In this document: positions 1 through 64,000 of the stretch, one piece after another
How positions within the stretch are numbered: the stretch's first letter is position 1
Layout of the letters: the number at the start of each line of letters is the position of its first letter
Virus record (IMG/VR): IMGVR_UViG_3300022555_000016
DNA: 64,000 nt
Source: an uncultured virus (IMG/VR IMGVR_UViG_3300022555_000016)
Lineage: Duplodnaviria > Heunggongvirae > Uroviricota > Caudoviricetes
Reading direction: 5' to 3' (one strand)
The notes under the pieces: generated by a model
Told to the model about the DNA's origin: nothing
Databases searched by the model: none
The model's input: the letters and a program-made list of their open reading frames with translations, nothing else
Position numbers and translations under genes: made by a program

Positions 1-185
1 AGAGACTACATGCTTGCTCGTGGGCTTCTAGAGACTACATGCTTGCTCGTGGGCTTCTAGAGACTACATGCTTGCTCGTGGGCTTCTAGAGACTACATGC
101 TTGCTCGTGGGCTTCTAGAGACTACATGCTTGCTCGTGGGCTTCTAGAGACTACATGCTTGCTCGTGGGCTTCTAGAGACTACAT
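1..185. repeat. Perfect 29-bp tandem repeat (AGAGACTACATGCTTGCTCGTGGGCTTCT), 6 full units plus a partial one, running off the window start
   Basis: Identical units at 1, 30, 59, 88, 117 and 146, partial at 175-185. No spacers. The last unit overlaps the stop codon of the 180..3905 gene. Confidence 0.95.
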
Positions 186-3100
186 TCCGCACTTAACCAG
201 CAGAGACGTGGAAGAGATAGCTTTACCTAACACGTAACTGGATTGGGTAGTTGATACAGCGCCTGAATTAGATACGTAGTACGTAGCACCCGGAGTCAAT
301 CCTGACTGATTGCTGTTAACCCCGTCGTAGAGAGTGACTGGTACTGACGCGCCGTTACCAACTGACTGGGTTGAGACGCCAATCAGGTTGGCGGCGTTAG
401 AGGAGGATACTGTATACAACTGAACGTAGGCATAATACGGACTTGAGTACTGGAAATAAATAAACAAAAGTTGACTACTTACTGAGTCCCAACAGGTGCT
501 TATAAGTTGGGTATTTTGGGAATTTACTATTGTAGGTGAATTAAATGTTATAGTGGTGCCTGATATAGTACCTACTACAACTGCTCCGTAATAAGCACTT
601 TTATACGAAGAAACTATTATAACTTTAGCATCAACAGGATCATAGCATATCGATATATAAGCCGCTAAAGCGGTACCAACAAAATAAGTAGAGGCTCCAA
701 ATGATACACTGTTACCAGAAACAGTACCTACTACGGCTTGACCGTAGTAGGTATTATCTTGGTAGGCTACAACTACTGTACTGTTAGTGGTATAGCATAT
801 ACTAATATAGCTGCAAGTTGCACTATAACAAGCTGTATTACCTGTAAAAGAGATACTATTGCCTGAAACAGTTCCTAAGATAACCAAGCAGTAATTGGAT
901 ATGTTCTGATAAGCTATTAAAATTTTAGCGTCAACAGGATCCCAACACATAGACACAAAAGAAGTAGTGTTGTTGTAAAACTGTACAGGAGTACCAAAGG
1001 ATAAACTAGTACCACTAACCGTACCTACTACCGCGTAACCGTAATTAGAAGTCCCTATATAAGATATAACAATAGTGTTATTACCTATATAACACGCAGT
1101 AGAGTTGATAGCCCTTGCCCCTGAGCTATAAGATACTGCTGAACCTAAGGTAATTGAGCTACCAGATATAGTTCCTGCCACTGCATAGCCTACAGAAGGA
1201 GAAGCTGAATTTCCGTATGCTAATACTACTGATGAACCTCCTACATATACAGTTGACGAGTAGTAATCCGTACCAACTCCTGTGGCTACTAATACAGGCG
1301 TACCAAAAGTAATATTACTACCTACTACGGTGCCTACCATAACATAGTAATAGCTATTACTATGTTGTACGTAGGTTACTACTACTTTATTATCAATAGG
1401 GTCATAACATATAGATAAATACTGACCAGCAGTTTGGCTCGACGATACTATAACAGGAGCCCCAATCCCACCCAAGTTAGGGGCCACAACAACGGCACCG
1501 CGTGTATTAGAGGTATCATTGTAACTGAACACGAACTGTTTGTCCGTTGAATCGTAGCAGACAGAAGAGTATGAGATATTTGTAGTACCTGCTACTGAGA
1601 ATGTATCAGTGAAACTAATACTTGTACCAGATACTGATCCTATTACTGCATTACCTGAATTATTCGAGGTTTGGTAGTAAATGCATACTTGATTATCATA
1701 AGGATCATAAGTTGATGATAAATATTGAGTATTGGCACTATTGAAGGTTACTGCAGCTCCAAAAGAGATACTCGTACCAGAAACAGTACCTACTACTGCA
1801 ATACCGTAATTATTATTGTTACTGTAGCTTATTATTACTTTGGAGTCCACTGAATCCCAGACTGTAGATATCCAGTAACTCAGAGAACTATTAAATACTA
1901 CTGCAGTACCAAATGAAATAGACATTCCACTAATTGTACCTACAGCTGAGTAACCTTGGTTAGGACTATTAACGTTAGAATAAGATACTATGACTTGACT
2001 AGTACCTATATAAGTAATACAACCAAAATTAGATGGGCCGGATATAATAGCCACTGAAGTACCAAAACTAACTGAGCTACCGGAGATAGTACCTACAATA
2101 GCTTGAGTATATCCAGTACCTCCACTACTACCATAAGCTATAATGATCTTATTATCTATAGAGTCGTAAACTAATGGTGAAAAATTTACTGAACCATAGG
2201 TGGTACTATTAGCATAGACTACTGCAGTACCGAAACTAACTGAGTTACCTGATACAGTACCTATAATACACATACCACTATAAGAATTATTAGTAGAAGA
2301 GTACGTAATTGCAATAGTAGAACTTAACGTACTGATAACGTTAATAGACTGCCAACCATTACCAGTTGCTGCATTACTAAATACTACCGGAGCACCAAAA
2401 CTAATACTGGTGCCAGATACCGTCCCCACTATAACAGTACCATAGTTAGAGTTGCCAGAGTCTGAATAGGCAATAACTACTTTACTGTCTACTGAGTCAT
2501 AGCAAGACGAGACGCAACCTATGGAGCCAGTAGATTTAATAGCTAAATTATTACCGTAAGTTATGGTTGTACCACTAACTGTAGCTACTGCTGTATAAGC
2601 TATAAAGGACGATACGTCTTGGATGGAAGCAATAATTAACTTAGAATCTGTAGAATCCCAGCATGAAGTTATTAATCCTGAGGAAAGAGGTGATGATAAA
2701 AACTGTACGGTAGTACCTTTGGTTAAAGTGTTTCCTGAAATAGTAGCTGCTACTGAATAGCTATATTGATTACCGGTAGCTTGAATATAAGAAACTATAA
2801 TTGCAGAATTATTCCAAGTTAAAGATGCCTGACTAGCATAACTTACAATGCTAATAGCCGTACCAAAGGACACTGAATTACCAGACACTGTACCAGCTAC
2901 AAGATAAGTAGTTGTATTTCCTTGATTGTAAAATACGACAATACTGCTGCCAGTAGTGTAGCTAATATATGCGGCGTTAGTTGCTGAACTATTAAAGATT
3001 ACTGGACTACCGAAGCTAATAGAGGTTCCGCTCACTGTACCTACAGTTACATAACCACTATTACCACAGTACGCTATTATAGCTTTACTGTCAGTTGAAT

Positions 3101-3905
3101 CCCAACAAATATCTACACCATAGGTAGTAGCACTTGACGACGAGGAAAAAACAACTGCACTACCAAAACTGAGGGTTGCAGCATTCCCGGTTCCACTAAT
3201 CGTACCAACTTTAGCATATCCGTAACCGGTGTTAGCATCTTTATACGCTACTACTAACTTAGAATCAGCAGTATCCCAGCAACCAGTTACAAACTGTGTA
3301 GTACCTTGATTAAAGATTACGGGAGAACCGAGTGTTAATGTAGTACCAGAAACTGAACAAATAATAGCGGTACCGGACTGAGAGTTACTCATATCATTAT
3401 AGAGTATCACAATTTGTGAACCTGTATATACTAGTCCTAAAGAATTTATACCACTGAGAGTACTAAATAATACTGGACTTTGCCAGTTAATGGACGAGCC
3501 TGATACTGTACCTAAAATTAAATAACCTAATTGATTGTTGTCACTATAGGCCAATAATACTTGACTATTACCAATATATAAAGAATCGTTGTAATAGTAC
3601 ATTTTAACTGCACTATTGAAAACCACAGGACTCCCAGGTGTAGTAGAATAAGTCAACTGAACTACTTGAGAAACAGTACCATCACTGTTCAAAGCGACGG
3701 GAGCCCCAGCAGTGATAGCGCCACTAGCGGTAAAGGTGGCCCCACCTGATCCAGACCCGATTTTGTTGGAAATGGCCGAGGTAACGAAAGCGGTAGTGGC
3801 TAGGTTAGTTGAGTTGTCGCCTGCAGTAGGAGTTTGCAAATTGACGGTGCTGGCAACAGTTAGATTGCGACCTACATTGAGGTCACCCAGCACGGTAAAA
3901 GACAT
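180..3905 (-). CDS. Tail fibre / receptor-binding-like protein with ~50-aa beta-repeats
   Basis: 1241 aa. N-terminal TPTAGDNSTxLATTAFV tail-fibre motif, many GTVSGTSISFGxxVVF repeats, C-terminal NQSGLTPGxxYYV module. Confidence 0.75.
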   Translation of the reverse strand: MSFTVLGDLNVGRNLTVASTVNLQTPTAGDNSTNLATTAFVTSAISNKIGSGSGGATFTASGAITAGAPVALNSDGTVSQVVQLTYSTTPGSPVVFNSAVKMYYYNDSLYIGNSQVLLAYSDNNQLGYLILGTVSGSSINWQSPVLFSTLSGINSLGLVYTGSQIVILYNDMSNSQSGTAIICSVSGTTLTLGSPVIFNQGTTQFVTGCWDTADSKLVVAYKDANTGYGYAKVGTISGTGNAATLSFGSAVVFSSSSSATTYGVDICWDSTDSKAIIAYCGNSGYVTVGTVSGTSISFGSPVIFNSSATNAAYISYTTGSSIVVFYNQGNTTTYLVAGTVSGNSVSFGTAISIVSYASQASLTWNNSAIIVSYIQATGNQYSYSVAATISGNTLTKGTTVQFLSSPLSSGLITSCWDSTDSKLIIASIQDVSSFIAYTAVATVSGTTITYGNNLAIKSTGSIGCVSSCYDSVDSKVVIAYSDSGNSNYGTVIVGTVSGTSISFGAPVVFSNAATGNGWQSINVISTLSSTIAITYSSTNNSYSGMCIIGTVSGNSVSFGTAVVYANSTTYGSVNFSPLVYDSIDNKIIIAYGSSGGTGYTQAIVGTISGSSVSFGTSVAIISGPSNFGCITYIGTSQVIVSYSNVNSPNQGYSAVGTISGMSISFGTAVVFNSSLSYWISTVWDSVDSKVIISYSNNNNYGIAVVGTVSGTSISFGAAVTFNSANTQYLSSTYDPYDNQVCIYYQTSNNSGNAVIGSVSGTSISFTDTFSVAGTTNISYSSVCYDSTDKQFVFSYNDTSNTRGAVVVAPNLGGIGAPVIVSSSQTAGQYLSICYDPIDNKVVVTYVQHSNSYYYVMVGTVVGSNITFGTPVLVATGVGTDYYSSTVYVGGSSVVLAYGNSASPSVGYAVAGTISGSSITLGSAVSYSSGARAINSTACYIGNNTIVISYIGTSNYGYAVVGTVSGTSLSFGTPVQFYNNTTSFVSMCWDPVDAKILIAYQNISNYCLVILGTVSGNSISFTGNTACYSATCSYISICYTTNSTVVVAYQDNTYYGQAVVGTVSGNSVSFGASTYFVGTALAAYISICYDPVDAKVIIVSSYKSAYYGAVVVGTISGTTITFNSPTIVNSQNTQLISTCWDSVSSQLLFIYFQYSSPYYAYVQLYTVSSSNAANLIGVSTQSVGNGASVPVTLYDGVNSNQSGLTPGATYYVSNSGAVSTTQSSYVLGKAISSTSLLVKCGM

Positions 3906-4020
3906 GATTTTAAGTCCTCGCTAGAATGAATTGCTAAAATAGCACTATTACACAAAATTAGGTTAGGTGGGTAGGTGGAGGTTTGGGAAAATGACAACCC
4001 CACCTACCCAGCAGCAGCAA

Positions 4021-4200
4021 CTAGTTGGTGGTTTGGACTAACAACTTAGTGGCCGATACCGCTTTACCAATTGGGTAACTAGTGACGGTAGTTGCCGCTA
4101 GGGTTTAATTGTCTGTACTGGAAGGGGTAGGTGCTGTTAGGAAACCGGAAACAACTAAGTTGCGACTAACGGTTAAGTCTCCATCGACCTGGAATGACAT
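4021..4200 (-). pseudogene. Collapsed third tail-fibre paralog (N-terminus joined to C-terminus, internal TAA)
   Basis: Manual translation MSFQVDGDLTVSRNLVVSGFLTAPTPSSTDN*TLAATTVTSYPIGKAVSATKLLVQTTN* matches both termini of the neighbouring paralogs. TAA at 4105-4107. Confidence 0.9.
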
Positions 4201-4304
4201 GAAATGAACCTTTCTTTACAAGAATGACGTAATTCAAAAACTTGGGAAATTACACGGTATGGAGTTGCATTGTGGTGTTGTGGCGTTGTAGGGTTGTAGT
4301 AGTG

Positions 4305-4345
4305 GGGACCTTGGGCTGTTATTTTAACGAACAGCCCAAGGTCCC
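4305..4345. terminator. Hairpin, probable terminator of the 4365..8094 gene
   Basis: GGGACCTTGGGCTGTT / AACAGCCCAAGGTCCC, perfect 16-bp inverted repeat with 9-nt loop. Confidence 0.65.
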
Positions 4346-4364
4346 TGTGTGTTAGACAACGAGG

Positions 4365-7300
4365 TTAGGGTCCGACTATCAGTTTAGTGGCAGAGATAGC
4401 TCGGCCGATTTGGTAATTAGACACGGTGGTGGAGATGGTACCGGCGTTGTTGACGTAGTACCGCGATCCGGGAGTCAGACCGGATTGGTTACTGTTCACG
4501 CCACCTTTTGTTGTTATTGCAACACTGGCACCGTTACCAACCGTCTGGGTTGAGACACCGATCAGGTTGGATAGGTTGGAGCCCACATAAGATAGCACTT
4601 TAGCCATGCTTAGGTTAGTAGTGTAGTCTTTATATGTAACTATAAACTGATTTATACTAGCATCATAACTTACAGATAGGGCTCCGGTTATTCCTATATA
4701 TAGTATAGTACCTACAGTAATAGTTGATCCTGAAATAGTCATAGAGGTCATAGCACCGTGATTGATAGGGTTACTAACATCTGTACTAAATATGACTAAT
4801 TTTTGGTCAACTGAACTATAAGCTGCATAAGCGGTACCGACACCTATGGTATCATAAGCTACGGGTGAGCCGAAGGTAATGTTAGTTCCACTAACAGTGC
4901 CTACTATAGCATAGTAATAGTAAGGAGGTGCTTGAATATCATACCCTATAACAACTGTTGTACTGTTAATAGCGCATACGAAGTTACGATAATTGTTAGA
5001 AACACTTGAGTAAGTTACTGCTGCTCCAAATGATACTGAAGTACCTGATATTGTACCTACTGCCGCGTACAAAGAGGCGGACGATCCTGACGCGTATATC
5101 ACTACAAATTGATTAGTATTAGGTAAGTAATCCATAGTATAGCTAGAGAAGGTATTACTGGAGCTAGATATATTAACAGGAGTTCCTAAAACTACAGTAT
5201 TAGTGGAAATAGTACCTACTACTACGTCTACATAATAGTACGAGCCGTTATTATAAGTGTAACTTATTACCACTGCATTATTAGTAGAGCTATAAATAAG
5301 TGAGCCTAACATGGTACTAGAAGTATACTGTGTATACACTGATGTTACAGGCCCTAGAGCTATCGTAGAACCTGTAACTGTTCCTAGTACAATATATACG
5401 TAACTACCAGCTGTATATAATAAAGCTACAGTATTAGTATTTATCTTGTATAAACTGGGATAAAAGGTACTGCTTGTACTAAAAGTCACAGGAGAGCCAA
5501 ATACGATAGAAGGTCCTGAAACTGAACCAACTACAAGGTACCCGTAATAAGGGCTATTAGAATCTGAATACGCTATTACAAATTTACCGTTACCTAAGCA
5601 ACATGAAGAGTGCATATAAGTTATTGTGGAACCACTGAATCCACTGGGTAGTCCGATAAACCCAAGGTTAGGAGCCACTACAACGGCACCGCGTGTATTA
5701 GAGGTATCATTGTAACTAAACACGAACTGTTTGTCCGTTGAATCATAGCATACTGATGGGTAAGTAGCGGCTAAACTAGACGCTGGAAGAAAAGAGTCCG
5801 TGAAAATTATGGTCGCTGAGCTACCTGTGCCACTTACGCTTCCAATTACTGCGGTGCCGTAGTTACTATTTCCTACGTTAATGTAGTATATACAGACTTG
5901 TGAATCGTAAGGGTCATAGGATATTGAAATACCGTAAGTACTTGTAGTGCTGGCACTGTTAAAGACCACAGGTGTACCAAAAGTGATAGAAGTGCCGGAT
6001 ACGGTACCTACTACTGAAGTACCGTAATTGTTATTGGTGTTAGTATACGCAATAACAATGTTATTACCCGTATAGACTATAGAATTATAATTTGATTGGT
6101 AGGAGTTGTAAGTAACCGCTGTGCCGAAAGAAATGCTGGTTCCACTGACTGTTCCTACAACAGCTTTACCGTTATACGGACTAGAAAAAGTACTGTAAGC
6201 TATTACTACTGTACTAGTGCCTGTTATATAGCATAAAGACGGCCAAATAGTATTAACGGAACTAAACTGAACTGCAGTACCGAAGCTAATACTCGTACCA
6301 GAAACTGTACCTACAATAGCGTAACCTGTAGTACTACCGCCCCCATAAGCCACTACTAACTTAGAATCAGTAGAGTCATAGCAACTAGCCACTGATGTTG
6401 ATGAAATATCTGAACTTACAAATGTTACAGCCGTACCAAAAGAAATAGATGTACCAGATACAGTGCCTACAATTGACTGACCGCTAGTATTACTATTAGA
6501 ATAGCTAATTACTACCGTACTATTAGCAATATAACACGTGTTGGTGAAATTAGTAGTACTAGTGTTGAAAACTACTGGACTACCAAAACTGACAGTAGTG
6601 CCAGAAACTGTACCAACAATACAGGTGCCTTGGTTAGAGTTGCCAGCGTCAGAGTAAGCAATGATCACTTTTCCGTCAGTGGAATCATAGCACGACGATA
6701 CGTAGGCTACCGTTCCGTTGTGTAAAGGTGCTGCTGTTCCATAACTTATAGAATATCCACTTATTGATCCAGCAACATAGTAAACTGGAGAATTATAGGC
6801 ATATACCCCTATAATTTTATCATCTGTCGCGTCATAACACATACTCATGGGGTAAGTAGAGTATAACGTGGTAATAGCACAAGGAGTTCCTATATTAACG
6901 ATAGAGTTTCCTGAAATTGCAGCTAAAATTGTATATGGGTGAGCGTTAACATCATAGTATGAAAATAAAATTCGGTCTTCATAGGAAGAGTAACATAAGC
7001 TAATGAGACTGTAACAGTCTCCAATGCTTCTTATAGTTTGATAAGAATTAAATGATACACTAGCTCCAGATAGCGTACCTACAGATCCGTATAAATAAAA
7101 ATTAACGTCAATAAATCCCAAAAAAACTTTATTTTCAGAAGATGCGTAATACAGCTTCTGATTACTGGACCTTATATTAAACTGTACAGTATTTGAACCG
7201 AAGACGATAGAAGTACCAGATACAGTACCTACTACTGCACTTACCCCGTAAATTGGACTACTAAGATTATTTGCGTAAAATATTGCGGTTATTGTACTGT

Positions 7301-8094
7301 TACCCGAGTAACACATGTCTGTCATTGAATAAGCATGTGTATTAGGGTCTGAAGTTAACGGAATAGTTACCCCTGACCCTAATGATATGTTGGTACCTGA
7401 TACAGTACCAACCACTGTAATAACAGATGGGGTTACTGCAGTGGTTGGTACCTGATACAGTACCAACCACTGCAGTAACCCCATCTGTTATTACAACAGT
7501 ATGACTACTCACTACATAGCTCATAGCAAATACAGTTAGTGTAGTGTTTACTGCAGTACCTAACGATACGGTAGTACCTGATACGGTACCTACCACTACA
7601 TAAGTAGAATACGCCAAAACTACTACGTTATCTGTAGAATTATATACTAAAGCCGTTGCTGTAGACGGTATAGTAACAGGAGCACCAAAAGATATCGTAG
7701 TTCCACTAACTGTACCTACTACAATATTAGAACCATATGTTACTACTACTTTACTATTAGTAATGTACACAACTATAGGGTTACCTCCATTATTTCTATA
7801 AGTGCTAGTAAACCCAACAGGCGTCCCAGGAGTAGTGGAGTAGGCCAATTGAACTACTTGACTAACAGTACCGTCAGAATTCAAAGCGACAGGTGATCCT
7901 GCACTTATACTCCCAGAAGCAGTAGCGGTTAGGCTACCAGAACCACCAGTTAACGATGAAACAGCGTTAGTAACGTAAGCAGTAGTGGCAATGTAGGTCG
8001 AGTTATCACCAGCAGTGGGTGTAGTAGAGGTGGCGGTGTTGAGAACGGTCATGTTGCGTAGAACGGATAAATCACCTACTATAGAGTAAGGCAT
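4365..8094 (-). pseudogene. Second tail-fibre-like paralog, frameshifted by a 55-bp insertion (ORFs 7342..8094 and 4365..7484)
   Basis: Direct repeat at 7389-7417 and 7444-7472 (offset 55 bp). Removing 55 bp gives 3675 bp, a 1224-aa frame colinear with the 1241-aa paralog. Confidence 0.85.
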
Positions 8095-8177
8095 TTGAAA
8101 AGCTCCTTTTAACTTGAAAAACTGAATTAAATTTCTGACTATTAAGATGGGACCAAAAATGTTAAAAGCGGGCTGGG

Positions 8178-8216
8178 GAGCAGACGTTGATTCTGCTAAG
8201 GAATCAACGTCTGCTC
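8178..8216. terminator. Intergenic hairpin
   Basis: GAGCAGACGTTGATTC / GAATCAACGTCTGCTC, perfect 16-bp inverted repeat. Confidence 0.6.
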
Positions 8217-8310
8217 TTCTAATTAAAAAAGTGAGGGGCTGAGAAGATTGTGTGCCTACAATTAAAATTAAGTTTTACCTGAAAAGGGATTAAATAGCAA
8301 AGACGCGAGG

Positions 8311-9255
8311 TCAGGGCAACTTGGGGCGAATGGTGGTGTTCAGGTTGGGTAGGCGGGTTAGTTTTTTGTCGGTTGCTGAACGAATTGTCACAGGAGCAGT
8401 TGGTTCTTCAGACATCAAATATTTAAAAATCTTCTTTAAGAATCTGTGCCAGGAATGCTCAATCTCGTGGTGGGCAGTTTTTAATTGCTTCAGGGTAGAG
8501 TAAAAACTGTGCAAAGAAGTTCCTTGTGGTATGCTGACTGGAGCGGACAGATACTTTTTCAATAACTGCTTGGCTTCTTTACGAGTGTTTGTGACTTGAA
8601 ACAGTTCCAGAACTACGGAGGTCGAGTGAGCATCGATTTCGTGGAAGCTTGAGAGGTATTGGATGCCTTCGTGTACGTAAGAAGGTAGTTGTAAGGAGTC
8701 CAAGGTGTCTTTCCGAATCTCGGACTTAGCAGTGAGAGGTAGGTGGCGGTTTTTGTAAGGAACTCTAGAAAATTGGAGAGCGTGAGTTATCTCATGACTG
8801 AGACGTAACGCCATTTCAGAAACTACTGTTGTGTTACTCTTGTCAAGGTACTCTTCATAGTCTATTCCAAATTCGACTATTAGAATATAATCGGTAGAGT
8901 CGTTAGAGTCGTTAGAATCGTTAGTAGTGTCAGGATTGACTCGAGTCTTAATATCTGCTAGAGCACCGTCCTTAAGCACTAGGCCAAAGTCTTGATTTAG
9001 GTCTACCAACACAATGAATAAATTATTACGGTTGGCTTCTTTGGAGGAATACCGATAAAGGTTGAAGTATTTTGCCACTATATGCCAAAACTGAAACTCC
9101 AGGCGATTCGTGTACTCCTGTTGACGACTCAGGGGTTGCTTGTGGATTGATTCTATAGCTGTGTAACACTCTATAAAAAGAGCCACAAAGTCTAGTTGAG
9201 TTATGGTTGGAGTAGGGGTTGGGGTGGGGGTAGAGTTTTGATTTGATATAGACAC
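8311..9255 (-). CDS. HExxH zincin-like metallopeptidase-motif protein
   Basis: LSHEITHALQ with downstream YL..HEIDAH. Paralog of 9850..10719. Confidence 0.6.
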   Translation of the reverse strand: MSISNQNSTPTPTPTPTITQLDFVALFIECYTAIESIHKQPLSRQQEYTNRLEFQFWHIVAKYFNLYRYSSKEANRNNLFIVLVDLNQDFGLVLKDGALADIKTRVNPDTTNDSNDSNDSTDYILIVEFGIDYEEYLDKSNTTVVSEMALRLSHEITHALQFSRVPYKNRHLPLTAKSEIRKDTLDSLQLPSYVHEGIQYLSSFHEIDAHSTSVVLELFQVTNTRKEAKQLLKKYLSAPVSIPQGTSLHSFYSTLKQLKTAHHEIEHSWHRFLKKIFKYLMSEEPTAPVTIRSATDKKLTRLPNLNTTIRPKLP

Positions 9256-9301
9256 TTGGATTCTCTTTTAGGTCTAGAGTTGTTATTGGTTGTTGTTGAG
9301 G

Positions 9302-9571
9302 TTACCTGTGTTTAGCAGTACCGGCACGTGGATTCGCCTTCCTATTTCCAGCTAGGCGCCGGTTCCAGACAGTTTTACCTGTCTGTAGAGTTTTTATTAA
9401 CGCTGCACGAGCCTTAGCTATAGTCGCTTTTGACCGTTTCTTACCGCGTGTCTTAGAAGCGGCCTTCTTACCTCTAGCAACAGCGGAATGGTCCTTATTT
9501 CTGCGTTTCCCGGTTAACCTGTCATAAACCCATGTTTTGGGCTTTTGAGGTTTCCGTTTTTTGGTAGCCAT
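9302..9571 (-). CDS. Small basic K/R-rich protein (protamine-like)
   Basis: ATG at 9571 (MATKKRK) preceded by AGGAG. Shares DRxTGKxRxKD and TLxTGKT with 10835..11188. Confidence 0.75.
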   Translation of the reverse strand: MATKKRKPQKPKTWVYDRLTGKRRNKDHSAVARGKKAASKTRGKKRSKATIAKARAALIKTLQTGKTVWNRRLAGNRKANPRAGTAKHR

Positions 9572-9849
9572 GGGTGAAACCCTTTCTCCTAAAAAATTAA
9601 CACGGAACAACAGTAGGAGTAGATTTGGAGCGTAACTCGTTTAGCTGACTGGTTAGATATTCTATTGTCTCAAGTAAGTCGTCCTTGTGTTCGCCAGTCT
9701 CATAAGGTAGTTGGCTTTTAAGAGATTTAATCCGTTTGTTAAGCTCGGCGATTTGTGCTTTAGTTGTAGTGGACATTTTCTTAAAACCTTTTTATAGTTT
9801 GGATAATAGCACAGTTTAACACTAGTGTAGCGAAAAGTCAAGGACGTTT

Positions 9850-10719
9850 TTAAGGTAGCGGACGAACTGGAATTGAAGTTAGGTTCATGGACCGAGCACG
9901 AGAATGATGCTGATTTATATAGCGAAAGACTCGGGTGCAGAATTTGTGCCAAGCTTCCAAGGAATCAGGCTGAGAGCGAACGTGAGTCCAGTACCTAGCC
10001 AAAGTTGACGTAGGTGATAGTTTTTCTGGGTTTTTAAAGTACCAGTCCAGAAGGGCTGCTGGTTTTTTGTTAGATTGTTCGGCTGCGTATATAACCTCAT
10101 TGGCACAACTAGAAGCAAAAGAATCAATCTCAGTTGACTTACCAAGATAATTAGGCGAATTGTCAGTGGAATCACCAATAGCGTTTGGGAGCAAGGGATC
10201 AACAGAAGGGGTCAAACCGGGAATGTCCATCTTGTTTTGGTATTTAGTGTGTTGGTCTAGAGTAGTGGACTTAGGACGACGGTTGATCTGAACCAGATGA
10301 ACTATCTCATGAGTTAACGAGGTTATTAGCTGTTGAACATAGTCGTCCAGTTTACCAGTTACTAGAAAGGAGTCAAAAGACTGAAGAATTTTTCTATTGT
10401 CGAATTTAACAGCTAAAACAAAACGGTAGATAGTGTTGCCTCTAGTTACAGGAGTCAGCACAGCGTCGTAGTCAAGATTTAATTGGTCTTCAATGGTAAC
10501 ACTGAATCCAGGACTGTAGGAATTAGCCAGAGCAGTTAGTTCAGTCTCGAGATGAAGTTTAAGATGACTTTGGAATAGATTCCGTTGCGGCACGTCGTAG
10601 TTTTTGTTCAAAGAGAAAGTCTTTCTAAAAACATTCTCCAACTCTGAGTACATTTTCCGCTGTTCTATAGCAGCGACGGTCTGATAATAAGTCTTGATAT
10701 GTTCTAGATTGGGTCTCAT
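9850..10719 (-). CDS. HExxH zincin-like metallopeptidase-motif protein
   Basis: LTHEIVHLVQ with downstream YLGKSTEIDSF. Paralog of 8311..9255. Confidence 0.6.
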   Translation of the reverse strand: MRPNLEHIKTYYQTVAAIEQRKMYSELENVFRKTFSLNKNYDVPQRNLFQSHLKLHLETELTALANSYSPGFSVTIEDQLNLDYDAVLTPVTRGNTIYRFVLAVKFDNRKILQSFDSFLVTGKLDDYVQQLITSLTHEIVHLVQINRRPKSTTLDQHTKYQNKMDIPGLTPSVDPLLPNAIGDSTDNSPNYLGKSTEIDSFASSCANEVIYAAEQSNKKPAALLDWYFKNPEKLSPTSTLARYWTHVRSQPDSLEAWHKFCTRVFRYINQHHSRARSMNLTSIPVRPLP

Positions 10720-10770
10720 TTTGAAAAACCTTTATTTTTGAATTAGAAAAAGACGCTATTAACTAAAATT

Positions 10771-10816
10771 AAGAAAACGGCTTAGAGTCTTATTTTTGAC
10801 TCTAAGCCGTTTTCTT
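10771..10816. terminator. Terminator hairpin
   Basis: 19-bp perfect inverted repeat AAGAAAACGGCTTAGAGTC / GACTCTAAGCCGTTTTCTT just downstream of 10835..11188. Confidence 0.75.
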
Positions 10817-10834
10817 GTTGTTAGGGGTAAGGAA

Positions 10835-11188
10835 TTAGACTGCCCGACGAACCTTCTCACCGCCGGTTAACCCCTTGCGCCGTTTGTGGCTAGCATGTCT
10901 TTTTGACTTATGACCACCACGACGGCCCTTAGCATGGACCTTCCCAGCTGCTGGGTGTTTGCCCAACTTAGACTTGCGCCCGAATTTTGTTTTACCTGTC
11001 CTGAGTGTACGCAGTAAACCGAGTCGCGCGGCTTTAATATGAGCAGCCGAACGACGCTTACCTTTCAAGTGGCGCATAGCCTTCTTAAGGGACTTTGATA
11101 ACTTGATGTCCTTGTGCCGCAATTTCCCCGTCTTGCGGTCTAAGACCATTGTAGATGGTACTTTAACCGAAACTGTATGCCTAGACAT
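10835..11188 (-). CDS. Small basic K/R/H/G-rich protein (protamine-like)
   Basis: 117 aa, strongly basic, KGRRGGH and RTGKT motifs, AAGGAG RBS. Confidence 0.8.
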   Translation of the reverse strand: MSRHTVSVKVPSTMVLDRKTGKLRHKDIKLSKSLKKAMRHLKGKRRSAAHIKAARLGLLRTLRTGKTKFGRKSKLGKHPAAGKVHAKGRRGGHKSKRHASHKRRKGLTGGEKVRRAV

Positions 11189-11300
11189 AACGTGTACTCC
11201 TTAAGGGTTGTACTATTTTAGATTGTGGTGGGTAGGCTTAGCAAACAAAAAATAAAAGAAAATAATGTTTTTCGCCTAGGCTTTATTTTCTGGGAATAAT

Positions 11301-11308
11301 CTAATTTT
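11301..11308 (+). promoter_or_regulatory. Putative phage promoter motif CTAATTTT
   Basis: One of at least 17 gene-oriented copies; about 40 bp upstream of 11347. Confidence 0.55.
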
Positions 11309-11346
11309 AGTTTAGTAGGTTGTTTAGAATCACTTAGGATTATAAA

Positions 11347-11760
11347 ATGCGCTTAGAGAATCCGTTGAAGACGTACGATAACGTTGAGAACCGGGTGTTT
11401 TCCTGCCAGTTTCATGCGGTATTCTGTCCCAAGTACCGTAGGAAACTTCTGACCCCTCCTATAGCAGAATGTTTAACCAACTTCATTTTAAAGAAACAGA
11501 AGGCTATAAACTACAAGGTACTAGAGATTAACGTTCTAGTAGACCATGTTCACTTGGTACTCAGTATTGACCCGTCACACAGCATGCAGTCAATCATTGC
11601 CGAAATTAAGTATCAATCAAGTCCTATGTTAAGGAAAGAGTTTCCAGAGCTTAAAACCAAACTATCTACTGTTTGGAACCGGGCTTACTTTATCAGTACT
11701 GTTGGTAACTTGGATTCAATGGACATACCCAAGTGGCTTCAGAATCAGAAGAATATTTAA
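11347..11760 (+). CDS. tnpA: IS200/IS605 TnpA (Y1) homolog with the catalytic Tyr replaced by Trp
   Basis: FCPKYRRKLL, HUH motif DHVHL, WxRxYFISTVG. The YxxxQ helix reads KWLQNQ. Confidence 0.85.
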   Translation: MRLENPLKTYDNVENRVFSCQFHAVFCPKYRRKLLTPPIAECLTNFILKKQKAINYKVLEINVLVDHVHLVLSIDPSHSMQSIIAEIKYQSSPMLRKEFPELKTKLSTVWNRAYFISTVGNLDSMDIPKWLQNQKNI

Positions 11761-11773
11761 CGGGAGTTAAGTC

Positions 11774-13309
11774 ATGTGTGCAGGCTGTGGTAAGGCTAAT
11801 CATCACCCGGATGAATCAGAGAAGCCTAAACTTAAAGCTAAACCTTTGAAACATCGTCCTCGACATATTACCCGTCGCCCTAAGAAAATTAAGTATCCTG
11901 AAGAAGTTGCTTCTGCCAAAAAAGCAAGGAAAGCTTTAGACAAAGAGCTATCAGAGGAGATACCTCTAAAATTCAATAGTTTATTTCCTGAATTCTTACT
12001 TACTCCTAAAGTTTATACAGGATTACTGAAGGAGACGTGTAATGATTGTGACTTAGAAGACGACGGTTTCATAATCCCTATGACTAAAAAAATAGGAGGT
12101 CGTAGAAAAACTCATGAACATCACGTAGCAGATGTTAAACGTGTTCATGATGATAGGGTTATTGTATTAGGTATATATAACGGTAATAAAAATAAAATCC
12201 TCTATGGCTGTAAGGAAGGTCATACTTGGTACGCTACTCCTAACAATATAATACAAGGTAAAGGTTGCCCTTATTGTGCAAGTAATCGTAAGAAGACGCA
12301 GCCTGAGCACATAGCAGACGTTAAGCAAGTTCATGGTGACAATGTTATTGTGTTAGGTATTTATATAAATGCCCATACCAAAATCCTCTATGGCTGTAAG
12401 GAAGGTCATACTTGGTATTCTAAGCCTAAAAACATTTTATCAGGTTATAGTTGTCCAAAATGTTCTAAAAACCGTATGAGGACGCAGCCTGAGCACATAG
12501 CAGACGTTAAGCAAGTTCATGGTGACAATGTTATTGTGTTAGGTATATATACAGGCGCACAAGTAAAAATTCTCTACGGATGTAATAAGGGTCATACATG
12601 GTATGCTAAACCGTATCATATATTAAGCGGTACAGGCTGTCCGTTCTGCAACGGTGGAATTCCTTTTACTCATGAACATCACGTAGCAGATGTTAAACGT
12701 GTTCATGATGATAGGGTTATTGTATTAGGTGTTTACACTAGAGCACATGTAAAAATCCTCTATGGATGTAAAGAAAAAGGACACACTTGGTATGCTACAC
12801 CTAATAGTATACTTAATGGTAGAGGATGTCCGTTCTGTAGTAACTCAGGCTACTCTAAGTCAGGTATTAAATGGTTAACTGCTGAAGAAAAGAGGTTAAA
12901 AATAAAAATAAAACACTACAAAAATATCGGCGAACATAGGATACCTACCTGCAATAATGGAAGAAAAGACATCAGATTGGATGGTAAACTAATAGGTAAC
13001 TTAGGGTTTTTGAAGGTTGCGTTTGAGCACCACGGCGATAGTTATCATGGAAACCCTGCTAAGTTTAAGCCTAATGATAAATGTAATCCTTACCGAAAGA
13101 ATACGCCAGCTAAGACTCTTTACAAAGAGACTATAACTAGAGAGAACTTTATCCTGTCTAAAGGTTTTGTTGTCATCAGGATATGGTACTCTGAGTTTAT
13201 CGAAAATAAGCGTGCTATCATGATTATATCTAGCACTAATAAAAATAAGAAACTATACAAAGGTTTGGCTAAAATGTGGGGTTATAAACCTGAGATTAGA
13301 GTAATATAA
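11774..13309 (+). CDS. Four tandem Zn-ribbon repeats plus a C-terminal Vsr/PD-(D/E)XK-like endonuclease
   Basis: Four 62-aa CxxGHxW...GCPxC repeats (186-bp period). C-terminal RLDG...FEHHGDSYHG...VIRIW. Confidence 0.8.
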   Translation: MCAGCGKANHHPDESEKPKLKAKPLKHRPRHITRRPKKIKYPEEVASAKKARKALDKELSEEIPLKFNSLFPEFLLTPKVYTGLLKETCNDCDLEDDGFIIPMTKKIGGRRKTHEHHVADVKRVHDDRVIVLGIYNGNKNKILYGCKEGHTWYATPNNIIQGKGCPYCASNRKKTQPEHIADVKQVHGDNVIVLGIYINAHTKILYGCKEGHTWYSKPKNILSGYSCPKCSKNRMRTQPEHIADVKQVHGDNVIVLGIYTGAQVKILYGCNKGHTWYAKPYHILSGTGCPFCNGGIPFTHEHHVADVKRVHDDRVIVLGVYTRAHVKILYGCKEKGHTWYATPNSILNGRGCPFCSNSGYSKSGIKWLTAEEKRLKIKIKHYKNIGEHRIPTCNNGRKDIRLDGKLIGNLGFLKVAFEHHGDSYHGNPAKFKPNDKCNPYRKNTPAKTLYKETITRENFILSKGFVVIRIWYSEFIENKRAIMIISSTNKNKKLYKGLAKMWGYKPEIRVI

Positions 13310-13318
13310 GTTAGATTC

Positions 13319-13360
13319 AAGCCAAGCCTATTAAGAGATATCTCTTAATAGGCTTGGCTT
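13319..13360. terminator. Perfect 42-bp palindrome, probable bidirectional terminator
   Basis: AAGCCAAGCCTATTAAGAGAT|ATCTCTTAATAGGCTTGGCTT between convergent genes. Confidence 0.8.
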
Positions 13361-13366
13361 TTATGA

Positions 13367-13729
13367 TTAAGCATTAGTAGGAAGTAAGTTTAGAACAGCA
13401 TCAGTACCAACAGAAGTCAAGGCTAATAATACAAAAATCATTGGGCTACTGATATTGATATAACTAGGAATCTGGGCGGATATAACACCTGCCGCAGATA
13501 TCGCTAAAGAACTACAAGGTATCTCGTAAAGTGCCTCATACGAGTCCAAATAGACGGTATTCGCCCCAGTGGATGACGTATTCTGAGCACGCCCAATAAT
13601 TATTATTCTTCCCGGAGTCTGGTCAATTCTCAAAATAGTAGGTACTGGAATGTCCGCAGACACGGGAAAATAGCTATACAGGCCGAGTCTCGAGTTTAAC
13701 GAGAATTGCACTGGGTTCACTAACGGCAT
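13367..13729 (-). CDS. Hypothetical protein
   Basis: 120-aa ORF with AAGGA RBS and promoter motif at 13814-13822. Confidence 0.65.
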   Translation of the reverse strand: MPLVNPVQFSLNSRLGLYSYFPVSADIPVPTILRIDQTPGRIIIIGRAQNTSSTGANTVYLDSYEALYEIPCSSLAISAAGVISAQIPSYINISSPMIFVLLALTSVGTDAVLNLLPTNA

Positions 13730-13846
13730 GGTTGTAATCCTTAGACTAATTATTGTTAAAGTAGAAACGTAGAAAGCAATGGAAAAGACATTTTTGTTAT
13801 TATAGTTATAACTAAAATTAAGTTATTGAATCTAAACTATTAGAAG

Positions 13847-14074
13847 TTAGTTATGCCAGGGGTGGCAAGTCACGTCTTTTCCCGTTCGTACCAACCAAAT
13901 GTTGGAACCTTTCTTACGAAGTTTTGAAGGAACTAGATGAGCTGCCACCGCAATAATGCGATTCTCGAGGACGAATTCGACTGCAAGTTGGATAGAGTGC
14001 TCGGATACATCGAGTACCCGAGCTTTTAACCTTGTTTGAGTATCGTTAGACGGAGTAAACTGCTTTGCTGGCAT
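13847..14074 (-). CDS. Hypothetical protein
   Basis: 75-aa ORF in a minus-strand gene run. Confidence 0.5.
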   Translation of the reverse strand: MPAKQFTPSNDTQTRLKARVLDVSEHSIQLAVEFVLENRIIAVAAHLVPSKLRKKGSNIWLVRTGKDVTCHPWHN

Positions 14075-14122
14075 GGAAAAATGTGCTCTTGATCACTGTT
14101 AAAACGGGTTGATGAAAAAAGA

Positions 14123-14677
14123 TTAAGGTTTAAGTGGCTCAGTGTATTCTTTTACTATAGTAATTGGGTAGTCAAACTGTGGAGGGTTTTGTGGTAGCTT
14201 ATAGCCAGGCGGAAGTGTTTTGGTCAAGGTTATGTGAGGCTTGTATTGAGGGTAGTCAAAACTAGCACCTAACCGTTTAGCTATCTGATGACGAAGCTGA
14301 AGGAATGTACTTTTAAACTCCACTGCTACTACTAGCTTGTCCGTACCTAAAATAGTTAAATTTCTCCAACCTTTATTGATTATTGGTGTGCTTAGAGTGT
14401 CTAGGCACGGGTACTGCTTAACTGGTTTACGACTATAGACTATGGTCGTGTGGTATTCAGAGGGATTAAGTAGATTCGGCAATTTCAAATGACGGGCGTA
14501 AACGTCTAGTGCATGTACTGTATTCAGTGAGAATTTTACGGCAACACATAGACCAGGATCGTTAATTACATCATGAATACTCTTATAAGAGAGTAATTCG
14601 TATGAATCTAGATAATCAGATGAGTCAGATGAGTCAATTTCAAAAAGATCAAAGGAATCAAAGAACGAATCCATCAC
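14123..14677 (-). CDS. acb1: Acb1 / T4 gp57B-like 2H phosphoesterase (anti-CBASS nuclease family)
   Basis: GLxVAxKFS, HTTIVYSR, LxxRHxxAxxLGAxxDY, YKPHITL and EYxEPLK match the T4 57B pattern as I recall it. Both HxT motifs are intact. Confidence 0.85.
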   Translation of the reverse strand: MMDSFFDSFDLFEIDSSDSSDYLDSYELLSYKSIHDVINDPGLCVAVKFSLNTVHALDVYARHLKLPNLLNPSEYHTTIVYSRKPVKQYPCLDTLSTPIINKGWRNLTILGTDKLVVAVEFKSTFLQLRHQIAKRLGASFDYPQYKPHITLTKTLPPGYKLPQNPPQFDYPITIVKEYTEPLKP

Positions 14678-14678
14678 A

Positions 14679-15242
14679 TTAACCTTTCTTAGTACCTGCT
14701 TTTTCTACTCCAGCCGCGTCTAAAGTCCACTTGGACAATGTATCTACGGGTTTATTAACGTCTACAGGCTTGATCAGCTTAACATTTCGCATGTTAGACA
14801 AGCGAGTAAACACTATTCGAATTATACCAGGAATGGCCTCAACTGCTGCTTTCTCAGATAACGCTTTTCCAACATCTGTTGACGGATCGCTCATTATCTT
14901 AAGGGCCAAGTCTTTAGCACTCTTAGGAGCCTTGCTCAGTTCTTGAACGATAGCGTCAGATAGAAGCTCCGGGAACAATTTTTTAGGTTGCCCACTACTA
15001 TTGGCCGAAAGATAATATTGCATTCTGATTGCTGCCGTCGTTTCGTGATTCGTAGGGATATGCAACATTTTCTTTAGTACATGGACCGCAACAGGGTAGA
15101 AAGAATCACTATTGGTACCGTATTGTTTGGCTGATTGTTCTTTAGCTTGATCCCATAGGGTCTCAGCGTGTTTTAGTGTAATCTGCTTCTTATTGTGTTT
15201 ATTAGCCTTAGCAACTAAACTTTTCAACATAGGAAGCGGCAT
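14679..15242 (-). CDS. Hypothetical protein, possibly virion-associated
   Basis: 187 aa, AGGAG RBS, promoter motif at 15277-15285. Confidence 0.7.
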   Translation of the reverse strand: MPLPMLKSLVAKANKHNKKQITLKHAETLWDQAKEQSAKQYGTNSDSFYPVAVHVLKKMLHIPTNHETTAAIRMQYYLSANSSGQPKKLFPELLSDAIVQELSKAPKSAKDLALKIMSDPSTDVGKALSEKAAVEAIPGIIRIVFTRLSNMRNVKLIKPVDVNKPVDTLSKWTLDAAGVEKAGTKKG

Positions 15243-15294
15243 AGTTTAAACTCCTTTAGAAACCTACTTAACAATTAAAATTAGGTTCTTGTAA

Positions 15295-15834
15295 TTAAAG
15301 TGCGTAGGGAAGTAGTTGTTTTAAACTGCTCAGATCGTACACGAGTAGATAATTACCGACAGAAGAGTCTTTGACAAACATAGCGGTATAGCGGTCAGAC
15401 ATATGCTTAATCCATAAGGTAGAGTTGTCTTCGTACAAAGAGAAATAAATGAATCCTAACAATCTTTTAATGGGCAGCTTCTTTAGCATCAAGTTTTTAA
15501 TGAGATAGTCAACACACTCCACATGCTCGTCTGGTGTTTTGTTTTTAGCAAGATTGGTCATCTTTGGCGAGTTTTCCACCAGGAACCGGATAAGTTTTTC
15601 AGAAGGTTTACCTTGCTCTGGCACTAACCGATTAACTTTAATTGAGTATTTATAAGTCAGACCTGTGGAGAAGAAAGGCGTTGAAAACACAAGGTTCCCT
15701 GCCCCGTAGACACTATCCACAGCTATTACCAATTCTCCTCCGCTGTACCACGAACGACTCTTTACAAATTCAGTTTGTTCTTTAGTAGTAGATAACGGCT
15801 CAACCTCTCCCTTATCCATAGGTAGAACAGACAT
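15295..15834 (-). CDS. Hypothetical protein
   Basis: 179 aa, AGGAG RBS. Confidence 0.7.
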   Translation of the reverse strand: MSVLPMDKGEVEPLSTTKEQTEFVKSRSWYSGGELVIAVDSVYGAGNLVFSTPFFSTGLTYKYSIKVNRLVPEQGKPSEKLIRFLVENSPKMTNLAKNKTPDEHVECVDYLIKNLMLKKLPIKRLLGFIYFSLYEDNSTLWIKHMSDRYTAMFVKDSSVGNYLLVYDLSSLKQLLPYAL

Positions 15835-15875
15835 GAAAAACTCCTAACTTAAAACGTGTTCGGTAACGTAGAGGT

Positions 15876-17186
15876 TTAGGCTGGAGCGAGTCGCACTCTG
15901 GTAACCACAGTGATTCTAGAACCATTGAAGGTGTCGTGTTTCTTGACGCCTCCTGTCAGAGTGAAAATTTGACCGGCCGCGCCAGCACGGATATCGGTGG
16001 GAGGATTACTGGCCCACCAAGTTATTTGGTTCCCTGTACCAACTTCTTCAAATTTAACCAAATAGCAGATTCCAAACTGAGACTCTATCGGCTTAGGCAA
16101 GGCTAATAGCTTTGCTTTAACGGTTATTTTTTGGCCTAATTCTCCAACCCAGTTCTGGCCTGATTCAGGCTTACTATCGGACTCTTTCCTCTTAGCCATT
16201 GCTTTATCATAGTACGGAATAATTGAGGCCGCGTAACCGAAGAACTTGGTCTCTATGGGACGGTTATTACGGTAAGCACCAATAATTCCAAGTAGATTAT
16301 GTTCATAGTCAGACCGCTTATGCATAGGCTTAGCGGAGATAAGTTTCTCAGATTCTTCAATTATCTCTTTAGCTTTTTCAAAGTCAGCTTCAGAGACAGG
16401 TAAGGGCTTAAAATGCTGGTCAGGCTTACGAAAGATGTTCTCCATAACATTTGAACTGGTGGACGGCATTGAATCAGACGAAGCCGCCTTAGACACCCAA
16501 CCGTACTTCTTAATAACCACTAAAGCATGAGCTAATAGCACGTTAAGAGGACAGGCCATAGGCTCACGAGGACCACGTTCCTCGTCTTCAAGATCAGAAA
16601 TAGCTTTGTCAAGTTGGTTCAACGCTGTAGCGTAACCTAGGAAAAGGGCCGGGTCAGTATGACCCAGGAAATCTTTAAGGCAAGAGCTACCAATACACTG
16701 GATTTGGGCTGATTTAGGCTTAGTTGAATTGAAAACTACATATGTCTGCCGACGATCTCTCTTGGTGTGGCAGTAGGAACATTCGGGAGCCGCCTCCCTG
16801 TATTTCAGAGGTACAGGAGGTAAACTAGTATCAGGAACCACGTTGATTATCGGTGTACCAAGTGTATGATCAATAACCGCCAATAGAGTCCAATCGTTCA
16901 ACTTAGGTGCCTTACCCTCAACCCGCATTAAATAGTACAAAACCTTGGTGATGTCTTTACCGACACGGATTGGTTTAAATTCTTCACGAATTTTGGTCAA
17001 AGTTATCGGTGACACCTTTAATTTAGCAGCTTTCTTGTTAAGCTCTGCAATCTTGCCTTCAAGCCAAGCAACATTGGCGGCAGGCACCAATAGCTCACGG
17101 TAGTTGACTGCAGTGACAGTATCTGCAGTGACAGGCAATAGTTTGGACTGAAGGTAATAATCAATTCTTTGTAGTAACGTGCTCAT
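15876..17186 (-). CDS. Phage protein with a CxxC Zn site and an OB-fold-like C-terminus
   Basis: CSYCHTKRDRRQTY...GSSCLKDFLG. N-terminal LLQRIDYYL followed by VTA twice. Confidence 0.65.
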   Translation of the reverse strand: MSTLLQRIDYYLQSKLLPVTADTVTAVNYRELLVPAANVAWLEGKIAELNKKAAKLKVSPITLTKIREEFKPIRVGKDITKVLYYLMRVEGKAPKLNDWTLLAVIDHTLGTPIINVVPDTSLPPVPLKYREAAPECSYCHTKRDRRQTYVVFNSTKPKSAQIQCIGSSCLKDFLGHTDPALFLGYATALNQLDKAISDLEDEERGPREPMACPLNVLLAHALVVIKKYGWVSKAASSDSMPSTSSNVMENIFRKPDQHFKPLPVSEADFEKAKEIIEESEKLISAKPMHKRSDYEHNLLGIIGAYRNNRPIETKFFGYAASIIPYYDKAMAKRKESDSKPESGQNWVGELGQKITVKAKLLALPKPIESQFGICYLVKFEEVGTGNQITWWASNPPTDIRAGAAGQIFTLTGGVKKHDTFNGSRITVVTRVRLAPA

Positions 17187-17199
17187 AGCTGTGGTACCT

Positions 17200-17547
17200 C
17201 TATTTAGCTTGTTCTGAAGCCAGTTGTTTCAATTTGGCTTTGTTAGCTTCGGCGAGCGGGATTGAGTCTGATTTATTAGCACCAACCCTGATGCTACTGC
17301 GGACAATGTAGATTTTCTTGGTACCGTCTTTGTCACTCGGATGATGCCGATGAGGTACTTCCTTACTACCGCCGGTATGTGTGGCTACGTATTTATAGCC
17401 TAGCTTCAACAACCCTTGAGCAAACTGCATTCCAGTCTTTGTTAAAGGCGTTTTAAGTGATTCTGACTGGAGAAATTCAGTAGCGGTTACTTCAGTTTTA
17501 GGATTGTGGCTCTGGAGGTAGGATTCAATTTCGGTTAATAAAGCCAT
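17200..17547 (-). CDS. Hypothetical protein, IDxYL-motif family
   Basis: MALLTEIESYLQS...EVTA. Confidence 0.7.
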   Translation of the reverse strand: MALLTEIESYLQSHNPKTEVTATEFLQSESLKTPLTKTGMQFAQGLLKLGYKYVATHTGGSKEVPHRHHPSDKDGTKKIYIVRSSIRVGANKSDSIPLAEANKAKLKQLASEQAK

Positions 17548-17580
17548 TTTGGAAATCCTTACTTTGATCTATGATTAAAA

Positions 17581-18213
17581 TTAGGTTCCGTTGGAAAGTT
17601 TCTCAAGTTCAAACTTGGCGATAGCATAGGTTTGCATATCTCCGTAGCCTTTCAAACTTAAGTTTAAGGCGTTATCTGTTTTGGGATTATATAGGTAAGT
17701 GTTTCTACCTTTCTTGACTACGGTGTTAAAACCACGGTTAAACATGTTGTCGATGTACTCTTTACAAGTGACGATTTGCCCGTCTTCGGCTTGACGGATT
17801 TTAGTTGCCGAGACTTTCTTAGAGGCACGGTCAAATTCTTTAGTAGCTTTGTCCAGTTTCTCTTTATCTTCTACATCTTGAGGGTCAACACCAGCCCACT
17901 TTAGAATCGTTTTCCAAGTGTCGCCTTGACCCTTAGGTAGTTTTACCCCGGTTACCTGCGTGAATACGTTCTTACCAGTGTCATTGAGACCGTTAGCAAG
18001 GTATTTTAAGACTTGATGATCACGGTTTAAAACGGCATCAGCAAAAGTTAGGTGGAATTTTGAGACCGGGTTATTAGAATTAGTTTTCTCGTTTAGGACA
18101 TCAGCGTACAACTGGGCTATTTGTTCCTTAGTCCAGGTTTTGGGTTTAATTGGCTTAGTAGTGTTAGCTTGAAATAAATACTGGTCTATTTGAGACAATA
18201 GGTTATTATACAT
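17581..18213 (-). CDS. Hypothetical protein, IDxYL-motif family
   Basis: NLLSQIDQYLFQ, 210 aa. Confidence 0.7.
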   Translation of the reverse strand: MYNNLLSQIDQYLFQANTTKPIKPKTWTKEQIAQLYADVLNEKTNSNNPVSKFHLTFADAVLNRDHQVLKYLANGLNDTGKNVFTQVTGVKLPKGQGDTWKTILKWAGVDPQDVEDKEKLDKATKEFDRASKKVSATKIRQAEDGQIVTCKEYIDNMFNRGFNTVVKKGRNTYLYNPKTDNALNLSLKGYGDMQTYAIAKFELEKLSNGT

Positions 18214-18262
18214 TTTGGCTTACCTTTCTAGTTAGTATTTGACTGATGTTACTGTACCGTCC

Positions 18263-18296
18263 GTCAAGCTACTCCACGCTAAAACGTTGGAGCTTG
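18263..18296. mobile_element. Solo IS200/IS605-like terminal hairpin remnant
   Basis: GTCAAGCTACTCCACGCTAAAACGTTGGAGCTTG resembles the GTCAACTACCCC-N-CTAAAG-N-GGGGCTTG ends of IS200/IS605 and IscB elements. Confidence 0.5.
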
Positions 18297-18386
18297 CCCT
18301 CCGGAGACTTTTGCCCAGGACTGAACAACTTAGGGTCTCAAAGAGTTTAGGTTAAACTGAAACTTACCAAACTCTTTTACTACAAT

Positions 18387-18417
18387 AACCCTCTTAGGAT
18401 TAAATCCTAAGAGGGTT
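18387..18417. terminator. Terminator hairpin
   Basis: AACCCTCTTAGGAT / ATCCTAAGAGGGTT, 14-bp inverted repeat. Confidence 0.65.
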
Positions 18418-18433
18418 TCTTATTGTCTATTGT

Positions 18434-18919
18434 CTAGTCAGAATAGTGTTTCATCTCTGCCAACCGGCCAAGTTTCTTAAACTCGTCAAGGGTTACCAGT
18501 TGATCTGTTTCAGAATCGTCTACTTTTAAACCAGACTTGAAATAGCCTAAAAGTACACGATTCTCAAAAAGTTTTGTACAATTATACCCGTAATCAAACT
18601 GCACATAATAGGCACCGTCACTACGAGTATCTTCGTTCAAAAAGAATGAGTAAGCAATGCCGGTAGGGGCGAAATGTTTCATTAAACCTTCGTGGGTTAC
18701 TCTCCTAGCGTCGCCTAGGTACAAAGTGGTTGAGTTCTCAGGTAAAATTCCACGTAAGGAACCGTGAGAAGAAGTGCTGATCAACTTTTTAACTTAGGAC
18801 CACGTTGGGCTTTTGTAGACTCGGACAGGTTGACTATGGATTTCAACCACTTCAAACAACGCGGCGGCAGTGGTCAGGTAAAAGTTAATCCTTTGTTGGG
18901 CAATAGTTACCGTTAACAT
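18434..18919 (-). pseudogene. Single-domain paralog of the repeat in the 1385-aa protein, with an in-frame TAA
   Basis: ATG at 18919: MLTVTIAQQRINFYL...PVRVYKSPTWS*VKKLISTSSHGSLRGIL. TAA at 18794-18796 is in frame with ORF 18434..18784. Confidence 0.8.
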
Positions 18920-18931
18920 ATAGTTCTCCAA

Positions 18932-19423
18932 TTACTGCTTACTAGGCACACCAAACTTTATGAACCGTTTTATATAGTCATAACCTTTAAACGTATAACC
19001 CATTCCATATAATCCTTGGGCTACTACCTCGTATATGTTAGGATTTAAAGTTAAATAGAAGTTAACAGCTTGTCGGCATGGCTTAAGTGTTTTAGCGTCA
19101 ACATTTAAAGAATTTTCGTGTTGGGAAAACAAAACTCTAACCCAACCTAACTCAAACATAGCTGCGAAAATATCGTGATTATCTTGAGTCTCAAACCCTG
19201 TGTCATTAGGAATATGGAACCAATTATGATTTAAGCCAAACAATTCGGGATGACTGTAGGCAAATTCCGTATGACCAAAAGGTTCAGGTACTTCAACAGA
19301 AGTTTTTGTCGGCTTAAATCAATAACGGTAGAAACCTGGAGGCTCTGATGCGTTATGTTGATAGTTAAATTTGTTTTGTACGTAAAAGTTAATCCGTTGT
19401 TGAGCTGTAGTTTGTTGAACCAT
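18932..19423 (-). pseudogene. Hypothetical protein with an in-frame TGA
   Basis: ATG at 19423: MVQQTTAQQRINFYV...FYRY*FKPTK continues into ORF 18932..19243. TGA at 19319-19321. Confidence 0.75.
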
Positions 19424-19429
19424 TACATT

Positions 19430-19927
19430 TTACCTTTTACTGATAATTTTGAAACCGGATTCGCGTAACAAGTCCAGTGCAGTATCAGACAGTTGGTACC
19501 GGCCGTTGTCTAGCTTCTTGATTCCACGGTGTTTGGAGAGACGAGATTCGGCGGCGGGATTGACTACTTGGATGAAGTTGGACGACTTGCCCGAGTGTGT
19601 AATTAGAAAATCAGCACCGGCTAGACGTTTGTTGTTAACGTCTTGCTCGGCTTGGAAACCAGGATCGGACCAACCTTGCCGGTTGTGTAGCAGACGACTA
19701 ACGGTATCCGCTGACGTATTGGTCTCTTTAGCAATGTGGTCTATTACAGTTTGTTGGCTTTTAAACTTTGGACTGTTATGCAACTGGTCAAACAGCGTAC
19801 GAATTTTCTCGTCTCGGTCTAATATGTCACCGAACGGTTGGTAGATTTTAGCAGGACCTAACGTGTCCTTCATAGCAGTTACATTGTATTGTTGGAGGTA
19901 AGCGTCAATTTCTGTTAGGATAGACAT
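19430..19927 (-). CDS. Hypothetical protein, IDxYL-motif family
   Basis: MSILTEIDAYLQQYNVTA. Confidence 0.7.
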   Translation of the reverse strand: MSILTEIDAYLQQYNVTAMKDTLGPAKIYQPFGDILDRDEKIRTLFDQLHNSPKFKSQQTVIDHIAKETNTSADTVSRLLHNRQGWSDPGFQAEQDVNNKRLAGADFLITHSGKSSNFIQVVNPAAESRLSKHRGIKKLDNGRYQLSDTALDLLRESGFKIISKR

Positions 19928-20032
19928 TTTACACCTTTATCTTAAAATTCCACTGGTAAAGTTTAGTACATAGGTACCCTGACATATCGGGAGGGTACCT
20001 ATTTAACCAAGACTAAAACCCCAATTTACTCG

Positions 20033-20061
20033 TTGCTAATCCTGGAGAATCGTGGTATAAT
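20033..20061 (+). promoter_or_regulatory. Sigma70-type promoter
   Basis: TTGCTA, 17-bp spacer, TATAAT, with the extended -10 TG. Confidence 0.65.
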
Positions 20062-20350
20062 AGTAGGGTCGGGTAGGGAGAGTGAATCAGACCCTCCCTA
20101 CCCTGGCACAGGTATCCACCACCTTTACAAGGATTCTACCCATGCTTAACTTGAACAACCTGATTAACCCGACCAAAACGTTGCAAGACTAAAGCCGTCA
20201 ACTACGGTGGTATTGTTACCGCACTAATTAACCTGCTGTCGGCGACTATTTACTACTTGGGCAAGTGTAACTAGAAACTACAGGGAGAGGCTTCTTTGGA
20301 ACTAAGAAAGTTCAAGAAGTCAGGATAGTCTCTCCTAATAAGTTAATAAC

Positions 20351-21319
20351 TTAAAGTACCGAGTAAGGGTCAAAACGCTCGTGATGGTGCCAGTGAATTC
20401 CACGACTATATGGACGGTGGAACCAGTAACAGTCGTAATGGTAATCGTGACAGGTAAGCATTGAAGATAATAATTTAAAATTACCTAAGATGTCTTCGGA
20501 GTAACGGTCCTTGAAGATGTCGGAGAAAAGGTACAACACGTCGTAGTACGGTTCTGTGACTTGCCAATAGTAGAATATGTTATTATTGGCTACTTTGTTA
20601 AGAATTTCAGGAATATCTAAGTATTTATTCCATTTAATTAACGTACAGTACCGGCTGTCGTTTAGGTAGAGTTCAATCCAGCCATGAGGCACATCAGCGT
20701 ATTTAACAATTCCGACGATCAGTCTACAGTTAACATAATTCTTAGCGCGTACGGCTTTCTCAATACAAGGGTAGCCGTCAATTTCTGATTCTTTACTGAC
20801 AGTCTCAGAATCTGTGGTGACCAAAGCGGAGGTGAGACTTTCCAAAAACTGTTCGGTCCTTACGGCCCGTTCTGCTCGGATAGAATCTATGTTAGTTATG
20901 TCTGTCAACACAGTTTCAAGTAGTTCTGGAGAAGCTCCTACAGGTAAGGTATACAAGTCTATATATTTTCCGTCGTATTTACTGATCAGTTTGAGCCAAT
21001 TAGCATAATTGCGATCAATCAGTTCCTGTTTTATGGTCGGTCGTGCTTCAGCCCAAACAATGCTAATTGTTTCGAGGCGTGGTTTACCGTGAATTATTAA
21101 GACTGTAGTGTCTCGGACTAACGCGTAACAATTCCTAAAAAACTTACTTGTGGAAAAGCCTTTTTCTCTATAGAAACTGACAACATCGGCTAATGTATCT
21201 GGTAGCAACTTTTGATGAGAGTTCCACAGGCTGTTAATCTTGTCTAATTTTTCTGAACCCAACTCTGAGTTAAAGTGTAGCGAGGTTCTATAACGACTGT
21301 ATTCAAACCAATCAGTCAA
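20351..21319 (-). CDS. Hypothetical protein
   Basis: 322-aa ORF. Confidence 0.7.
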   Translation of the reverse strand: MTDWFEYSRYRTSLHFNSELGSEKLDKINSLWNSHQKLLPDTLADVVSFYREKGFSTSKFFRNCYALVRDTTVLIIHGKPRLETISIVWAEARPTIKQELIDRNYANWLKLISKYDGKYIDLYTLPVGASPELLETVLTDITNIDSIRAERAVRTEQFLESLTSALVTTDSETVSKESEIDGYPCIEKAVRAKNYVNCRLIVGIVKYADVPHGWIELYLNDSRYCTLIKWNKYLDIPEILNKVANNNIFYYWQVTEPYYDVLYLFSDIFKDRYSEDILGNFKLLSSMLTCHDYHYDCYWFHRPYSRGIHWHHHERFDPYSVL

Positions 21320-21369
21320 CGGTACTCTAGCAATGATGTTTACCCCCTTCTTATTGTTTTAGGAATTAT

Positions 21370-21765
21370 TTAAGGCTTTGACAAAATGAAGTCGGCTAAG
21401 TCCTGATCAAATTTATTAACGTGTTTTTGTATCCAAGGACTGACGGAATCGTATAAATCTACGTCAGTTAAACAGCCACGCTTTATTTTGTTTCGTATAT
21501 CGGACAGTCTTCCTAAGGTGACAAGGTGATCGTTACGGTGGGAAAGTAGGTAACTATAACCGAGTCGTCTCGCAATTACTTCTTCGTGGACGAAATGGAT
21601 GTGAATAGCATCTATTAACGTCGCTACCTTCTTTTCAAGGGACTTCTCTACGAACTTGTCAGATTCTAGCAAACTGTTAATCAAGTTATAAATGTATTCG
21701 TGCTCTGTGTCTATTGACTTAACACCTACTAATTGTGGTTTGTTAACTGTGAATCTACCAGCCAT
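21370..21765 (-). CDS. Bacteriohemerythrin
   Basis: GVxxIDxEH, HFxxEE, HxxxH and HxxxxD di-iron ligand pattern. Confidence 0.85.
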   Translation of the reverse strand: MAGRFTVNKPQLVGVKSIDTEHEYIYNLINSLLESDKFVEKSLEKKVATLIDAIHIHFVHEEVIARRLGYSYLLSHRNDHLVTLGRLSDIRNKIKRGCLTDVDLYDSVSPWIQKHVNKFDQDLADFILSKP

Positions 21766-21792
21766 GACTCTGAATCCTAGCGACTATATAGC

Positions 21793-22908
21793 CTAAGAAA
21801 GAACATCGCGAACTATGTCTCTAAATTCTTTTAGCAAGTGGTAATCATAATGACCTTCATCTTCAAACATGATTCGTAGAGCCTGCTCGTTATTGACAGC
21901 TGGTCGATAGCTTCTAGTATCCGTGAGCGCAGCGAACGAGTCAACTATAGCAGCCATTCTACCTAAAGGATGCAGCTTGTTTATGGGTATTCGTGGATAA
22001 GAGCCTTCCCCGTTGTCTACACGGCAATGGTGTTGTTCTACGATAATTCTGGTGGTTTGAGGAACCTCATTACCTGATTCCTTCAGGGCTTGGAGGCCAA
22101 GAGCCACGTGGGTTTTTAGTATTTCGTACTCAGATGGGGTTAGTGGTGTAGTCTTGTTAATTAACGCCAATGGTAGCTTGACTTTACCGAAGTCGTGCAT
22201 TATACCGCCGGAGCATAAACTAACCTGCTCACTTTGACTAACTAATCCTATGTTGCTCCCAAACAAGGTCAATAGTGAGGCAACTCTAATAGAGTGAGCG
22301 AACGTAGTACCATCAAATTCTTTGATAGATTCTAACACAGCACCGTAATTAGAATTAGACATTAAGTTAACAATGGGTAAACAAGCATCACGAATTTCGG
22401 CGTACTTGAAAGTGTTAGACTTTTGAAAGGCTTGAAATACATTCTTAAATGTTGTAACGCTTTTCTTTAGAGCATACGCCTGCTCCTTAGGCAATAATCC
22501 TAAGCTATTGTCGGTATCAGTACCTGTGAAGAAAGCCGTAACTTTACTCAATGTTAAAGGACCAAAAGGACGTAATAGTATTTCAACAGCTCCTGCTTTA
22601 GTGGCATTAGAAAATATACGGTGCTCCTCGTCAGAGGAGATATCTCGACTCGATAAATTGTATACCAGAATTACCGGTATCTTAGCGAAAGTCCTGTGCT
22701 GTTTAAGCATAGACGTGAGGGTAATAGACCCAATAGCTACCGCTTCGTCTATGATAATAAGGTCAGGCAGGTTAACAAACAAACCAACAGGCAGTTTGTT
22801 TATAATCGAATACCGTGACACCGAAAAGAACGGGGAGAGGTAACTGACTAACTCTGTTAAATAACTGCGATCCCCGAGAACGGATATTTTAGGTTGATTT
22901 TGTTCCAC
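21793..22908 (-). CDS. HD-GYP phosphodiesterase with a degenerate N-terminal receiver domain
   Basis: TFAHSIRV, HDFGK, HHxRxD..GSYP, IVDSFAALT..RSYRPA. N-terminal PDLIIID REC-like region. Confidence 0.85.
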   Translation of the reverse strand: MEQNQPKISVLGDRSYLTELVSYLSPFFSVSRYSIINKLPVGLFVNLPDLIIIDEAVAIGSITLTSMLKQHRTFAKIPVILVYNLSSRDISSDEEHRIFSNATKAGAVEILLRPFGPLTLSKVTAFFTGTDTDNSLGLLPKEQAYALKKSVTTFKNVFQAFQKSNTFKYAEIRDACLPIVNLMSNSNYGAVLESIKEFDGTTFAHSIRVASLLTLFGSNIGLVSQSEQVSLCSGGIMHDFGKVKLPLALINKTTPLTPSEYEILKTHVALGLQALKESGNEVPQTTRIIVEQHHCRVDNGEGSYPRIPINKLHPLGRMAAIVDSFAALTDTRSYRPAVNNEQALRIMFEDEGHYDYHLLKEFRDIVRDVLS

Positions 22909-22933
22909 CGCGACACCTTTTGTTCTATTTATT

Positions 22934-23500
22934 CTATTTATTGTACCTATTTAGATAAGAATCAATGTCAGACAGCAGTGCTGATTTAATTTCTAACATT
23001 CCAGGCTTATACAGCAAAGGGTGACCGTAGAAAGACATGTCAACTAGACCTATGTATCTGGACCGCCGAAAGCGTGGACAATCTTGATTATTATCCTGGA
23101 CACAGATAGATTCTCTAGCTCTCTTGCAACGGCAATTTTGATCAACTACTTTAGCTACGTCATCATCAATGAACTGAATCTGCTCGGGTGAGAATACAAT
23201 AATTTCTTTGTAATAGTCATTGTATTCAACACCGTCGTAACCATTCTGTTTCAATTGTTTAACGGCCAAACGGATGTAGTTGGTGATATCTCCTCCTCGA
23301 CCGCTTTCTAACCAGCTAGAGTATTCACTGAACGGTGCCGGGTTGTTACAGGTCAAGTAGGCGGAGGCTACTGTACAACCTAACCTGTCAGCTTCCGCTT
23401 TAGCTTTTAGGTAGTCGGAGGTAAACCGGTACCCTAATCCTAATGCTCCGAGCTTAAAAAGGCTAGACAGGTGTGCTGCTATGAAATAGATTTTGGACAT
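22934..23500 (-). CDS. Degenerate ART-PolyVal-like (ADP-ribosyltransferase fold) protein
   Basis: GxGYxFT, AYLxxxNP, GYDGV...EIIVFSPEQI. The IDxYL motif sits at the C-terminus. Confidence 0.45.
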   Translation of the reverse strand: MSKIYFIAAHLSSLFKLGALGLGYRFTSDYLKAKAEADRLGCTVASAYLTCNNPAPFSEYSSWLESGRGGDITNYIRLAVKQLKQNGYDGVEYNDYYKEIIVFSPEQIQFIDDDVAKVVDQNCRCKRARESICVQDNNQDCPRFRRSRYIGLVDMSFYGHPLLYKPGMLEIKSALLSDIDSYLNRYNK

Positions 23501-23645
23501 TGTGGTCTCACTTTTTAATAAGATATTTCATCTAGAAGCTGTTGTCTATTTGATCTCTATTACGGTCATTTTGGTTACCTCTCGTTTTAAACTTTAAGAG
23601 GTACGGCTAGCACAATATGAGATAACCGTACCTCAATGCAAACAG

Positions 23646-24131
23646 CTATCTCAGACTGGTATATTTAATCTTAACGTAGACTTTGACTGGAGTTGGAGGC
23701 GTAGTGTCATATGCTGTGGACATGGAGCACTTAACAACCTCACAATTCCAAAAGGTTTGTACACTAGACACATCACCGTTACGCTTGTAATAAGTAATAG
23801 CAGTTTTGAAAGGTTGCTCCTTAATTAAGGAATTAAAGCCTTTCATCGTACAACTACCTTGAGTTTCGTAGTACACTAAAGATAGTTGTTTCTTAACTAG
23901 GTCATTCTCAAACTTGACAACCAACAGTGGAAGTTTGTCCACTAGGGAATTGTTAATAGAATAGGTTATTAACCAATTAACCCCGTCCAAACGATTGTGA
24001 CTATCCAAAAAGTCAGGCAAGGTCTTTAAATCAGATAAGGTTACAGGTTTAACCTTACTGGGCTTGATAGTAACTGATTCCTCGGTAACTGTAGGCTCGG
24101 TAGTCGGGGTATTGAGAGATTCGGTAAGCAT
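23646..24131 (-). CDS. Hypothetical protein
   Basis: Likely start ATG 24131 (MLTES) after AAGGGAG. Confidence 0.65.
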   Translation of the reverse strand: MLTESLNTPTTEPTVTEESVTIKPSKVKPVTLSDLKTLPDFLDSHNRLDGVNWLITYSINNSLVDKLPLLVVKFENDLVKKQLSLVYYETQGSCTMKGFNSLIKEQPFKTAITYYKRNGDVSSVQTFWNCEVVKCSMSTAYDTTPPTPVKVYVKIKYTSLR

Positions 24132-24208
24132 GTTGCTTACTCCCTTAAGAAAGTTAGGAACTTGTTGTTCCCAATCAAAATTAAGATTCGCTACTAAGTA
24201 GTTTTGGG

Positions 24209-24934
24209 TTAGTCCACACCGAGCCATTCAGGAATGTAGTCAAAGACGTTGTAGATGGCTAATTTAGCCTTATGTACCTTGTTATCACAGGACAGATAAC
24301 ATCTTTTATCTCTCAGAGATATCCACATCCCTAAAGTTACTAGTACCTCGCTAACAAACAAAGTTATTTCCTTCATTCGGCTCACGTCTAGAATCACAAC
24401 ACGAAAAGATTGTATATGTTGTTCTAGTTTATGCATAATAGGCTGTATATCGTAACTATTAACCTCTTCGAGTGTGCCTTTGAGAACTAAAATGTGTAGA
24501 TCGGATTTAGCTATAATTGCGTACTCTAACGTAGTAGGTGCGTTAATAAATATGTCAACCCCACGAGATGATAGAATATTGTTCACATTGTTTTGGAGTC
24601 TAGTAAAATCTATAGGTTTGGATAAAATGTCGGTTATACGCAACCCGTTCTGTTTAAGAGTTAGCACTAACTCACGGTCGGCGTTGGCAGTGATTAGAAT
24701 CACGGAGGTGCTTTGCTCTTTAAACTTATCGTGGTTCAATTTAATTATATCCAACCCACTCATTCCAGGCATGTGGTAGTCAAGTAGGACTAAGTCGTAC
24801 CGTAGTTGTTGACATAAGGCGCAGGCTTCCTCACCGTCTAATACTGTATCAACATCAGTAATACCTGCTTTATTTAACACTTTTTGAAGGATCATTGTAA
24901 TAGGTTTTGAATCATCAGCTATTAAGACTCGCAT
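24209..24934 (-). CDS. Response regulator: REC plus STAS-like domain
   Basis: VLIADDS, LVLLDYHMPGMSG, ITA, KPID. C-terminal LxLKGxL...VILDVS. Confidence 0.85.
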   Translation of the reverse strand: MRVLIADDSKPITMILQKVLNKAGITDVDTVLDGEEACALCQQLRYDLVLLDYHMPGMSGLDIIKLNHDKFKEQSTSVILITANADRELVLTLKQNGLRITDILSKPIDFTRLQNNVNNILSSRGVDIFINAPTTLEYAIIAKSDLHILVLKGTLEEVNSYDIQPIMHKLEQHIQSFRVVILDVSRMKEITLFVSEVLVTLGMWISLRDKRCYLSCDNKVHKAKLAIYNVFDYIPEWLGVD

Positions 24935-24952
24935 AGTTACTATCCTTCTTTC

Positions 24953-25690
24953 TTAATTGTTTTGTTGGTAATCCTCCAAAAACTTGAAAACTGAATAGTT
25001 GGCTAAGATTTCTCTATGTTTGGGGTTGGTACAAGTTATTAACGCTTTCTTATCTCTCAATTCGCACCAAAACTTGAGACAAACTAGCGTTTCGCAGGTA
25101 AACAAATCGACATGCTCCAGTGGGTCTATATCGATGCTAATCTGCGTAGCTAAACAAGTCTCTAGCCGGAACATGATGTCGTGGACTGACCACTTGTTCT
25201 CATCGGTTAGCCTACCTCTCAACTCTAGCACCGTGTAATCTGGAAACTCAATAAGACAAAAGACTAGTTTATCTGAACCTTCTGTCTTGTTGTTGACCAA
25301 AATTGAGTCAAGGTGTTCTTTCTCGGCAGCAATAATTGCCACACAGTTAGTAAACCTATTTAGATCAATAGGCTTAATCTGAATGTCTCGTAGGTTATAG
25401 TTACCTGAGCGTAGCAGGACAGTTAAGTTATAGTTGACTTCAGAGGTGGTAATGATCACGTAAGTGTTGTTGGTTAACAATTCCCGCCGGAGGAGTTTAA
25501 GCACCTCAACCCCAGAATAGACAGGGAGGTAGTTGTCCAGCACCAGCAGATCATAATGTTTTGAACGGTACTGTAGGACAGCTTTATCGCCAGATTCTAC
25601 CAGATCAATGTTGAACGGACCAACCGACGAAAGCAACTTTCGGATAAGCATCGAATTAGGACGATTATCTTCTACCACTAGCACATTCAT
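24953..25690 (-). CDS. Response regulator: REC plus STAS-like domain (tandem paralog)
   Basis: VLVVEDN, LLVLDNYLP, ITTS, KPID. C-terminal VLELRGRL...ISIDID. Confidence 0.85.
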   Translation of the reverse strand: MNVLVVEDNRPNSMLIRKLLSSVGPFNIDLVESGDKAVLQYRSKHYDLLVLDNYLPVYSGVEVLKLLRRELLTNNTYVIITTSEVNYNLTVLLRSGNYNLRDIQIKPIDLNRFTNCVAIIAAEKEHLDSILVNNKTEGSDKLVFCLIEFPDYTVLELRGRLTDENKWSVHDIMFRLETCLATQISIDIDPLEHVDLFTCETLVCLKFWCELRDKKALITCTNPKHREILANYSVFKFLEDYQQNN

Positions 25691-25724
25691 TTAATGAGAA
25701 TCCTTTAAAAACAGGCTAACAACA

Positions 25725-25761
25725 AAAGGGTTAATTGGTCTCAACTGCCAATTAACCCTTT
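25725..25761. terminator. Terminator hairpin
   Basis: AAAGGGTTAATTGG / CCAATTAACCCTTT. Confidence 0.65.
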
Positions 25762-25771
25762 CTTTTTTGTG

Positions 25772-26713
25772 TTAGTCTAGCAAATTAGAATAGGAGTGCA
25801 ACGATGAAAGGTTACCGGTTTCCAAGTATTCAACAATACAGTCAATTAGATTGTTCTCGGCTTTAGACAAGTCACCAGCATGTTTGGCATCTGGGTTATG
25901 CTGGTGCTTCTTAGCCATGCCAATCAGGAACTCGTTGTTCTCGTGTATTTTCTTTAGTTCTTTGAGCAACAGGGGTAATGACGGTTTGCTAGTTGCTGCA
26001 GTTACTGGTTTGGTTTCAGGAGTAGCTGGAACTTGGGGCAGTTCAACAGAATCTGGGTTGACCAATTCTGGAATTACCGCAGGTTCGGTGGAGGCACTTG
26101 CTGTCGCATTAGCAAAAATCTTCTGCATCAAAGCGACACCTGACAACAAGGTTTTAATTGCTGGTAAGATGACTGCCTTAACTGTATCAGGTACGTCATG
26201 CCGAGTTTTGATCAGTTCTAACATAGTCTCGTAATATTTACGGTTGGCAATGAAGAACTTGGTCGCAGAACCCACGTCAGAATAGTTAAAGGTTACTGAA
26301 CCGTCGTTGTTAATTTTGTAATCAGCATCACCGAACACGCTGGGTGGAATAATCGGAATAATCGACCGAATCAGAAAAGCCGGAGGTTCAATGTAGCCTA
26401 TCTTCTTGAGTTTGTCTACTAGTGCCCTATCCATCATACCCCAGACAGGAACGTTTAATTTATTAACTTCTAGGACGCCTTTAACAATGGACCTCGGTGA
26501 ACCAAAGCATGCTACCATCTTAAGCATTCCGCCGCGTTGGGGGCGAACAGCTAAACATCCGTCAGAGTCCCCATAAAACTGCCAGCTACTAGCACGCTGT
26601 AGGAACTTTTCTTTGGTCCAGGCGTAGCCGGTAGCTTTTAGATAAGATTCGTTTAGCAGGTTGTAGGCTTGATCTAAATCAATATCTACTGAGGATTCAA
26701 TAGGTAAGGTCAT
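25772..26713 (-). CDS. Hypothetical two-part protein with a PVTAA linker
   Basis: Likely start ATG 26713 (MTLPIE), just after the upstream stop codon. Confidence 0.7.
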   Translation of the reverse strand: MTLPIESSVDIDLDQAYNLLNESYLKATGYAWTKEKFLQRASSWQFYGDSDGCLAVRPQRGGMLKMVACFGSPRSIVKGVLEVNKLNVPVWGMMDRALVDKLKKIGYIEPPAFLIRSIIPIIPPSVFGDADYKINNDGSVTFNYSDVGSATKFFIANRKYYETMLELIKTRHDVPDTVKAVILPAIKTLLSGVALMQKIFANATASASTEPAVIPELVNPDSVELPQVPATPETKPVTAATSKPSLPLLLKELKKIHENNEFLIGMAKKHQHNPDAKHAGDLSKAENNLIDCIVEYLETGNLSSLHSYSNLLD

Positions 26714-26717
26714 GTTT

Positions 26718-28367
26718 TTAATCCACAAATTTGTAGGGGTTATAGACCAAATCTGGTAGCGAAACTTTTTCAGAAGATTCCGATTCATCAGGCTTAACGG
26801 AATAAGTGACCCCACCTTTTTCAGGATGGACTAGAGTTATTTTACCTGAAAGATTCAGAGTTGAATCACTTTTATTTACTATAGTAACCTTATCGCCTAA
26901 TTTGTATTTGGTGTACTCTGGATTAGTCTCTTGTAGAGTAGCGACATAGTCGTTATAGGACCACAGCTTATAAGGTGTTCTGAATAACACTACTGAAGCA
27001 ACTCGCTTAGGAATAATCCAATCACGTACATCAAATTTGGACCTAACTATCATAATAGAAAATGGGAGATCGGCAAAGTCGGGTAATTCTTTCAACGACA
27101 CGTTTTGTAGGACTAACTTATCTATAACTTTAGGAAGGTCAATCGGTAACGATGCAATTGGCGTATCGACAATTTTAATGTTATCTATACGATTAGACGG
27201 TGCTGATATCTTAGGGAAAGCCGTTACTTTAGGACAGTTACTAATTGTCAAGTTTTCACAGATGACATCGGGTAGTTTGGTTACTCTCAAGTCGTTAAAA
27301 GTAACGTACTGAGATTCTACTGCTTGAGGTAATGTGCCTGTATACCCTTCAAAAGCCACAAGGTGACCACACTTTAAAACTGGTGGAAATTTACCTTTAG
27401 TTGCAAGTTTACTAGTAAAATTGAGCCCTCCGTGAAGATTGTCTTCAGGAAAAGATAGGCTGCCAACTGACCACATCTTCAAGGCTTTATCACGATCCGT
27501 TTCCCACAATTCAAGAGAGGGTTCAGACTCTGGAATTACGTTCTTGAAAATCTTCAACAACTGACAATAGGCACCGGAGGCTATCCAGGTCTGCGCTGGT
27601 TCATTTGTATGAATAATTCCCTCGCCGTTGTCTCGAATTCCGCCGATTCCAAGGGACAACAACACCTTGGTCCACATTGGCGGTCTAGATTTCTTGAAGT
27701 CGGCAGCGTTCTTGATTTTTACTAGACGATAAGCAACCATACGGGTTAGAGTCCACAGGAGACCTAGAGGGTGTTCAACAAGGTGTTCATAATCATTGTC
27801 CGAACTAGCCATGTGTATAGCGTCATGTAAGGCTTGCAATTGGCCTAGAGTAACATTGCTATGAGGAATGTGGAACTTAGTTAAATAAGCAACCAAGGCT
27901 TTCTCAGTAGTTTTATCGTAAGGGTTGACTTCAAACAACTTAGGTTCTTGTTTGTCCCATATTTTTATTAACTGTTGTACGTCGCGAGACAAATTAGCGT
28001 AGGAATAGGTACCTGAGTCTAAAAGTCGCAACGGACCAGTAAACTTAAAGAAGATAGCATAAGGTTGATCAGCAGCAAATGGAAAGTTAACTACATCTTT
28101 CATAGTCTTTTGATTAGTTGAATCTCTGTCACCGTAGTACTTTACAGAAGAGGCCAAGGAATACCCAAAGATTCCTGTAGGGGTGTCATATTGCCCTATT
28201 GGATTGATTCCCAACTTTGGCAGGTCAGCAAACCTAATAAACACATCGTTACTGGTTTCGTTCTTGGTGAAATAGTCTAGGACAGTTTCATCTTTGAAAT
28301 CGCTACGGCGCTTACACTCTACCAGATAAGCGTCGATTTCTTGCCAGATTTTGTGCTCTGTAGACAT
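26718..28367 (-). CDS. Phage protein with an LRR-like C-terminal region, IDxYL family
   Basis: IWQEIDAYL, KLGINP...YDTPxGIFGY, LxxLP repeats. Confidence 0.65.
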   Translation of the reverse strand: MSTEHKIWQEIDAYLVECKRRSDFKDETVLDYFTKNETSNDVFIRFADLPKLGINPIGQYDTPTGIFGYSLASSVKYYGDRDSTNQKTMKDVVNFPFAADQPYAIFFKFTGPLRLLDSGTYSYANLSRDVQQLIKIWDKQEPKLFEVNPYDKTTEKALVAYLTKFHIPHSNVTLGQLQALHDAIHMASSDNDYEHLVEHPLGLLWTLTRMVAYRLVKIKNAADFKKSRPPMWTKVLLSLGIGGIRDNGEGIIHTNEPAQTWIASGAYCQLLKIFKNVIPESEPSLELWETDRDKALKMWSVGSLSFPEDNLHGGLNFTSKLATKGKFPPVLKCGHLVAFEGYTGTLPQAVESQYVTFNDLRVTKLPDVICENLTISNCPKVTAFPKISAPSNRIDNIKIVDTPIASLPIDLPKVIDKLVLQNVSLKELPDFADLPFSIMIVRSKFDVRDWIIPKRVASVVLFRTPYKLWSYNDYVATLQETNPEYTKYKLGDKVTIVNKSDSTLNLSGKITLVHPEKGGVTYSVKPDESESSEKVSLPDLVYNPYKFVD

Positions 28368-28414
28368 TGGATTAGTACCCTTTTCGGCTATTCGTTACTA
28401 ATCTAGCTAGGGAA

Positions 28415-28831
28415 TCAATTACAACGATCACCGTAGTTTTCTTTGAGAAAGTCACCAAATTGTTTGTCTTCGGTGGTAATGTGTTTGTACAACCAAACAT
28501 TCAACATTTCTTTGTAACGGTCGAAGACATCAAGGTGACATCGCTCAAAGGCGTTAATTAGAATAGCAATCTCGTTGATAAATTCCCAATGTTCTCTAAT
28601 ATGCTCTTCGCGTCTAGGGTAATGGTATTGAGTCATTAACCACTCTTCACGCGTGAGGTGCATATTAGAGTAATCAGCTAAATCACACAAGTACTGACTC
28701 AACGTAGCTCTACAGGCTACGTCAATCTTGTTAACTCGGTCAATAAGTTCTAGAATCATTTTATGATCCATATCTATGTTTTTGTCTCCTACGGAAAGAG
28801 AGTCGTCCCAGATAATAGGAGAGTACGGCAT
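28415..28831 (-). CDS. Bacteriohemerythrin
   Basis: WxxxLSVG..IDxDH, HLTREE, HIREH, WLxxHIxxED. Confidence 0.9.
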   Translation of the reverse strand: MPYSPIIWDDSLSVGDKNIDMDHKMILELIDRVNKIDVACRATLSQYLCDLADYSNMHLTREEWLMTQYHYPRREEHIREHWEFINEIAILINAFERCHLDVFDRYKEMLNVWLYKHITTEDKQFGDFLKENYGDRCN

Positions 28832-28875
28832 TTTTGAAAACCTTAACTTAAAAACGTAAAACCAAAAACGTAGTA

Positions 28876-29358
28876 TTAACAGGTTTTAGAGTCTAGAAAT
28901 TCAATGTGGTGTTTCAGACAACCGGGTAGGCATAGTTCCGGCATATCGTCAACTAGGATGGTGCAACCGTACTGCTTGGCAGCGAAGCCTTTGTAATTAG
29001 TCAGGTTGTCGTAATCTCGTTGAACTTCGTCCATAAAGTCCTTAGTGTACGTTTTGAACAGTTTAGGGTTAGTCTTCTTTTGATTGAATATCCGTAGAGC
29101 TTGGGAGCCAAGTTCCTTAGTGTTCTCGTCTAAACACTTGATTGCTCTAATTAAGGATAAATCAAACCCGTAAGTGCCTAGCTCTTTTGAGATACCCCTA
29201 GCATCCTGTTTAGTACGGAAAGTTATTATATAGTAAGCCTTATCAGGATGGTTCCTAACGTAATCTCGGATGCGTTTACAGTGCTTACCGTTACCTAGTA
29301 GCGTGTCGTCGTAGTCCAGAGCAATGGTTTGGTGATAGTCTAAGTCTGATAAGGGCAT
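28876..29358 (-). CDS. HAD-superfamily phosphatase-like protein
   Basis: IALDYDDTL (DxDxT), IITFR, K...ILVDD. Confidence 0.7.
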   Translation of the reverse strand: MPLSDLDYHQTIALDYDDTLLGNGKHCKRIRDYVRNHPDKAYYIITFRTKQDARGISKELGTYGFDLSLIRAIKCLDENTKELGSQALRIFNQKKTNPKLFKTYTKDFMDEVQRDYDNLTNYKGFAAKQYGCTILVDDMPELCLPGCLKHHIEFLDSKTC

Positions 29359-29418
29359 AGTTAGAATCCTTGAGAGTAATAATACTGAAAAACTAACCTT
29401 AACCGCTTAAGAGGCGAA

Positions 29419-30150
29419 CTAACCTTTGAATTGGCCGATTTTGAAGTTAGAAGTACTAAAGCCGTTATCGTATTGATTCTGTAAAGAAGACGGAAACAAT
29501 TCAGGAACTGAATCGGTTAAACGGAAGAAAACAAAGATATCGTCATCACTAGACAACTGACCTAATAGGTATTTGTCTTCTGGATTAACTGAGTCTTCGG
29601 AGAACTTAACAAAGTTAGGGTTAGACCTAAGAGACAATTTGAACTCTTTGGCTTCTTTGATAGTGTCAAAGTTTTTAGCTTTGACTAGAACCTTAGTCCC
29701 TGACTTTTCTTTCCAACCAAGGTGAAAGTACCGTTCGCAGAAATAGATAGCCACAGTGAACATAGGTGGGCCGGATTGACGGGAGGATATAACTGAAGCC
29801 GCCCGATGACGACCTTCGTGACCCATAACATTACCACGTTTATCTATTAGAAAGAAGGCAGGAGCGTCATATTTGCCACCTTTATAGTTTTCGGCGGGTA
29901 CTGTAGTCGCCCGGACGATCTTGTATTTGTGGGCCGCAGACTCAGTAGTCAAATTGAGAAAGTCGTTAGCTGATAGTACCATTAGAATACGCGGGCGGAA
30001 CTTACCTTCTAGTGTTAGCTCCGCCGATTTTAGCGCACCTCGTTTCAGTGGTAGATTTTTAGCAATAGTTTGGTAGTAACTTATTCTCTGTTGAACAGTT
30101 GTGGGAAGTGGGTACATTGTGTCAGACCTTTGAGGCAAAACGGAATACAC
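29419..30150 (-). CDS. ParB/Srx-like (EGRHR) domain protein
   Basis: GNVMGHEGRHRA. Paralogous to the C-terminal domain of 30414..34571. The start may be ATG 30117. Confidence 0.55.
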   Translation of the reverse strand: MYSVLPQRSDTMYPLPTTVQQRISYYQTIAKNLPLKRGALKSAELTLEGKFRPRILMVLSANDFLNLTTESAAHKYKIVRATTVPAENYKGGKYDAPAFFLIDKRGNVMGHEGRHRAASVISSRQSGPPMFTVAIYFCERYFHLGWKEKSGTKVLVKAKNFDTIKEAKEFKLSLRSNPNFVKFSEDSVNPEDKYLLGQLSSDDDIFVFFRLTDSVPELFPSSLQNQYDNGFSTSNFKIGQFKG

Positions 30151-30399
30151 TCAAGAGTAGCGTTTAACAGCGTTTGTGTGACCAATCTTAGTAGAAAACT
30201 GTTTACCTTTGTTAGACTGACCGAAAGACTTAGGGTCAAACTGACCTTTAGGTGCAGCTTTCTTTACAGACGCTGTTACAGGTTGAGTCACAGGCGTTAG
30301 AGCAGTTGAACTACCGGGTTTGGCACCTAGGTGTTTCTCTAGTTGATCCATTACCTCAGATATGGATTCAGGCTTGCTCGGACGGTTTAAATTGTCCAT
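30151..30399 (-). CDS. Hypothetical protein
   Basis: 82 aa, AAGGA RBS, PVTAS motif. Confidence 0.6.
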   Translation of the reverse strand: MDNLNRPSKPESISEVMDQLEKHLGAKPGSSTALTPVTQPVTASVKKAAPKGQFDPKSFGQSNKGKQFSTKIGHTNAVKRYS

Positions 30400-30413
30400 A
30401 GGATTGATCCTTG

Positions 30414-33400
30414 TTAGAGAGTTTTGAACTTCATACTAGTAGTGCTCAACTTAAAATTAGAAAACTGGCTGTGTAAAAACCCCGGAGCCTTGTTAACTTT
30501 AGCCATGTCAGAGTGTTCTGAGACCGTAACTTCAGTAAAACCGTTCTTTTCTAAGTCAGTTGCTTGTTTATCAGCGCCGTCTTTAGAGTCAAACATGATA
30601 GAATAGGTCTCATCAGTGTTTTTATCGTACCAAGATACCGAATAGTAGTGCTTAGAAAAGTGGAGTAGTACGGGCAATTTTGTTGAATTGCCTAACAGGG
30701 TACGAGTGGCCCGATGCTTACCGTCAGATTCAATTACTTTACCGGTTGCTGAGTCCACAGTTAGCCAGGGACAGGAGTACTTGTTAACATTGTACGTCGG
30801 ATGCTTACCTGATTTGTAGTCAGCTAACGGTACATCCTTAACCGTATCTTTCATCTTATTGATAGTGGACTCAGTGGCAGATAGTTTTAAAAAGTCCTCT
30901 GGGTGCATTACTGTTAATAATGCAGATTCTTTCTGAGGGGTTAGTATACGGTCAGGGTTAGGGGTAGTGTCGTCAAACGTGCTAGCGGCTAGTTCAGTAG
31001 GACGGTCTAGTTTGGTGTACTGTTCAAGAGTTAAGTAGTCAGCCTTACCGGCGACACGGGCACGAATTAACAGACCACGTTTGAAGTAGTTCTTCATGAT
31101 CGGGTTGTTAATAAGTTTAACCGCCGAGTTCTTAAGATAAGGTTTACCGTCTTCTGTTATTTTAATGTAGAACGTTGGAATAGTCAGTGGATCATCGTTA
31201 GAGGTACCAGTAACTATATCCTCATGAATTATTTTACTGGCGTCGGCTAACATTATGTCGCCGTTAGCTAGTTCAACCCCGCGTAGCTCATGATCTTCAG
31301 CTAGCTGCAACAATGACAACACTGATAACCACGTCATATTACGGAAAATCTTAGCTTTAGTACCGTACCGGGTTTGGATCATTTCCACTGATTTCGAAGT
31401 GACTTGCGTCACGGCTGTTACCGGCGTTGGTAACGGTGTTGGGGAAGTAGTCACGTCGTCAACAAAGGGAGAAGGAGTCACTGAAGCAGCAAACCCGAAC
31501 CCGCCCAACTCGTCTAGGGCACCTTTTAACCCGTGCTTTTGGAGGTATTGAATGTGCAGGTTTTGGGTAATGGTGTCTTTGTCAGAGTCTAGAAGGATAC
31601 GCTCACCACGCTTGTAGATATGGAACCTAGGAGTAGTATTGTTACCGCTGTAGTTCTCAATTAGGTTCTGGTGCATAACACTACTGGAGTCACCTACTAG
31701 TATATCACTAGTTTTAAGGTCGCCGTCTACAATACCTCGTAGAGATTGGAACTTAGCAGAGTTTAGTATTTTTAGTAAGTTATCGTAACTGGGGTTCCTG
31801 TAGACGTTAACCGGTTGTCCGTGCAGAGTCATTGTCTCCAAGACACGAGCTGTGGCTTCTTGGAACTGATTATACTCTTCTAAGTTGACTGCGTAACCAA
31901 AATCGTGTAATTCAATCTTTAGACCTTGCTTAAGATACCGTTTGATTACAGAGTTTTTAAGGACAACCTTATCGTTAATTGTTAAAACAGGGTCAGAATA
32001 CTGAGTAATGTAGAAACAGTCAGACAAAGAAGTAATAGATGAACCGAAGTGATCGATTAAATCTTGATGAATTACCGGGTCAGAAGCGTTAACTAGCACT
32101 ATATTCTTTGAGTCAGTTACCAAACCGCGAAGTTGTTTGTGGGAGTTTAGCAAGGTTAGAAGCGATTCATAAGAAGGCGAGTTGAACACTTTAATGTGAT
32201 TATTACGGACGACTATTTCATCAAACACTCGGGCGATGCTTTCAACATCTGCTGTGTGTAAGGTAGGTTCAGGAGAGTCGTCGTACAGGTCTTGATAAGA
32301 TTCCAACTCGTAGTCGGTTAATGCTTCGTTATAATCACTCACTTTGTGCTCCCCTCCCACTTTTAGGCCGAGTTTAATCAAGCGTTGTAGGTACGGATTG
32401 TTAAGGACAGTTGTAGACGTATACCAGAGGGTAGGTTGATTATTGTGAGCCAGATTCAGGTATATGTTATTTTTAATACTGGCTTTATCAATAGATGAGT
32501 AACTTTTAGTCAACTCGTAATGGGTCGCTCGTTGCGAGTCTACAAACACAACATTAGTGTCAGATAACACTAGGCCGCGTAGCTCATGAGACATTGAGTT
32601 TTTCAATAACGTAGTAATTGTTTGGTAGGGTGGTGACAGGTGTGTTGGTACCGTTTGACCCCAGGCTTGAATACGGTCTAGTTTCGCCTGAACCTGTTGG
32701 TGGGCCTCTACGGACTGCGGCGATTGAACCTGTTGGTGGAATTGAACTACCCGGAGGCTTTGTTGATCTTGCTGGTCGAGACGGAGTTGTTGTGGAAAGT
32801 CAGAATTTAGAATGTCTTTATCTACTAACTTAGGAAACTTAGATAAGTCAATTTCTCCAGGTAAATCCCAGAATTGGACTGCGGCACCACCTTTGAGGTA
32901 CAACTTAAGAATAGGGTTGTTTACCGTACGAAGGTTCATAACCCGAATTATAACCTTGTCAACAGGCTTACACACGTAAAAACAGGCAATATCAAGTAGT
33001 GACCTGCTGACACCGTAGTGATCAATCAGGTCTTGATGAACTAACGGGGAATTAGCATCAGCAACAGCTATATTAGACTGATTAACTAACACACCACGTA
33101 AAGACTTGTATTTACTCTTTTCCAGAAGGGTTTGAATAGATTGGTAACTTGGGTTGTTATAAATTATAATCGAGTTACCACGAACTACAATAGTTTCAAC
33201 GGTTTTAGAAGTGACTGGGGTTGGAACTGGAGTCTGAGGTGGGGTAGTCGTCGCTAGGTCAATGTAACTATCTAGCTCGTACTGGTCTAGAGAGGATAAG
33301 ACAGATAGGTAGGTTTCGAGTAAGGAGGGAGCCGACTGGTACAGAGAGTTCGAGTCTAGAGACGGTGTAGTTACTGATGCTAACGTAGTTACCGACGATA

Positions 33401-34571
33401 ATATATTAGTGGATTCGGATTCGTTAAACTGAGCGAATATGGACCTAATGTTCTTTGGATCGAGAACTCCTACGGTGTGGTGACCGTTCTCGGTTAGGCT
33501 AATTGAGTCAAAGCCAAGGAGGTGAAGCAAGTCAAAAATGGCTTTTGAACCAGCTTTTCCAAAAAAAGATAATGTGTCGTGCCACAAATCGTGAGTGCTG
33601 TAGTGCGGACCTGACTCTTCTTGGACGGCACCCTGCTTAACAGTTTTTAACAAGGTGTTAGCGTGCTGTTTGTCAAAGGTGTGGTTGGGTGATTGGTTAA
33701 TTGCTTCTGAGAAGAACGAACCAACTGTTACGGTTTTAGGGAGAAGGTCAGCGTTGAATGTGTGAATGGCCCTAATGAACACAGGAATAATATTAGCCCC
33801 GGTGTTCTGTTGCTGCTGGTGACGGAAGTAAGCATAGTCAAAGGCTAGATGAGGGTCGGTGGTCCAGATAGGGGGTGTGAAACTAGTAATATCGGCCCCG
33901 GTACCGTGGTAGAAGACTTGATCGGTATTGAACCCTTGTGCTTTAGCCCGTTGGATTCTGGAGTCCTGTTCGGTTTTAGATTCTACCTTTCGAATCTCAG
34001 TACTTTTAGGAAAGTCAACCCATTCATATTGTTGGTCCGGATAAGACTGTAGTGGTGTAGAACCTGGGAGCAAATCTAATAGGGAACTTGTGACATTTGG
34101 GGTAGCGGAACAGGTGATGCCGAAGTCCATTTCCGTTAAATTGAAGGTCTGGGACGAACGTAATTTGTTCTTACGTTCTCTAATCTGCTTGATCGTTAGT
34201 GGTCCCAACTCGGGGTCGTGTAGCATCAACCCTGCTTCCAAATACCGCTGGAGGACGGCATGGTTTTCTAGGTTATCTTGGGATTTCAAGCACAGCGAGC
34301 CTGATTTTGTGTAGCGGATTCCACAGATGCTATAGTCATATTTACTATCAGCTAGGCCAGCATCTATTAAGGCTTGAGCTAACTCAGAGCCTAATGTTGA
34401 AAAAGAGTCAGCGATTATGAACTTGTCATTAAACACGAGAGCTACGAGTTCAGCAGTCAGGGAGTGCTTCAAAGCGGCTAACAATTCAGGACCTGTTGGA
34501 TTTTTGACATAACGTACTACTCTCCGCTTATTAGCCTTATTACCTACGAGGATTTCTTGGATTCCGGGCAT
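30414..34571 (-). CDS. Polyvalent protein: six copies of an unknown domain, an ART-PolyVal-like domain and a ParB-like C-terminal domain
   Basis: Repeated NPSY...LRG.V...D....H..L unit. FYHGT...GFDSI...PKNIRSIFAQF. SDGKHRA. Confidence 0.7.
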   Translation of the reverse strand: MPGIQEILVGNKANKRRVVRYVKNPTGPELLAALKHSLTAELVALVFNDKFIIADSFSTLGSELAQALIDAGLADSKYDYSICGIRYTKSGSLCLKSQDNLENHAVLQRYLEAGLMLHDPELGPLTIKQIRERKNKLRSSQTFNLTEMDFGITCSATPNVTSSLLDLLPGSTPLQSYPDQQYEWVDFPKSTEIRKVESKTEQDSRIQRAKAQGFNTDQVFYHGTGADITSFTPPIWTTDPHLAFDYAYFRHQQQQNTGANIIPVFIRAIHTFNADLLPKTVTVGSFFSEAINQSPNHTFDKQHANTLLKTVKQGAVQEESGPHYSTHDLWHDTLSFFGKAGSKAIFDLLHLLGFDSISLTENGHHTVGVLDPKNIRSIFAQFNESESTNILSSVTTLASVTTPSLDSNSLYQSAPSLLETYLSVLSSLDQYELDSYIDLATTTPPQTPVPTPVTSKTVETIVVRGNSIIIYNNPSYQSIQTLLEKSKYKSLRGVLVNQSNIAVADANSPLVHQDLIDHYGVSRSLLDIACFYVCKPVDKVIIRVMNLRTVNNPILKLYLKGGAAVQFWDLPGEIDLSKFPKLVDKDILNSDFPQQLRLDQQDQQSLRVVQFHQQVQSPQSVEAHQQVQAKLDRIQAWGQTVPTHLSPPYQTITTLLKNSMSHELRGLVLSDTNVVFVDSQRATHYELTKSYSSIDKASIKNNIYLNLAHNNQPTLWYTSTTVLNNPYLQRLIKLGLKVGGEHKVSDYNEALTDYELESYQDLYDDSPEPTLHTADVESIARVFDEIVVRNNHIKVFNSPSYESLLTLLNSHKQLRGLVTDSKNIVLVNASDPVIHQDLIDHFGSSITSLSDCFYITQYSDPVLTINDKVVLKNSVIKRYLKQGLKIELHDFGYAVNLEEYNQFQEATARVLETMTLHGQPVNVYRNPSYDNLLKILNSAKFQSLRGIVDGDLKTSDILVGDSSSVMHQNLIENYSGNNTTPRFHIYKRGERILLDSDKDTITQNLHIQYLQKHGLKGALDELGGFGFAASVTPSPFVDDVTTSPTPLPTPVTAVTQVTSKSVEMIQTRYGTKAKIFRNMTWLSVLSLLQLAEDHELRGVELANGDIMLADASKIIHEDIVTGTSNDDPLTIPTFYIKITEDGKPYLKNSAVKLINNPIMKNYFKRGLLIRARVAGKADYLTLEQYTKLDRPTELAASTFDDTTPNPDRILTPQKESALLTVMHPEDFLKLSATESTINKMKDTVKDVPLADYKSGKHPTYNVNKYSCPWLTVDSATGKVIESDGKHRATRTLLGNSTKLPVLLHFSKHYYSVSWYDKNTDETYSIMFDSKDGADKQATDLEKNGFTEVTVSEHSDMAKVNKAPGFLHSQFSNFKLSTTSMKFKTL

Positions 34572-34584
34572 TGTAAAAGTCCTC

Positions 34585-35190
34585 TTAATCTATGTTCAAG
34601 TTGAAAATTAGGTTATTGTGATTAGTGAGAAATTCTCGGGTGGGCGGGTGTAATTTTAACTTCAATATCTTTTTCAAGTCAGAAGGTGTTTTGAATTGGT
34701 ACCACTTATATGAGGAGGACTCAAAGTCTAAACTAATCTTTGGTGGTTTAGTGTAGTTGATTAAGTAGAAGTGGTGGATCTTGTTTTGGAATGTGAACTG
34801 GGTTAGGTGGATTGGAGGGTTACGTTTTGTTGATAGGCCGGATTCTTCCTTAAGCTCTCGGTGCAAAGCGGAAAGGAGTTTTTCTTCGGGTAGAACTGTG
34901 CCACCGAAAAAATTCAAACAACGCGGATTATTTACCTTGTTGGACCGTTTAGCTAGGCAGATTTGGTTGTTCTGAAGAATTACCGCCCAGACTCTAATCT
35001 TTTCCTGAACCATGTTGGAGTTGGCGACTGGATAGTCAGAGATAAGACCATCTGGAAAATTTGAAGAAACTACAGTTAGTGGAATCTGGTGGTGTAGAGT
35101 AATGAAACTAGACTGATCGGATTGGTTTAACAGTAGGTCAAAATCAGAGGGTGTTTTGGACATCTTAGGTGTTGTTTTCTGACGGTTCAT
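34585..35190 (-). CDS. NUDIX hydrolase
   Basis: Nudix box GGTVLPEEKLLSALHRELKEESGL. Confidence 0.85.
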   Translation of the reverse strand: MNRQKTTPKMSKTPSDFDLLLNQSDQSSFITLHHQIPLTVVSSNFPDGLISDYPVANSNMVQEKIRVWAVILQNNQICLAKRSNKVNNPRCLNFFGGTVLPEEKLLSALHRELKEESGLSTKRNPPIHLTQFTFQNKIHHFYLINYTKPPKISLDFESSSYKWYQFKTPSDLKKILKLKLHPPTREFLTNHNNLIFNLNID

Positions 35191-35259
35191 GACCTGTTAC
35201 CCATAGGTTAAAATTGTAAAATTTTTCTTCAGGAGGGTATAAAAAATTTTGGTCTGATA

Positions 35260-35267
35260 CTAATTTT
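35260..35267 (+). promoter_or_regulatory. Putative phage promoter motif CTAATTTT
   Basis: Upstream of the second TnpA-like cassette and in the same orientation. Confidence 0.5.
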
Positions 35268-35364
35268 TGTTTGAAGGGTAAAATTTTAATGGATAAAAAT
35301 GAATCAAAAAATTCAAAAAAGTAAAAACCTTAGTTCTGAGGGTTCAACTTAAGGATTTAATTAA

Positions 35365-35781
35365 ATGCCTCTCTACAATACTCCGCCTAAAGTTTACAGC
35401 GTAACAGAAACTAGAACGTCAAGCTGTCAGTATGTAGTTTCTTTTTGTGTAAAGTACCGGCGTAAAGTTCTAACTTCACCAGTTAACACATTTCTAAGAG
35501 ACTTTATAATGAATAACCAGAAGGTAATAGGTTATAAAATTATCTCTCTGGACATATTTATTGACAACGTACAAATGGTTATAGAAGTTGAACCTAAAAT
35601 TGGGATTCATAAAGTTATAACAAATATCAAAGGGAACTCGACCCCTTTGCTAATGCGTAAATTCCCAGAGCTAAAAAGTCGTGTCAGCACTGTCTGGTGC
35701 AAAGCGTACTGGGTTTCCACACTCGGTAAAGTAAACACTTTTGATTTATTCTCTTGGCTTGAAACTCAACATAAGTCTTAA
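35365..35781 (+). CDS. tnpA: IS200/IS605 TnpA homolog lacking both the HUH motif and the catalytic Tyr
   Basis: FCVKYRRKVL and WxKAYWVSTLG are retained. HUH reads DNVQM and YxxxQ reads SWLETQ. Confidence 0.8.
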   Translation: MPLYNTPPKVYSVTETRTSSCQYVVSFCVKYRRKVLTSPVNTFLRDFIMNNQKVIGYKIISLDIFIDNVQMVIEVEPKIGIHKVITNIKGNSTPLLMRKFPELKSRVSTVWCKAYWVSTLGKVNTFDLFSWLETQHKS

Positions 35782-35805
35782 ACTCTTTTAGAAGGATTAG
35801 TAGTC

Positions 35806-38064
35806 ATGTGCCCAGGTTGTGGCAGTAAAGAACATCTTCCGATTACACCTTCGGTTTCTTTAAACAAGCATAGCGTCCCTCTAGTGAGCTATGCTACAGG
35901 AGTAGCGATACCAGTTACTCCTGAGTCAAAGGAAGACTCCACTATTGAAACTCCGGTCGCTAAAGTGACTGGTCCTAGCAAAACTAAGTCTAAGCGTCAC
36001 CTTAAAGCCTTACGTATGAACAAGAAACGTACCAGGAAGGAAGTTAAGGAGTCTGTAATTCGCAAGGTTGATCATGAACCTAGGAATTTTTTGAAACCTA
36101 GGTTCGTTAAACGGATTCCTAAAAAGACTCGGTGTGGAAAAGTTGAAGGTGCTACACCTACCACGGTACTTGATAGCTTCACAGTTAATCGGGTTAAAGA
36201 TATCGGGGTTGACTCTTTGACAGAGAAGGAGTTGAAGAAACTTAATAAAGAATCACGGAGTCCTGAAGTCAACAAGGTTAAGGATTTAATTGTTGAGGAG
36301 ATTGGTAGACAAGAAGCTGCGTACGCAATAATTGATTGGAAAGAGGCTAAAAAGTATCCTTTTCTTGATATCGAATATTTTAAAGAGTTTGACACTCAAC
36401 CTTTAACTCCTTGTAGATTACATAAAGGCGGAGTTCGTAAAAATCAATGGGAGTTTAAATGTGATATCTATCGTTTAAGGGGAGTATCAGTACAAGTAGC
36501 AGGAGTTTATAGTTGCGCTAATGAGGCAATTGATTTTCTATGTACAATGTGTGGGCATATTTGGTCATCACTACCATCCAGCATGTGTAAAAGACCTTAT
36601 GGTGGGGTATGTCCGTGTTGTAAATCGGCTAAAAGACTAGTAACAGTTACACCGAATCAGCATATATTAGATGTTAAAAACGTTCATGGTAATAAATTAT
36701 GGCCTTTAGACCCATACGTAAGGTCTAATATAAGAATTCGCTATATCTGTTGTGAAGGCCATATATGGTCAGATATCCCTGGTAATATTTTACAAGGATA
36801 CGGTTGTAGGAAATGTTACGCTAAGTCTAGAACTAAAACTAACGAGCAACACATTATGAAGGTAAAAGAAATACACGGAAACACCGTGTGGCCTCTAGAT
36901 ACTTATATAAAAGCAGATATAAGAATTCATTATACCTGTTGTGAGAGTCATGTATGGTTAGCATTCCCTTCATCCGTAGAAAGCGGAACAGGCTGTAGTA
37001 TATGTTTTTCTAATAGTCGTATATTAGACCCTCAAGAAGTCTTAGAAAGACTCATTAAAGTTCATGGTAATAAATATACGTTTCTTAGTCCTTACATAAA
37101 CTCTAATACATACATAGAAGTAGTATGCAATAAAGACGGTTATAGATGGAAGGCTCGAGCCAGTGATCTACTAAGCGGTTCTGGATGTATGAAGTGTGCT
37201 ATAAGCAGTAGAGGCTTTTCTCACGAGGAGTATGTGTCTTTAGTTTTTGAAACACATGGAAATAATGTTAATGTTTTAGGAAAATTTGAAAAAACAACTA
37301 AACGCTTATTACACGCTTGTCCGAAAGGACACACTTGGTTGACTACTCCTAACTCTATATTGTACAATAAATCTGGATGTCCTAGGTGTAAAGGTTTAAA
37401 ACCTTATTATCTAGACGAGTATGTACAAAAACTTATTGATTGCGGAAATAAGTTTATTACTTTAGAAGACTACGTCAATAATTCTACTAAAATTTGGCAT
37501 CAATGTACTAAATGTGGACATAAACGTAAAATGTCACCACATCAGGTAATTAACCAAAACGTTAGTTGCATAAACTGTACTAACAAGAGTAGTTATAGTA
37601 ATGAGAGTATATCCTGGTTAACTCAAGAAGAAAAGAGACTAAATATTAAAATAAGAAAAGCTACATCACCTGATGGTGAGTTTCATATCCAAACCTGTGA
37701 AAACAGACGTAGGGATATTAGGGTAGATGGTATTTTAATAGGTAAGCTAGGAAATAGGTATAAGGTAGTTTTTGAGTACGAGGGCAGCCACGTCCACGGC
37801 GATCCAAACGTTTTCGGTCCTGATGACCAATGTAGTCCGTACAACGATAAACCCGCAAAAGTTCTTCTAGCAGAAACTTTATCCCGCAGAGATAAAATCT
37901 TAAAGAAAGGCTATGTAGTTATCTACTTATGGTCTTCTGCCTGGAAACACTACACTCATAGCAAAGCCACTATGGTCATATCTAACTACACTAAGCACCC
38001 TAACATCTATCGTAGTTATGCCAAACGCTGGGGCTACAAAGTTGAATACCGTAAATTGACTTAA
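35806..38064 (+). CDS. Six tandem Zn-ribbon repeats plus a C-terminal Vsr/PD-(D/E)XK-like endonuclease
   Basis: MCPGCG start, about six C..GH.W....GC..C repeats, RVDG...FEYEGSHVHG. C-terminus homologous to 11774..13309. Confidence 0.8.
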   Translation: MCPGCGSKEHLPITPSVSLNKHSVPLVSYATGVAIPVTPESKEDSTIETPVAKVTGPSKTKSKRHLKALRMNKKRTRKEVKESVIRKVDHEPRNFLKPRFVKRIPKKTRCGKVEGATPTTVLDSFTVNRVKDIGVDSLTEKELKKLNKESRSPEVNKVKDLIVEEIGRQEAAYAIIDWKEAKKYPFLDIEYFKEFDTQPLTPCRLHKGGVRKNQWEFKCDIYRLRGVSVQVAGVYSCANEAIDFLCTMCGHIWSSLPSSMCKRPYGGVCPCCKSAKRLVTVTPNQHILDVKNVHGNKLWPLDPYVRSNIRIRYICCEGHIWSDIPGNILQGYGCRKCYAKSRTKTNEQHIMKVKEIHGNTVWPLDTYIKADIRIHYTCCESHVWLAFPSSVESGTGCSICFSNSRILDPQEVLERLIKVHGNKYTFLSPYINSNTYIEVVCNKDGYRWKARASDLLSGSGCMKCAISSRGFSHEEYVSLVFETHGNNVNVLGKFEKTTKRLLHACPKGHTWLTTPNSILYNKSGCPRCKGLKPYYLDEYVQKLIDCGNKFITLEDYVNNSTKIWHQCTKCGHKRKMSPHQVINQNVSCINCTNKSSYSNESISWLTQEEKRLNIKIRKATSPDGEFHIQTCENRRRDIRVDGILIGKLGNRYKVVFEYEGSHVHGDPNVFGPDDQCSPYNDKPAKVLLAETLSRRDKILKKGYVVIYLWSSAWKHYTHSKATMVISNYTKHPNIYRSYAKRWGYKVEYRKLT

Positions 38065-38082
38065 TCCAGTAGATAATAACTA

Positions 38083-38120
38083 CAAAAGGAGGTAGAGGTT
38101 TCGTCCTCTACCTCCTTTTG
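38083..38120. terminator. Bidirectional terminator
   Basis: CAAAAGGAGGTAGAGG / CCTCTACCTCCTTTTG between convergent genes. Confidence 0.8.
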
Positions 38121-38146
38121 CTTTGACTCTACAGAGTATCCAAGTA

Positions 38147-38434
38147 TTAGTTAACGGCGTAGTTAGAGATACGGTCACCGGACTCAAGGTTGCTAAGACG
38201 GGCGTTTAGATCGGTAACAATCGCAAACAAAGCTGCGATATCAGCACTATCGTTTCCTGAAGGTGTGCTAGCTGGTGCTGAGGGGTTAGCACTGACTGTA
38301 CCTTTAGCAATAGCCTGTAACATATCCGAAGTTAAAAACTGAACAACAGCGCCTCCTTGTGCAGGAACATAGAAATTAGGGGCGAAACTGATGTCACTTC
38401 CAGTAAGGCTGGTTAAAGTATAAGTGGTAGCCAT
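38147..38434 (-). CDS. Hypothetical protein
   Basis: 95 aa, AAGGA RBS. Confidence 0.65.
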   Translation of the reverse strand: MATTYTLTSLTGSDISFAPNFYVPAQGGAVVQFLTSDMLQAIAKGTVSANPSAPASTPSGNDSADIAALFAIVTDLNARLSNLESGDRISNYAVN

Positions 38435-38597
38435 TGGGTAAGTCCTTTTTAAAGCCCTGTACTCTTGAGTACAAAGGGTGGGTGGGGTCTAAGAGACAAG
38501 TTAAATTCAGTCGGTCTGCGTTAACATCTCTGACTATTTAGTCCAGTTTTATTCAGCAAACCGACATTATTGTTTAGACTATGGATTAGGCTAAGAG

Positions 38598-39065
38598 TTA
38601 ACGGCGAGCTAGAGAAGACTGGATAGCAAACGCTAACGGTGACTGCACATTAGCTAGGGCTGAGTCGTAACTATGAGATTCTTCTTCCTTTTTAGGAGCA
38701 GACGCTGGTTTGATTTTGGTGTCTTTAGGTGGAGTCTTTGGTTCAGCTTTCTTGGCTCCTGTCTTGCCTTTAGCCTCGTATTCAGCCTCTAGCTCGGCTA
38801 CGTCATCATTACTAGTAGAAGAATTTTCAGTTTCAGATTCAGCTTCTTTTTTGTAACGAGTGAAAACACCGTCTAACTCGGTCAAAAATGAAGGCAAGAG
38901 GCTTAGATTGTCCGAATCCACAAGATCTGTGAAGAGCTTGGTAATGAGTCGCAAGATTCCGGCATCTTTTAAGACTGTTAGACGTGCTGCGGTGACCTGA
39001 TACTGCTCATTTTTAGCAAGTTCTGCTGTGACCATTTCAAAACGCTCTTTACCTGACATACCCAT
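38598..39065 (-). CDS. Hypothetical protein
   Basis: 155 aa with VTA motifs. Confidence 0.7.
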   Translation of the reverse strand: MGMSGKERFEMVTAELAKNEQYQVTAARLTVLKDAGILRLITKLFTDLVDSDNLSLLPSFLTELDGVFTRYKKEAESETENSSTSNDDVAELEAEYEAKGKTGAKKAEPKTPPKDTKIKPASAPKKEEESHSYDSALANVQSPLAFAIQSSLARR

Positions 39066-39131
39066 AACTTTTCATCCTTATTAAAAATTGTAAAACCTAG
39101 AAAACTGGTACAAGCTAAACGAGTAGCTACC

Positions 39132-40322
39132 CTAAACCTTACGGCTAGCGTCTAGGAGAGTAGAAAACTCAGCCATTGATATAGCAAACCGGCCAACAAT
39201 GTCATCCTGAATTACTAATAAAGGAACTGCAAAACGTCCCCTGGCTGTTTTGATATAACGGCCTAGGTAAGCACTAGATTTGGCGCTAATACCCGCGTTC
39301 TTAAACACTTTGAAAATAGAACCGCTCTTAAGTGTTACCGGACCAATTGATGACGGTTGGTTACTTTTTGTTATAGAGGTTAAAGTTACTTTAACCGACG
39401 ACTTAACTTTAAACGTTTGCTCAAAAGGAACTTTAGAGCTTTCATCCGAAGCCAGTACCTCTGACGCCCCAACTTCCTTACCCTCGTCAACACCGGCTAA
39501 ACTGGCTAAAGCAACGTGTAGGCCAGTCATACCAGTAAACACATCTCGTAAATTATCAACCATCACCCCGGACTTCTTAGCAATCATGCTTTCCTTGAAA
39601 TTACCACCACGCATAGAAGTTTTAGCGAACTTCAAAGTGTAGGTGTCATCAGGATCAAGTGTGATTGTAATACGGTTGCCACGATCCTTAGTCAAAGTAG
39701 CCGGTAGGTCCATCTGGATATAATTCTTACCCAATAGTAAATTTTTGGCCCCGGTCATAGCCAGAAATTTGTTACTTCCTAGTTGCTGTAGGATAGTCTT
39801 AGCAACAACTGAAGAGGTTACTGTGTTAACGTCAACTTCGTCTTGACCACTAGCACCCAAGGCATCCAAGTCACCGTCACCCCCGCCCTCGCCAGGAAAC
39901 CCAAAGGATTGTAACGGTACGCCTAACACATTAGCTAACTTGGTTGCAAAATCAGCGGCCTGTTGTTCACTGTTTTCAGAATCCAAACTAAAGTCACGGT
40001 AGGGAATAAACGTCGTAGCCCCGTTTGAATCTAAACCTTCAAGTGCAACGACAATTACTGACCCTTCATGTTTGATCAGTACTCCAGTAACATCTTGTAA
40101 ACTCTCAGCTTGATCCAACCGGTCAAAGGAGTCAGCTAACAAGTTTTGCTCTTTTAACTGATCGGCCAATTGAACTATTTGGTTCTGTACCACTACTAGG
40201 TCGTTGTTAGCAACCACGGCTGGCGGTTTAGTTACTCTTAGAATGGATTGAATTGTTTCTGGGCGCACTGTACTAAACCTCCACACTACCGCGCCAAGGT
40301 GCAAAGGCGCTGACTTTGACAT
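39132..40322 (-). CDS. Multi-domain hypothetical protein
   Basis: 396 aa. A central TILQQLG..KFLAMTGAK...TGL domain is flanked by low-complexity linkers. Confidence 0.65.
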   Translation of the reverse strand: MSKSAPLHLGAVVWRFSTVRPETIQSILRVTKPPAVVANNDLVVVQNQIVQLADQLKEQNLLADSFDRLDQAESLQDVTGVLIKHEGSVIVVALEGLDSNGATTFIPYRDFSLDSENSEQQAADFATKLANVLGVPLQSFGFPGEGGGDGDLDALGASGQDEVDVNTVTSSVVAKTILQQLGSNKFLAMTGAKNLLLGKNYIQMDLPATLTKDRGNRITITLDPDDTYTLKFAKTSMRGGNFKESMIAKKSGVMVDNLRDVFTGMTGLHVALASLAGVDEGKEVGASEVLASDESSKVPFEQTFKVKSSVKVTLTSITKSNQPSSIGPVTLKSGSIFKVFKNAGISAKSSAYLGRYIKTARGRFAVPLLVIQDDIVGRFAISMAEFSTLLDASRKV

Positions 40323-40331
40323 AGAAACTAC

Positions 40332-40586
40332 TTAGTCAACCAAATCTAAAATTCCGTCTTTTACAGCTTCAGCCAAAATCTGATTCTTACTCATTAACAA
40401 ACTCTTCTTAACATCCTCTGGCAAATCTGACTTTTCAATCAAAGGGATCAGAAGAGCTATTGCAGCATAATTTACCACTACTTTAGGACGTTGCTTCGGG
40501 TCCAATATTTTAGGGAGGAGCATCAAATAGATTGACGGACAAGCTTCTGAAGACATGTAGGGCTTCTTTATTGTTAGGTGTGCCAT
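40332..40586 (-). CDS. Hypothetical protein
   Basis: 84 aa, tightly packed in an operon. Confidence 0.6.
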   Translation of the reverse strand: MAHLTIKKPYMSSEACPSIYLMLLPKILDPKQRPKVVVNYAAIALLIPLIEKSDLPEDVKKSLLMSKNQILAEAVKDGILDLVD

Positions 40587-40590
40587 TACG

Positions 40591-40920
40591 TCACTGACTC
40601 AACTGACTAGAATTAGGAACTACAACATCAGAAACGTCCGAAGTGAACAACGCTGCCTTGTACGTTCCCGTCTTAGTGCTGACGATAACAATAGTCATAG
40701 GCTGACTAAAATCACCGCCGACTAAAGTGTTAACACCGCCGAAGGTTTGAGCTTTACCCGCTAGTTCAGTATCATCAACTGCGTTAGAGAAACCGATAAT
40801 TGTACCAACTGGCAAGTTCATCTTAGCAACTGATGTAGGAGTCTGACCTTTAATATTAACAGCTACTACAGTCAAAGGTGCATTAACTAAGTACCGATTA
40901 TTGAACGAAATTGTGGACAT
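40591..40920 (-). CDS. Hypothetical protein
   Basis: 109 aa, AAGGA RBS. Confidence 0.65.
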   Translation of the reverse strand: MSTISFNNRYLVNAPLTVVAVNIKGQTPTSVAKMNLPVGTIIGFSNAVDDTELAGKAQTFGGVNTLVGGDFSQPMTIVIVSTKTGTYKAALFTSDVSDVVVPNSSQLSQ

Positions 40921-40945
40921 GGTAGGGTTAGTCCTTCTTCTTTAT

Positions 40946-41146
40946 CTAAAGCGACAAACGAGCGTAGTACCGATTAGCTTTGTTAGTTCGCCACAGTGCG
41001 TGGTGATCTTGACAGTTAACGATTTCTTTAATTGACTCAAAAGGTGGTCGGCCTTTAGTTCCACCAAACCACACCCACCAAATAAAATGTCTCCAGTAGA
41101 ACCTTAGCAGGTAGTGGTCAGATTTAATCGGAGAATAACGAGCCAT
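40946..41146 (-). CDS. Hypothetical protein
   Basis: 66-aa ORF filling a gap in the operon. Confidence 0.45.
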   Translation of the reverse strand: MARYSPIKSDHYLLRFYWRHFIWWVWFGGTKGRPPFESIKEIVNCQDHHALWRTNKANRYYARLSL

Positions 41147-41203
41147 CCGGTATTATCTTTCTAGCTAGGTTTGTTAGCTCAAAGCAACACCGCCACAATG
41201 TGG

Positions 41204-41572
41204 TCAAACCTTATCAGTGTTGATTTCTTTGACTACCAAGGTGTAGGTGATTAAAGGTTTGCTCTTTGGGTCTTTTTGTACTGACGAGACCTTAATTTGA
41301 CCTCTAAGCTTAAACCTGTGTCCTACCCGTGCCCTAGCGGCTAAGAACTCATTAACCAAAAAGTCCGAATGGTTACTAACCACTGTTACTGCGTATGCAC
41401 CGTCTTTACGTTTGCTGACCGTGATATCAGACAGATCAGCAACTTCTAACTTGGACTGGTTAAAACTGTCAAAGATAGCTTGCCTAATTCTGTCGTACGA
41501 CACGGGTGCAGCCATAGCAAGGTACTGATCAATTCTTGCCAATACATCAGTTGACTCTTTTGAAGTAGTCAT
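41204..41572 (-). CDS. Hypothetical protein, IDxYL family
   Basis: DVLARIDQYLAM. Confidence 0.7.
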   Translation of the reverse strand: MTTSKESTDVLARIDQYLAMAAPVSYDRIRQAIFDSFNQSKLEVADLSDITVSKRKDGAYAVTVVSNHSDFLVNEFLAARARVGHRFKLRGQIKVSSVQKDPKSKPLITYTLVVKEINTDKV

Positions 41573-41614
41573 GTTAATAACCTTTTTACTGTTCGCGCTG
41601 TACAGACAAAAACC

Positions 41615-42079
41615 TTAAGCAACGTTACCCTTACCAGGAGTAGGACGGGGAGCAACTGCCGGTGCTAACTTGTCGTCAGACTTGGTAGCTGGAGCAGCTT
41701 CCTTCGTACTTTCGGAGTTCTTAGAATCTTTAGCGTCCTTCGGGTCTTTAGCATCCTTGGCAACTTTGGCGGCTTCAGCAACAGCTTTAGTCAAATTGTC
41801 AGTGATACTTTTCTGAATTCTCTCCCAGGCCGTTTTGCAGCCTTGCTCGCTACCCTTGCTCAACGCTTCAGATAACGCTGTACCGTCAGGGCCAGATAAC
41901 GCAGGCATAATCAACTTAAGCATTAAACTACGTGCAGCACTCTTCTCTGACTTAGGGTGTTTTTCACCCCCGTGAGACTTATGTGCCTTATGCTTTGATA
42001 GAGTAAGATATGCATCGATTCTCTGGGTAACACTTGACTTACGATCTAAACTGTCAAGTAATCGTTCGGTAATTGCCAT
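41615..42079 (-). CDS. Hypothetical protein, IDxYL family
   Basis: VTQRIDAYL and a K/D-rich tail. Promoter motif at 42112-42119. Confidence 0.7.
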   Translation of the reverse strand: MAITERLLDSLDRKSSVTQRIDAYLTLSKHKAHKSHGGEKHPKSEKSAARSLMLKLIMPALSGPDGTALSEALSKGSEQGCKTAWERIQKSITDNLTKAVAEAAKVAKDAKDPKDAKDSKNSESTKEAAPATKSDDKLAPAVAPRPTPGKGNVA

Positions 42080-42139
42080 GATAAAAACTTTCGGAGTAAC
42101 TGTGCATAAAGAAAATTAGATTCCGTTAGTCAAAATAAT

Positions 42140-42213
42140 TGGAGGTGCCGAAGTGAATTGAACACTTGATTTAGGATTTGCAGTCCCAAGCCTTGCCACT
42201 CGGCCACAGCACC
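42140..42213 (-). tRNA. trnC: tRNA-Cys(GCA)
   Basis: GGTGCTG...TGGGA-CTGCAAA-TCCTA...AAGTG-TTCAATT-CACTT-CGGCACC-T-CCA. Full cloverleaf, U73 discriminator, encoded CCA. Confidence 0.95.
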
Positions 42214-42296
42214 TTAGCTAACTACACTGATCACCAAAGAGGTCGGTTGCCTCTAATCAACAAAAAGTCAACCGACCTCTCTACTTTTATACGCCT

Positions 42297-43085
42297 TTAA
42301 CCCTGAGCCTGCTGGTTAATCAAAGCTTCAAGGTGCTGGTAGAAATTAGTGTTGGAATACAACTTCTTCCAATAATCCAGAACGCGATCCATCTCAACTT
42401 CAACGGAAGCGGCTGAAACCTTGAACTGGTTAACGTCGTCGGTAACTAAACCACGACCGTCAGCAACGTCAATGACTGCAACTGCTTCAACGGCTGATGG
42501 GAACTGTTGTGACCGAACAAAAACCCGCTTGGTGTCAAGGGCGTAACCAAAGTCTACAGTGCCAGCTTCGGTGTTGTAGAACTTAACGTAATCACCGAAC
42601 GAGAAACCACTACCGTGTTCACCTTCAAGAGAAGCGGTAACTGGACGACGTGACTTCTTGGCAGCAAGAATTTGATCAAAGTTGTCAGGGGTGGTGCAAA
42701 CCAACCGCTTGGAACCGTCGTCAGTCCCTACAACCCGCCAAATTGTATCCTCTTCATCAAGGAACACGTTAGCAGTAGTCAGGTGCAACCGGAGATCGCT
42801 AACAACTTCCTTGGTAAACGGAAAGGAAACTGTGTTAGCAACCACTACAGCCTTAAACAAGTTGTAGTGCTTGTTCTCAATTGCGTACAACGTGTTGCTT
42901 TCAACTACGAAGGAACCATTGAAGAACTTAGTAACAGCGTTCTTAATCTCAGCTGGTGAGTAGTTGTACGAATCAACAGAACAAACAATCGAATAAGCCT
43001 TTTCCGAAATCTTTGCTACACTTTGCAGTGCAATACCTGGCTCTTTGGACAGCGAAGCCAGAATCTTGTGGGTTACTGCTGACAT
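42297..43085 (-). CDS. Hypothetical protein, possibly structural
   Basis: 262 aa, AGGAG RBS, promoter motifs at 43127 and 43196. Confidence 0.7.
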   Translation of the reverse strand: MSAVTHKILASLSKEPGIALQSVAKISEKAYSIVCSVDSYNYSPAEIKNAVTKFFNGSFVVESNTLYAIENKHYNLFKAVVVANTVSFPFTKEVVSDLRLHLTTANVFLDEEDTIWRVVGTDDGSKRLVCTTPDNFDQILAAKKSRRPVTASLEGEHGSGFSFGDYVKFYNTEAGTVDFGYALDTKRVFVRSQQFPSAVEAVAVIDVADGRGLVTDDVNQFKVSAASVEVEMDRVLDYWKKLYSNTNFYQHLEALINQQAQG

Positions 43086-43287
43086 TTTAAAACTCCTGGT
43101 AAACTGAAAAACTGAACTGCTTAAACAAAATTAAGTTTCTATTATAGTTGCTAAAAAGAAAAAAGTCAAGACAATTTTTACTGACCCTTACAAATAAAAT
43201 TAAGATTCGGTTTTGAAAATTATTTCCAAAACTAGAAAAAGCGACCTAGGCTTTTTGAGCCAAAGCCGCTTTTTGAACTATACATGA

Positions 43288-43755
43288 CTAACTACGCTTA
43301 GAATGAGTACGCTTCCTATTATGACGCTTAGTGCCCGTTCGGCCTTTACGTTCATGAGACTTTTTCTTGTGAGTACCTTTAGCCTTGTGGAAAGCCTTCA
43401 GACCCTCAGAGATGTTATCCCGATGTTCCTTGGTGAACTTGAAACCACCACGACGACCCTTATGTTCACCGTCATGACGAATCGATAGCTTACGCTTCAT
43501 ATGAGCGACTCGATCCGAAGTTAAAGCACCACCCTCATTTGCAGAATGACCAGCCTTACGTTCTGCTCTCATCTTACGATAAGTCTCAGCCGCTGTATTA
43601 CGAGCGGTTTGTTCAGCAGCGGAACGTTGAGGTCTTCCTGCTTTTTTAAGATGAGTATTTACTGTAGGCTTAGTTAGCTTAGCGGATTTAAAAGCGGTAT
43701 GTTTTTTACTCTTACGTTTACCAATCTTCTTTACTTTACTAAATTTTGGAGACAT
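43288..43755 (-). CDS. Basic protamine-like protein with a NUMOD3-like helix
   Basis: K/R/H-rich, FTKEHRDNISEGLK. Confidence 0.8.
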   Translation of the reverse strand: MSPKFSKVKKIGKRKSKKHTAFKSAKLTKPTVNTHLKKAGRPQRSAAEQTARNTAAETYRKMRAERKAGHSANEGGALTSDRVAHMKRKLSIRHDGEHKGRRGGFKFTKEHRDNISEGLKAFHKAKGTHKKKSHERKGRTGTKRHNRKRTHSKRS

Positions 43756-43912
43756 AACTTGAAACTCGGAGTTTCAAGTTAGACAAGTTGTCTATTGATC
43801 TAGAACTACTGCCTAACTTGGATTCCGATCTTAATAATATGTACAAAAGAAAAGGAGCCAGAGAGTTAATTTTAACTGATTAACTCTCTGGTTCCTTCAA
43901 CGGTAGAACTAA

Positions 43913-44383
43913 TTACCGCTTGTGACCGCCCTTACGACCCTTACGGGCGTGGTGACGGGCATGCTTGCCATGCTTCCGAGCGTGATGCTTACCACCGGCC
44001 CGACCCTTGGCGTGTGCCTTCTTCTTACCCTTGGCAACCCGCTTCTTCTCGTTCTTGAACTTGCCAGCCATCTTACCACGATTGCTGTGCTTGCCCTTGG
44101 CACCCTTACCAATGGCCCCAGCCTTACGGAGAGCGGCCATGTGCTTACGGAAAGCTGCACCGCCAGCCGACTTCAACCACTTTGCCCGACCAAGAATCAT
44201 AGCCTTCCGCTGAGCGGGAGAAATCTTATGACCCTTACGCTTGCCCTTAGCGGCTGTACGCTTGGCGCGGAGCTTACCAGCCTTTACACGACGACCATGT
44301 AACGCCTTACCAGTCAACTTGCCACGACCGGCCTTGGCCCGACGCTTGTTAAGATGACGTACTGACTCTGCCTTCTTTGCCAT
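43913..44383 (-). CDS. Basic protamine-like protein
   Basis: K/R/G/H/A-rich, GHKISPAQRKAM, AAGGA RBS. Confidence 0.85.
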   Translation of the reverse strand: MAKKAESVRHLNKRRAKAGRGKLTGKALHGRRVKAGKLRAKRTAAKGKRKGHKISPAQRKAMILGRAKWLKSAGGAAFRKHMAALRKAGAIGKGAKGKHSNRGKMAGKFKNEKKRVAKGKKKAHAKGRAGGKHHARKHGKHARHHARKGRKGGHKR

Positions 44384-44431
44384 GATAGAAAGTCCTTTTA
44401 CTGAGGTCTGTTACGGAGAGTTACGAGTAGT

Positions 44432-44590
44432 TTAAGGGAAACGCTTAGGTTTCGGGGTCTGAACCGCTACCGGCCTAAACGCACTACTAATGCTAGGCTT
44501 ATTACCAGCTTGTCTGTTCTTATCATTCACGATTTGACGGACATGATCTGGAACTTGGTTCACTGGCTTAGTAGGAGGAGGGTTAGCCAT
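44432..44590 (-). CDS. Small 52-aa protein missing from the ORF track
   Basis: MANPPPTKPVNQVPDHVRQIVNDKNRQAGNKPSISSAFRPVAVQTPKPKRFP, with AAGGAG RBS. Confidence 0.6.
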   Translation of the reverse strand: MANPPPTKPVNQVPDHVRQIVNDKNRQAGNKPSISSAFRPVAVQTPKPKRFP

Positions 44591-44689
44591 GTTTAGTTTC
44601 TCCTTAGTTTTTTATTACTTCAGGACTATAGATTGGTATTGGAAATCTAGAAAAAGAAAAATATCAGTAAATATTCTAAGAACTAACGC

Positions 44690-45046
44690 TTAATGTTTAG
44701 GCTTAATGTGCTTAGAAGATTTACTGTGTTTACCAGGCTTAGAATGTTTATGACGTTTAGAATGACCACCAACACGACCTTTACGACGACCACCGGAACG
44801 GTGAGACGATGAAGACGAACTGCTTTTAGTGCGTGCTTTACTGCCGCCACCAGATTTACTACGTTTAGCACCACCACCTTGAGAAGCTAACTTAGACAAC
44901 AATTCTTTTAGTTTCTGACCTTCCGGTGTTTTGTAGAAAGCTAATTTAGCTCTAGCAATAGCTTCACGGTGCTTATCAGGCATCGGATTCTTGACCGGTT
45001 TACCAGCAGTCTTGCCTTTACGCTTTTTACCAAATTTTGGAGACAT
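44690..45046 (-). CDS. Basic protamine-like protein with a NUMOD3-like helix
   Basis: MPDKHREAIARAK, KGRVGGH, poly-Ser tract, AGGAG RBS. Confidence 0.8.
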   Translation of the reverse strand: MSPKFGKKRKGKTAGKPVKNPMPDKHREAIARAKLAFYKTPEGQKLKELLSKLASQGGGAKRSKSGGGSKARTKSSSSSSSHRSGGRRKGRVGGHSKRHKHSKPGKHSKSSKHIKPKH

Positions 45047-45062
45047 GATTACACTCTCCTAA

Positions 45063-45464
45063 TTATTTACGCTTGCTACCACAACGTCCCTTGGAGCGGA
45101 CATGATGACGACCTGACGGCTTACGTCTTTTACCGCCTTTACGACCTTTGTGCTTACCAAGCTCTTCTGAAGTTTTACCAGTCTTATTAAAACGAATCAA
45201 CCCTTCAGAAATAGCCTTACAGTGCTTAGCCGATAGCTTGCCAGTACGACCTTTAGTACCAGTAGCTGCGGCGGGAGCGTTAGTGTTGGCAGCCAGTGCT
45301 GTATTGGAATTAGCAGCTTTACGATTAGCGTGAGCTTGACGCTTACCAGTTGAGATATTCTGGCGGTGTTCTTTGGACCACTTCTGCTTCAGCCCAAGCT
45401 TCTTACGTATAGCGTTATAGCCACGACGAACTAAACTCGTCTTTCTTTTATAGACTTTTGCCAT
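45063..45464 (-). CDS. Basic protein with two NUMOD3-like helices
   Basis: WSKEHRQNISTG and LSAKHCKAISEG, KTGKT. Start chosen from AAGGAG spacing. Confidence 0.8.
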   Translation of the reverse strand: MAKVYKRKTSLVRRGYNAIRKKLGLKQKWSKEHRQNISTGKRQAHANRKAANSNTALAANTNAPAAATGTKGRTGKLSAKHCKAISEGLIRFNKTGKTSEELGKHKGRKGGKRRKPSGRHHVRSKGRCGSKRK

Positions 45465-45502
45465 GAACATTACTCCTTTATTCAAAAAACTTACCAACGT
45501 AA

Positions 45503-45784
45503 CTACTGACGAACCCGACGACGCTTGATGTGCCCACCAGTACGACCTTTGGTGTCAGGGTATTTACTGCGACTTTTACGTGGACGGAGGTCACCGCGCT
45601 CAGCCGCTGTTTTACCAGTTTTCAAGAACGCTTTACGCCCATCCGAAATATGTTTCTTGTGTTCTTCAGTCAATTTAGCCGGATGACTCTTTTTGCTCTT
45701 ACGCTTATGATGGAACGTCCTATGAATTCCAGACTTAATCCCACGTTTTAGACTATGAGCAAAAGCCCTTAACGACACTGACAT
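45503..45784 (-). CDS. Basic protein with a NUMOD3-like helix
   Basis: LTEEHKKHISDG, KTGKT, KGRTGGH. Confidence 0.8.
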   Translation of the reverse strand: MSVSLRAFAHSLKRGIKSGIHRTFHHKRKSKKSHPAKLTEEHKKHISDGRKAFLKTGKTAAERGDLRPRKSRSKYPDTKGRTGGHIKRRRVRQ

Positions 45785-45808
45785 TGCAATGAATCCTTTG
45801 TCACAACC

Positions 45809-46105
45809 CTATTTACGGATTCTCCTAGTCTTTTTCCTAATTACAGTTCTAGTTTGAGTATTTACCCTAGTATTTACTACTTTACGTTTATAATGAGCAG
45901 CTTTTCCAATTTTACCAGCTTTAGCCAATGAGGAAGTTTCTTTTCTTAGGACATGCCCTCTAGGTGAGTTATAGAACTCTTTTTTAGCCTCAGAAATAGC
46001 CTGCTTATGCGCTTCAGTCATTTTACCTCTAGGCTTACCCTTAGGCCAACCTTTTTTCTTAACAGGAGGCTTCTTATGGAAACGGGATAGGACAGGAGCT
46101 TTCAT
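45809..46105 (-). CDS. Basic protein with a NUMOD3-like helix
   Basis: KGKPRGKMTEAHKQAISEAKK. Confidence 0.8.
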   Translation of the reverse strand: MKAPVLSRFHKKPPVKKKGWPKGKPRGKMTEAHKQAISEAKKEFYNSPRGHVLRKETSSLAKAGKIGKAAHYKRKVVNTRVNTQTRTVIRKKTRRIRK

Positions 46106-46217
46106 AGTTATTATTACTCCGGTAGGCTAGACTAGGCTAGGCTAGGCAATTTAGCAGAAAAGCTAGTCCAACCCTTTTAATGAGCCGGACTAGCGATCCT
46201 TATAGCTTATTCAAAAG

Positions 46218-46628
46218 TTAACGCTTGTGACCGCCGTGACGGCCCTTACGGGCGTGATGACCACCCTTACGACCCTTGGCCTTGGCCCGAGCATAATGCG
46301 ACTTACGCTTTGCCTTAACTTTACCAGCCTTCTTCTCGTTCTTGAACTTGCCAGCCATCTTACCACGATTGCTGTGCTTACCTTTGGCACCCTTACCAAT
46401 GGCCCCAGCCTTACGGAGAGCGGCCATGTGCTTACGATACGCTGCACCACCAGCAGTAGCTAACCAACGCTTACGACCGGCGTCCATTGCCTTCCGCTGA
46501 GCGGGGGAAATCTTATGACCCTTACGAGCGTGGGCTGGCTTCTTGCCTTTAGCAACCCGCTTGGCCTTAGGAGCATGTGTTGCCTTAGCTTTAGCTTTGG
46601 CATAATGTGAAGTCTTACGCTTTGCCAT
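46218..46628 (-). CDS. Basic protamine-like protein, close paralog of 43913..44383
   Basis: Likely start ATG 46628 (MAKRKT). Shares a near-identical central DNA block with its paralog. Confidence 0.85.
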   Translation of the reverse strand: MAKRKTSHYAKAKAKATHAPKAKRVAKGKKPAHARKGHKISPAQRKAMDAGRKRWLATAGGAAYRKHMAALRKAGAIGKGAKGKHSNRGKMAGKFKNEKKAGKVKAKRKSHYARAKAKGRKGGHHARKGRHGGHKR

Positions 46629-46756
46629 GATGAAAAATCCTTTAAAAGAAAGGTTAAACCGAATAGGTATAGTCAAAAGTTGTTTAAGCTATTCAAGCTA
46701 TTTTTATGGGTAGGCGTACAGGGAGTTTAGATTTTAAACTCCCTGTACCGAATTAA

Positions 46757-47182
46757 CTACCGACGAGCGCGGCGCTTGTGACCATGCTTCCGGGCGTGAT
46801 GCTTGCCGCCCTTACGGCCCTTAGCGAACTTCCGGCTGCCCCGACCTTCAATCTTATGACCAGTCTTGGCATGCTTCTTACCGGTGTGAGCACCCTTTAC
46901 CTTAGAGGTAAACATGCCCTTACCCTTACCACGAGCGGAATGCTTACCCTTTGCGCCACGGCCAATGAGACCCTTCTTACGAAGGTCAGACATGTGCTTA
47001 GCCCAGAGCTTGCCTTCAGCCGACTTCAACCACTTTGCCCGACCAGCTTGCATGGCCTTTTTGTGCTCTGCACTGAGCTTATGACCCTTACGGCCGTGAG
47101 TGGTCTTCTTACCCTTAGCAACACGCTTCCGCTTAGCACCCTTAACAGCAGAATGTGCGCCAGCGCGATGAATCTTAGCCAT
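46757..47182 (-). CDS. Basic protamine-like protein with a NUMOD3-like helix
   Basis: GHKLSAEHKKAMQAG, KGRKGGKHH. Promoter motif at 47306-47313. Confidence 0.85.
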   Translation of the reverse strand: MAKIHRAGAHSAVKGAKRKRVAKGKKTTHGRKGHKLSAEHKKAMQAGRAKWLKSAEGKLWAKHMSDLRKKGLIGRGAKGKHSARGKGKGMFTSKVKGAHTGKKHAKTGHKIEGRGSRKFAKGRKGGKHHARKHGHKRRARR

Positions 47183-47457
47183 GATCTTAAGTCCTTCTGA
47201 AAGAGGATTAGATGATATTACAAAAAAGAAATTGATTAAGAGATGAGAGAAAATTTCTCAGGAAGTTAAGCTCCTTTACAAAAAACTTTTCTCACCCTTA
47301 TACTTAAAATTAGATTATTCCCAATTCAAAAAGCCTAAGCGAAAATAAAAATTTTAGTCAACTATATTAGGATACAAAGAAATAGGGCACAGCTTTTGGC
47401 TGCGCCCTTAGTTTCGTAGATTCTCGTTAAAGTGTTAAGTACAATAGCCAAGTTGTT

Positions 47458-47598
47458 ATAGTCACAGGTCTTATGTAAGTTTGTTAAGCTATTATAAGTC
47501 CTGTCTTTAGGCCACAAAGTACTGGAGACCTGGGATGTACTACTAGACACCCTTTACCTCGAGTGCATGCACCGGGCTATTAGTTAACCTTAAACCGT
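47458..47598 (-). ncRNA. Putative omegaRNA (reRNA) scaffold of TnpB copy 1
   Basis: 141 bp 3' of tnpB, identical to 57039..57179. Contains hairpins and CAGGTCT/AGACCTG complementarity. Confidence 0.75.
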
Positions 47599-49332
47599 TC
47601 AACCAACGTAGTTGTTGCTCCTAATTAACCGTGAGTCCTTCTGACTCTGAATCTTGAAAGGTGTGGTTAGAACCTTCTTGACCCAGTCTTGGTCAACGGG
47701 AGCTAAATTCATACGTGATTTGAACTTTCTAAGGACGTTTACCGAGGATTGAACGTCAGAGTGAACGTGAATCCCTTTAGCTGTGATGTACAGGCCCCTT
47801 CGAACCCGTGTACCACTGTAATGAGGACTAGGAGCACCCTTAACGTACTTAGGAGGGAGGTAATCTCTATCCATAGCAGAACCCTTACTAGTATGCGATT
47901 CATTCTGTAAGTGGACTGTAATCCCTACTGCTACGCACTTGTAGGTCAACATCTCCACGAACCGATTGAACGGGAGTCTAGTAAAGTTCTTCATACCCTT
48001 AGCAAACTGTTTCCAATCAATGTTCCTACCAATAACTAGGATTACGACACCATTCTCCACGAGCAGCTTGACTAGCGTGCTGGAAACGTTGTGGAGGTAG
48101 TGGTCCAGTCTATTTCTAAGCTTATTGTAGGCTGCTTGAATCCTCTTTGAAGAGTTCTGTGGGATTTTACTTGTTAGAATCTGACCCAACTCTTGGTCGT
48201 ACTCAGGAGGATCGGGGTAGAGGGCAGAATGAGTAGCAAAAGCTTGCTGAACCATCAAACCTAGCATAAGGTAGTTAAACGGGTTGGACTCAGGGTCTTT
48301 CAACTCCCTAAGACGTTTCCTCTTCAACTCTAGCTCTTCTTTAGCTTTAGTACGTTCGTCTATTAACTGACGTTCCCTAGCCGGTTTAGACCAGTAGAGG
48401 TCCCGTTTAAGCTCTTCTATCTGGTAGTAGGACCAAAGTAATAGAGACTTCAGAATCCAACCGTTAAAGGCTATAGGCTTTGGATTACCTTCTATTACCC
48501 CTGCGGCTGTAACGTTTACCCCTAAGTCAAAGCTTGCTATAGCTTGTAGTTCTTCTTGCTTAGCAGTCCAGTTACCTGTAATCTCTTCGTTGTAGACTGC
48601 TTCTACGTTGTAACCACCTACTATTGGGATGTATCTGACTTCAGTGATTCCAACGTCTCTTAGGACAGGTTTACCTTTGGAATCTTTCTTTATAGCTTGC
48701 TTACCCTTGGAGTCAGTAACAACTTGAGGTTGCATGTGGAGGGTGAAGGGTATTTCCTGTTTAAACTCTGGATTCCTAGGGCAAAGGGTGATGAATCCTT
48801 TGGGAGCAATAGACTTGGATAACCTAGCTCCTTTAACCTGTTTCTTATTGGAATCAACTACTTGACCTCCAGTCATGGTCTGGTAGGTAAACTTAACTGG
48901 TTTACGGCTGTCGGTCCTACGGATGTACTTATCACCCTTGAACCCAGGTGGTTGAGGGCAAGCCTTGTACTTCTTAGGGTGAGCTTTCTAGAGTTCCTTA
49001 CTTTTAGTCCACTCCCAGAAGTCAAACCAAGCAGCTTCGAAGGACTTCCAGTCGTCATGGAGCATTTTAACAGTAGCGTTAGCTACTTTGGTGGGTAACC
49101 GTTGGTACTCAGGAGTCTGTTTTAACAGCTTATCTAGCTCGGGTAGACTAGGAATCTTCTTCCTTTGGAAGCCTGGCTGTTTGTAGTTGTCCTGGTTGTA
49201 GTTCCAGATAGAAAGTAAGATGAAAAGACCTACGTGATAGAGTTTGGCTGACAAAAAGCAAGTAGAATCAACACCCTTGTACCAAGGGTGTTTGGGACCT
49301 ACAAACTGTTTTTGAACCCTGGTTTCTAACAT
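47599..49332 (-). pseudogene. tnpB: TnpB with a single in-frame TAG
   Basis: Same 1734-bp length as the intact copy. TAG at 48988-48990 where copy 2 has CAG (Gln). Confidence 0.9.
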
Positions 49333-49599
49333 AAGTAGAATCCAATTTAAAAAGAGTCTAAGAAAATCTTACAAACAAAATTAAGATTCACCTCGAGTCA
49401 GAATCAGAAAAAGATTCTTACAAGAAGATTAACGTTCTTATAGAAACTGAGTAAAGGTATTCAATACTTAACTTTCTTTCAACTAGCCGTCAAACAGGTG
49501 TAAAGGAGGCTAGATTTTTAGGAGGATTTTTGGACTACTGTATCTAAATCTTCTCTAGTGTACTTAACTTGAAAGTTACAAGGTCTAACCGAATCCAAG

Positions 49600-50760
49600 T
49601 TAAACAGCCAAGTATCCTGCCATTGTACCAACCATGTTAGCAGAGTTTAAATAGGCTTGGCGAATTGAGTTCATGGCTTGGGCACCGCTGAGACTGGTGT
49701 TGTTGGTTACACCAAGACTAATTCCTAATACACCCATACTGCTTTGACGAATGGTCAAGTTTTTGATCTTAGGTAAGTTGTCGTTGAGCCAACTGTCAAC
49801 TTTACTAAAGGCTCCTTCAAGAGCCGGGGTCCGGTCAACACTTAAACTAACCGATTGACCTGACAGTTCAAAGTTACTAACACCTTCGGCCAATAACTGA
49901 GCACTTAAACCTTCCCAAGCGGCGGCGTAAGTCAGAGCTATATTAAACTGATTAGGCATGTTACAAATGGTGTAATTGGTTAAACTAGGATTAGCCATGT
50001 TGATCCTGTCAATACCACGAAGCAACCAATGTACCAGATCAACATCAGTGTACTGTAACTGGTTAATTATGTCTTCATTACGAGCACGATCTATGAACCG
50101 CCGCAAGTCGTTCATAAACAACAAAACTTTAGCAGATATCACATACAAAAAATGAAACTCTTGTCTGTGTTCGCCACTACCTTTGTAATTCCACTGAATA
50201 ATGAACGGTCGATTACAAGAGTTGCCAGCAATCATCCTAGCAATAGGTGGGCTAGAAAAAGAGTATTTAACCTTGTCGTAATAGGTGGCAACCGGTTCTG
50301 GATTAACCAGCCCCGACAAATACACGTTACCCTGACCGTCTAGTACTTTAATACTAAGGTCAGTAATGTCTAGATTCTTAGGTAGTATGATATGGTCTCG
50401 GAAAGGATTGTTATCAAGGACTACCTTATCGTTCTCAATGTAACTATAGTCTTCCAAAACAGGAGATACGTTAAAGAACTCAACGTTAGTACGTTTCTGC
50501 TGTTTGTTAAAAATATGCCAAGTTAACGAGTACTTTTTCTCCTGTGGAAAAATTGGAGTAGATTCAGGCAACGTAACCGTGGCAAACCACCTAGAAGGTA
50601 CTTGGTAATCCTGTTGAGCAGCTCCTGATAAAACTAAAGCCCCTTCTGGAGTACGCATAGTATAAGTAGGTGGTTTAGTAGCTACAAAAGAATCTCCGTT
50701 CTGTTCCTTAAAATAAGTTTCAATGATAAAACTCGCCCCTGGTGATACACAACTAAGCAT
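49600..50760 (-). CDS. Putative virion neck / head-tail adaptor-like protein
   Basis: 386 aa. The C-terminal LRRFID...YTDxDL...IN..P region recalls adaptor proteins (weak). Confidence 0.4.
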   Translation of the reverse strand: MLSCVSPGASFIIETYFKEQNGDSFVATKPPTYTMRTPEGALVLSGAAQQDYQVPSRWFATVTLPESTPIFPQEKKYSLTWHIFNKQQKRTNVEFFNVSPVLEDYSYIENDKVVLDNNPFRDHIILPKNLDITDLSIKVLDGQGNVYLSGLVNPEPVATYYDKVKYSFSSPPIARMIAGNSCNRPFIIQWNYKGSGEHRQEFHFLYVISAKVLLFMNDLRRFIDRARNEDIINQLQYTDVDLVHWLLRGIDRINMANPSLTNYTICNMPNQFNIALTYAAAWEGLSAQLLAEGVSNFELSGQSVSLSVDRTPALEGAFSKVDSWLNDNLPKIKNLTIRQSSMGVLGISLGVTNNTSLSGAQAMNSIRQAYLNSANMVGTMAGYLAV

Positions 50761-50823
50761 CTTGGAAAGCCTTCTTTGGTGTTTGAATGGTTGGCACGGT
50801 TGGAACAGAACTAGTCTAGTTCA

Positions 50824-51930
50824 TTAACCCACTTTAGAATCTGCATCGTTGCAATTAGCCGCAGCAGCAACTTGTTGAGATTTCAAAATGCTCTTTACCC
50901 AAGAATAGTTGGATTTAGCTATTAGCCATTGGTAGGCTAGGCTCTCCGTCTTGAACTTACCTGCATTAACTAGATAGGCCGTTTTAACTTTAAAAGCAGG
51001 AGGCACTAAGGCTGAAATAGATTTGTCAAAGTGCTCTTGGCAGTAAGGCTTAAGCTCCAAAGAAGGTTTACCGCAGAAAAGATGCCGATTTAAATTGTCT
51101 GTACCGATAGGCCAACGACATTGATGCGGCACTAACTTACTTAAAATAACGTTTTCAAAACCACCTACTGAGTTACGCTTAGGGATAATGTTTAGCTTAC
51201 CCTGTGGCCTAGTTAGATTAAGCCTATTCACCTTACCAATAATCGCGTTCTTGGTAAAGCCTGTAGCTTCCACTATTTCTTTAATAGGGGCACCAGCAGT
51301 CCACAAGTTAGAGGCAATAGCAATAAGCTCATCGGTCCACACAAGCTTTTGAACTACGGGCGGTGGAATGTACGGAAGCTGCTGAAGATGCTGGTGTGCA
51401 GCACAGCATTCAACATAATCTTTATTAGTTATTGAGGTGTCAATAACTTGTAGGTCAGGTACTGATGTTGAAACAACTGGAGTATCTACTGTGTTGCTTA
51501 TATTGACTGGATCGCTGGGTGCAATTGGCGTAATTGATGCAATTAAGTCTATTGCTGCTGTGGCTGTTGTTGGTGTTGTGGGAACAACTGGCTCCTGGGC
51601 AGTAAAATCAAGTATAATTGGTAAAACTTCGGATACGGCAGGTACAGCTGATACATATAATACAGAGGGTAGTCCTAAAGCCTCAGCAGGAATCTCGTCC
51701 TCTACATAGGTAGATAGAGGTACTTCTTTAACCTTCTTAACTGCTGGAGCTTTAGGCTCAAACGGACAGTTAATCATTTTTAAAAGCTTTTTAAGAGTCT
51801 GGTGCTGAACACGAATAAAAAATGTCTTAAAAATCAGGTCTTGTAACTCTTTTCCTGAGGAAACAGTAGCACGTAAGGTAGGGAGAATGTCAATAAGCTC
51901 TTTAGTTATTTGCTTCTGCGTAAAGGTCAT
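50824..51930 (-). CDS. gcrA: GcrA cell-cycle regulator homolog with a ~195-aa N-terminal extension
   Basis: WTDE...LW..G....EI....GFTKNAIIGKVNRLNL and CRWPIG...FCG......PYCQEH. Confidence 0.85.
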   Translation of the reverse strand: MTFTQKQITKELIDILPTLRATVSSGKELQDLIFKTFFIRVQHQTLKKLLKMINCPFEPKAPAVKKVKEVPLSTYVEDEIPAEALGLPSVLYVSAVPAVSEVLPIILDFTAQEPVVPTTPTTATAAIDLIASITPIAPSDPVNISNTVDTPVVSTSVPDLQVIDTSITNKDYVECCAAHQHLQQLPYIPPPVVQKLVWTDELIAIASNLWTAGAPIKEIVEATGFTKNAIIGKVNRLNLTRPQGKLNIIPKRNSVGGFENVILSKLVPHQCRWPIGTDNLNRHLFCGKPSLELKPYCQEHFDKSISALVPPAFKVKTAYLVNAGKFKTESLAYQWLIAKSNYSWVKSILKSQQVAAAANCNDADSKVG

Positions 51931-51971
51931 GATTCTCTCATTAAGTTAAGTGTTAAGAAACTGCGTATTAC

Positions 51972-52035
51972 GCTAATCGCGTGTCAAGCCATGCTAATCG
52001 CGTGTCAAGCCATGCTAATCGCGTGTCAAGCCATG
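51972..52035. repeat. 21-bp tandem repeat, three copies (GCTAATCGCGTGTCAAGCCAT)
   Basis: Identical units at 51972, 51993 and 52014. Each reads TTGACA on the minus strand. Confidence 0.95.
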
Positions 52036-52733
52036 TTGAACGATTTAAGCAAAGGCTCAAGGTTACCTGGGGAGTCGATACCAATAGTGAAAGAGCCCGG
52101 CTCGTAGAACCGATTTAACACTGTTATCTTAGACTCTTGATCAAACGAAACTACGATCAGAAACTGATCAAAAGTAAAACCGTTCTTGTCAGATACTTTT
52201 CCAATGTTGAGGTAGGAGGTGTACTGATCGTTTCCTGAGTACAAAGTGGAAACTATTGGCTTAATATTTGTTAATTTTCCAACTTCTTTTATGGTGTTAG
52301 TTAGAATAGTAGAGTAGTTGTCAGGAAGAATAATAGCTGCAGTACTCTTACAGAATCCAGATTCCATAGCTTCGGTGAGAGTACATAAAGTGTCTTCAAC
52401 TACCACTTTTGCTTTTACAACAATGTGTTCAGATTGTGGAAACTCGTTAGTTAACTGAATATGAGCATGCATAACGGCATCGTAACAAGCGCGTAGTGTT
52501 CCCATACTAGACGTTATTTTAATCAATTGGTGTTCTTTATTGGCTTTAGACTTTAACCTCTCTACAGCTTTAGACTTGGTGTTACTTGAAGTAGAAGACG
52601 TTATTTCCACTGTTGACCTTATTAGGTCTAAACCGTTAAACACCCGGTTAATAGCTGCTACTTCATTCTTAACAGTAGTTAACATCTTCCTAAGCTCAGT
52701 TACTGAAGAATAATGTCTGATATCAATGTTCAC
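52026..52733 (-). CDS. Hypothetical protein
   Basis: 235 aa, AAGGA RBS. Confidence 0.7.
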   Translation of the reverse strand: MNIDIRHYSSVTELRKMLTTVKNEVAAINRVFNGLDLIRSTVEITSSTSSNTKSKAVERLKSKANKEHQLIKITSSMGTLRACYDAVMHAHIQLTNEFPQSEHIVVKAKVVVEDTLCTLTEAMESGFCKSTAAIILPDNYSTILTNTIKEVGKLTNIKPIVSTLYSGNDQYTSYLNIGKVSDKNGFTFDQFLIVVSFDQESKITVLNRFYEPGSFTIGIDSPGNLEPLLKSFNMA

Positions 52734-52782
52734 TTGGTGCGTCCTTATTTATTGAGAAGCTGTAGCAACCACCGAAGGGCAA

Positions 52783-54459
52783 TTAAATGTTACCTAACGA
52801 CTCGGAAGGGATGTCAGTAAAGTCATCTAAAATTAGAATTTCGTTTCGGCGATACATTCCGTTTCTAAACCAAGCTTCTTGAGCCGAGGAGTCCGATGGA
52901 TTGTTAACTTTACTTACATTAGGAGAAGCTGGTTGCATTGCAAAAGGTTTGGAATAAGCGTCGACTCCTAAAGCAGATTCCATCAGCGTTATGTTAAAAT
53001 TAGTATCCACGGCGAACCAGTCAACTTGGAAAAAGTTAGTCGGAGGGCTAACGAATCCAACGGAATTGAGGTAGTTACTGGACAATTCTTTAATTGTCCC
53101 ACTGACTTTCTTAGGTTTTAACTTAGGAGGATTTCTGAATTTATGATTACTGTACTGACGATAGTGCTCTTCCCCAGCATAAACGTGTTGCCCTTGAATT
53201 TGCTCTAGTCCAGTAAACGCCATGTTAACAGTACGGTTAAATCCAAGCCTTAGGTTCTGGAGGACTTCGTAGCTCTGCACCGCCCTTACCGAGACGTTCC
53301 AACTCAATATCTGACGCTTAGCTGTCATAGCATCTGGGACAGAGGTTGCCTTCCAAAGATCATCATATTTGTTACAATAGATAACGTCGCCTGACTTAAC
53401 TTCGGCCAGTTTAGAAGACAGTACCATTGTGGTATCCACCATGTGTCCAACTTTGTCTAACGACTCGGTCGGAGTAATAGGAGGCATTTGTCCCTTGTTC
53501 CATTCGGCGTACTGGATAACAAACTCTAGGTGAGTGAATACCGCTAAGCCTTCAGTTAATGCTACTGAAGGACGAACACGGATATCCAACACTGTAGGAA
53601 TTCCTATTCTACTATTTAAAAAGTCGTTTGTCAAGTCAAACCATTGTAACGTGTTAGAAATTCTTACTTCAGCCTTTAGGCCAGACGTAGGCTTAGTATT
53701 GCTACGAATATTGATGTTATACGACTTAATCCAAAAAGTAGGAAGTTCAATACCTAACCACGTCACCGAATTGGACGGATTAAACTCAGAAGTGAACGAA
53801 TACGGGTAGGTTTCACGATCTAAGATAAAACCGTTCATCACAAATTTGTAAAAACCTGAAGCTTCAAGTAGAAACCGGCTACCGTTATGCAAGGAATAGT
53901 TGTCTCTCCATCCGGTGGACATGCAGATACCGCACACCGTAGATGAGCCTCCAAACGCCCCTAATGCACTATCGTCCCCTAAAGAGAGCAAGGCTAAAAT
54001 ATCATTGATCTCCTGGTCGCCCTCTGGTAAAATACCTAAGTTAACCTGATCATCGATTGTCCGTGTAGGTTCTATAGTATTGTCGTTAGTACGAGGTTTG
54101 TAGATACTCTCGTTGAGCGGAAAACTCTTTTGTATCTTACCAGGAGTCCTCATAATAAACTTAGGAGTAGGCCCGTCCTGTCTATCTTGGTCACTTAAAG
54201 ATTCGTCAGACGGATCGGTGTCTCTATTAACGTATAATGGGTCCTTCTTCTTCAGATTGGCGCAAGTGCATGGGTAGCCACGAGCTTCTGCTTTCTGAAA
54301 AATGACAATCTCCACGCTGTCAACCTGTAAAGAAGTCTCTAATTGACTGTTCGCTCTACTGACCAAATGGTCCAATCTTTTCTGTGCTCTGTGCTGAGTT
54401 CCAAAATTATGTTGTGCTTGCTGTTTGACGTAAGAGTTGTTTCCGAATAATCTGGTCAT
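52783..54459 (-). CDS. Putative head-completion / neck protein with a Cys cluster
   Basis: CTC...CGICMSTG motif. Promoter motif at 54513-54521. Confidence 0.4.
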   Translation of the reverse strand: MTRLFGNNSYVKQQAQHNFGTQHRAQKRLDHLVSRANSQLETSLQVDSVEIVIFQKAEARGYPCTCANLKKKDPLYVNRDTDPSDESLSDQDRQDGPTPKFIMRTPGKIQKSFPLNESIYKPRTNDNTIEPTRTIDDQVNLGILPEGDQEINDILALLSLGDDSALGAFGGSSTVCGICMSTGWRDNYSLHNGSRFLLEASGFYKFVMNGFILDRETYPYSFTSEFNPSNSVTWLGIELPTFWIKSYNINIRSNTKPTSGLKAEVRISNTLQWFDLTNDFLNSRIGIPTVLDIRVRPSVALTEGLAVFTHLEFVIQYAEWNKGQMPPITPTESLDKVGHMVDTTMVLSSKLAEVKSGDVIYCNKYDDLWKATSVPDAMTAKRQILSWNVSVRAVQSYEVLQNLRLGFNRTVNMAFTGLEQIQGQHVYAGEEHYRQYSNHKFRNPPKLKPKKVSGTIKELSSNYLNSVGFVSPPTNFFQVDWFAVDTNFNITLMESALGVDAYSKPFAMQPASPNVSKVNNPSDSSAQEAWFRNGMYRRNEILILDDFTDIPSESLGNI

Positions 54460-54769
54460 TACTGTGACTTTCTATGGTATTTTGCCAATAATTGGGTCAT
54501 TTTATCTATGTAAAAATTAGGCCGTTAAATGACCCCACTTCTATATACAATGGGTCAATTTTTATAGTAAATAGGGAGAAATTTCTCATGAAAATAATTT
54601 ATTTCAGGGTAATTCTTCTATCCAATTTTTATCGTAAACCTAAAAAATTAAGGTTGACTTTTTTACTGAGTTCATATATAATAACAAAATTAACACCTCC
54701 TTACAATAAAATTAAATTATCTAATAAGTTCCAATTAGCTGCAAGCCTATTAACCTGAAAGTTATTACC

Positions 54770-55399
54770 GTGATCAAAGCCTCTAAGAAGGTTAAACGAG
54801 ACAAACCAAGAGCCTTAGCGACTCGAAAGACGCCTGCGTTTATAGTTCATACTACAATCGGATTCGATCCAGGCTCGAAGAACTTTGGTGTCAGTGCTAC
54901 TAGAATGAAGTGGGCCAAAAAGGACAATAAACTGATAGATATTGAGTATATTTACACTGGGAAGTTACACTATCCAATACAATCGTTAAAGACTGAAGTT
55001 GTCCAAGAGAACCTAGCTAAATTCCTACAAGAGATACGTGACCTTGTCAATAAGTACAAGCCTGATGAGATCGTAATTGAAAGATTCCAGATTCGCGGTA
55101 AGGCGTCAGCGTTTCTTGGAACTATCATTGAACTAGTCAATGTTATGATTGGATCAGTGCTTACAATAGCCTATAGTAAGGGATTAGTAGTAACTCTCCT
55201 CCTAGCAGTCACTTGGAAATCGGCAGTTAACCGTGCAAAGCTAGATTTCAAAAAGCATCTTTATCCAATAAACAGAAAAAATAATCACGTCATAGACGCT
55301 GCGTTAATGACGCTATACACTACAGATACTCTAGACGCTTTGCACGATCCTAAATTCTGGATACCGTTCGCCGACACGTTAAGCCAAGTCAAAGGCTAA
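54770..55399 (+). CDS. RuvC-like Holliday junction resolvase
   Basis: IGFDPGSKNFG, IVIERFQ, WK, HVIDA acidic triad. Confidence 0.75.
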   Translation: MIKASKKVKRDKPRALATRKTPAFIVHTTIGFDPGSKNFGVSATRMKWAKKDNKLIDIEYIYTGKLHYPIQSLKTEVVQENLAKFLQEIRDLVNKYKPDEIVIERFQIRGKASAFLGTIIELVNVMIGSVLTIAYSKGLVVTLLLAVTWKSAVNRAKLDFKKHLYPINRKNNHVIDAALMTLYTTDTLDALHDPKFWIPFADTLSQVKG

Positions 55400-55404
55400 G
55401 AGCC

Positions 55405-55650
55405 ATGAGAAATAATCAAGTAATAATAACTATAGTTGAACTGTGGGACAAAGCTAAAGAGTTTCATATCCTTGACGACTACCTAACTAGGTGGGACGAT
55501 CTGGCTGAAGTCCACGTCAAAAGTTACCTCGGTTTAGCTATTGAGTTCTTTGACAAGACCCACAAGGGCAAAGACATAGTTATCGATACCACTCTAGTAA
55601 CACCTGAGATACAGGCTAAACTATCCAATGTTCCAATTCTCTTGAACTAG
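55405..55650 (+). CDS. Hypothetical protein
   Basis: 81 aa in a plus-strand operon. Confidence 0.6.
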   Translation: MRNNQVIITIVELWDKAKEFHILDDYLTRWDDLAEVHVKSYLGLAIEFFDKTHKGKDIVIDTTLVTPEIQAKLSNVPILLN

Positions 55651-55665
55651 AAGGATGCATTTAAA

Positions 55666-56277
55666 ATGACGCAAGCACCTGTACTTGAAAAGCAAGCTGA
55701 TCCTATTAAGATTATCCTGGCAGAAGTTAAGGACGAACTGGCTAAATCGTCTAACCTCCGTAAGCTGCCAGTGTACAACAAGGAACCGGCCGAGGTTATC
55801 GGTGAAGTAGTAATAGAGTTTAGTACAGATACCTTCAAAAACGTCAACTTAGATAAGCGTGCTACAGTTGAAGCGGCGTATGTTGAGGTATTGAGCTATC
55901 TGTTTCAAGAAGATCAGCTTTTGGAAACCTTCGCGAAGGTATTACCTGAGCATTTAACATTACACTCGGTTACTGCTAATACTAATCCTAGTAAACTGTT
56001 CCTGTCAAAGAACGGTATGGATTCCTTAGTAAACAACAAGAAGTTCCAAGAGTTTTACCAACCTGTCACTAAAGCTGATGTGTTGTTTAACGGTGTTCTA
56101 GGTAAGCTGTTTGACAACATTGACCTGCACACTGACAGGTACAGGTTACCGGAATGGCAACTAGCTACTAGCAACTTGTTAGTATCCGATTTCAATCAGT
56201 ACCGTGTATCTCCGATTAACATTGTTGAGAAGCTAAAAACTATTGAACACACGGTTAAGGTTTATCGGTTGAAATAG
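55666..56277 (+). CDS. Divergent major-capsid-like paralog (tentative)
   Basis: QPVTKADVLFNGVLGKLF..IDLHTDRYRxPE recalls the C-terminal half of HK97-fold jumbo-phage capsid proteins. Confidence 0.4.
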   Translation: MTQAPVLEKQADPIKIILAEVKDELAKSSNLRKLPVYNKEPAEVIGEVVIEFSTDTFKNVNLDKRATVEAAYVEVLSYLFQEDQLLETFAKVLPEHLTLHSVTANTNPSKLFLSKNGMDSLVNNKKFQEFYQPVTKADVLFNGVLGKLFDNIDLHTDRYRLPEWQLATSNLLVSDFNQYRVSPINIVEKLKTIEHTVKVYRLK

Positions 56278-56307
56278 TAACCACTTGCAAAAAGAAAGGC
56301 TTTTAAA

Positions 56308-57039
56308 ATGGCTAACGATCCAGGGAACATTAAGCAGCTAGGTCAAGATATCACAGTTGACTTAGCAAAGAACTCAATGTTGCGAAAGGTCTTAGAAAAT
56401 GTACCTGTAAACCAGGGTAGCATTCCTAAGTTTCCTACTAACGGCCATTGGGTAGATAAGCAGGTTATAACTTACGAGGACAGTGGCGATTCTAAGTGGC
56501 ACCGCTTAACCTGTAAAGATTTGTACTTATGTCCACCAGAATCCTATCTAAAGTTTGTAGAGAGTCGTAGCAATAAGAACCTCGTTAAGCTTCTTGCTAC
56601 TAAAGAAAATGAACTGTGGGAAGAAGGTTGTTCTGAAGCCGTTAAAGCTACTGGCAATATAGTAAACGTTAAAGAGTTTTACCCTGCGGTAACTTCAGCT
56701 TTGACTTTGTTGGAAGCTAAAGGTTTTGATATAGGTGCAGTTAATGTTGCGTTAGATGACTTTTTCTGCGGACACCCTTCACTGACAGGGTTGATTATTA
56801 ACCAATTTTTCCAGTTCAAGGGTCGTAAGGTCCTATTAAACTTCGTCAATAAACCCCTTGCTAATAATGTTACCATTAAGAGTTCTTGGATAACCCCGGT
56901 ACGTGATCATGGGTTCTACTCTAGTAGAGGTGTAGAAGTCATTAACGTTGATAACAGTACGGACAACGATAACGTTTTTGTATCTGAAGTCATGGCAGTA
57001 ACTATTAACCAAGGCAGTGTTGTTCAGTTAGCCTTCTGA
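56308..57039 (+). CDS. Divergent major-capsid-like paralog (tentative)
   Basis: LRKVL....NQGSIPKF, PPExY, HGxYSxRG, SEVMAVTI recall HK97-fold capsid motifs. Confidence 0.45.
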   Translation: MANDPGNIKQLGQDITVDLAKNSMLRKVLENVPVNQGSIPKFPTNGHWVDKQVITYEDSGDSKWHRLTCKDLYLCPPESYLKFVESRSNKNLVKLLATKENELWEEGCSEAVKATGNIVNVKEFYPAVTSALTLLEAKGFDIGAVNVALDDFFCGHPSLTGLIINQFFQFKGRKVLLNFVNKPLANNVTIKSSWITPVRDHGFYSSRGVEVINVDNSTDNDNVFVSEVMAVTINQGSVVQLAF

Positions 57040-57179
57040 TAGTCACAGGTCTTATGTAAGTTTGTTAAGCTATTATAAGTCCTGTCTTTAGGCCACAAAG
57101 TACTGGAGACCTGGGATGTACTACTAGACACCCTTTACCTCGAGTGCATGCACCGGGCTATTAGTTAACCTTAAACCGT
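57039..57179 (-). ncRNA. Putative omegaRNA (reRNA) scaffold of TnpB copy 2
   Basis: Identical to 47458..47598. Identity stops abruptly after CCTGTGACTAT. Confidence 0.75.
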
Positions 57180-58913
57180 TCAACCAACGTAGTTGTTGCT
57201 CCTAATTAACCGTGAGTCCTTCTGAGTCTGAATCTTGAAAGGTGTTGTTAAAACCTTCTTGACCCACTTCTGGTCAACCGTAGGCAATCCCATACGTACT
57301 TTGAACTTTCTAAGGACGTTTACCGAGGATTGAACGTCAGAGTGAACGTGAATCCCTTTAGCTGTGATATACAAGCCTCGTCGGACCCGTGTACCACTGT
57401 AATGAGGACTAGGAGCACCCTTAACGTACTTAGGAGGTAAATAGTCACCATCCATAGCAGAACCCTTACTAGTGTGAGATTCATCTTGTAAGTGGACCTG
57501 AATCCCTACTGCTACGCACTTGTAGGTCAACATCTCCACGAACCGATTGAACGGGAGTCTAGTAAAGTTCTTCATACCCTTAGCAAACTGTTTCCAGTCT
57601 AGATTCCTACCGATAACTAGGATTACGACACCATTCTCCACGAGCAGCTTAACTAGCGTGCTGGAAACGTTGTGGAGGTAGTGGTCCAGTCTATTTCTAA
57701 GCTTATTGTAAGCGGCTTGAATCTTCTTTGAGGAGTTCTGTGGTACTTTAGAAGTTAGAATCTGACTCAACTCCTGATCATACTCAGGAGGCTCGGGATA
57801 GAGGGCAGAATGAGTAGCAAAAGCTTGCTGAACCATCAAACCTAGCATAAGGTAGTTAAACGGGTTGGACTCAGGGTCTTTCAACTCCCTAAGACGTTTC
57901 CGCTTCAACTCTAGTTCTTCTTTAGCCTTAGTCCGTTCGTCTATTAACTGACGTTCCCTAGCCGGTTTAGACCAGTAGAGGTCCCGTTTAAGCTCTTCTA
58001 TCTGGTAGTAGGACCAGAGTAACAGAGACTTCAGAATCCAACCGTTGAAGGCTATTGGCTTGGGATTACCTTCGATTACCCCAGCGGCTGTAACGTTTAA
58101 CCCTAGGTCAAAGCTTGCTATGGCTTGTAGTTCTTCCTGCTTAGCAGTCCAGTTACCTGTAATCTCTTCGTTGTAGACTACTTCTACGTTGTAACCACCT
58201 ACTATTGGTATGTAGCGTACTTCAGTGATTCCAACGTCTCTTAGGACAGGTTTACCCCTGGAATCCTTCTTTATAGCTTGTTTACCGTTAGCGTCGGTAA
58301 CAACTTGAGGTTGCATGTGGAGGGTGAAGGGTATTTCCTGTTTAAACTCTGGATTCCTAGGGCAAAGGGCGATGATTCCTTTGGGAGCAATAGACTTGGA
58401 TAACCTAGCTCCTTTGACTTGTTTCTTGTTAAAGTCTTTAATCTGACCACCTGACATGGTCTGGTAGGTAAACTTAACCGGCTTACGGCTGTCGGTCCTA
58501 CGGATGTAATTATCACCCTTGAATCCAGGAGGTTGAGGACAAGCCTTGTACTTTTTAGGAAACTGTTTCTGGAGTTCCTTGCGCTTAGCCCACTCCCAAA
58601 AGTCAAACCAAGCCGCTTCGAAGGCTTTCCAGTCGTCTAGGAGCATTTTAACAGTAGCGTTAGCAATCCTAGTTGGTAACCGTTGATACTCTAGAGTTGG
58701 TTTTAACAGCTTATCTAGCTCGGATAGACTAGGAATCCTACGCCGTTGGAAGCCTAGTTGCTTGTAGTTGTCCTGGTTGTAGTTCCAGATAGAAAGTAAA
58801 AGGTAGAGACCTACGTGATAGAGTTTGGCTGACCAAAAGCAAGTACGGTCAATATTATCGTACCAAGGGTGTTTTGGGCCTACAAACTGTTTTTGAACCC
58901 TAGTTTCTAGCAT
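57180..58913 (-). CDS. tnpB: TnpB RNA-guided nuclease with rearranged RuvC-II and no Cys Zn finger
   Basis: ASFDLG (RuvC-I), IGRNxDWKQ, ESHTSK, HSDVQSSVNV (RuvC-III). 577 aa. Confidence 0.9.
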   Translation of the reverse strand: MLETRVQKQFVGPKHPWYDNIDRTCFWSAKLYHVGLYLLLSIWNYNQDNYKQLGFQRRRIPSLSELDKLLKPTLEYQRLPTRIANATVKMLLDDWKAFEAAWFDFWEWAKRKELQKQFPKKYKACPQPPGFKGDNYIRRTDSRKPVKFTYQTMSGGQIKDFNKKQVKGARLSKSIAPKGIIALCPRNPEFKQEIPFTLHMQPQVVTDANGKQAIKKDSRGKPVLRDVGITEVRYIPIVGGYNVEVVYNEEITGNWTAKQEELQAIASFDLGLNVTAAGVIEGNPKPIAFNGWILKSLLLWSYYQIEELKRDLYWSKPARERQLIDERTKAKEELELKRKRLRELKDPESNPFNYLMLGLMVQQAFATHSALYPEPPEYDQELSQILTSKVPQNSSKKIQAAYNKLRNRLDHYLHNVSSTLVKLLVENGVVILVIGRNLDWKQFAKGMKNFTRLPFNRFVEMLTYKCVAVGIQVHLQDESHTSKGSAMDGDYLPPKYVKGAPSPHYSGTRVRRGLYITAKGIHVHSDVQSSVNVLRKFKVRMGLPTVDQKWVKKVLTTPFKIQTQKDSRLIRSNNYVG

Positions 58914-59081
58914 CTCGTGAGTCCAGTTTTAAAAAGAGTCTGGGAGAAAGTTTACAAATAAAATTAAGATTCGATCTAGAAGTGAATCAGAAAAATATTC
59001 TAGATCGAATCTTACAAGAAGATTAACATTTTTATAGAAACTGAGTAAAGGTATTCAATATTAAGCTTAAGAGGATCGCAA

Positions 59082-59744
59082 GTGACTCAATCGGCACCAA
59101 CTGTCCAAACGACCCAAGACCTTACTAGTCCTACTACTCCCACGGTCCAAACTAAACCGCCAAAGGATCGGTACTACACTTGTCCTACGTCTAGTGTTGA
59201 GTACAAAAATAGCTGCCCTATTCTCAACTGTCCGGCTAACATTGCTCACGTAGAAGATTCTCGTCCAAGCGGTTGCTTCTACAACTTCTTAAGTGGTAAG
59301 CAAACAGTGAGTAAATACGAAGTAGCCTACGCTTTCGGTATTCCGGTAAAAGACGTGGATTACTACGATAGTGTAGGTAGGGCTGGAATTCAGACAATTA
59401 CACTGTTCTATGAGATGGTTAAACAGGTTAGGCAGTGGACTTCTAATCACAACATGTACTGCTCATCCTGTGGTTGCTTACGGACTACTCCTGGTGACTG
59501 TATTAACCACATTAAGTGTAACGAACGGTTACATCTGGCAAATAAACTGTTGAAGTTGTACCCGTTCAACATTGAAGAGTTTGAGTTAACTCACCAAGAT
59601 GTGTTCAAGCTACTAGCTAACCGTAAACGTATCAACCGGATTCTAAAAAGTAAAAACGTTGAGGGCAACTTAACGTTTAGGCAAGTAACTAGTCTAGATA
59701 AACACACCTTTCAAATAATAGTGGAAATGAACGCTATTGTTTGA
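59082..59744 (+). CDS. Cys-rich Zn-binding protein
   Basis: CP...CPILNCP...GC and CSSCG...C....C clusters, GAGGA RBS. Confidence 0.65.
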   Translation: MTQSAPTVQTTQDLTSPTTPTVQTKPPKDRYYTCPTSSVEYKNSCPILNCPANIAHVEDSRPSGCFYNFLSGKQTVSKYEVAYAFGIPVKDVDYYDSVGRAGIQTITLFYEMVKQVRQWTSNHNMYCSSCGCLRTTPGDCINHIKCNERLHLANKLLKLYPFNIEEFELTHQDVFKLLANRKRINRILKSKNVEGNLTFRQVTSLDKHTFQIIVEMNAIV

Positions 59745-59843
59745 CCTAAAGTCTACTGCGTAAGACCTTCGGCCTACTAAGTAAGAGCTAATCAACAACC
59801 GTTGTCTCCAACAGAGACGTTTCCTTCAAAGGACAAATAACCA

Positions 59844-60551
59844 ATGGCTACCACAGTCGTTAAGAAGTTAAAGCCTGCTGTTACTCGGACAGTTACCACC
59901 ACTAAGAAGGCAGCTAAGCCTACACGGACGGTAAAGACTGTGTATGTAGAGGAGGACGAGAGTCCAATCCTAACTTTAGATCAAGCTCTTAATTCGGAGA
60001 GCAGCCAGTTATACGTACTGAACACATCTAACCAAGTTAACAAAGGTAAGAAGTATTCAGAGGTTTTGATTGATGTGGTTATGCCTAATGGCAGTTCTAA
60101 TCTTCTTACTATCCCTGAGTCGTGGCTGCCTTACGATGTTAGTGCCTCTATGCCGGTTGAGGATGCCCTAAGTTCAACTAACTTTAGGCGTGCAATTAAC
60201 GAAGGTTTAGTTGCTTTAATCTCCAACAAGGAAGCTCAACGTATTCTTAAAGCTAACGCTGAAGATGTACGGTCAGAGCGCCGGCGGTTAGCTAATCGTG
60301 GTAAAGATGACGAAGATGTTGTTGCTGAAGACGAGAGTGATTCAGAAGACTTAGAGTCTGGCGTTATGCCACAAGTAATCTCCTTACTCTCACGGACTAT
60401 GTCTCCTCGTGATAGGTTAGCCGCCTTTAAAGCTATTGGTGCCGAAGCTATCACTGATAAGGATATCAAGTACATTATCAGTCGGGTTTCCAGTACAGAG
60501 TCTAAGTTGTTAGCTTGGGTTGACGGTATCCGCGAATCCCGTCGTCGGTAA
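59844..60551 (+). CDS. Hypothetical protein
   Basis: 235 aa, AAGGA RBS. Confidence 0.75.
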   Translation: MATTVVKKLKPAVTRTVTTTKKAAKPTRTVKTVYVEEDESPILTLDQALNSESSQLYVLNTSNQVNKGKKYSEVLIDVVMPNGSSNLLTIPESWLPYDVSASMPVEDALSSTNFRRAINEGLVALISNKEAQRILKANAEDVRSERRRLANRGKDDEDVVAEDESDSEDLESGVMPQVISLLSRTMSPRDRLAAFKAIGAEAITDKDIKYIISRVSSTESKLLAWVDGIRESRRR

Positions 60552-60573
60552 CTTAATAAAAATAAAGATACGA

Positions 60574-60611
60574 AAAACCCGGTAGACTCAATTAAGAGTC
60601 TACCGGGTTTT
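60574..60611. terminator. Bidirectional terminator
   Basis: AAAACCCGGTAGACTC / GAGTCTACCGGGTTTT between convergent genes. Confidence 0.8.
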
Positions 60612-60633
60612 CTTTTTGCCATTAAACTAACCG

Positions 60634-61476
60634 TTAGTCTTCGTAACCTTCGTAGGGATGACGAATTCCAGTTTTAACCAGAGGCGGAGCACAGAACTTC
60701 TGGTTAACTTTAATGTTACCAAAAGGATTAGGTGCTACAGGTTCCGCTACTTGCTTCTTGATTACCCCGCGAGCAATCAGGTTAGCTTTGGAAGCGTAGT
60801 AGATAACTAATCCGACAGGAGCTACCGAAAGGTCACGATCAAAGGCAACCTCTACAACATTAGATTCTACCTTGGTACCGTAACCTGTGCCTAGATCACC
60901 GGATATACCACGCGAGGTATTGTTACTACTGGTGTTGGTCGTGTAGCTAGTGGCGCAACTAGCAACCAGAAGACTTTTGTCGGAATAGTCAGAAGAACTA
61001 CCGCAAAGGACCACCTTGTTTAGAGGTATTGATGATGGAACAAGTCCATCCAGGATAAAACCTCCGCGCAGAACATTAAACACGGGTTTAGGTTTCTCGC
61101 GGTAAACTAGAGCACCGATTACCCCAGTGTTTTTAGTTCCTTGACCAGTACCGGACGAATAGGAAGTCCCTTTAGAACCAAAGACAAACTGGTTAACGTG
61201 ATTTAGACTACCGCGCCAACCGTCAACGACTAAAGTTGAATGAGGTTCAATCAGATAACCTGTTGAACTATCAGTAGGTGGTTTGCCGTCTAGTGTTGAA
61301 AGACCGTCCACAGTAGGAAGAACTTCAAGGCGGAAACCAGAAGTGTTGCGGAAGGTTAGGGAGAAGTTACTACCGTCCCAGCCTTCAACATAAGTATCAC
61401 CATTGTGGGTGTACTCTATAATGGCCTTATTGTTGACCGTGACCGACAGTTCAACACCGGCTTGTTTATTAAACAT
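60634..61476 (-). CDS. Hypothetical protein with a beta-rich N-terminal domain
   Basis: VDGLSTLDGK...GY...DGWR...FVF pattern, 280 aa. Confidence 0.7.
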   Translation of the reverse strand: MFNKQAGVELSVTVNNKAIIEYTHNGDTYVEGWDGSNFSLTFRNTSGFRLEVLPTVDGLSTLDGKPPTDSSTGYLIEPHSTLVVDGWRGSLNHVNQFVFGSKGTSYSSGTGQGTKNTGVIGALVYREKPKPVFNVLRGGFILDGLVPSSIPLNKVVLCGSSSDYSDKSLLVASCATSYTTNTSSNNTSRGISGDLGTGYGTKVESNVVEVAFDRDLSVAPVGLVIYYASKANLIARGVIKKQVAEPVAPNPFGNIKVNQKFCAPPLVKTGIRHPYEGYED

Positions 61477-61608
61477 TAGAAATTACTCCAGGGCTTTGAG
61501 GGCTTAACTGCCACGTGTCTTGTGGACTCTGCCTCAGATTTGGCTTGCCTCATCAGGTGGATGGTTGCCAACCTTTCCCACGACCGGCTAGTTAAAGCCG
61601 GTTTCGGC

Positions 61609-61881
61609 TTACTTGTTTTCAATATCCGGCTGCTCGGTTTCGATCCCACGAATAGCAAAGTTTCGCATTCCAAAATCCATCTTTGGCTGGAACTCACCGC
61701 ACCACATTGCTTCTTTTGTCTTAGAGTATTGAGAGATTACACCGGGCCTACCTTCTCTATCTTGAATGAGATGTGAAAAAGGCGGATTACGGCGGCAATC
61801 GCCCTCCCCTTGACCGCTCTTTGCAACAAGTCCAGGGGCTTTTTGCCAATAACGACAAGTTCCACAATTATCAGTTGACAT
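61609..61881 (-). CDS. Small Cys-rich phage protein
   Basis: CGTCRYW...GDCRRNPP...WCGEF. Confidence 0.7.
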   Translation of the reverse strand: MSTDNCGTCRYWQKAPGLVAKSGQGEGDCRRNPPFSHLIQDREGRPGVISQYSKTKEAMWCGEFQPKMDFGMRNFAIRGIETEQPDIENK

Positions 61882-61901
61882 AGTGCTGCTACCTTTGATT
61901 G

Positions 61902-62222
61902 TCAGTTAAGCTTGGTACGATCAACGTCTTCAAACTTGTCAGCGTATAGTTTTTCTTCTTCGCTAACGATAGCGTCTTGCGGGATAGCCATGGCATGCAA
62001 GTTAGACATGTAGTCAAGCTGATTTTTAACCCAAGTCTGATCATTGCCTAGTCGGTGGAAGATGCTAGACAACAGCAAAGCAGCCGGATTAAGTGTTGTT
62101 TGACTCTCTGGAATTACTAAGCAAAAGGCTCCGCGATCTTTGCTAAACACTAAAGCCGAGTCAAAGCACCCCAGATCAATGTGGTCGTCCTTTAGAACGA
62201 TGTTCTTAACTTTAGTTGACAT
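61902..62222 (-). CDS. Hypothetical protein
   Basis: 106 aa in an operon. Confidence 0.65.
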   Translation of the reverse strand: MSTKVKNIVLKDDHIDLGCFDSALVFSKDRGAFCLVIPESQTTLNPAALLLSSIFHRLGNDQTWVKNQLDYMSNLHAMAIPQDAIVSEEEKLYADKFEDVDRTKLN

Positions 62223-62240
62223 TTTTGTTCCACTTTTTTG

Positions 62241-62510
62241 TTAGAGTTCTTTTTGAACCTTGGAAAACTTGATATGATTGACTTGCCAGCCGTTAGAGCT
62301 ACGATCCCAAACAAAGACGGTATCATCTACTTTATTTCTAGAGATTAGCAACCCAGTTTCATTTAAAGCGTCAACCAGCGATTCAAAACTTTTCCAAACA
62401 GGATCACTAAAATCGGTACCGGTTTCCACTAAAACATGGTAGCCCTTGGCCTTTTCCTTAGCATTGACGTATTTAGCGTACAAGGTTTCTTCTTCTGCTG
62501 TTAGAGACAT
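62241..62510 (-). CDS. Hypothetical protein
   Basis: 89 aa, AAGGA RBS. Confidence 0.65.
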   Translation of the reverse strand: MSLTAEEETLYAKYVNAKEKAKGYHVLVETGTDFSDPVWKSFESLVDALNETGLLISRNKVDDTVFVWDRSSNGWQVNHIKFSKVQKEL

Positions 62511-62536
62511 TTTACAGTTTCCTTTGTTTTTACTGG

Positions 62537-62824
62537 TTAAGATTCACGAATCATAGCTAATGTATGCTCTTGTTCCCACCCTCTAATCCAAGCACGGATT
62601 AAAGGGCCGTCAAACTCATGCCGTAGCCAATAGGCAGGAGTGTTAAACTCACCATCAGGAGCTTCTCGGTCAACTTTATAGACTAATTTATCCCAGCCGT
62701 TGCTTCCTACGCCGTTATTAAAGTCTTCCCTACCTAGTTGTTCAAGCTCTCTAGCTCGATCATAGTTGGAACTTGCAACAAGATAGTCTGATTCACCACG
62801 AGAGGCTTGACACATTAAGAACAC
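62537..62824 (-). CDS. Hypothetical protein
   Basis: 95 aa, overlaps the upstream stop codon. Confidence 0.6.
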   Translation of the reverse strand: MFLMCQASRGESDYLVASSNYDRARELEQLGREDFNNGVGSNGWDKLVYKVDREAPDGEFNTPAYWLRHEFDGPLIRAWIRGWEQEHTLAMIRES

Positions 62825-63135
62825 CTGTTATTTAAGGTATTGTCTTCAGTCTGTAGATTTGCACCCTTGCTCTCCAGAAAAGGAACCAAAACGTTATTAA
62901 AACAGTCGCAACAAATATCAAAGAACTTAGAGGTTGTCTCATAGGAAGCGCCTGTGTATTGTCCTACGGTTAGCTTGACTTCAGTTAACGCCCGATCAGG
63001 CCAGTCAGTATTTGACCAATCACCCACATGTTCAACACTATCTTCTTTAACAGTCACTACTCCACACAGGTCACATTTGAACTCAGTTACTACTGGTTTA
63101 GTGCTAGTTACGGTGCTAAGTTCAATTTTTCTCAT
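62815..63135 (-). CDS. Small Zn-binding protein
   Basis: CDLCG...DICCDC, GGAGG RBS. Confidence 0.65.
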   Translation of the reverse strand: MRKIELSTVTSTKPVVTEFKCDLCGVVTVKEDSVEHVGDWSNTDWPDRALTEVKLTVGQYTGASYETTSKFFDICCDCFNNVLVPFLESKGANLQTEDNTLNNRCS

Positions 63136-63256
63136 GATATGCCCTCCAGGGTAATTTGTTTAGTTTCCAACCGTCGAATCCATCAATTACATTAGGGTAC
63201 CCGTTAATAAATAACACCTCGGCGGCTAGTTGCTTACATTACTGAAGTTAAGAGGT

Positions 63257-63347
63257 TGGCGCCCTCGGGTGGGTCCTGCCCCCACCCTTCTACGAATAGC
63301 CGCGTCGCGACAACCAGCTACCGTATTACCCCAATCTCGGGGATGGC
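63257..63347 (-). ncRNA. tRNA-like structured RNA with an encoded 3' CCA
   Basis: Hand-folded cloverleaf-like structure ending GAGGGC-G-CCA, about 38 nt downstream of the promoter motif at 63385-63393. Confidence 0.5.
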
Positions 63348-63734
63348 ATAAACTACAAGACTTAACTTATGTGGTCAGTTAATTAAAATTAGGTTTTGGT
63401 CTTGATGTACTGTTTTGCAAGCTCGGCTAGGTACTCAGGATTCTTGTACCGACTGTCTATATTTTCCCTGAACTTCTTAGCAGTTGCGTCTCTTGATTTT
63501 TTCCAAAGTTCGCCAACTTTACCGGTAAGAATTACTGCTTGTACACCCTTTAATTTGTACTGTAACTCCAACTCTTTATTTTTTAAAGGAGTCGTCAGAC
63601 ATGTACAAACCTCCTAACTGTTAAATTTGCTACTGCACCAGTTACGTTCAGGTTATAGCTTAGACCAGCTCTGAGGCTATGCAGACAAGTTCTGCAACGT
63701 CTCCCTTCCAGTGCAGTAGCAACTAGTACAGAAA

Positions 63735-63977
63735 CTATTTCTTAACGGCCGGTTCTGGTTCGCTTGAGAACGGAATAGAATTAGCTGCTTGAAATCCGCT
63801 GATTGGAGGAGAGTACTCTACTTTATCAGAGACTTCGTAAACCACAGTTACAGAGTAACGACCTATGCGTACCTGGATTCCTTCGTATAGCTCTGGAGTC
63901 AGCATAATTGCAAATTCGGCCATTACAGAGTTTGCAATAGCTATTGCAGCTTCTGGCCTAATGACTAAAGATGCCAA
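63735..63977 (-). CDS. Hypothetical protein, start uncertain at the window edge
   Basis: 80-aa ORF. Confidence 0.45.
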   Translation of the reverse strand: MASLVIRPEAAIAIANSVMAEFAIMLTPELYEGIQVRIGRYSVTVVYEVSDKVEYSPPISGFQAANSIPFSSEPEPAVKK

Positions 63978-64000
63978 ATGAGCATCGTTTATAAGTAACG

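What the first reader, a model, noticed from the sequence alone, without database searches (positions are those of the whole stretch)
11347..38064. Twice-repeated two-gene system: catalytically dead IS200-type TnpA plus a tandem Zn-ribbon endonuclease
Seen: two plus-strand cassettes (11347-13309 and 35365-38064) inside minus-strand regions. Each has a CTAATTTT motif, a ~137-aa TnpA homolog, a gene starting MCxGCG with 4 or 6 Zn-ribbon repeats and a Vsr-like nuclease, and a terminator hairpin. Both TnpAs have Trp at the YxxxQ Tyr (KWLQNQ, SWLETQ), and the second has also lost HUH (DNVQ). I saw no IS end hairpins flanking either cassette. Known: Y1 transposases need HUH and the Tyr, bind ssDNA hairpins, and normally pair with TnpB or IscB. 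Inference: both ORFs stayed intact across two diverged copies with the same Y-to-W change, which suggests a domesticated hairpin-binding TnpA acting as partner, inhibitor or targeting subunit of the nuclease. I know of no described system like this.
Basis: partly seen in the sequence, partly recalled or inferred. Interest (0 to 1): 0.85.

Follow-up and report, generated by a model that had tools for sequence, protein, structure and literature searches.

The report
Dead transposase riding homing-nuclease cassettes
A large freshwater phage carries two copies of a small mobile cassette in which a selfish DNA-cutting (homing endonuclease) gene is preceded by a transposase relative that has lost its catalytic residues yet has been kept intact by selection, so it appears to have taken on a new, still unknown job.

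Summary
Two plus-strand cassettes (11347-13309 and 35365-38064) lie in a minus-strand phage genome. Each encodes a Y1_Tnp (IS200/IS605 TnpA) homologue, then a protein with 4 or 6 CapR/DUF4379 zinc-ribbon repeats and a Vsr-like C-terminal domain.

- **Catalytic loss:** Trp130 of copy 1 aligns with the catalytic Tyr127 of IS608 TnpA. Copy 2 has also lost HUH (NVQ).
- **Nuclease half:** it belongs to a homing-endonuclease (HEG) architecture described in 2025 (PMC12350094).
- **Mobility:** cassette 1 is a discrete insertion. One metagenome contig joins 11222 to 13373 without it. An independent protein record carries the gene ending (…PTNI) that this empty allele predicts.
- **Selection:** between the two copies, synonymous sites are saturated (pS 0.86). 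The TnpA-like gene is as constrained (pN 0.39) as the nuclease domain (0.36).
- **Paralogues:** two further catalytically impaired TnpA-like proteins (P0126 Y→F, P0127 HUH→SIH) form one well-supported clade with the window's two, probably in the same ~208-kb genome.

Best reading: these are free-standing HEG cassettes carrying a domesticated, catalytically dead TnpA as an accessory nucleic-acid-binding protein. Its role (control or aid of the nuclease) is inferred, not shown. I found no conserved linkage outside this phage. I found no publication describing the pairing.

The parts
11223..13372 (+). Cassette 1 as a unit: the segment missing from the cassette-less allele
   Evidence: One contig in run X1 joins 11222 to 13373 with 27 other letters between. 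The first letters of the 27 resemble 11227-11236, so the true left edge is about 11237. Protein P0285 ends ...PTNI, as that allele predicts.
11301..11313 (+). Shared upstream motif CTAATTTTAGTTT, a possible promoter element of cassette 1
   Evidence: The exact pattern occurs only here and at 35260. Statistical support is weak.
11347..11760 (+). T1: TnpA-like protein, HUH kept (HVH), catalytic Tyr replaced by Trp130
   Evidence: Pfam Y1_Tnp E 9.1e-30. Alignment to IS608 TnpA. AF2 model pLDDT 85.4. Best Foldseek hit IS608 TnpA 2vjv_A, E 9.2e-13.
11774..13309 (+). N1: homing-endonuclease-like protein with a basic N-terminal extension starting MCAGCG, 4 CapR/DUF4379 zinc-ribbon repeats and a Vsr/EDxHD-like C-terminal domain
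   Evidence: Pfam DUF4379 E 6.6e-28 and CapR 8e-23, 4 stretches each. PHROG 559/681 endonuclease E 1e-59. MTES_1575 E 0.0019, below its cut-off.
13319..13360 (.). Perfect 21+21 nt palindrome at the 3' end of cassette 1, terminator-like and part of the inserted segment
   Evidence: It lies inside the part skipped by the empty allele.
35260..35272 (+). Shared upstream motif CTAATTTTTGTTT of cassette 2
35365..35781 (+). T2: TnpA-like protein, HUH lost (NVQ), catalytic Tyr replaced by Trp
   Evidence: Pfam Y1_Tnp E 2.3e-21. Alignments.
35806..38064 (+). N2: homing-endonuclease-like protein with a ~230-aa N-terminal extension starting MCPGCG, six zinc-ribbon repeats and the same C-terminal domain (50% identical to N1's)
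38083..38120 (.). 16-bp stem hairpin after cassette 2, terminator-like

Best explanation
Each cassette is a free-standing homing-endonuclease element inserted between two co-oriented phage genes. Its second gene is a member of the CapR-like/EDxHD-Vsr-like homing-endonuclease group. By inference, this nuclease cuts the cassette-less allele of a co-infecting relative, so that repair copies the whole cassette in.

Its first gene descends from an IS200/IS605 TnpA but can no longer do tyrosine-mediated strand transfer. It keeps the TnpA fold and is held by purifying selection.

I take it to be a domesticated nucleic-acid-binding accessory protein that travels with the nuclease. Most likely it restrains or times the nuclease's expression or action, in the way a controller gene sits ahead of a restriction endonuclease or an antitoxin ahead of a toxin. 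Less likely it helps homing.

Shown: gene identities, loss of catalytic residues, constraint, and unit-wise presence/absence. Inferred: homing itself, and any role of the TnpA-like protein.
For: - **Gene identities and residue mapping:**
- **Nuclease architecture in print:** 3-5 CapR/DUF4379/DUF723-like domains plus an EDxHD/Vsr-like domain, described as homing endonucleases in phage introns (PMC12350094, passages read). The CapR domain is a zinc-finger DNA-binding domain shared with ICP1 homing endonucleases (PMC8096241, passages read).
- **Homing behaviour of a relative:** a 307-aa relative in megaphage LR756504.1 lies between two halves of a ribonucleotide reductase gene, and the first half ends in an intein-like sequence.
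- **Empty allele:** one X1 contig (depth 2.4 against 27) joins 11222 to 13373. The right-flank protein variant P0285, on one other contig, ends ...AVLKLLPTNI against ...AVLNLLPTNA in the window, as that joint predicts.
- **Constraint:** pS is 0.86 (saturated) and pN 0.39 for T1/T2. For the nuclease C-domains pS is 0.84 and pN 0.36. T1 keeps 18 and T2 keeps 16 of 23 positions that are at least 80% conserved in 58 canonical TnpAs.
- **Shared ancestry of the dead state:** T1 and T2 are sisters (99/97). They form a starred clade (97/93) with P0126 (Y to F) and P0127 (HUH to SIH). Both of those share the longest contig length 208448 with T1 and T2.
- **DNA binding without the Tyr:** a solved ISDra2 TnpA Y132F mutant bound to its DNA is in the PDB (entry title 2xo6).
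- **Operon layout:** gaps of 13 and 24 nt, each with its own ribosome-binding site.
Against: - No function of the TnpA-like protein was tested.
- No nucleic-acid target was identified. The upstream regions show no significant hairpin. The 3' hairpins look like ordinary terminators of this genome; a similar one lies at 10763-10824.
- No second genome with the same pairing was found.
- The empty allele rests on one low-depth contig plus one protein record.
- The nuclease domain assignment is weak by HMM. MTES_1575 is below its cut-off. Phage VSR-annotated hits score E about 6e-3. Its AF2 model was poor (pLDDT 60.7), and Foldseek found no hit at E 0.001 or better.
- Cleavage and homing are inferred from family membership only.
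Confidence: 0.55

Rival explanations
1. Physical two-subunit enzyme. The dead TnpA binds the nuclease, perhaps through its unusual MCxGCG basic N-terminal extension. It then acts as its hairpin-recognising targeting subunit or its direct inhibitor.
For: The two genes are tightly coupled in both copies. N1 and N2 share an N-terminal extension that the 307-aa megaphage relative lacks. Both partners diverged by about the same amount.
Against: No direct evidence for contact. The N-terminal extensions are barely alignable beyond MCxGCG. Relatives of the nuclease exist without any TnpA-like gene.
Confidence: 0.2
2. Unrelated cargo. The dead TnpA serves the phage rather than the nuclease. For example, it could act as a dominant-negative or end-binding blocker of IS200/IS605 transposition, including the phage's own TnpB-only elements. 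It merely hitch-hikes in a homing cassette.
For: The same window holds two copies of a 2-kb TnpB-only element (47458-49474 and 57039-59068, 90.6% identical) with a strong 5' hairpin and no active TnpA nearby. TnpA active sites are built in trans across the dimer (abstract of PMC3597680, seen in the listing), so a Tyr-less subunit could poison a dimer. Tyr-less TnpA relatives occur without such nucleases.
Against: Both window copies keep the same nuclease partner through about 60% sequence divergence, and the empty allele lacks both genes. No similarity between cassette sequences and the TnpB element ends was looked for.
Confidence: 0.13
3. Relic. The cassette descends from an IS200/IS605-like transposon in which a protein-guided homing endonuclease stood in TnpB's place. 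The TnpA gene is now a functionless remnant on its way to decay.
For: Catalytic residues are being lost stepwise: T1 has lost Tyr only, T2 has lost Tyr and HUH. There is no left-end hairpin. In the profile search, 35 of 151 aligned rows had F and 7 had W at the Tyr column (3 of the 7 W rows are the window's own proteins), and many had broken HUH motifs. So inactivation is common.
Against: Both ORFs are intact, with a single 1-aa indel, after synonymous saturation. pN equals that of the nuclease domain. 16-18 of 23 core positions are kept. Four such paralogues are probably maintained in one genome. Exactly identical proteins are seen on 28-29 contigs.
Confidence: 0.1
4. Still a transposase. The protein uses another nucleophile, and the cassette moves by single-strand peel-and-paste.
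For: T1 keeps HUH and the Gln of Y-x3-Q. A subterminal hairpin lies 12 nt from the right edge of the inserted segment.
Against: There is no Tyr in the C-terminal helix of either protein. T2 lacks HUH as well. No left-end hairpin. All classes of the superfamily share the HuH and Y motifs (PMC6006769, passage read).
Confidence: 0.02

Closest known systems
CapR-like / EDxHD-Vsr-like homing endonucleases of phages (Presence of group II introns in phage genomes, NAR 2025, PMC12350094)
   Same: Several ~60-aa CapR/DUF4379-type zinc-ribbon domains followed by a ~100-150-aa Vsr/EDxHD-like C-terminal domain. Found in phage genomes. Selfish, insertion-like placement.
   Different: Here the gene is free-standing (no intron; Rfam found only a tRNA in the window). 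It has a long basic N-terminal extension starting MCxGCG. It is preceded in the same cassette by a TnpA-derived gene.
IS200/IS605 TnpA (IS608 and ISDra2 Y1 HUH transposases) with TnpB
   Same: Same fold and 38-39% identity to IS608 TnpA. Same size. First gene of a two-gene mobile unit whose second gene is a nuclease that, in IS605, maintains the element by homing (abstract start of the bioRxiv preprint 10.1101/2023.11.20.567912, listing).
   Different: The catalytic Tyr is replaced by Trp, and HUH is lost in one copy. No left-end hairpin. The partner is a protein-guided nuclease, not TnpB or IscB. Controls: 79 of 80 IMG/VR loci and all 80 metagenome alignments that reached the Tyr column have Tyr.
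   Same: Inserted between conserved genes, with own expression signals, present or absent among close relatives, and polymorphisms next to the junction.
   Different: Those are single-gene elements, as far as I recall.
Regulatory 'heads' on homing nucleases noted earlier in this scan (e1-5674544, RHH pairs) and Arc repressors of IS605 elements (bioRxiv 10.64898/2026.09.24.754181, abstract start seen)
   Same: A small nucleic-acid-binding gene stands ahead of a selfish nuclease or transposon gene.
   Different: Different fold (ribbon-helix-helix against HUH/TnpA). The regulatory role here is only inferred.

Membership tests
IS200/IS605 TnpA (Y1 HUH transposase) | Y1_Tnp fold and sequence family | tested here: met
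   Pfam E 9.1e-30 and 2.3e-21. Foldseek hit to IS608 TnpA, TM 0.77-0.84.
IS200/IS605 TnpA (Y1 HUH transposase) | Catalytic Tyr in Y-x3-Q of the C-terminal helix | tested here: not met
   W130 aligns with Y127 of IS608 TnpA. T2 has W at the same column.
IS200/IS605 TnpA (Y1 HUH transposase) | HUH metal-binding motif | tested here: inconclusive
   T1 has HVH, T2 has NVQ. So the feature is met in one copy and not in the other.
IS200/IS605 insertion sequence | Subterminal hairpins at both ends | tested here: not met
   Upstream regions fold no better than shuffles. Only 3' terminator-like hairpins are present.
IS200/IS605 insertion sequence | Accessory TnpB or IscB next to tnpA | tested here: not met
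   The downstream gene is a DUF4379/CapR protein. The window's TnpB-like genes lie 9.5 kb or more away.
CapR-like/EDxHD-Vsr-like homing endonucleases | Array of CapR/DUF4379-like zinc-ribbon DNA-binding domains | tested here: met
   DUF4379 E 6.6e-28 and CapR 8e-23 in N1. DUF4379 2.5e-15 and CapR 2.5e-05 in N2.
CapR-like/EDxHD-Vsr-like homing endonucleases | C-terminal EDxHD/Vsr-type nuclease domain with conserved acidic and His residues | tested here: inconclusive
   MTES_1575 E 0.0019, below its cut-off, and in N1 only. tblastn to phage 'putative VSR endonuclease' genes, E about 6e-3. D399, D403, E418 and H425 are invariant between N1 and N2. The AF2 model was too poor for a fold match.
CapR-like/EDxHD-Vsr-like homing endonucleases | Behaves as a mobile insertion (alleles with and without it) | tested here: met
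   Joint 11222 to 13373 in one contig, and protein P0285 with the predicted ending. Shown for cassette 1 only, on thin data.
CapR-like/EDxHD-Vsr-like homing endonucleases | Site-specific cleavage of the empty allele | not testable with these tools
   Needs an enzyme assay.
REP-associated tyrosine transposases (RAYT) | Catalytic Tyr; flanking REP arrays | tested here: not met
   No Tyr. RAYT 4er8 is only rank 30 in the fold search. No repeat arrays around the cassettes in the self-comparison.

The most novel reading that the evidence does not exclude
A clade of catalytically dead Y1 transposases has become the hairpin-recognising half of a two-protein homing machine. The dead TnpA binds a single-stranded DNA hairpin, either the cassette's own subterminal palindrome or resected break ends. 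It thereby tethers donor and cut recipient, or gates the nuclease. This would be a protein-guided counterpart of the TnpA-TnpB partnership, and it has multiplied to four copies in one phage genome.
Probability: 0.12. Interest if true: 0.85.

Novelty: new variant of a known kind. Interest (0 to 1): 0.62.

Why it matters
Homing endonuclease genes are usually treated as one-gene parasites, and IS200/IS605 TnpA as an enzyme. Here a TnpA that cannot catalyse is conserved as the lead gene of a homing cassette. It has diversified into what are probably four paralogues in one phage.

If it controls or assists the nuclease, that would be a new way for selfish nucleases to be tamed or aimed. It would also be a natural example of an HUH protein reused purely as a nucleic-acid binder.

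The profile search also suggests that Tyr-less TnpA relatives (Phe or Trp at the catalytic position, often with broken HUH) are common in metagenomes. That class has not been described in any paper I could find.

Tried and rejected
**Searches for the same pairing elsewhere**
- IMG/VR scans with T1, N1, the nuclease C-domain alignment, a motif pattern and P0159 gave nothing relevant.
- The IMG/VR scan with an alignment of impaired TnpAs returned only canonical elements.
It did not return the phage's own contig.
- No DNA match in the phage collection. Protein matches were at most 40% identical and canonical. All 8 phage TnpA loci I fetched sit next to a ~360-485-aa gene of IS605 OrfB size: 7 by annotation and 1 an unannotated 384-aa ORF.

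**Other searches that led nowhere**
- The word-index search with the nuclease C-domain found only the protein itself.
- The profile of the nuclease domain against the PDB gave nothing significant.
- The AF2 model of the nuclease domain had pLDDT 60.7, and Foldseek found nothing at E 0.001 or better.
- Rfam found only a tRNA.

**Results that carry no weight either way**
- Complex prediction of N1 with T1 returned 'no answer', score 0.00.
- No RNA holder was listed among the sequencing runs.
- Runs X6 and X7 cover the flanks but leave 10837-13417 uncovered. No cover is not evidence.
- P0276 (319 aa) is N1 called from an internal GTG. The NUDIX variant P0287 differs by one mid-protein residue. 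Both are uninformative.
- L001 is an unrelated high-GC phage with a TnpB gene and a partial TnpA-like match.

**Literature**
Searches for a dead TnpA with a homing endonuclease (and passages in 71 and 103) found no description. Only open-access PubMed Central papers and bioRxiv preprints were searched.

Full report
**What is there**

The window is a densely coded, about 41% G+C stretch of a large virus-like genome. From 180 to 54459 the four cassette genes are the only + strand ORFs of 90 aa or more that do not lie inside a longer minus-strand ORF. No whole genome is held for it.

The exact proteins of the finding occur on 13-29 public contigs, the longest 208,448 bp. The stretch 10500-14000 is held almost whole by five lake or freshwater metagenome runs from two studies. 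The window also encodes an Acb1 anti-CBASS homologue, a GcrA-like protein, two receiver-domain proteins and a NUDIX protein, plus a tRNA. I read it as a large freshwater phage.

- T1 is at 11347-11760 and N1 at 11774-13309.
- T2 is at 35365-35781 and N2 at 35806-38064.

**The first gene**

T1 and T2 are Y1_Tnp proteins (Pfam E 9.1e-30 and 2.3e-21; PHROG 2577 'transposase'). They are 42% identical with one 1-aa indel.

Aligned by phmmer to IS608 TnpA (2a6m), T1 W130 falls on Y127, Q134 on Q131 and H67/H69 on the HUH histidines. Y127 and Q131 are the residues named in the abstract of PMC3597680 (seen in the listing) and in a passage of PMC6006769. T2 has NVQ for HUH and Trp at the Tyr column. 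Neither protein has another Tyr in the C-terminal helix.

An AF2 model of T1 (13-row alignment, pLDDT 85.4) matches IS608, ISDra2 and IS200 transposases. There are 30 hits at E 0.001 or better, the best being 2vjv_A at E 9.2e-13 with TM 0.77/0.83. The RAYT structure comes only at rank 30. So the fold is kept and the Y1 chemistry is gone.

**How unusual the substitution is**

Among the 120 nearest proteins in the word-index search with T1, 119 have Tyr. Only the window's own protein has Trp.

Canonical controls agree.
- 79 of 80 IMG/VR loci show the Y-x3-Q tail; one ORF (L034) is broken before it. 66 of the 80 have a downstream ORF of 80 aa or more, mostly ~330-390 aa. That is TnpB-sized, but I did not check them by HMM.
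- In the 80 metagenome loci there were 81 alignments: 79 with Tyr and HxH, 1 with Tyr and QxH, and 1 that did not reach the column.

The exhaustive profile search gave a different picture. Its profile was built from the two dead proteins, which may favour their like. Among 152 aligned rows (the 150 listed hits, one earlier protein and T2), 86 have Y, 35 F, 7 W, 13 a gap and 11 another residue. Three of the 7 W rows are the window's own proteins. 93 rows have HxH and the rest have a broken HUH.

On a weakly resolved tree of 121 full-length rows, the Y to F/W state needs 22 changes by parsimony. At least 3 are forced by well-supported branches. Impaired TnpA relatives are therefore common and arose many times.

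**A clade of impaired copies, probably all in this phage**

In a careful tree of 44 rows, T1 and T2 are sisters (bootstrap/SH-aLRT 99/97). With P0126 (Y to F, HVH kept) and P0127 (Tyr kept, HUH to SIH) they form a supported clade (97/93).

P0126 lies on 22 contigs and P0127 on 28. For both, the longest contig is 208,448 bp, the same figure as for T1, T2, N1, N2 and the flanking genes. Neither is encoded in the window. Pairwise identities among the four are 32-42%.

The simplest reading, an inference from equal contig lengths, is that one ~208-kb genome holds four paralogues, each lacking at least one catalytic residue. Because T1 and T2 share Trp, and Tyr to Trp needs two base changes, the Trp was most likely present before they diverged.

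**Selection**

Between T1 and T2 the synonymous proportion of differences is 0.86, beyond saturation. The non-synonymous proportion is 0.39. For the C-terminal domains of N1 and N2 the figures are 0.84 and 0.36. The TnpA-like gene is thus as constrained as the nuclease domain.

Of 23 positions that are at least 80% conserved in 58 canonical TnpAs, T1 keeps 18 and T2 keeps 16. The losses include Tyr130 in both proteins and H23, H67 and H69 in T2. A neutral relic would not have stayed open and foldable over that distance.

**The second gene**

N1 has four and N2 six C-x2-H...C-x2-C units that match DUF4379 and the CapR homology domain. PHROGs 559 and 681 ('HNH endonuclease', 'endonuclease') match at E about 1e-59.

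The C-terminal ~155 residues are 50% identical between N1 and N2, with invariant D399, D403, E418 and H425. Evidence for the nuclease fold is only weak.
- MTES_1575, a restriction-endonuclease-type domain, matches at E 0.0019, below its cut-off, and in N1 only.
- tblastn reaches phage genes annotated 'putative VSR endonuclease' at E about 6e-3.
- The structure model was too poor to settle the fold.

The architecture is in print. PMC12350094 (passages read) describes phage intron-encoded homing endonucleases with three to five ~60-aa CapR/DUF4379/DUF723-like domains and a C-terminal EDxHD/Vsr-like domain. It calls them a large unrecognised outgroup with thousands of UniProt hits. PMC8096241 (passages read) shows the CapR domain to be a zinc-finger DNA-binding domain shared with ICP1 homing endonucleases.

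Relatives of N1 occur in 927 phage records, several annotated as homing or HNH endonucleases. One, in megaphage LR756504.1, lies between the two halves of a ribonucleotide reductase gene whose first half ends in an intein-like sequence. The nuclease half of the finding is therefore a member of a known kind.

**The cassette is a discrete insertion**

I laid four runs on 8000-17000. One contig of run X1 (depth 2.4 beside 27 for the main form) joins 11222 to 13373. It skips 2150 bases and has 27 other letters between. The first of these letters resemble 11227-11236, so the insert runs from about 11237 to 13372. That span covers the upstream region, both genes and the palindrome 13319-13360.

Read on the minus strand, this allele would end the flanking gene (13367-13729) with ...PTNI instead of ...PTNA. 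It would leave about 55 nt before the next gene (10835-11188).

Independently, the protein collection holds a variant of that flanking protein, P0285, on one 4,103-bp contig. It ends ...AVLKLLPTNI, against ...AVLNLLPTNA for the window's form on 25 contigs.

Two traces thus agree on a rare cassette-less allele that lacks both genes together, with amino-acid changes right beside the junction. That is the pattern expected around a homing site. It is thin evidence (one low-depth contig, one protein record) and concerns cassette 1 only.

**Signals**

- The exact motif CTAATTTTNGTTT occurs only upstream of the two cassettes. The statistics are weak: 4 hits with up to one mismatch against 1.21 expected, and 4 of 100 shuffles reach that. 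The upstream regions otherwise do not align.
- They fold no better than shuffles (z from -0.43 to +0.32). So there is no IS-type left-end hairpin.
- The 3' hairpins resemble other terminators of this genome, for example 10763-10824.
- Gaps of 13 and 24 nt with ribosome-binding sites separate the two genes, so they form an operon.

**Linkage elsewhere**

I could not find the pairing in any other genome.
- A W-variant (P0200/P0275) in a Clostridia MAG has unrelated neighbours.
- None of 3 IMG/VR relatives of the nuclease has a TnpA-like gene beside it.
- Neither of 2 phage genomes with nuclease relatives contains any Y1_Tnp match.
- All 8 phage TnpA loci I fetched are canonical.

It is a lead that I could not check.

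**Mechanism**

I commit to this reading. The cassettes are free-standing homing-endonuclease elements, and the TnpA-derived protein is a domesticated nucleic-acid binder that travels with them.

Its position ahead of the nuclease in one operon recalls controller proteins of restriction systems and antitoxins (recalled, not tested here). A solved TnpA Tyr-to-Phe mutant bound to its DNA (title of PDB entry 2xo6) shows that binding survives loss of the Tyr. Control of nuclease expression or action seems to me the likeliest role. Help in homing, or a direct protein partnership, is less likely. A job unrelated to the nuclease remains open, such as blocking IS200/IS605 transposition, given the two TnpB-only elements in the window. 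The Rival explanations section gives the odds.

**Novelty**

The nuclease class and homing cassettes are known. A conserved, catalytically dead TnpA as the lead gene of such cassettes, multiplied within one phage, was not described in any paper my searches reached (passages read in 71 and 103). Only open-access PubMed Central papers and bioRxiv preprints were searched. I rate it a new variant of a known kind.

Noticed in passing
window 47458-49474 and 57039-59068 (minus strand): Two copies of a ~2.0-kb TnpB-only element, 90.6% identical in DNA. The TnpB is 577 aa in the second copy. In the first copy it appears as a 425-aa ORF plus a 114-aa ORF upstream, so it is possibly interrupted. The two proteins are 94% identical. 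A 17-bp hairpin lies at the element's 5' end (z -4.4). No active TnpA is in the window.
   Followed up: partly
outside the window (proteins P0126, P0127): Two further TnpA-like proteins, one with Tyr replaced by Phe and one with HUH changed to SIH. They share the longest contig length (208,448 bp) with the window's proteins and form one supported clade with T1 and T2. Their neighbours could not be seen.
   Followed up: partly
window 14123-14677 (-): Homologue of the anti-CBASS protein Acb1 (Pfam E 3.4e-27).
   Followed up: no
window 50824-51930 (-): A 368-aa protein with GcrA cell-cycle-regulator domains (E 1.5e-18). From memory, this hints at an alphaproteobacterial host.
   Followed up: no
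window 21370-29358 (-): A cluster with two receiver-domain proteins (24209-24934, 24953-25690), two hemerythrin-like proteins (21370-21765, 28415-28831), an HD-domain protein (21793-22908) and an ART-PolyVal ADP-ribosyltransferase-like protein (22934-23500). This is an unusual signalling set for a phage.
   Followed up: no
window 1-185: Head-to-tail repeat with a 29-nt period at the very start of the window (self-comparison).
   Followed up: no
window 44042-44239 vs 46329-46526; 1470-1559 vs 5660-5750: Dispersed direct repeats inside minus-strand genes, 88% identical over 201 nt and 94.5% over 91 nt. They are probably paralogous gene segments.
   Followed up: no
window 42143-42213 (-): A tRNA gene (Rfam, 61.6 bits).
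   Followed up: no
L002 (LR756504.1 435143-442018): In a 636-kb uncultured phage, a 307-aa CapR/Vsr-like endonuclease gene sits between two halves of a ribonucleotide reductase alpha gene. The first half ends in an intein-like sequence.
   Followed up: partly
profile search: Many full-length TnpA relatives in metagenomes carry Phe (35 rows) or Trp (4 rows besides the window's own) at the catalytic Tyr column, often with broken HUH motifs. The class seems widespread, and I found no description of it.
   Followed up: partly

Follow-up and report, generated by a model that had tools for sequence, protein, structure and literature searches.

The 64,000-nucleotide stretch of DNA analysed here (the window) comes from a lake jumbo myophage with a genome of at least 208 kb, and it carries about ten paralogous genes for short, very basic proteins, as an earlier note on this DNA had proposed. 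Eight of them, g1-g8, form an array on the minus strand (43288..47182), and two looser relatives, r1 and r2, lie elsewhere. Tailed phages are generally thought to neutralise their packaged DNA with cations or polyamines, not with histone- or protamine-like proteins. We lean, with some reserve, toward the view that these are core proteins made late in infection, which bind DNA, travel in the virion and neutralise or shield the genome in part, some ten short paralogs here replacing a single polycation found clade-wide. The finding points to an unannotated, very basic protein common to a large jumbo-phage group. The window appears to hold an extreme version of it: ten genes in 64 kb, where none of the four whole relatives compared has more than four passing ORFs.

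The gene array and its setting

The eight array genes encode proteins of 93-156 aa and lie where the earlier note placed them. All are polycations encoded on the minus strand. In order of transcription they are g1 (46757..47182; 141 aa, with a NUMOD3-like helix, a near paralog of g2 and g7), g2 (46218..46628; 136 aa), g3 (45809..46105; 98 aa, with the helix and a low codon bias), g4 (45503..45784; 93 aa, with the helix and a KTGKT motif), g5 (45063..45464; 133 aa, with two helices), g6 (44690..45046; 118 aa, with a Ser/Gly-rich tail and a weaker helix match), g7 (43913..44383; 156 aa) and g8 (43288..43755; 155 aa, with the best NUMOD3-like match of the set). A 52-aa ORF (44432..44590, minus strand), which helix profiles place outside the family, interrupts the series between g6 and g7. 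The K/R/H/G-rich, acid-poor composition noticed earlier is borne out: K+R make up 30-37% of residues and D+E 1-7%, the pI is 11.7-12.0, and the net charge is +0.25 to +0.36 per residue. The motif KG[RK]xGG recurs in seven of the eight genes, whereas KTGKT, also thought to recur, is found in its exact form in just two. In all ten proteins (89-156 aa) hydrophobic residues are scarce and a hydrophobic segment is absent, the highest 19-residue mean being 0.18. Each polycation yields just 1-5 usable tryptic peptides; standard virion proteomes could therefore overlook such proteins.

The reading frames are real. Overlapping ORFs exist on both strands, but none that overlaps the ten is longer. The g7 and g2 proteins are 70% identical over 108 aa, and their core shows purifying selection in the assigned frame (pN 0.08 vs pS 0.31); r1 has an ortholog, found in a word-based protein search, that is 71% identical. 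No in-frame slippery heptamer was found in the 11 ORFs checked. By a codon index picked after the data had been viewed, g7, g1 and g2 rank first, second and fourth among 63 genes, and all 37 Lys codons of g7 are AAG.

Signals for expression are mixed. A Shine-Dalgarno core precedes seven of the eight genes, so the good ribosome-binding sites described before hold for all but g8, whose first ATG has none. The promoter motif described before is likewise present upstream of g1 (AWYYTAATTTT, 47306..47316, minus strand, about 125-135 nt 5' of the gene), where it may act as a late promoter; within the array it precedes g1 only, not each gene. The pattern, which was selected post hoc after the data had been viewed, has 17 matches in the window (0.86 expected), 16 of them on the minus strand, and is also common to genes of the morphogenesis module. 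On the same strand, a 14-bp hairpin without a U-tract follows g1 (46716..46748), and terminator-like hairpins follow g2 (46162..46194), g7 (43852..43897) and g8, at the end of the array (43236..43274). Overall, sigma-70 and terminator scans were at chance level, and the g1 leader folds no better than shuffles (z -0.44). Rfam gave no match beyond the tRNA, a tRNA-Cys gene situated some 1 kb past the 3' end of the array.

The array sits between two genes that recur in relatives. Upstream is a head-tail connector homolog (49600..50760, minus strand; phrog_17327), which marks the head/neck module and is separated from the array by an IS605/TnpB-like element of two ORFs (47599..49332, minus strand). 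Downstream is a conserved clade gene (42297..43085, minus strand; phrog_17573). Distant kin of the phage include PaBG, Y3, RSL1 and Rhizobium phage RHph_N28_1. The homolog of the 42297 gene lies directly 3' of the connector in RHph_N28_1, GR7B and NCTB, and one gene intervenes in PaBG. Moraphages appear to be a separate lineage and were set aside as kin.

The two looser relatives are also minus-strand genes: r1 (10835..11188; 117 aa), followed by a gene for a HEXXH protein (9850-10719), and r2 (9302..9571; 89 aa), with a paralog of that HEXXH gene (8311-9255) behind it. The r1 and r2 proteins are 48% identical over 62 aa.

A NUMOD3-like helix in polycationic proteins

The helices quoted in the earlier note are present in the proteins. 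When each protein was scored with a leave-one-out helix profile against 1000 composition shuffles, g1, g3, g4, g5, g6 and g8 were beaten by none, g2 by 6 and g7, a weak case, by 72; for the 52-aa ORF 251 shuffles reached the score, that is, no helix was detected. The relatives r1 (11/1000) and r2 (9/1000) are genuine, with a weaker helix match, and the best window in r2 is not the expected helix. A second matrix, built from 558 outside repeat units and scored against 2000 shuffles, gave a similar picture in a partly circular test, the units having been fetched by the window's own profile: g1-g5 and g8 exceed all shuffles, and the score was reached by 1 shuffle for g7, 5 for r2, 10 for g6, 32 for r1 and 143 for P0018. 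Among composition-matched ORFs from relatives, just 5 of 52 pass at 5/500 shuffles or fewer.

The assignment to NUMOD3 stands as a likeness and not as formal membership. NUMOD3 appears in the Pfam annotation of 140 of the 144 top outside matches to the core profile that were examined, whereas the Pfam model itself (PF07460) matches none of the ten proteins at E up to 1. PMC3664794 describes NUMOD3 as a helix that binds in the minor groove. Like the NUMOD3 of GIY-YIG and HNH homing endonucleases (I-TevI, I-BmoI, I-HmuI), the helix here has a consensus of the type K-L-S-x-E-H-R-x-x-I-S-x-G. Unlike it, the helix occurs singly (twice in g5), not in tandem repeats, and in proteins that have long polycationic tails and no nuclease domain. 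That absence, claimed from the outset, agrees with searches of Pfam, PHROGs and NCBIfam, in which the ten proteins matched no family. Only 1 of the 144 outside matches reaches a net charge of +0.25 per residue. The combination suggests a possible route from the DNA-binding helix of a selfish nuclease to a genome-packaging or shielding protein.

AlphaFold2 models are consistent with a short folded core in a disordered chain. In g2, helices are predicted at residues 42-56 and 59-73, with blocks 41-70 at pLDDT 93-95 and low-confidence tails; in the g4 core, a helix spans residues 11-27 (mean pLDDT 85). Beyond the helix, the models show low-complexity polycation with no folded specificity domain. 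Neither fold nor sequence search of the PDB matched the helix proteins, and the best feature score in the ESM Atlas (0.78) is at chance level.

Polycations beside the connector in related phages

A Lys/Ala-rich polycation ORF (net charge at least +0.2 per residue) lies about 3-5.5 kb upstream of the connector homolog in 50 of 52 IMG/VR loci, a redundant sample skewed to the PaBG/Y3 group. Of 20 loci, 16 have the sequence TAATTT 5' of the relative's polycation gene, where shuffles give 3.9. In three loci (L024, L047 and L058) the gene sits right after the homolog of window gene 52783. That slot is empty in the window, where a 49-nt gap follows 52783; a canonical long polycation may sit in the other ~144 kb of the genome, outside the 64-kb window. 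Motura, RSL1, BcepSauron and Rctr197k have no such ORF in the neighbourhood of the connector, so the function is not universal.

In PaBG, the protein in question is found in the virion. Gp191 is one of 14 virion bands at Coomassie level and is present in several bands (PMC7412058). Table 1 of that paper gives it a mass of 35,272.92 and the function "Unknown", whereas the running text labels gene 191 an SbcD subunit (PMC7412058). The Lys/Ala-rich PaBG_00191 has a computed mass of 35.3 kDa and a pI of 11.3; the mass in Table 1, by itself, settles the conflict and identifies the virion-band protein with this polycation. The question is therefore open to test in cultured PaBG, and in RHph_N28_1.

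The gp191-type polycation of PaBG, Lu11, NCTB, Y3 and AD1 resembles the array proteins in being very basic and of low complexity, encoded beside the connector, with TAATTT upstream. It differs in gene number (one, or two in L024), in length (about 190-480 aa), in gene position (upstream of the connector) and in make-up, being rich in Ala and Pro, poor in His and without the NUMOD3-like helix; the array comprises eight short His/Gly-rich paralogs downstream of the connector, plus two elsewhere. The array thus shares with the gp191 type a head/neck position, the TAATTT motif and a net charge of +0.2 or more per residue, but lies across the connector from it. The core profile matched none of 3883 ORFs from the 52 loci and none of 10 further whole records, and the PaBG and AD1 records are without a match. 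We infer the link between the array and gp191 from position, promoter motif and composition, not from sequence homology.

RHph_N28_1 provides an architectural parallel. Just upstream of its connector are two polycation genes annotated as hypothetical, EVB87_146 and EVB87_148, the only two matches to the helix in that genome. Their products, like those of the array genes, are polycations that lack a nuclease and carry the same extended NUMOD3-like helix, and the genes adjoin the connector and the 42297 homolog; Pfam NUMOD3 again gives no match to either protein. Unlike the window, with its ten genes, RHph_N28_1 has two, one with H1-like PAAKK repeats and the other with the C-terminal domain of a widespread family of small basic phage proteins.

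The syntenic arrays that the earlier note suggested seeking were not found in IMG/VR (searched with the 42297 protein, A2, A5, A8 and a DNA pattern), in genome contigs or in metagenomes. What the metagenomes yielded was an identical copy and a relative at 50%, the latter on a contig that begins inside the 42297 homolog. Apart from proteins of the phage itself, word-based protein searches returned a single chimera and the r1 ortholog, and a tblastn search of cultured phages with g2, run with the low-complexity filter on, gave no match. P0016, the chimera of g7 and g2, probably reflects an assembly loop and less likely a true duplication: its 2301-bp contig compares with a repeat spacing of 2287, and unitigs break at the repeat. 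What phAPEC6 has as "DNA condensation proteins" are RCC1-like and bear no relation to the array.

A proposed role in the virion, and alternatives

We propose that one NUMOD3-type helix per protein would lie in the minor groove of the DNA, largely regardless of sequence, and that the disordered K/R/H/G tails would neutralise and bridge the DNA backbone. Hundreds to about 1000 copies, probably with g1, g2 and g7 as the commonest, would neutralise part of the genome's charge and help to organise the DNA in the head. The proteins probably enter the cell along with the genome, shielding it early, and the array would do the job of the single long Lys/Ala-rich polycation of the PaBG gp191 type. We compute that neutralising 10% of the charge takes 15 MDa of protein. 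Complete neutralisation would demand tenfold that, a protein mass about equal to that of the DNA; a partial coat is thus more plausible, and the term "chromatin" used in the earlier note overstates the case. In their proposed action the array proteins resemble viral core polycations (pVII of adenovirus, P6.9 of baculovirus), protamines and the chlamydial proteins Hc1/Hc2, which are small, very basic, largely disordered condensers of nucleic acid. The array proteins have no sequence relation to these, form a ten-gene family in a tailed phage, and contain more Lys than Arg (R/(K+R) 0.28-0.47), not the Arg-dominated composition of protamines and P6.9. Nor do they resemble Hc1/Hc2 or histone H1: Pfam and NCBIfam give no match, and the tails are K/R/H/G-rich without PAAKK-type repeats.

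It is possible, if unlikely, that the proteins act unpackaged inside the cell, condensing the host nucleoid or the replicating phage DNA in an Hc1-like shut-off or a DNA/RNA condensate. The composition would suit any nucleic-acid condenser, and we see no common N-terminal capsid-targeting signal: the N-termini differ beyond Met, a five-residue start being common to g6 and g8 only. Further, PMC12619734 offers precedents in Hc1, which reportedly compacts DNA and lowers transcription and translation, and in an H1-like gene of another jumbo-phage lineage. Against this stand the head/neck position and the fact that PaBG carries the positional counterpart in its virion. Shut-off would also more likely be early, whereas the promoter-like motif is common to morphogenesis-module genes.

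We give rather little credence to a different job in the virion, either as outer cationic appendages that act on anionic cell surfaces or as injected inhibitors, one per defence, like the internal proteins of T4. The presence of gp191 in the virion is silent on its location; a virion band need not mean a place within the capsid, and polycations, being sticky, can co-purify. The several internal proteins of T4 each block a different GmrSD (PMC12373910), a precedent for a diversified small packaged set. Ip1-3, like the array proteins, are several small accessory proteins encoded at variable loci; those of T4 are packaged and injected with the DNA (PMC12373910). T4 internal proteins are, however, specific GmrSD inhibitors that share an N-terminal packaging signal not seen in the array proteins, whose sole conserved element is a DNA-binding-type helix and whose low-complexity remainder has no folded specificity domain.

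Late binding of RNA or ribosomes, as RNA chaperones or translation modulators, seems to us very improbable. Basic, disordered one-helix proteins often bind RNA, and the nearby tRNA-Cys gene could be read in this light; the profile relatives, however, serve GIY-YIG and HNH endonucleases as DNA-binding modules, and the context is morphogenesis. The notion that they are relics of decayed homing endonucleases, mere shadow ORFs, or cationic peptides that lyse cells and have no DNA role draws on the endonuclease-like helix, the alternative ORFs on both strands and the adjoining IS element, but is largely refuted, and we give it next to no weight, given the purifying selection in frame, the Shine-Dalgarno cores, the want of a longer overlapping ORF or a hydrophobic segment, the conserved r1 ortholog and the same architecture in RHph_N28_1.

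The HEXXH genes beside r1 and r2 raise a further scenario for a virion-borne coat, one that we hold distinctly improbable. Some ten paralogs, domesticated from a homing-endonuclease helix and made at graded levels, would shield the injected DNA from nucleases and sensors regardless of sequence until the HEXXH proteins, as proteases, stripped the coat. If true, a protein coat would take the place of the phage nucleus or of base modification.

Composition and reality of the array

The minus-strand interval 43288-47182 carries eight ORFs of 93-156 aa, which we number from g1 (46757-47182) down to g8 (43288-43755); their sole interruption is a 52-aa non-member (44432-44590). The products contain 30-37% K+R, 1-7% D+E and 4-10% His, with pI values of 11.7-12.0. 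Two looser relatives, r1 (10835-11188) and r2 (9302-9571), are also on the minus strand. A single filter for polycation-type ORFs returned ten in the 64-kb window, none of them covered by a longer overlapping ORF; in four whole relatives it returned four (RHph_N28_1), four (GR7B), two (RSL1) and three (Motura), several of which are probable shadows. A Shine-Dalgarno core precedes seven of the eight array genes, and none was found at the first ATG of g8. Over a 66-codon core, pN is 0.08 and pS 0.31 between g2 (46218-46628) and g7 (43913-44383), and pN/pS is 0.35/0.68 and 0.31/0.53 for the two g1 pairs. An r1 ortholog on another contig is 71% identical. A frameshift check of 11 ORFs revealed no in-frame slippery heptamer. 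The earlier note's eight acid-poor genes rich in K, R, H and G are thus borne out by the ORFs, their Shine-Dalgarno cores and pN below pS; its choice of frames over overlapping alternatives stands, and its claim of good ribosome-binding sites holds except at g8. The array is a real, unusual expansion that would fall among viral core polycations.

Identity among g1, g2 and g7 is 54-71%, while g3-g6 and g8 have little in common beyond a helix and a KG[RK]xGG motif. By a codon index of our own choosing, g7, g1 and g2 rank first, second and fourth of 63 genes, and g3 is second-lowest. Hairpins lie 3' of g1, g2, g7 and g8.

Lake-run contigs in two studies span the array and show no differences, with breaks confined to a 126-nt repeat shared by g2 and g7; a third study shows it as fragments. 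One viral locus (L062) is identical to the window over 20,786 bp; it and one covering lake run may be the window's own source. The longest contig carrying array proteins spans 208,448 bp. A chimera of the g7 N-terminus and g2 C-terminus occurs on a contig of 2301 bp, a length near the repeat spacing of 2287 nt; it is probably an assembly loop, or else a real duplication or an excised circle.

The NUMOD3-like helix

The Pfam scan proposed in the earlier note gave no match, nor did PHROG or NCBIfam models, for any of the ten polycations. A profile from 11 cores, searched against 1.84 billion proteins, matched 1913 at E up to 0.001. We inspected the best 150 and removed six of them (five self hits and a repeat protein of 1540 aa); of the remaining 144, 140 contain Pfam NUMOD3 and 63 GIY-YIG. 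Just one of the 144 has a net charge of at least +0.25 per residue, and thus no other nuclease-free polycation family appears among the best 150 of the 1913. Because tandem repeats sum in profile scores, a PSSM was made from 558 single outside repeat units and tested against 2000 shuffles per protein. In this test, which is partly circular since the units were retrieved by the array's own profile, g1-g5 and g8 beat every shuffle, and the score was reached by 1 shuffle for g7, 5 for r2, 10 for g6, 32 for r1, 143 for the r1 ortholog and 442 for the 52-aa non-member. Composition-matched basic ORFs of relatives passed at no more than 5 of 500 shuffles in just 5 of 52 cases, both RHph_N28_1 proteins at 0. 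The proposed NUMOD3 likeness finds support in the unit scores and profile matches, though not in Pfam itself. AlphaFold2 models the helix confidently and the tails with low confidence.

Among 15 records searched, the helix lies within a polycation in RHph_N28_1 only, and 13 have no match at all; five matches in Motura all fall in one 293-aa frame. The two RHph_N28_1 proteins, EVB87_148 (H1-like) and EVB87_146, are that record's only matches, and the phage bridges the array type and the polycation type of its clade. The C-terminal half of EVB87_146 also exists on its own as a ~60-aa basic protein, encoded in small, unrelated viral contigs (L118-L126) and sometimes adjoining other basic ORFs. 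Our literature search, judged mostly from titles and abstract openings and with subscription journals thinly covered, found nothing on nuclease-free NUMOD3 polycations or on the clade's basic virion protein; the main text of PMC7824862 contains neither "histone" nor "NUMOD".

Clade context and possible function

The product of gene 49600-50760 matched a family of head-tail connectors with homologs (22-39% identity) in PaBG, Lu11, NCTB, Y3, Yoloswag, AD1, RSL1, Motura, BcepSauron, GR7B and Rhizobium phages. With 15 of 61 matches dropped as duplicates, a FastTree tree of the other 46 connector sequences unites the window, RHph_N28_1 and Rctr197k (support 0.90); the branches are long enough that attraction is possible. 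Inserted just upstream of the connector is a GcrA-like sigma-70 cofactor gene (50824-51930, minus strand), which we take as a hint of an alphaproteobacterial host.

The window gene at 42297-43085 has a homolog immediately 3' of the connector in RHph_N28_1, GR7B and NCTB, one gene away in PaBG, and farther off in L024, L047 and L058; in the window this interval is taken up by an IS605-like element plus the array. A Lys/Ala-rich ORF with net charge of at least +0.2 per residue lies ~3-5.5 kb upstream in 50 of 52 IMG/VR connector loci, a redundant set skewed to the PaBG/Y3 group; of the exceptions, L020 has a polycation at +0.18 and L022 ends at a contig edge. In L024, L047 and L058 this polycation comes after a homolog of the window's gene 52783; that gene, in the window, is separated by just 49 nt from the next one. 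In Motura, RSL1, BcepSauron and Rctr197k the connector has no polycation ORF nearby. RSL1 has an annotated homospermidine synthase (L004 13510-14952) ~4 kb upstream of its connector, and a polyamine might do the polycation's job there. In Vibrio phage GR7B, a 101-aa product (L003 22018-22323) of net +0.42 per residue, lacking the helix, is encoded ~7 kb downstream of the connector.

We lean towards the array encoding late, packaged DNA-binding core proteins. The helix would seat in the minor groove, as PMC3664794 describes for NUMOD3, and the tails would lie on the DNA backbone. By computation, neutralising 10% of a 208-kb genome takes ~1040 copies, or 15 MDa of protein for 135 MDa of DNA; a tenfold amount would be required for full neutralisation, so that a partial coat is expected rather than the chromatin envisaged earlier. 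As to lateness, the motif AWYYTAATTTT, a pattern picked after data inspection, occurs 17 times in the window against 0.86 expected. It lies ~130 nt upstream of g1 and ahead of no other array gene, so the upstream promoter motif claimed previously applies to g1 and not to g2-g8. TAATTT occurs within 200 nt upstream of 16 of 20 hand-picked polycation genes of relatives (shuffles, 3.9; opposite strand, 0), and we infer a putative late promoter.

Evidence on packaging comes from PaBG. In PMC7412058, gp191 (mass 35,272.92, "Unknown") is one of 14 Coomassie-level bands of CsCl-purified phage and is present in several bands, and the text labels gene 191 SbcD. Computed masses are 35.3 kDa for the Lys/Ala-rich PaBG_00191 and 40.4 kDa for the neighbouring SbcD-like gene; the tabulated mass is that of PaBG_00191, which indicates that the clade polycation is virion-associated in this one member. 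Yet proteins of the gp191 type have no detectable sequence homology to the array proteins. It is possible, if unlikely, that the latter act within the cell, by analogy with Hc1 (PMC12619734). Outer appendages or inhibitors resembling T4 Ip (PMC12373910) would also be virion proteins, and we consider them doubtful. RNA binding seems improbable for proteins with this helix, and remnants or artefactual ORFs very improbable given the pN and pS values. The clade-wide polycation is a testable lead.

Other features of the window

The relatives r1 and r2 each lie directly 5' of a gene for an HEXXH zincin-like protein (9850-10719 and 8311-9255), forming a duplicated two-gene unit (8311-11188, minus strand). 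The HEXXH proteins are paralogous (E 1e-9) and had no family match; the arrangement raises the possibility of a coat-and-protease pairing.

Two IS605/TnpB-like copies (47599-49332 and 57180-58913, minus strand) are 90% identical over 2 kb; the former is broken into two ORFs, both have the TAATTT promoter-like motif upstream, and lake runs hold further variants. In two plus-strand units (11347-13309 and 35365-38064), an IS200-type TnpA precedes a DUF4379/CapR zinc-finger-repeat endonuclease instead of TnpB. The remaining features are on the minus strand. An Acb1-like (anti-CBASS) 2H phosphoesterase (14123-14677) scores above the Pfam cut-off, and its PHROGs family is labelled RNA ligase. A signalling cluster (21370-28831) encodes two hemerythrins, two response-regulator receivers (one with a weak STAS match), an HD-domain protein and an ART-PolyVal protein. 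A tRNA-Cys gene (42140-42213) sits between the genes at 42297 and 41615. Finally, 180-8094 encodes a pair of large Ser/Thr/Gly-rich repeat proteins that are paralogs; the second seems to be divided between two overlapping ORFs (7342-8094 and 4365-7484).

What the first reader, a model, noticed from the sequence alone, without database searches (positions are those of the whole stretch)
47458..59060. Transposase-less TnpB elements with invariant omegaRNA, readable guides and ATA at both junctions
Seen: two ~2.0-kb copies whose coding regions differ at many sites but whose 141-bp 3' non-coding regions are identical, ending CCTGTGACTAT. Predicted guides are AACAACTTGGCTATTG (copy 1) and CAGAAGGCTAACTGAA (copy 2). 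The upstream junctions read AAGTAT and TAATAT on the minus strand, so TAT is at both ends of both copies. Removing copy 2 restores a tight two-gene junction. Each tnpB has the phage motif CTTAATTTT about 45 bp upstream, and the only TnpAs in the window look dead. Known: TnpB cuts empty alleles using a right-end RNA and a TAM. Inference: TAM near ARTAT, with the element timed to phage infection and spreading as an RNA-guided homing endonuclease.
Basis: partly seen in the sequence, partly recalled or inferred. Interest (0 to 1): 0.75.

Follow-up and report, generated by a model that had tools for sequence, protein, structure and literature searches.

The report
Transposase-less TnpB elements in a phage
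A large freshwater phage carries several diverged copies of a selfish RNA-guided nuclease gene (tnpB) with its guide-RNA region but no working transposase; this is a fairly ordinary kind of element in an interesting setting, and whether it still moves was not shown.

Summary
Copy 1 (47458-49466) and copy 2 (57039-59060) lie on the minus strand. Each has a 577-codon tnpB and an identical 141-nt 3' region ending CCTGTGACTAT. The protein has TnpB Pfam domains, an invariant RuvC D-E-D triad and a Cas12f/TnpB fold.

- Copy 1 has an in-frame TAG at codon 115.
- A third intact copy lies about 58 kb away on the same roughly 130-kb metagenome contig.
- A related phage contig carries an internally deleted mini-element and a TnpB only 42% identical.
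- That distant relative keeps the same four-hairpin 3' RNA region and the same GACTAT end.

The copies differ at synonymous sites (dS 0.27-0.34) but are under purifying selection (dN/dS about 0.15). They are mosaics of each other. The copy 1 = copy 2 identity is therefore partly a gene-conversion tract; copy 3 has 4 changes in the 141 nt.

The left flank reads A-R-T-A-T in 4 of 4 close copies, and GGTAT and TGTGT in the two distant ones. All three Y1 TnpA-like genes seen lack the catalytic tyrosine.

No empty allele and no RNA data were found, so homing stays an inference. The concept itself is already in print. I rate it a new member of a known kind, of moderate interest.

The parts
47458..49466 (-). 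tnpB element copy 1 (2009 nt). The boundaries are ambiguous by the 3 nt ATA/TAT shared at both ends.
   Evidence: Alignments; BLAST.
47599..49332 (-). Copy 1 tnpB reading frame, 577 codons. It has one in-frame TAG at codon 115 (48988-48990) and is otherwise open.
   Evidence: dN/dS downstream of the TAG is 0.13-0.14 against the other copies. TAG is a normal stop in this phage.
47458..47598 (-). Copy 1 omega-RNA-like 3' region, 141 nt with four hairpins, ending GACTAT.
47442..47457 (-). Putative guide of copy 1 (AACAACTTGGCTATTG). This is flank DNA directly 3' of the right end.
   Evidence: Its role as a guide is inferred from the published TnpB model.
49464..49468 (-). Candidate TAM of copy 1, AGTAT on the minus strand.
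49377..49385 (-). CTTAATTTT promoter-like motif inside the left end of copy 1, 44 nt before the ATG.
57039..59060 (-). tnpB element copy 2 (2022 nt). It is inserted antisense between two plus-strand genes.
   Evidence: Loose ends of other copies fall exactly at 57039/57040 and 59060.
57180..58913 (-). Copy 2 tnpB, intact, 577 aa, with RuvC residues D269, E478 and D526.
   Evidence: Pfam OrfB_IS605 38 bits and Cas12f1-like TNB 30 bits, both above their cut-offs. Invariant D/E/D in 48 sequences. AlphaFold pLDDT 85, and Foldseek matches to Cas12f and TnpB structures.
57039..57179 (-). Copy 2 omega-RNA-like 3' region, 141 nt.
57023..57038 (-). Putative guide of copy 2 (CAGAAGGCTAACTGAA). It is antisense to the last codons of ORF 56308-57039.
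59058..59062 (-). Candidate TAM of copy 2, AATAT on the minus strand.
58960..58968 (-). CTTAATTTT promoter-like motif in the left end of copy 2, 46 nt before the ATG.
11347..11760 (+). Y1 TnpA-like ORF, 137 aa. HUH is present; the catalytic Tyr is replaced by Trp.
35365..35781 (+). Y1 TnpA-like ORF, 138 aa. HUH is lost (NVQ) and the catalytic Tyr is replaced by Trp.

Best explanation
These are non-autonomous, tnpB-only insertion elements of the IS1341 type within the IS200/IS605-IS607 world, living in a large freshwater phage.

Anatomy. Each element has a left end with a phage-type promoter-like motif, a 577-aa RuvC nuclease gene (TnpB), and a roughly 140-190-nt structured 3' region that ends at the right boundary (…CCTGYGACTAT).

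Proposed mechanism. The 3' region is most likely transcribed as an omega-RNA that reads through into about 16 nt of flanking DNA, which then serves as its guide. TnpB with this RNA would recognise a site made of the left-flank motif (about RTAT, ARTAT in the close copies) followed by the guide match. Such a site exists only in a genome lacking the insertion. Cutting it would provoke recombinational repair from a genome that has the element. That restores the element after excision or copies it into a co-infecting relative.

Shown here: the anatomy; the TnpB fold and catalytic triad; purifying selection on all three paralogues; conservation of the RNA region across a 42%-identical relative; recombination among copies; absence of a catalytic Tyr in the three TnpA-like genes seen.

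Inferred: transcription of the RNA; the TAM; cleavage; homing between phages.

My odds: about 0.9 that this is a TnpB/omega-RNA element, and about 0.4 that transposase-independent homing is its main means of persistence.
For: Protein:
- Pfam OrfB_IS605 and Cas12f1-like TNB, both above their cut-offs.
- 2224 relatives at E<=0.001 in the representative library.
- D269, E478 and D526 invariant in 48 aligned sequences.
- Model pLDDT 85.1 with Foldseek matches to AsCas12f (E 1.4e-13), ISFba1 TnpB (8e-11) and ISDra2 TnpB (1.3e-9) over about 540-590 alignment columns.

Selection:
- dS 0.27-0.34 and dN/dS 0.15-0.16 for all three pairs of copies.
- The 141-nt non-coding region has 0 differences (copy 1 vs 2) and 4 differences (copy 3).

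RNA:
- Independent folds of this region and of the 3' region of the 42%-identical L004 element give the same order of four hairpins followed by GACUAU.
- A covariance model built only from the three close copies finds the L004 right end over model positions 1-141 at 32.7 bits, E about 1e-6, ending at GCGACTAT.
- 5 of 43 RNAalifold pairs show double changes.

Boundaries:
- Four independent insertions share TAT|TGAATACC on the left and GACTA(T/C) on the right.
- Contig loose ends in two runs fall exactly at 57039/57040 and 59060.

No transposase:
- There is none inside the elements.
- The three Y1-like ORFs have W, W and F at the Tyr column, where 119 of 119 database homologues have Y.

Recombination and decay:
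- Mosaic site patterns among the copies.
- A mini-element with an internal deletion, L003, as expected for decaying selfish elements.
Against: - No empty allele was found: no joint skipping 57039-59060 in 4 runs (contigs only).
- The filled junctions of copy 2 are bridged in runs of two further studies: X6 record 12 across 57039 and X4 record 8 across 59060. The insertion therefore looks fixed.
- Copy 1 carries a nonsense codon.
- Single-sequence folding energies are not better than shuffles for the close copies (z +0.6 to +1.0). L004 gives z -1.9.
- Covariation rests on only two lineages.
- The identity of copies 1 and 2 can be explained by a conversion tract.
- No conserved left-end hairpin was found.
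- NCBIfam guided_TnpB scores 91.5, under its cut-off of 100, for copy 2; L004 scores 129.8.
- The profile search of PDB sequences found nothing at E<=0.01.
Confidence: 0.6

Rival explanations
1. Ordinary trans-mobilised IS200/IS605- or IS607-type elements. An active TnpA, either a Y1 or a serine recombinase, moves them. It would be encoded by the host or in the unseen part of the phage genome. TnpB would only perform the classic 'restorative' homing after excision.
For: - Four different intergenic insertion sites share a short left-flank motif, and the right end carries a subterminal hairpin 8-10 nt from its tip. This is what TnpA-type targeting gives.
- The same trinucleotide at both junctions is also what a serine recombinase crossover would leave (from my knowledge of IS607, not tested here).
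- Only 64 kb plus about 27 kb of flanks of a contig of 129.5 kb was seen. One of the window's proteins is on record on a 208-kb contig.
Against: - None of the 3 TnpA-like genes seen has the catalytic Tyr.
- No resolvase-type hit appeared among the 32 window ORFs and 58 locus ORFs scanned with Pfam.
- No relative of the TnpB or of the RNA core was found in one genome for each of about 186,000 prokaryote species. A host reservoir was therefore not seen.
- No conserved left-end hairpin was found.
Confidence: 0.3
2. The nucleases are kept because they help the phage. They would cut co-infecting relatives that lack the insertions (marker exclusion, inter-phage competition), so selection acts at the level of the phage and not only of the element.
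For: - Three paralogues are kept under purifying selection at dS about 0.3 within one genome.
- Phage promoter-like motifs lie in the left ends.
- The family was found only on phage-like contigs in the collections searched.
Against: - One copy has a stop codon, and a relative has decayed to a mini-element. Both are typical of selfish elements after fixation.
- No target-bearing competitor genome was found.
- Mechanistically this cannot be told apart from homing with the data in hand.
Confidence: 0.1
3. Inert relics: duplicated dead elements whose similarity reflects recent copying, with no current nuclease or RNA activity.
For: - Copy 1 has a nonsense codon.
- The insertions appear fixed.
- Folding energies are not significant.
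Against: - dN/dS is about 0.15 at dS about 0.3.
- The catalytic triad is invariant.
- The RNA region is conserved in a relative whose protein is only 42% identical.
- Two of the three copies are intact over 577 codons.
Confidence: 0.07

Closest known systems
IS1341-type (tnpB-only) members of the IS200/IS605 family, with the TnpB/omega-RNA (OMEGA) system as described for ISDra2
   Same: - A single tnpB gene.
- A structured RNA region at the 3' end that runs to the right boundary.
- A short conserved motif next to the left end.
- No target duplication beyond a shared trinucleotide.
- The RuvC D-E-D triad and the TnpB/Cas12f fold.
- The grouping into IS200, IS605 and IS1341 is as stated in PMC13565253 (passages seen).
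   Different: - The protein is long: 577-610 aa in this clade, against about 400 aa for most hits.
- Only its last 190 or so residues match other TnpBs by sequence.
- There are no cysteines in the TNB stretch of the alignment (my reading).
- No left-end hairpin was detected.
- The elements live in a phage and carry a phage-type promoter-like motif.
Transposon 'non-restorative homing' by TnpB (concept in the review PMC13565253, which cites spread of IS605 in a plasmid population without TnpA)
   Same: The nuclease cuts the orthologous empty site in a homologous replicon, and repair copies the element in. The review's Table 1 lists co-infected phages or plasmids as targets (passages seen).
   Different: Here it is only inferred from anatomy. 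No empty site, RNA or cleavage was observed.
tnpB genes of cultured phages, for example cyanophage A-1(L) (bioRxiv 10.64898/2026.02.14.705889) and the phage records hit
   Same: These are also tnpB genes inside phage genomes. The A-1(L) copy is induced during infection according to passages of that preprint.
   Different: - The A-1(L) copy is identical to five host copies, implying recent exchange.
- The present family has no relative in the prokaryote genomes searched.
- It has three old paralogues in one phage.
- The best phage-record matches cover only 15-31% of the protein at under 43% identity.
Free-standing homing endonuclease genes of T4-like phages (Seg, Mob)
   Same: They sit in intergenic positions between conserved phage genes, and their presumed spread is by double-strand break repair during co-infection (background from PMC13565253).
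   Different: Recognition here would be by a guide RNA plus a TAM, not by the protein. The self allele would be protected by the insertion itself.

Membership tests
TnpB (RNA-guided RuvC nuclease of OMEGA systems) | OrfB_IS605 (RuvC) and TNB/Zn-ribbon domains detectable by curated models | tested here: met
   PF01385 38.0 bits (cut-off 30.5) and PF07282 30.0 bits (cut-off 26.3). NCBIfam guided_TnpB scores 91.5, below its cut-off of 100, for copy 2, but 129.8 for the relative L004.
TnpB (RNA-guided RuvC nuclease of OMEGA systems) | Intact RuvC catalytic D-E-D | tested here: met
   D269, E478 and D526 are invariant in 5 close sequences and in 48 wider sequences. That these are the catalytic residues is by position in the motifs, from my reading.
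TnpB (RNA-guided RuvC nuclease of OMEGA systems) | TnpB/Cas12f-like fold over the whole protein | tested here: met
   Model pLDDT 85.1, pTM 0.78. Foldseek: 8j3r_A E 1.4e-13, 8iaz_A 8.2e-11, 8h1j_A 1.3e-9, with target-normalised TM about 0.6.
TnpB (RNA-guided RuvC nuclease of OMEGA systems) | Conserved structured RNA region at the 3' end of the gene, ending at the right boundary and followed by a variable guide | tested here: met
   - 0-4 changes in 141 nt against dS of about 0.3.
- The same four-hairpin order in a 42%-identical relative.
- The covariance model hits L004 at E about 1e-6.
- The flanks diverge immediately after GACTA(T/C) in 5 elements.
This shows sequence anatomy only.
TnpB (RNA-guided RuvC nuclease of OMEGA systems) | Expression of the omega-RNA, and TAM- and guide-dependent DNA cleavage | not testable with these tools
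   No RNA run holds the stretch.
IS200/IS605 family element | Y1 (HUH) TnpA in the element or active in the genome | tested here: not met
   There is no TnpA inside any element. The three Y1-like ORFs seen have W, W and F at the catalytic Tyr column. Part of the genome was not seen.
IS200/IS605 family element | Subterminal hairpins at both ends | tested here: inconclusive
   Right end: a 9-10-bp stem lies 8-10 nt from the tip in both subfamilies, with different sequences. Left end: no conserved hairpin, with z-scores from -1.3 to +0.5 in 5 elements.
IS200/IS605 family element | Insertion 3' of a short specific motif, without target duplication | tested here: met
   The left flanks read AGTAT, AATAT, AGTAT, AGTAT, GGTAT and TGTGT in 6 elements. 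The right end reads CTAT or CTAC. Without an empty site, the shared TAT cannot be assigned to the element or to the flank.
IS607 family element | Serine recombinase TnpA | tested here: not met
   No resolvase-type Pfam hit appeared among the 32 window ORFs and 58 locus ORFs scanned. Not all ORFs, and not the whole genome, were scanned.
Homing endonuclease (functional class) | Presence/absence polymorphism at the insertion site, with the empty site carrying the recognition sequence | tested here: not met
   No joint across 57039-59060 was seen in 4 runs (contigs only). No related phage with the flanking genes was found in viral contigs. Absence in contigs is weak evidence.

The most novel reading that the evidence does not exclude
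A phage-restricted clade of long TnpB nucleases persists with no transposase at all. It would be expressed from phage-type promoters and would use its right-end RNA to cut insertion-free alleles of co-infecting relatives. It would therefore act as an RNA-guided gene drive in phage populations, with gene conversion among paralogues keeping the RNA modules alike. In that case the Tyr-less TnpA-like genes next to nuclease genes in the same genome could be a second, protein-guided class of homing cassette derived from IS200.
Probability: 0.3. Interest if true: 0.7.

Novelty: new member of a known kind. Interest (0 to 1): 0.42.

Why it matters
TnpB homing has been shown in bacteria for elements that also have a TnpA. 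Spread into co-infecting phages or plasmids without TnpA is discussed in print mainly as a possibility (PMC13565253, passages seen).

This phage offers a natural test case:
- readable guides and reconstructable empty sites;
- three old paralogues under selection;
- one fresh nonsense allele;
- one mini-derivative.

It also adds a compact but unusually long TnpB clade (577-610 aa), with a defined RNA scaffold and a candidate RTAT TAM. That may interest people who mine such nucleases.

If the elements prove inactive or are simply trans-mobilised, the finding is routine annotation.

Tried and rejected
- Genome-wide TAG recoding as the explanation of copy 1's TAG: rejected. Under TAG=Q, neighbouring genes fuse across ordinary TAG stops, for example 21370-22908, and the large genes do not change. 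The only tRNA in the window is Cys.
- A conserved stop at codon 115 shared with the 114-aa database protein P0006: rejected. P0006 is the truncated ORF of the internally deleted mini-element L003, and the match of lengths is a coincidence.
- Empty alleles: no joint across copy 2 in runs X4, X6, X7 and X8 (contigs only). No relatives of the flanking proteins 56308-57039 and 49600-50760 in viral contigs. The one site where a related phage could have served as an empty allele (L003 against window 1-180) falls on the window's terminal tandem repeat.
- RNA evidence: no RNA holder was listed for the stretch.
- Known RNA families: Rfam gives only the tRNA at gathering score, and one chance-level miRNA hit (E 0.32) in copy 2.
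- Other targets of the two guides in the window: none beyond their own flanks at up to 3 mismatches, apart from two 3-mismatch hits for guide 1.
- Relatives in phage records by DNA: none. In viral contigs by protein or by alignment: none. In prokaryote genomes by alignment or by the RNA core pattern: none.
- Whole-genome look-ups were not possible: no genome is held for the window or for the contig.
- PDB by sequence profile: no hit at E<=0.01. The fold search was needed instead.
- Sigma-70-type promoters and terminators in the elements: not above shuffles.
- Shared ends between the three TnpA-like cassettes: none found by BLAST.
- Earlier notes of this scan: nothing on this genome or sequence.
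- Literature: two full-text searches listed no paper that shows TnpB homing between phages. This covers only the library searched.


Full report
**What is in the sequence**

On the minus strand there are two copies of a roughly 2.0-kb unit: copy 1 at 47458-49466 and copy 2 at 57039-59060. BLAST gives 90.4% identity.

Copy 2 holds an intact 577-codon ORF (57180-58913). Copy 1 holds the same frame (47599-49332) with a single in-frame TAG at codon 115. Copy 2, copy 3 and the database protein P0001 have CAG/Gln there.

TAG is an ordinary stop in this phage. Reading it as Gln fuses neighbouring genes and leaves the large genes unchanged. The only tRNA in the window is Cys.

The 141 nt after the stop codon are identical in the two copies and end CCTGTGACTAT. 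Identity extends 47 nt into the ORF.

**The protein**

- Pfam finds OrfB_IS605 and the Cas12f1-like TNB domain, both above their cut-offs.
- A full HMMER pass over 1.84 billion representatives finds 2224 relatives at E<=0.001. Only four of them cover most of the length: P0002 at 63%, P0004 at 42%, P0005 at 41%, and the fragment P0012. Most other listed hits match only residues from about 380 to 540.
- D269, E478 and D526 are invariant in 48 aligned sequences.
- An AlphaFold model (pLDDT 85.1) matches Cas12f and TnpB ternary complexes over about 540-590 alignment columns: 8j3r_A E 1.4e-13, 8iaz_A 8.2e-11, 8h1j_A 1.3e-9.
- A PDB sequence-profile search found nothing, and NCBIfam's guided_TnpB model scores just under its cut-off.

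This is therefore a divergent, long clade of TnpB.

**More copies outside the window**

A scan of metagenome contigs placed the window on a contig of about 129.5 kb. That contig holds a third, intact copy about 58 kb away (L002, 91.7% identical to copy 2).

A second phage-like contig of 89 kb carries two related elements:
- L003, a mini-element. Its left end and the first 113 codons are joined directly to the last 50 or so nt of the right end.
- L004, a 584-aa TnpB only 42% identical.

A third contig carries L005, which is 89% identical to L004 and is cut by the contig end.

The loose ends seen when contigs of four sequencing runs were laid on copy 2 fall exactly at 57039/57040 and 59060. The flanks that can be read match copy 3 and the mini-element. 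The mixed consensus at 57039 in X4 (agreement 0.63) is probably copy 1 plus copy 3. Depth inside the element in run X4 is about 2-3.5 times that of the flanks.

**The ends**

The left junctions on the tnpB strand are:

| Element | Left junction |
|---|---|
| Copy 2 | TTAA\|TAT TGAATACC |
| Copy 1 | TAAG\|TAT TGAATACC |
| Copy 3 | CTAG\|TAT TGAATACC |
| Mini-element (L003) | AGAG\|TAT TGAATACC |
| L005 | GAGG\|TAT TGAATACG |
| L004 | AGTG\|TGT TGAATACG |

Only R-T-R-T is common to all six.

The right ends read GACTAT in copies 1-3 and in L004, and GACTAC in the mini-element. Without an empty site, the shared TAT cannot be assigned to the element or to the flank.

If one ATA is kept, removing copy 2 leaves the TGA of ORF 56308-57039. 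Then come 23 nt with AAGAGGA, then the GTG of ORF 59082-59744. The 'tight junction' claim holds.

**The RNA region**

Synonymous divergence between the three paralogues is 0.27-0.34, with dN/dS 0.15-0.16. This includes the part of copy 1 downstream of its TAG. Against that background the 141 non-coding nt have 0 differences (copy 1 vs 2) and 4 differences (copy 3).

The distant L004 element keeps long blocks of this region, including GAGGTAARGGGTGYCTWGTAGTRCATCC and GTGGCCT, and the terminal GCGACTAT. Folding the two regions separately gives the same series of four hairpins. The last stem is 9-10 bp, built from different sequences, and sits 8-10 nt from the tip.

RNAalifold finds 5 of 43 pairs with double changes. 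A covariance model built from the three close copies alone recovers the L004 right end end-to-end at E about 1e-6, and finds no further copies in 138.5 kb.

Caveats:
- Single-sequence energies are not better than shuffles for the close copies.
- Only two lineages are available for covariation.
- Rfam has no matching family.

**The 'invariance' is partly recombination**

Site patterns among the three copies are clustered in blocks where only copy 1, only copy 2 or only copy 3 differs. In the last 190 or so nt only copy 3 differs. P0001, from another assembly, is copy 3-like with a copy 1-like patch.

The copies therefore exchange segments. The perfect identity of copies 1 and 2 at the 3' end is best read as a conversion tract lying on top of real constraint.

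**Transposase**

None of the elements contains a transposase. The window has two Y1 TnpA-like ORFs (11347-11760 and 35365-35781), and L002 has a third.

Aligned to IS608 TnpA, the first has Trp at the Tyr127 position. The three carry W, W and F there, and the second also lacks HUH. In an alignment of 121 sequences, all 119 database homologues have Tyr at that column.

Each of these genes is followed by a nuclease-like ORF: treble-clef/CapR 'HNH' in the window, endonuclease VII in L002. No resolvase-type hit appeared among the 90 ORFs scanned. About half or more of the genome was not seen.

**Promoter-like motif**

CTTAATTTT occurs 10 times, all on the minus strand, against 1.72 expected. It occurs 12 times on the gene strand, and not on the other strand, in loci L001-L003; three of these sites overlap the window's own.

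The longer form ATCT(T)AATTTT occurs 8 times in the window. Six of those sites are intergenic on their own strand and lie 42-133 nt before an ORF of at least 100 aa. These include both tnpB genes and the first TnpA-like gene. L004 lacks the segment that carries the motif, and L005 has a variant.

That this is a promoter, and that it times expression, is inference.

**Population data**

The stretch is held by lake and freshwater metagenome runs of three studies. Contigs of runs from two further studies bridge the filled copy 2 junctions: X6 record 12 across 57039 and X4 record 8 across 59060. No contig joins across the element. Contigs drop rare variants, so this is weak evidence that the insertion is fixed.

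**Comparison with what is known**

- tnpB-only elements (the IS1341 type) and the division into IS200, IS605 and IS1341 are textbook. I saw this in passages of PMC13565253.
- TnpB acting as a homing nuclease at vacant sites is stated in the abstract starts of PMC10690162 and PMC10055086 (search listing only).
- The idea that the element could be copied into co-infecting phages or plasmids without TnpA ('non-restorative homing') is in PMC13565253 (passages seen).
- tnpB in phages is known. In cyanophage A-1(L) it is identical to host copies and induced on infection (passages of 10.64898/2026.02.14.705889).
- Two searches listed no paper showing such homing between phages.

**Verdict**

The identification as TnpB/omega-RNA elements is well supported. 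The proposed homing lifestyle is reasonable, already conceptualised in print, and untested here.

What is new is modest: a phage-restricted long TnpB clade with a defined RNA scaffold, three old paralogues under selection that recombine with each other, and a genome in which every TnpA-like gene seen has lost its nucleophile.

Noticed in passing
window 11347-13309 (+), window 35365-38064 (+), and L002:2704-4987: There are three cassettes. Each has a Y1 TnpA-like gene lacking the catalytic Tyr (W, W, F; the 119 database homologues all have Y). Each is followed by a nuclease-like ORF: treble-clef DUF4379/CapR, called 'HNH endonuclease' by PHROGs, in the window, and endonuclease VII domains in L002. 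The two window cassettes lie on the strand opposite to their neighbours. They may be IS200-derived free-standing homing cassettes.
   Followed up: partly
window 1-185: A perfect tandem array of a 29-nt unit, 6.4 copies, 100% identical, runs to the first base of the window, directly after the stop of ORF 180-3905. By my arithmetic, the matching metagenome contig starts 59 nt inside the window. I suspect an assembly artefact at a contig end.
   Followed up: partly
window 51972-52035: A perfect 21-nt x 3.0 tandem repeat (GCTAATCGCGTGTCAAGCCAT) lies around the intergenic gap between ORF 50824-51930 (GcrA-like domain) and ORF 52026-52733, overlapping the start of the latter.
   Followed up: no
window, both strands; for example 11299 (+), and 42121, 43206 and 47315 (-): The motif AATCT(T)AATTTT recurs 42-133 nt upstream of ORFs on their own strand. 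It is a candidate phage promoter and is also present in the left ends of the tnpB elements.
   Followed up: partly
window 44042-44239, 46329-46570 and 47017-47136: Direct repeat families (72-95% identity) lie among the small minus-strand ORFs just upstream of copy 1. This suggests a set of paralogous small genes.
   Followed up: no
window 58935-59035: Contigs in runs X4 and X6 skip 101 nt inside the left end of copy 2, with only 25 nt on the shorter side. It may be a length variant of the left end in another copy. The left ends also differ by an 11-nt indel between copies 1 and 2.
   Followed up: no
L002:1-1992: A ribonucleotide reductase large-subunit ORF with a LAGLIDADG domain at the N-terminus of the stretch seen (it runs off the locus end), probably an intein or homing endonuclease. 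This genome is rich in selfish nuclease genes.
   Followed up: no
L005:9865-10001 compared with L004 and copy 3: The L005 element has an L004-type tnpB but a left end like that of copy 3, including a variant of the promoter-like motif. L004 lacks that 65 or so nt segment. This suggests modular exchange of left ends between the two subfamilies.
   Followed up: partly
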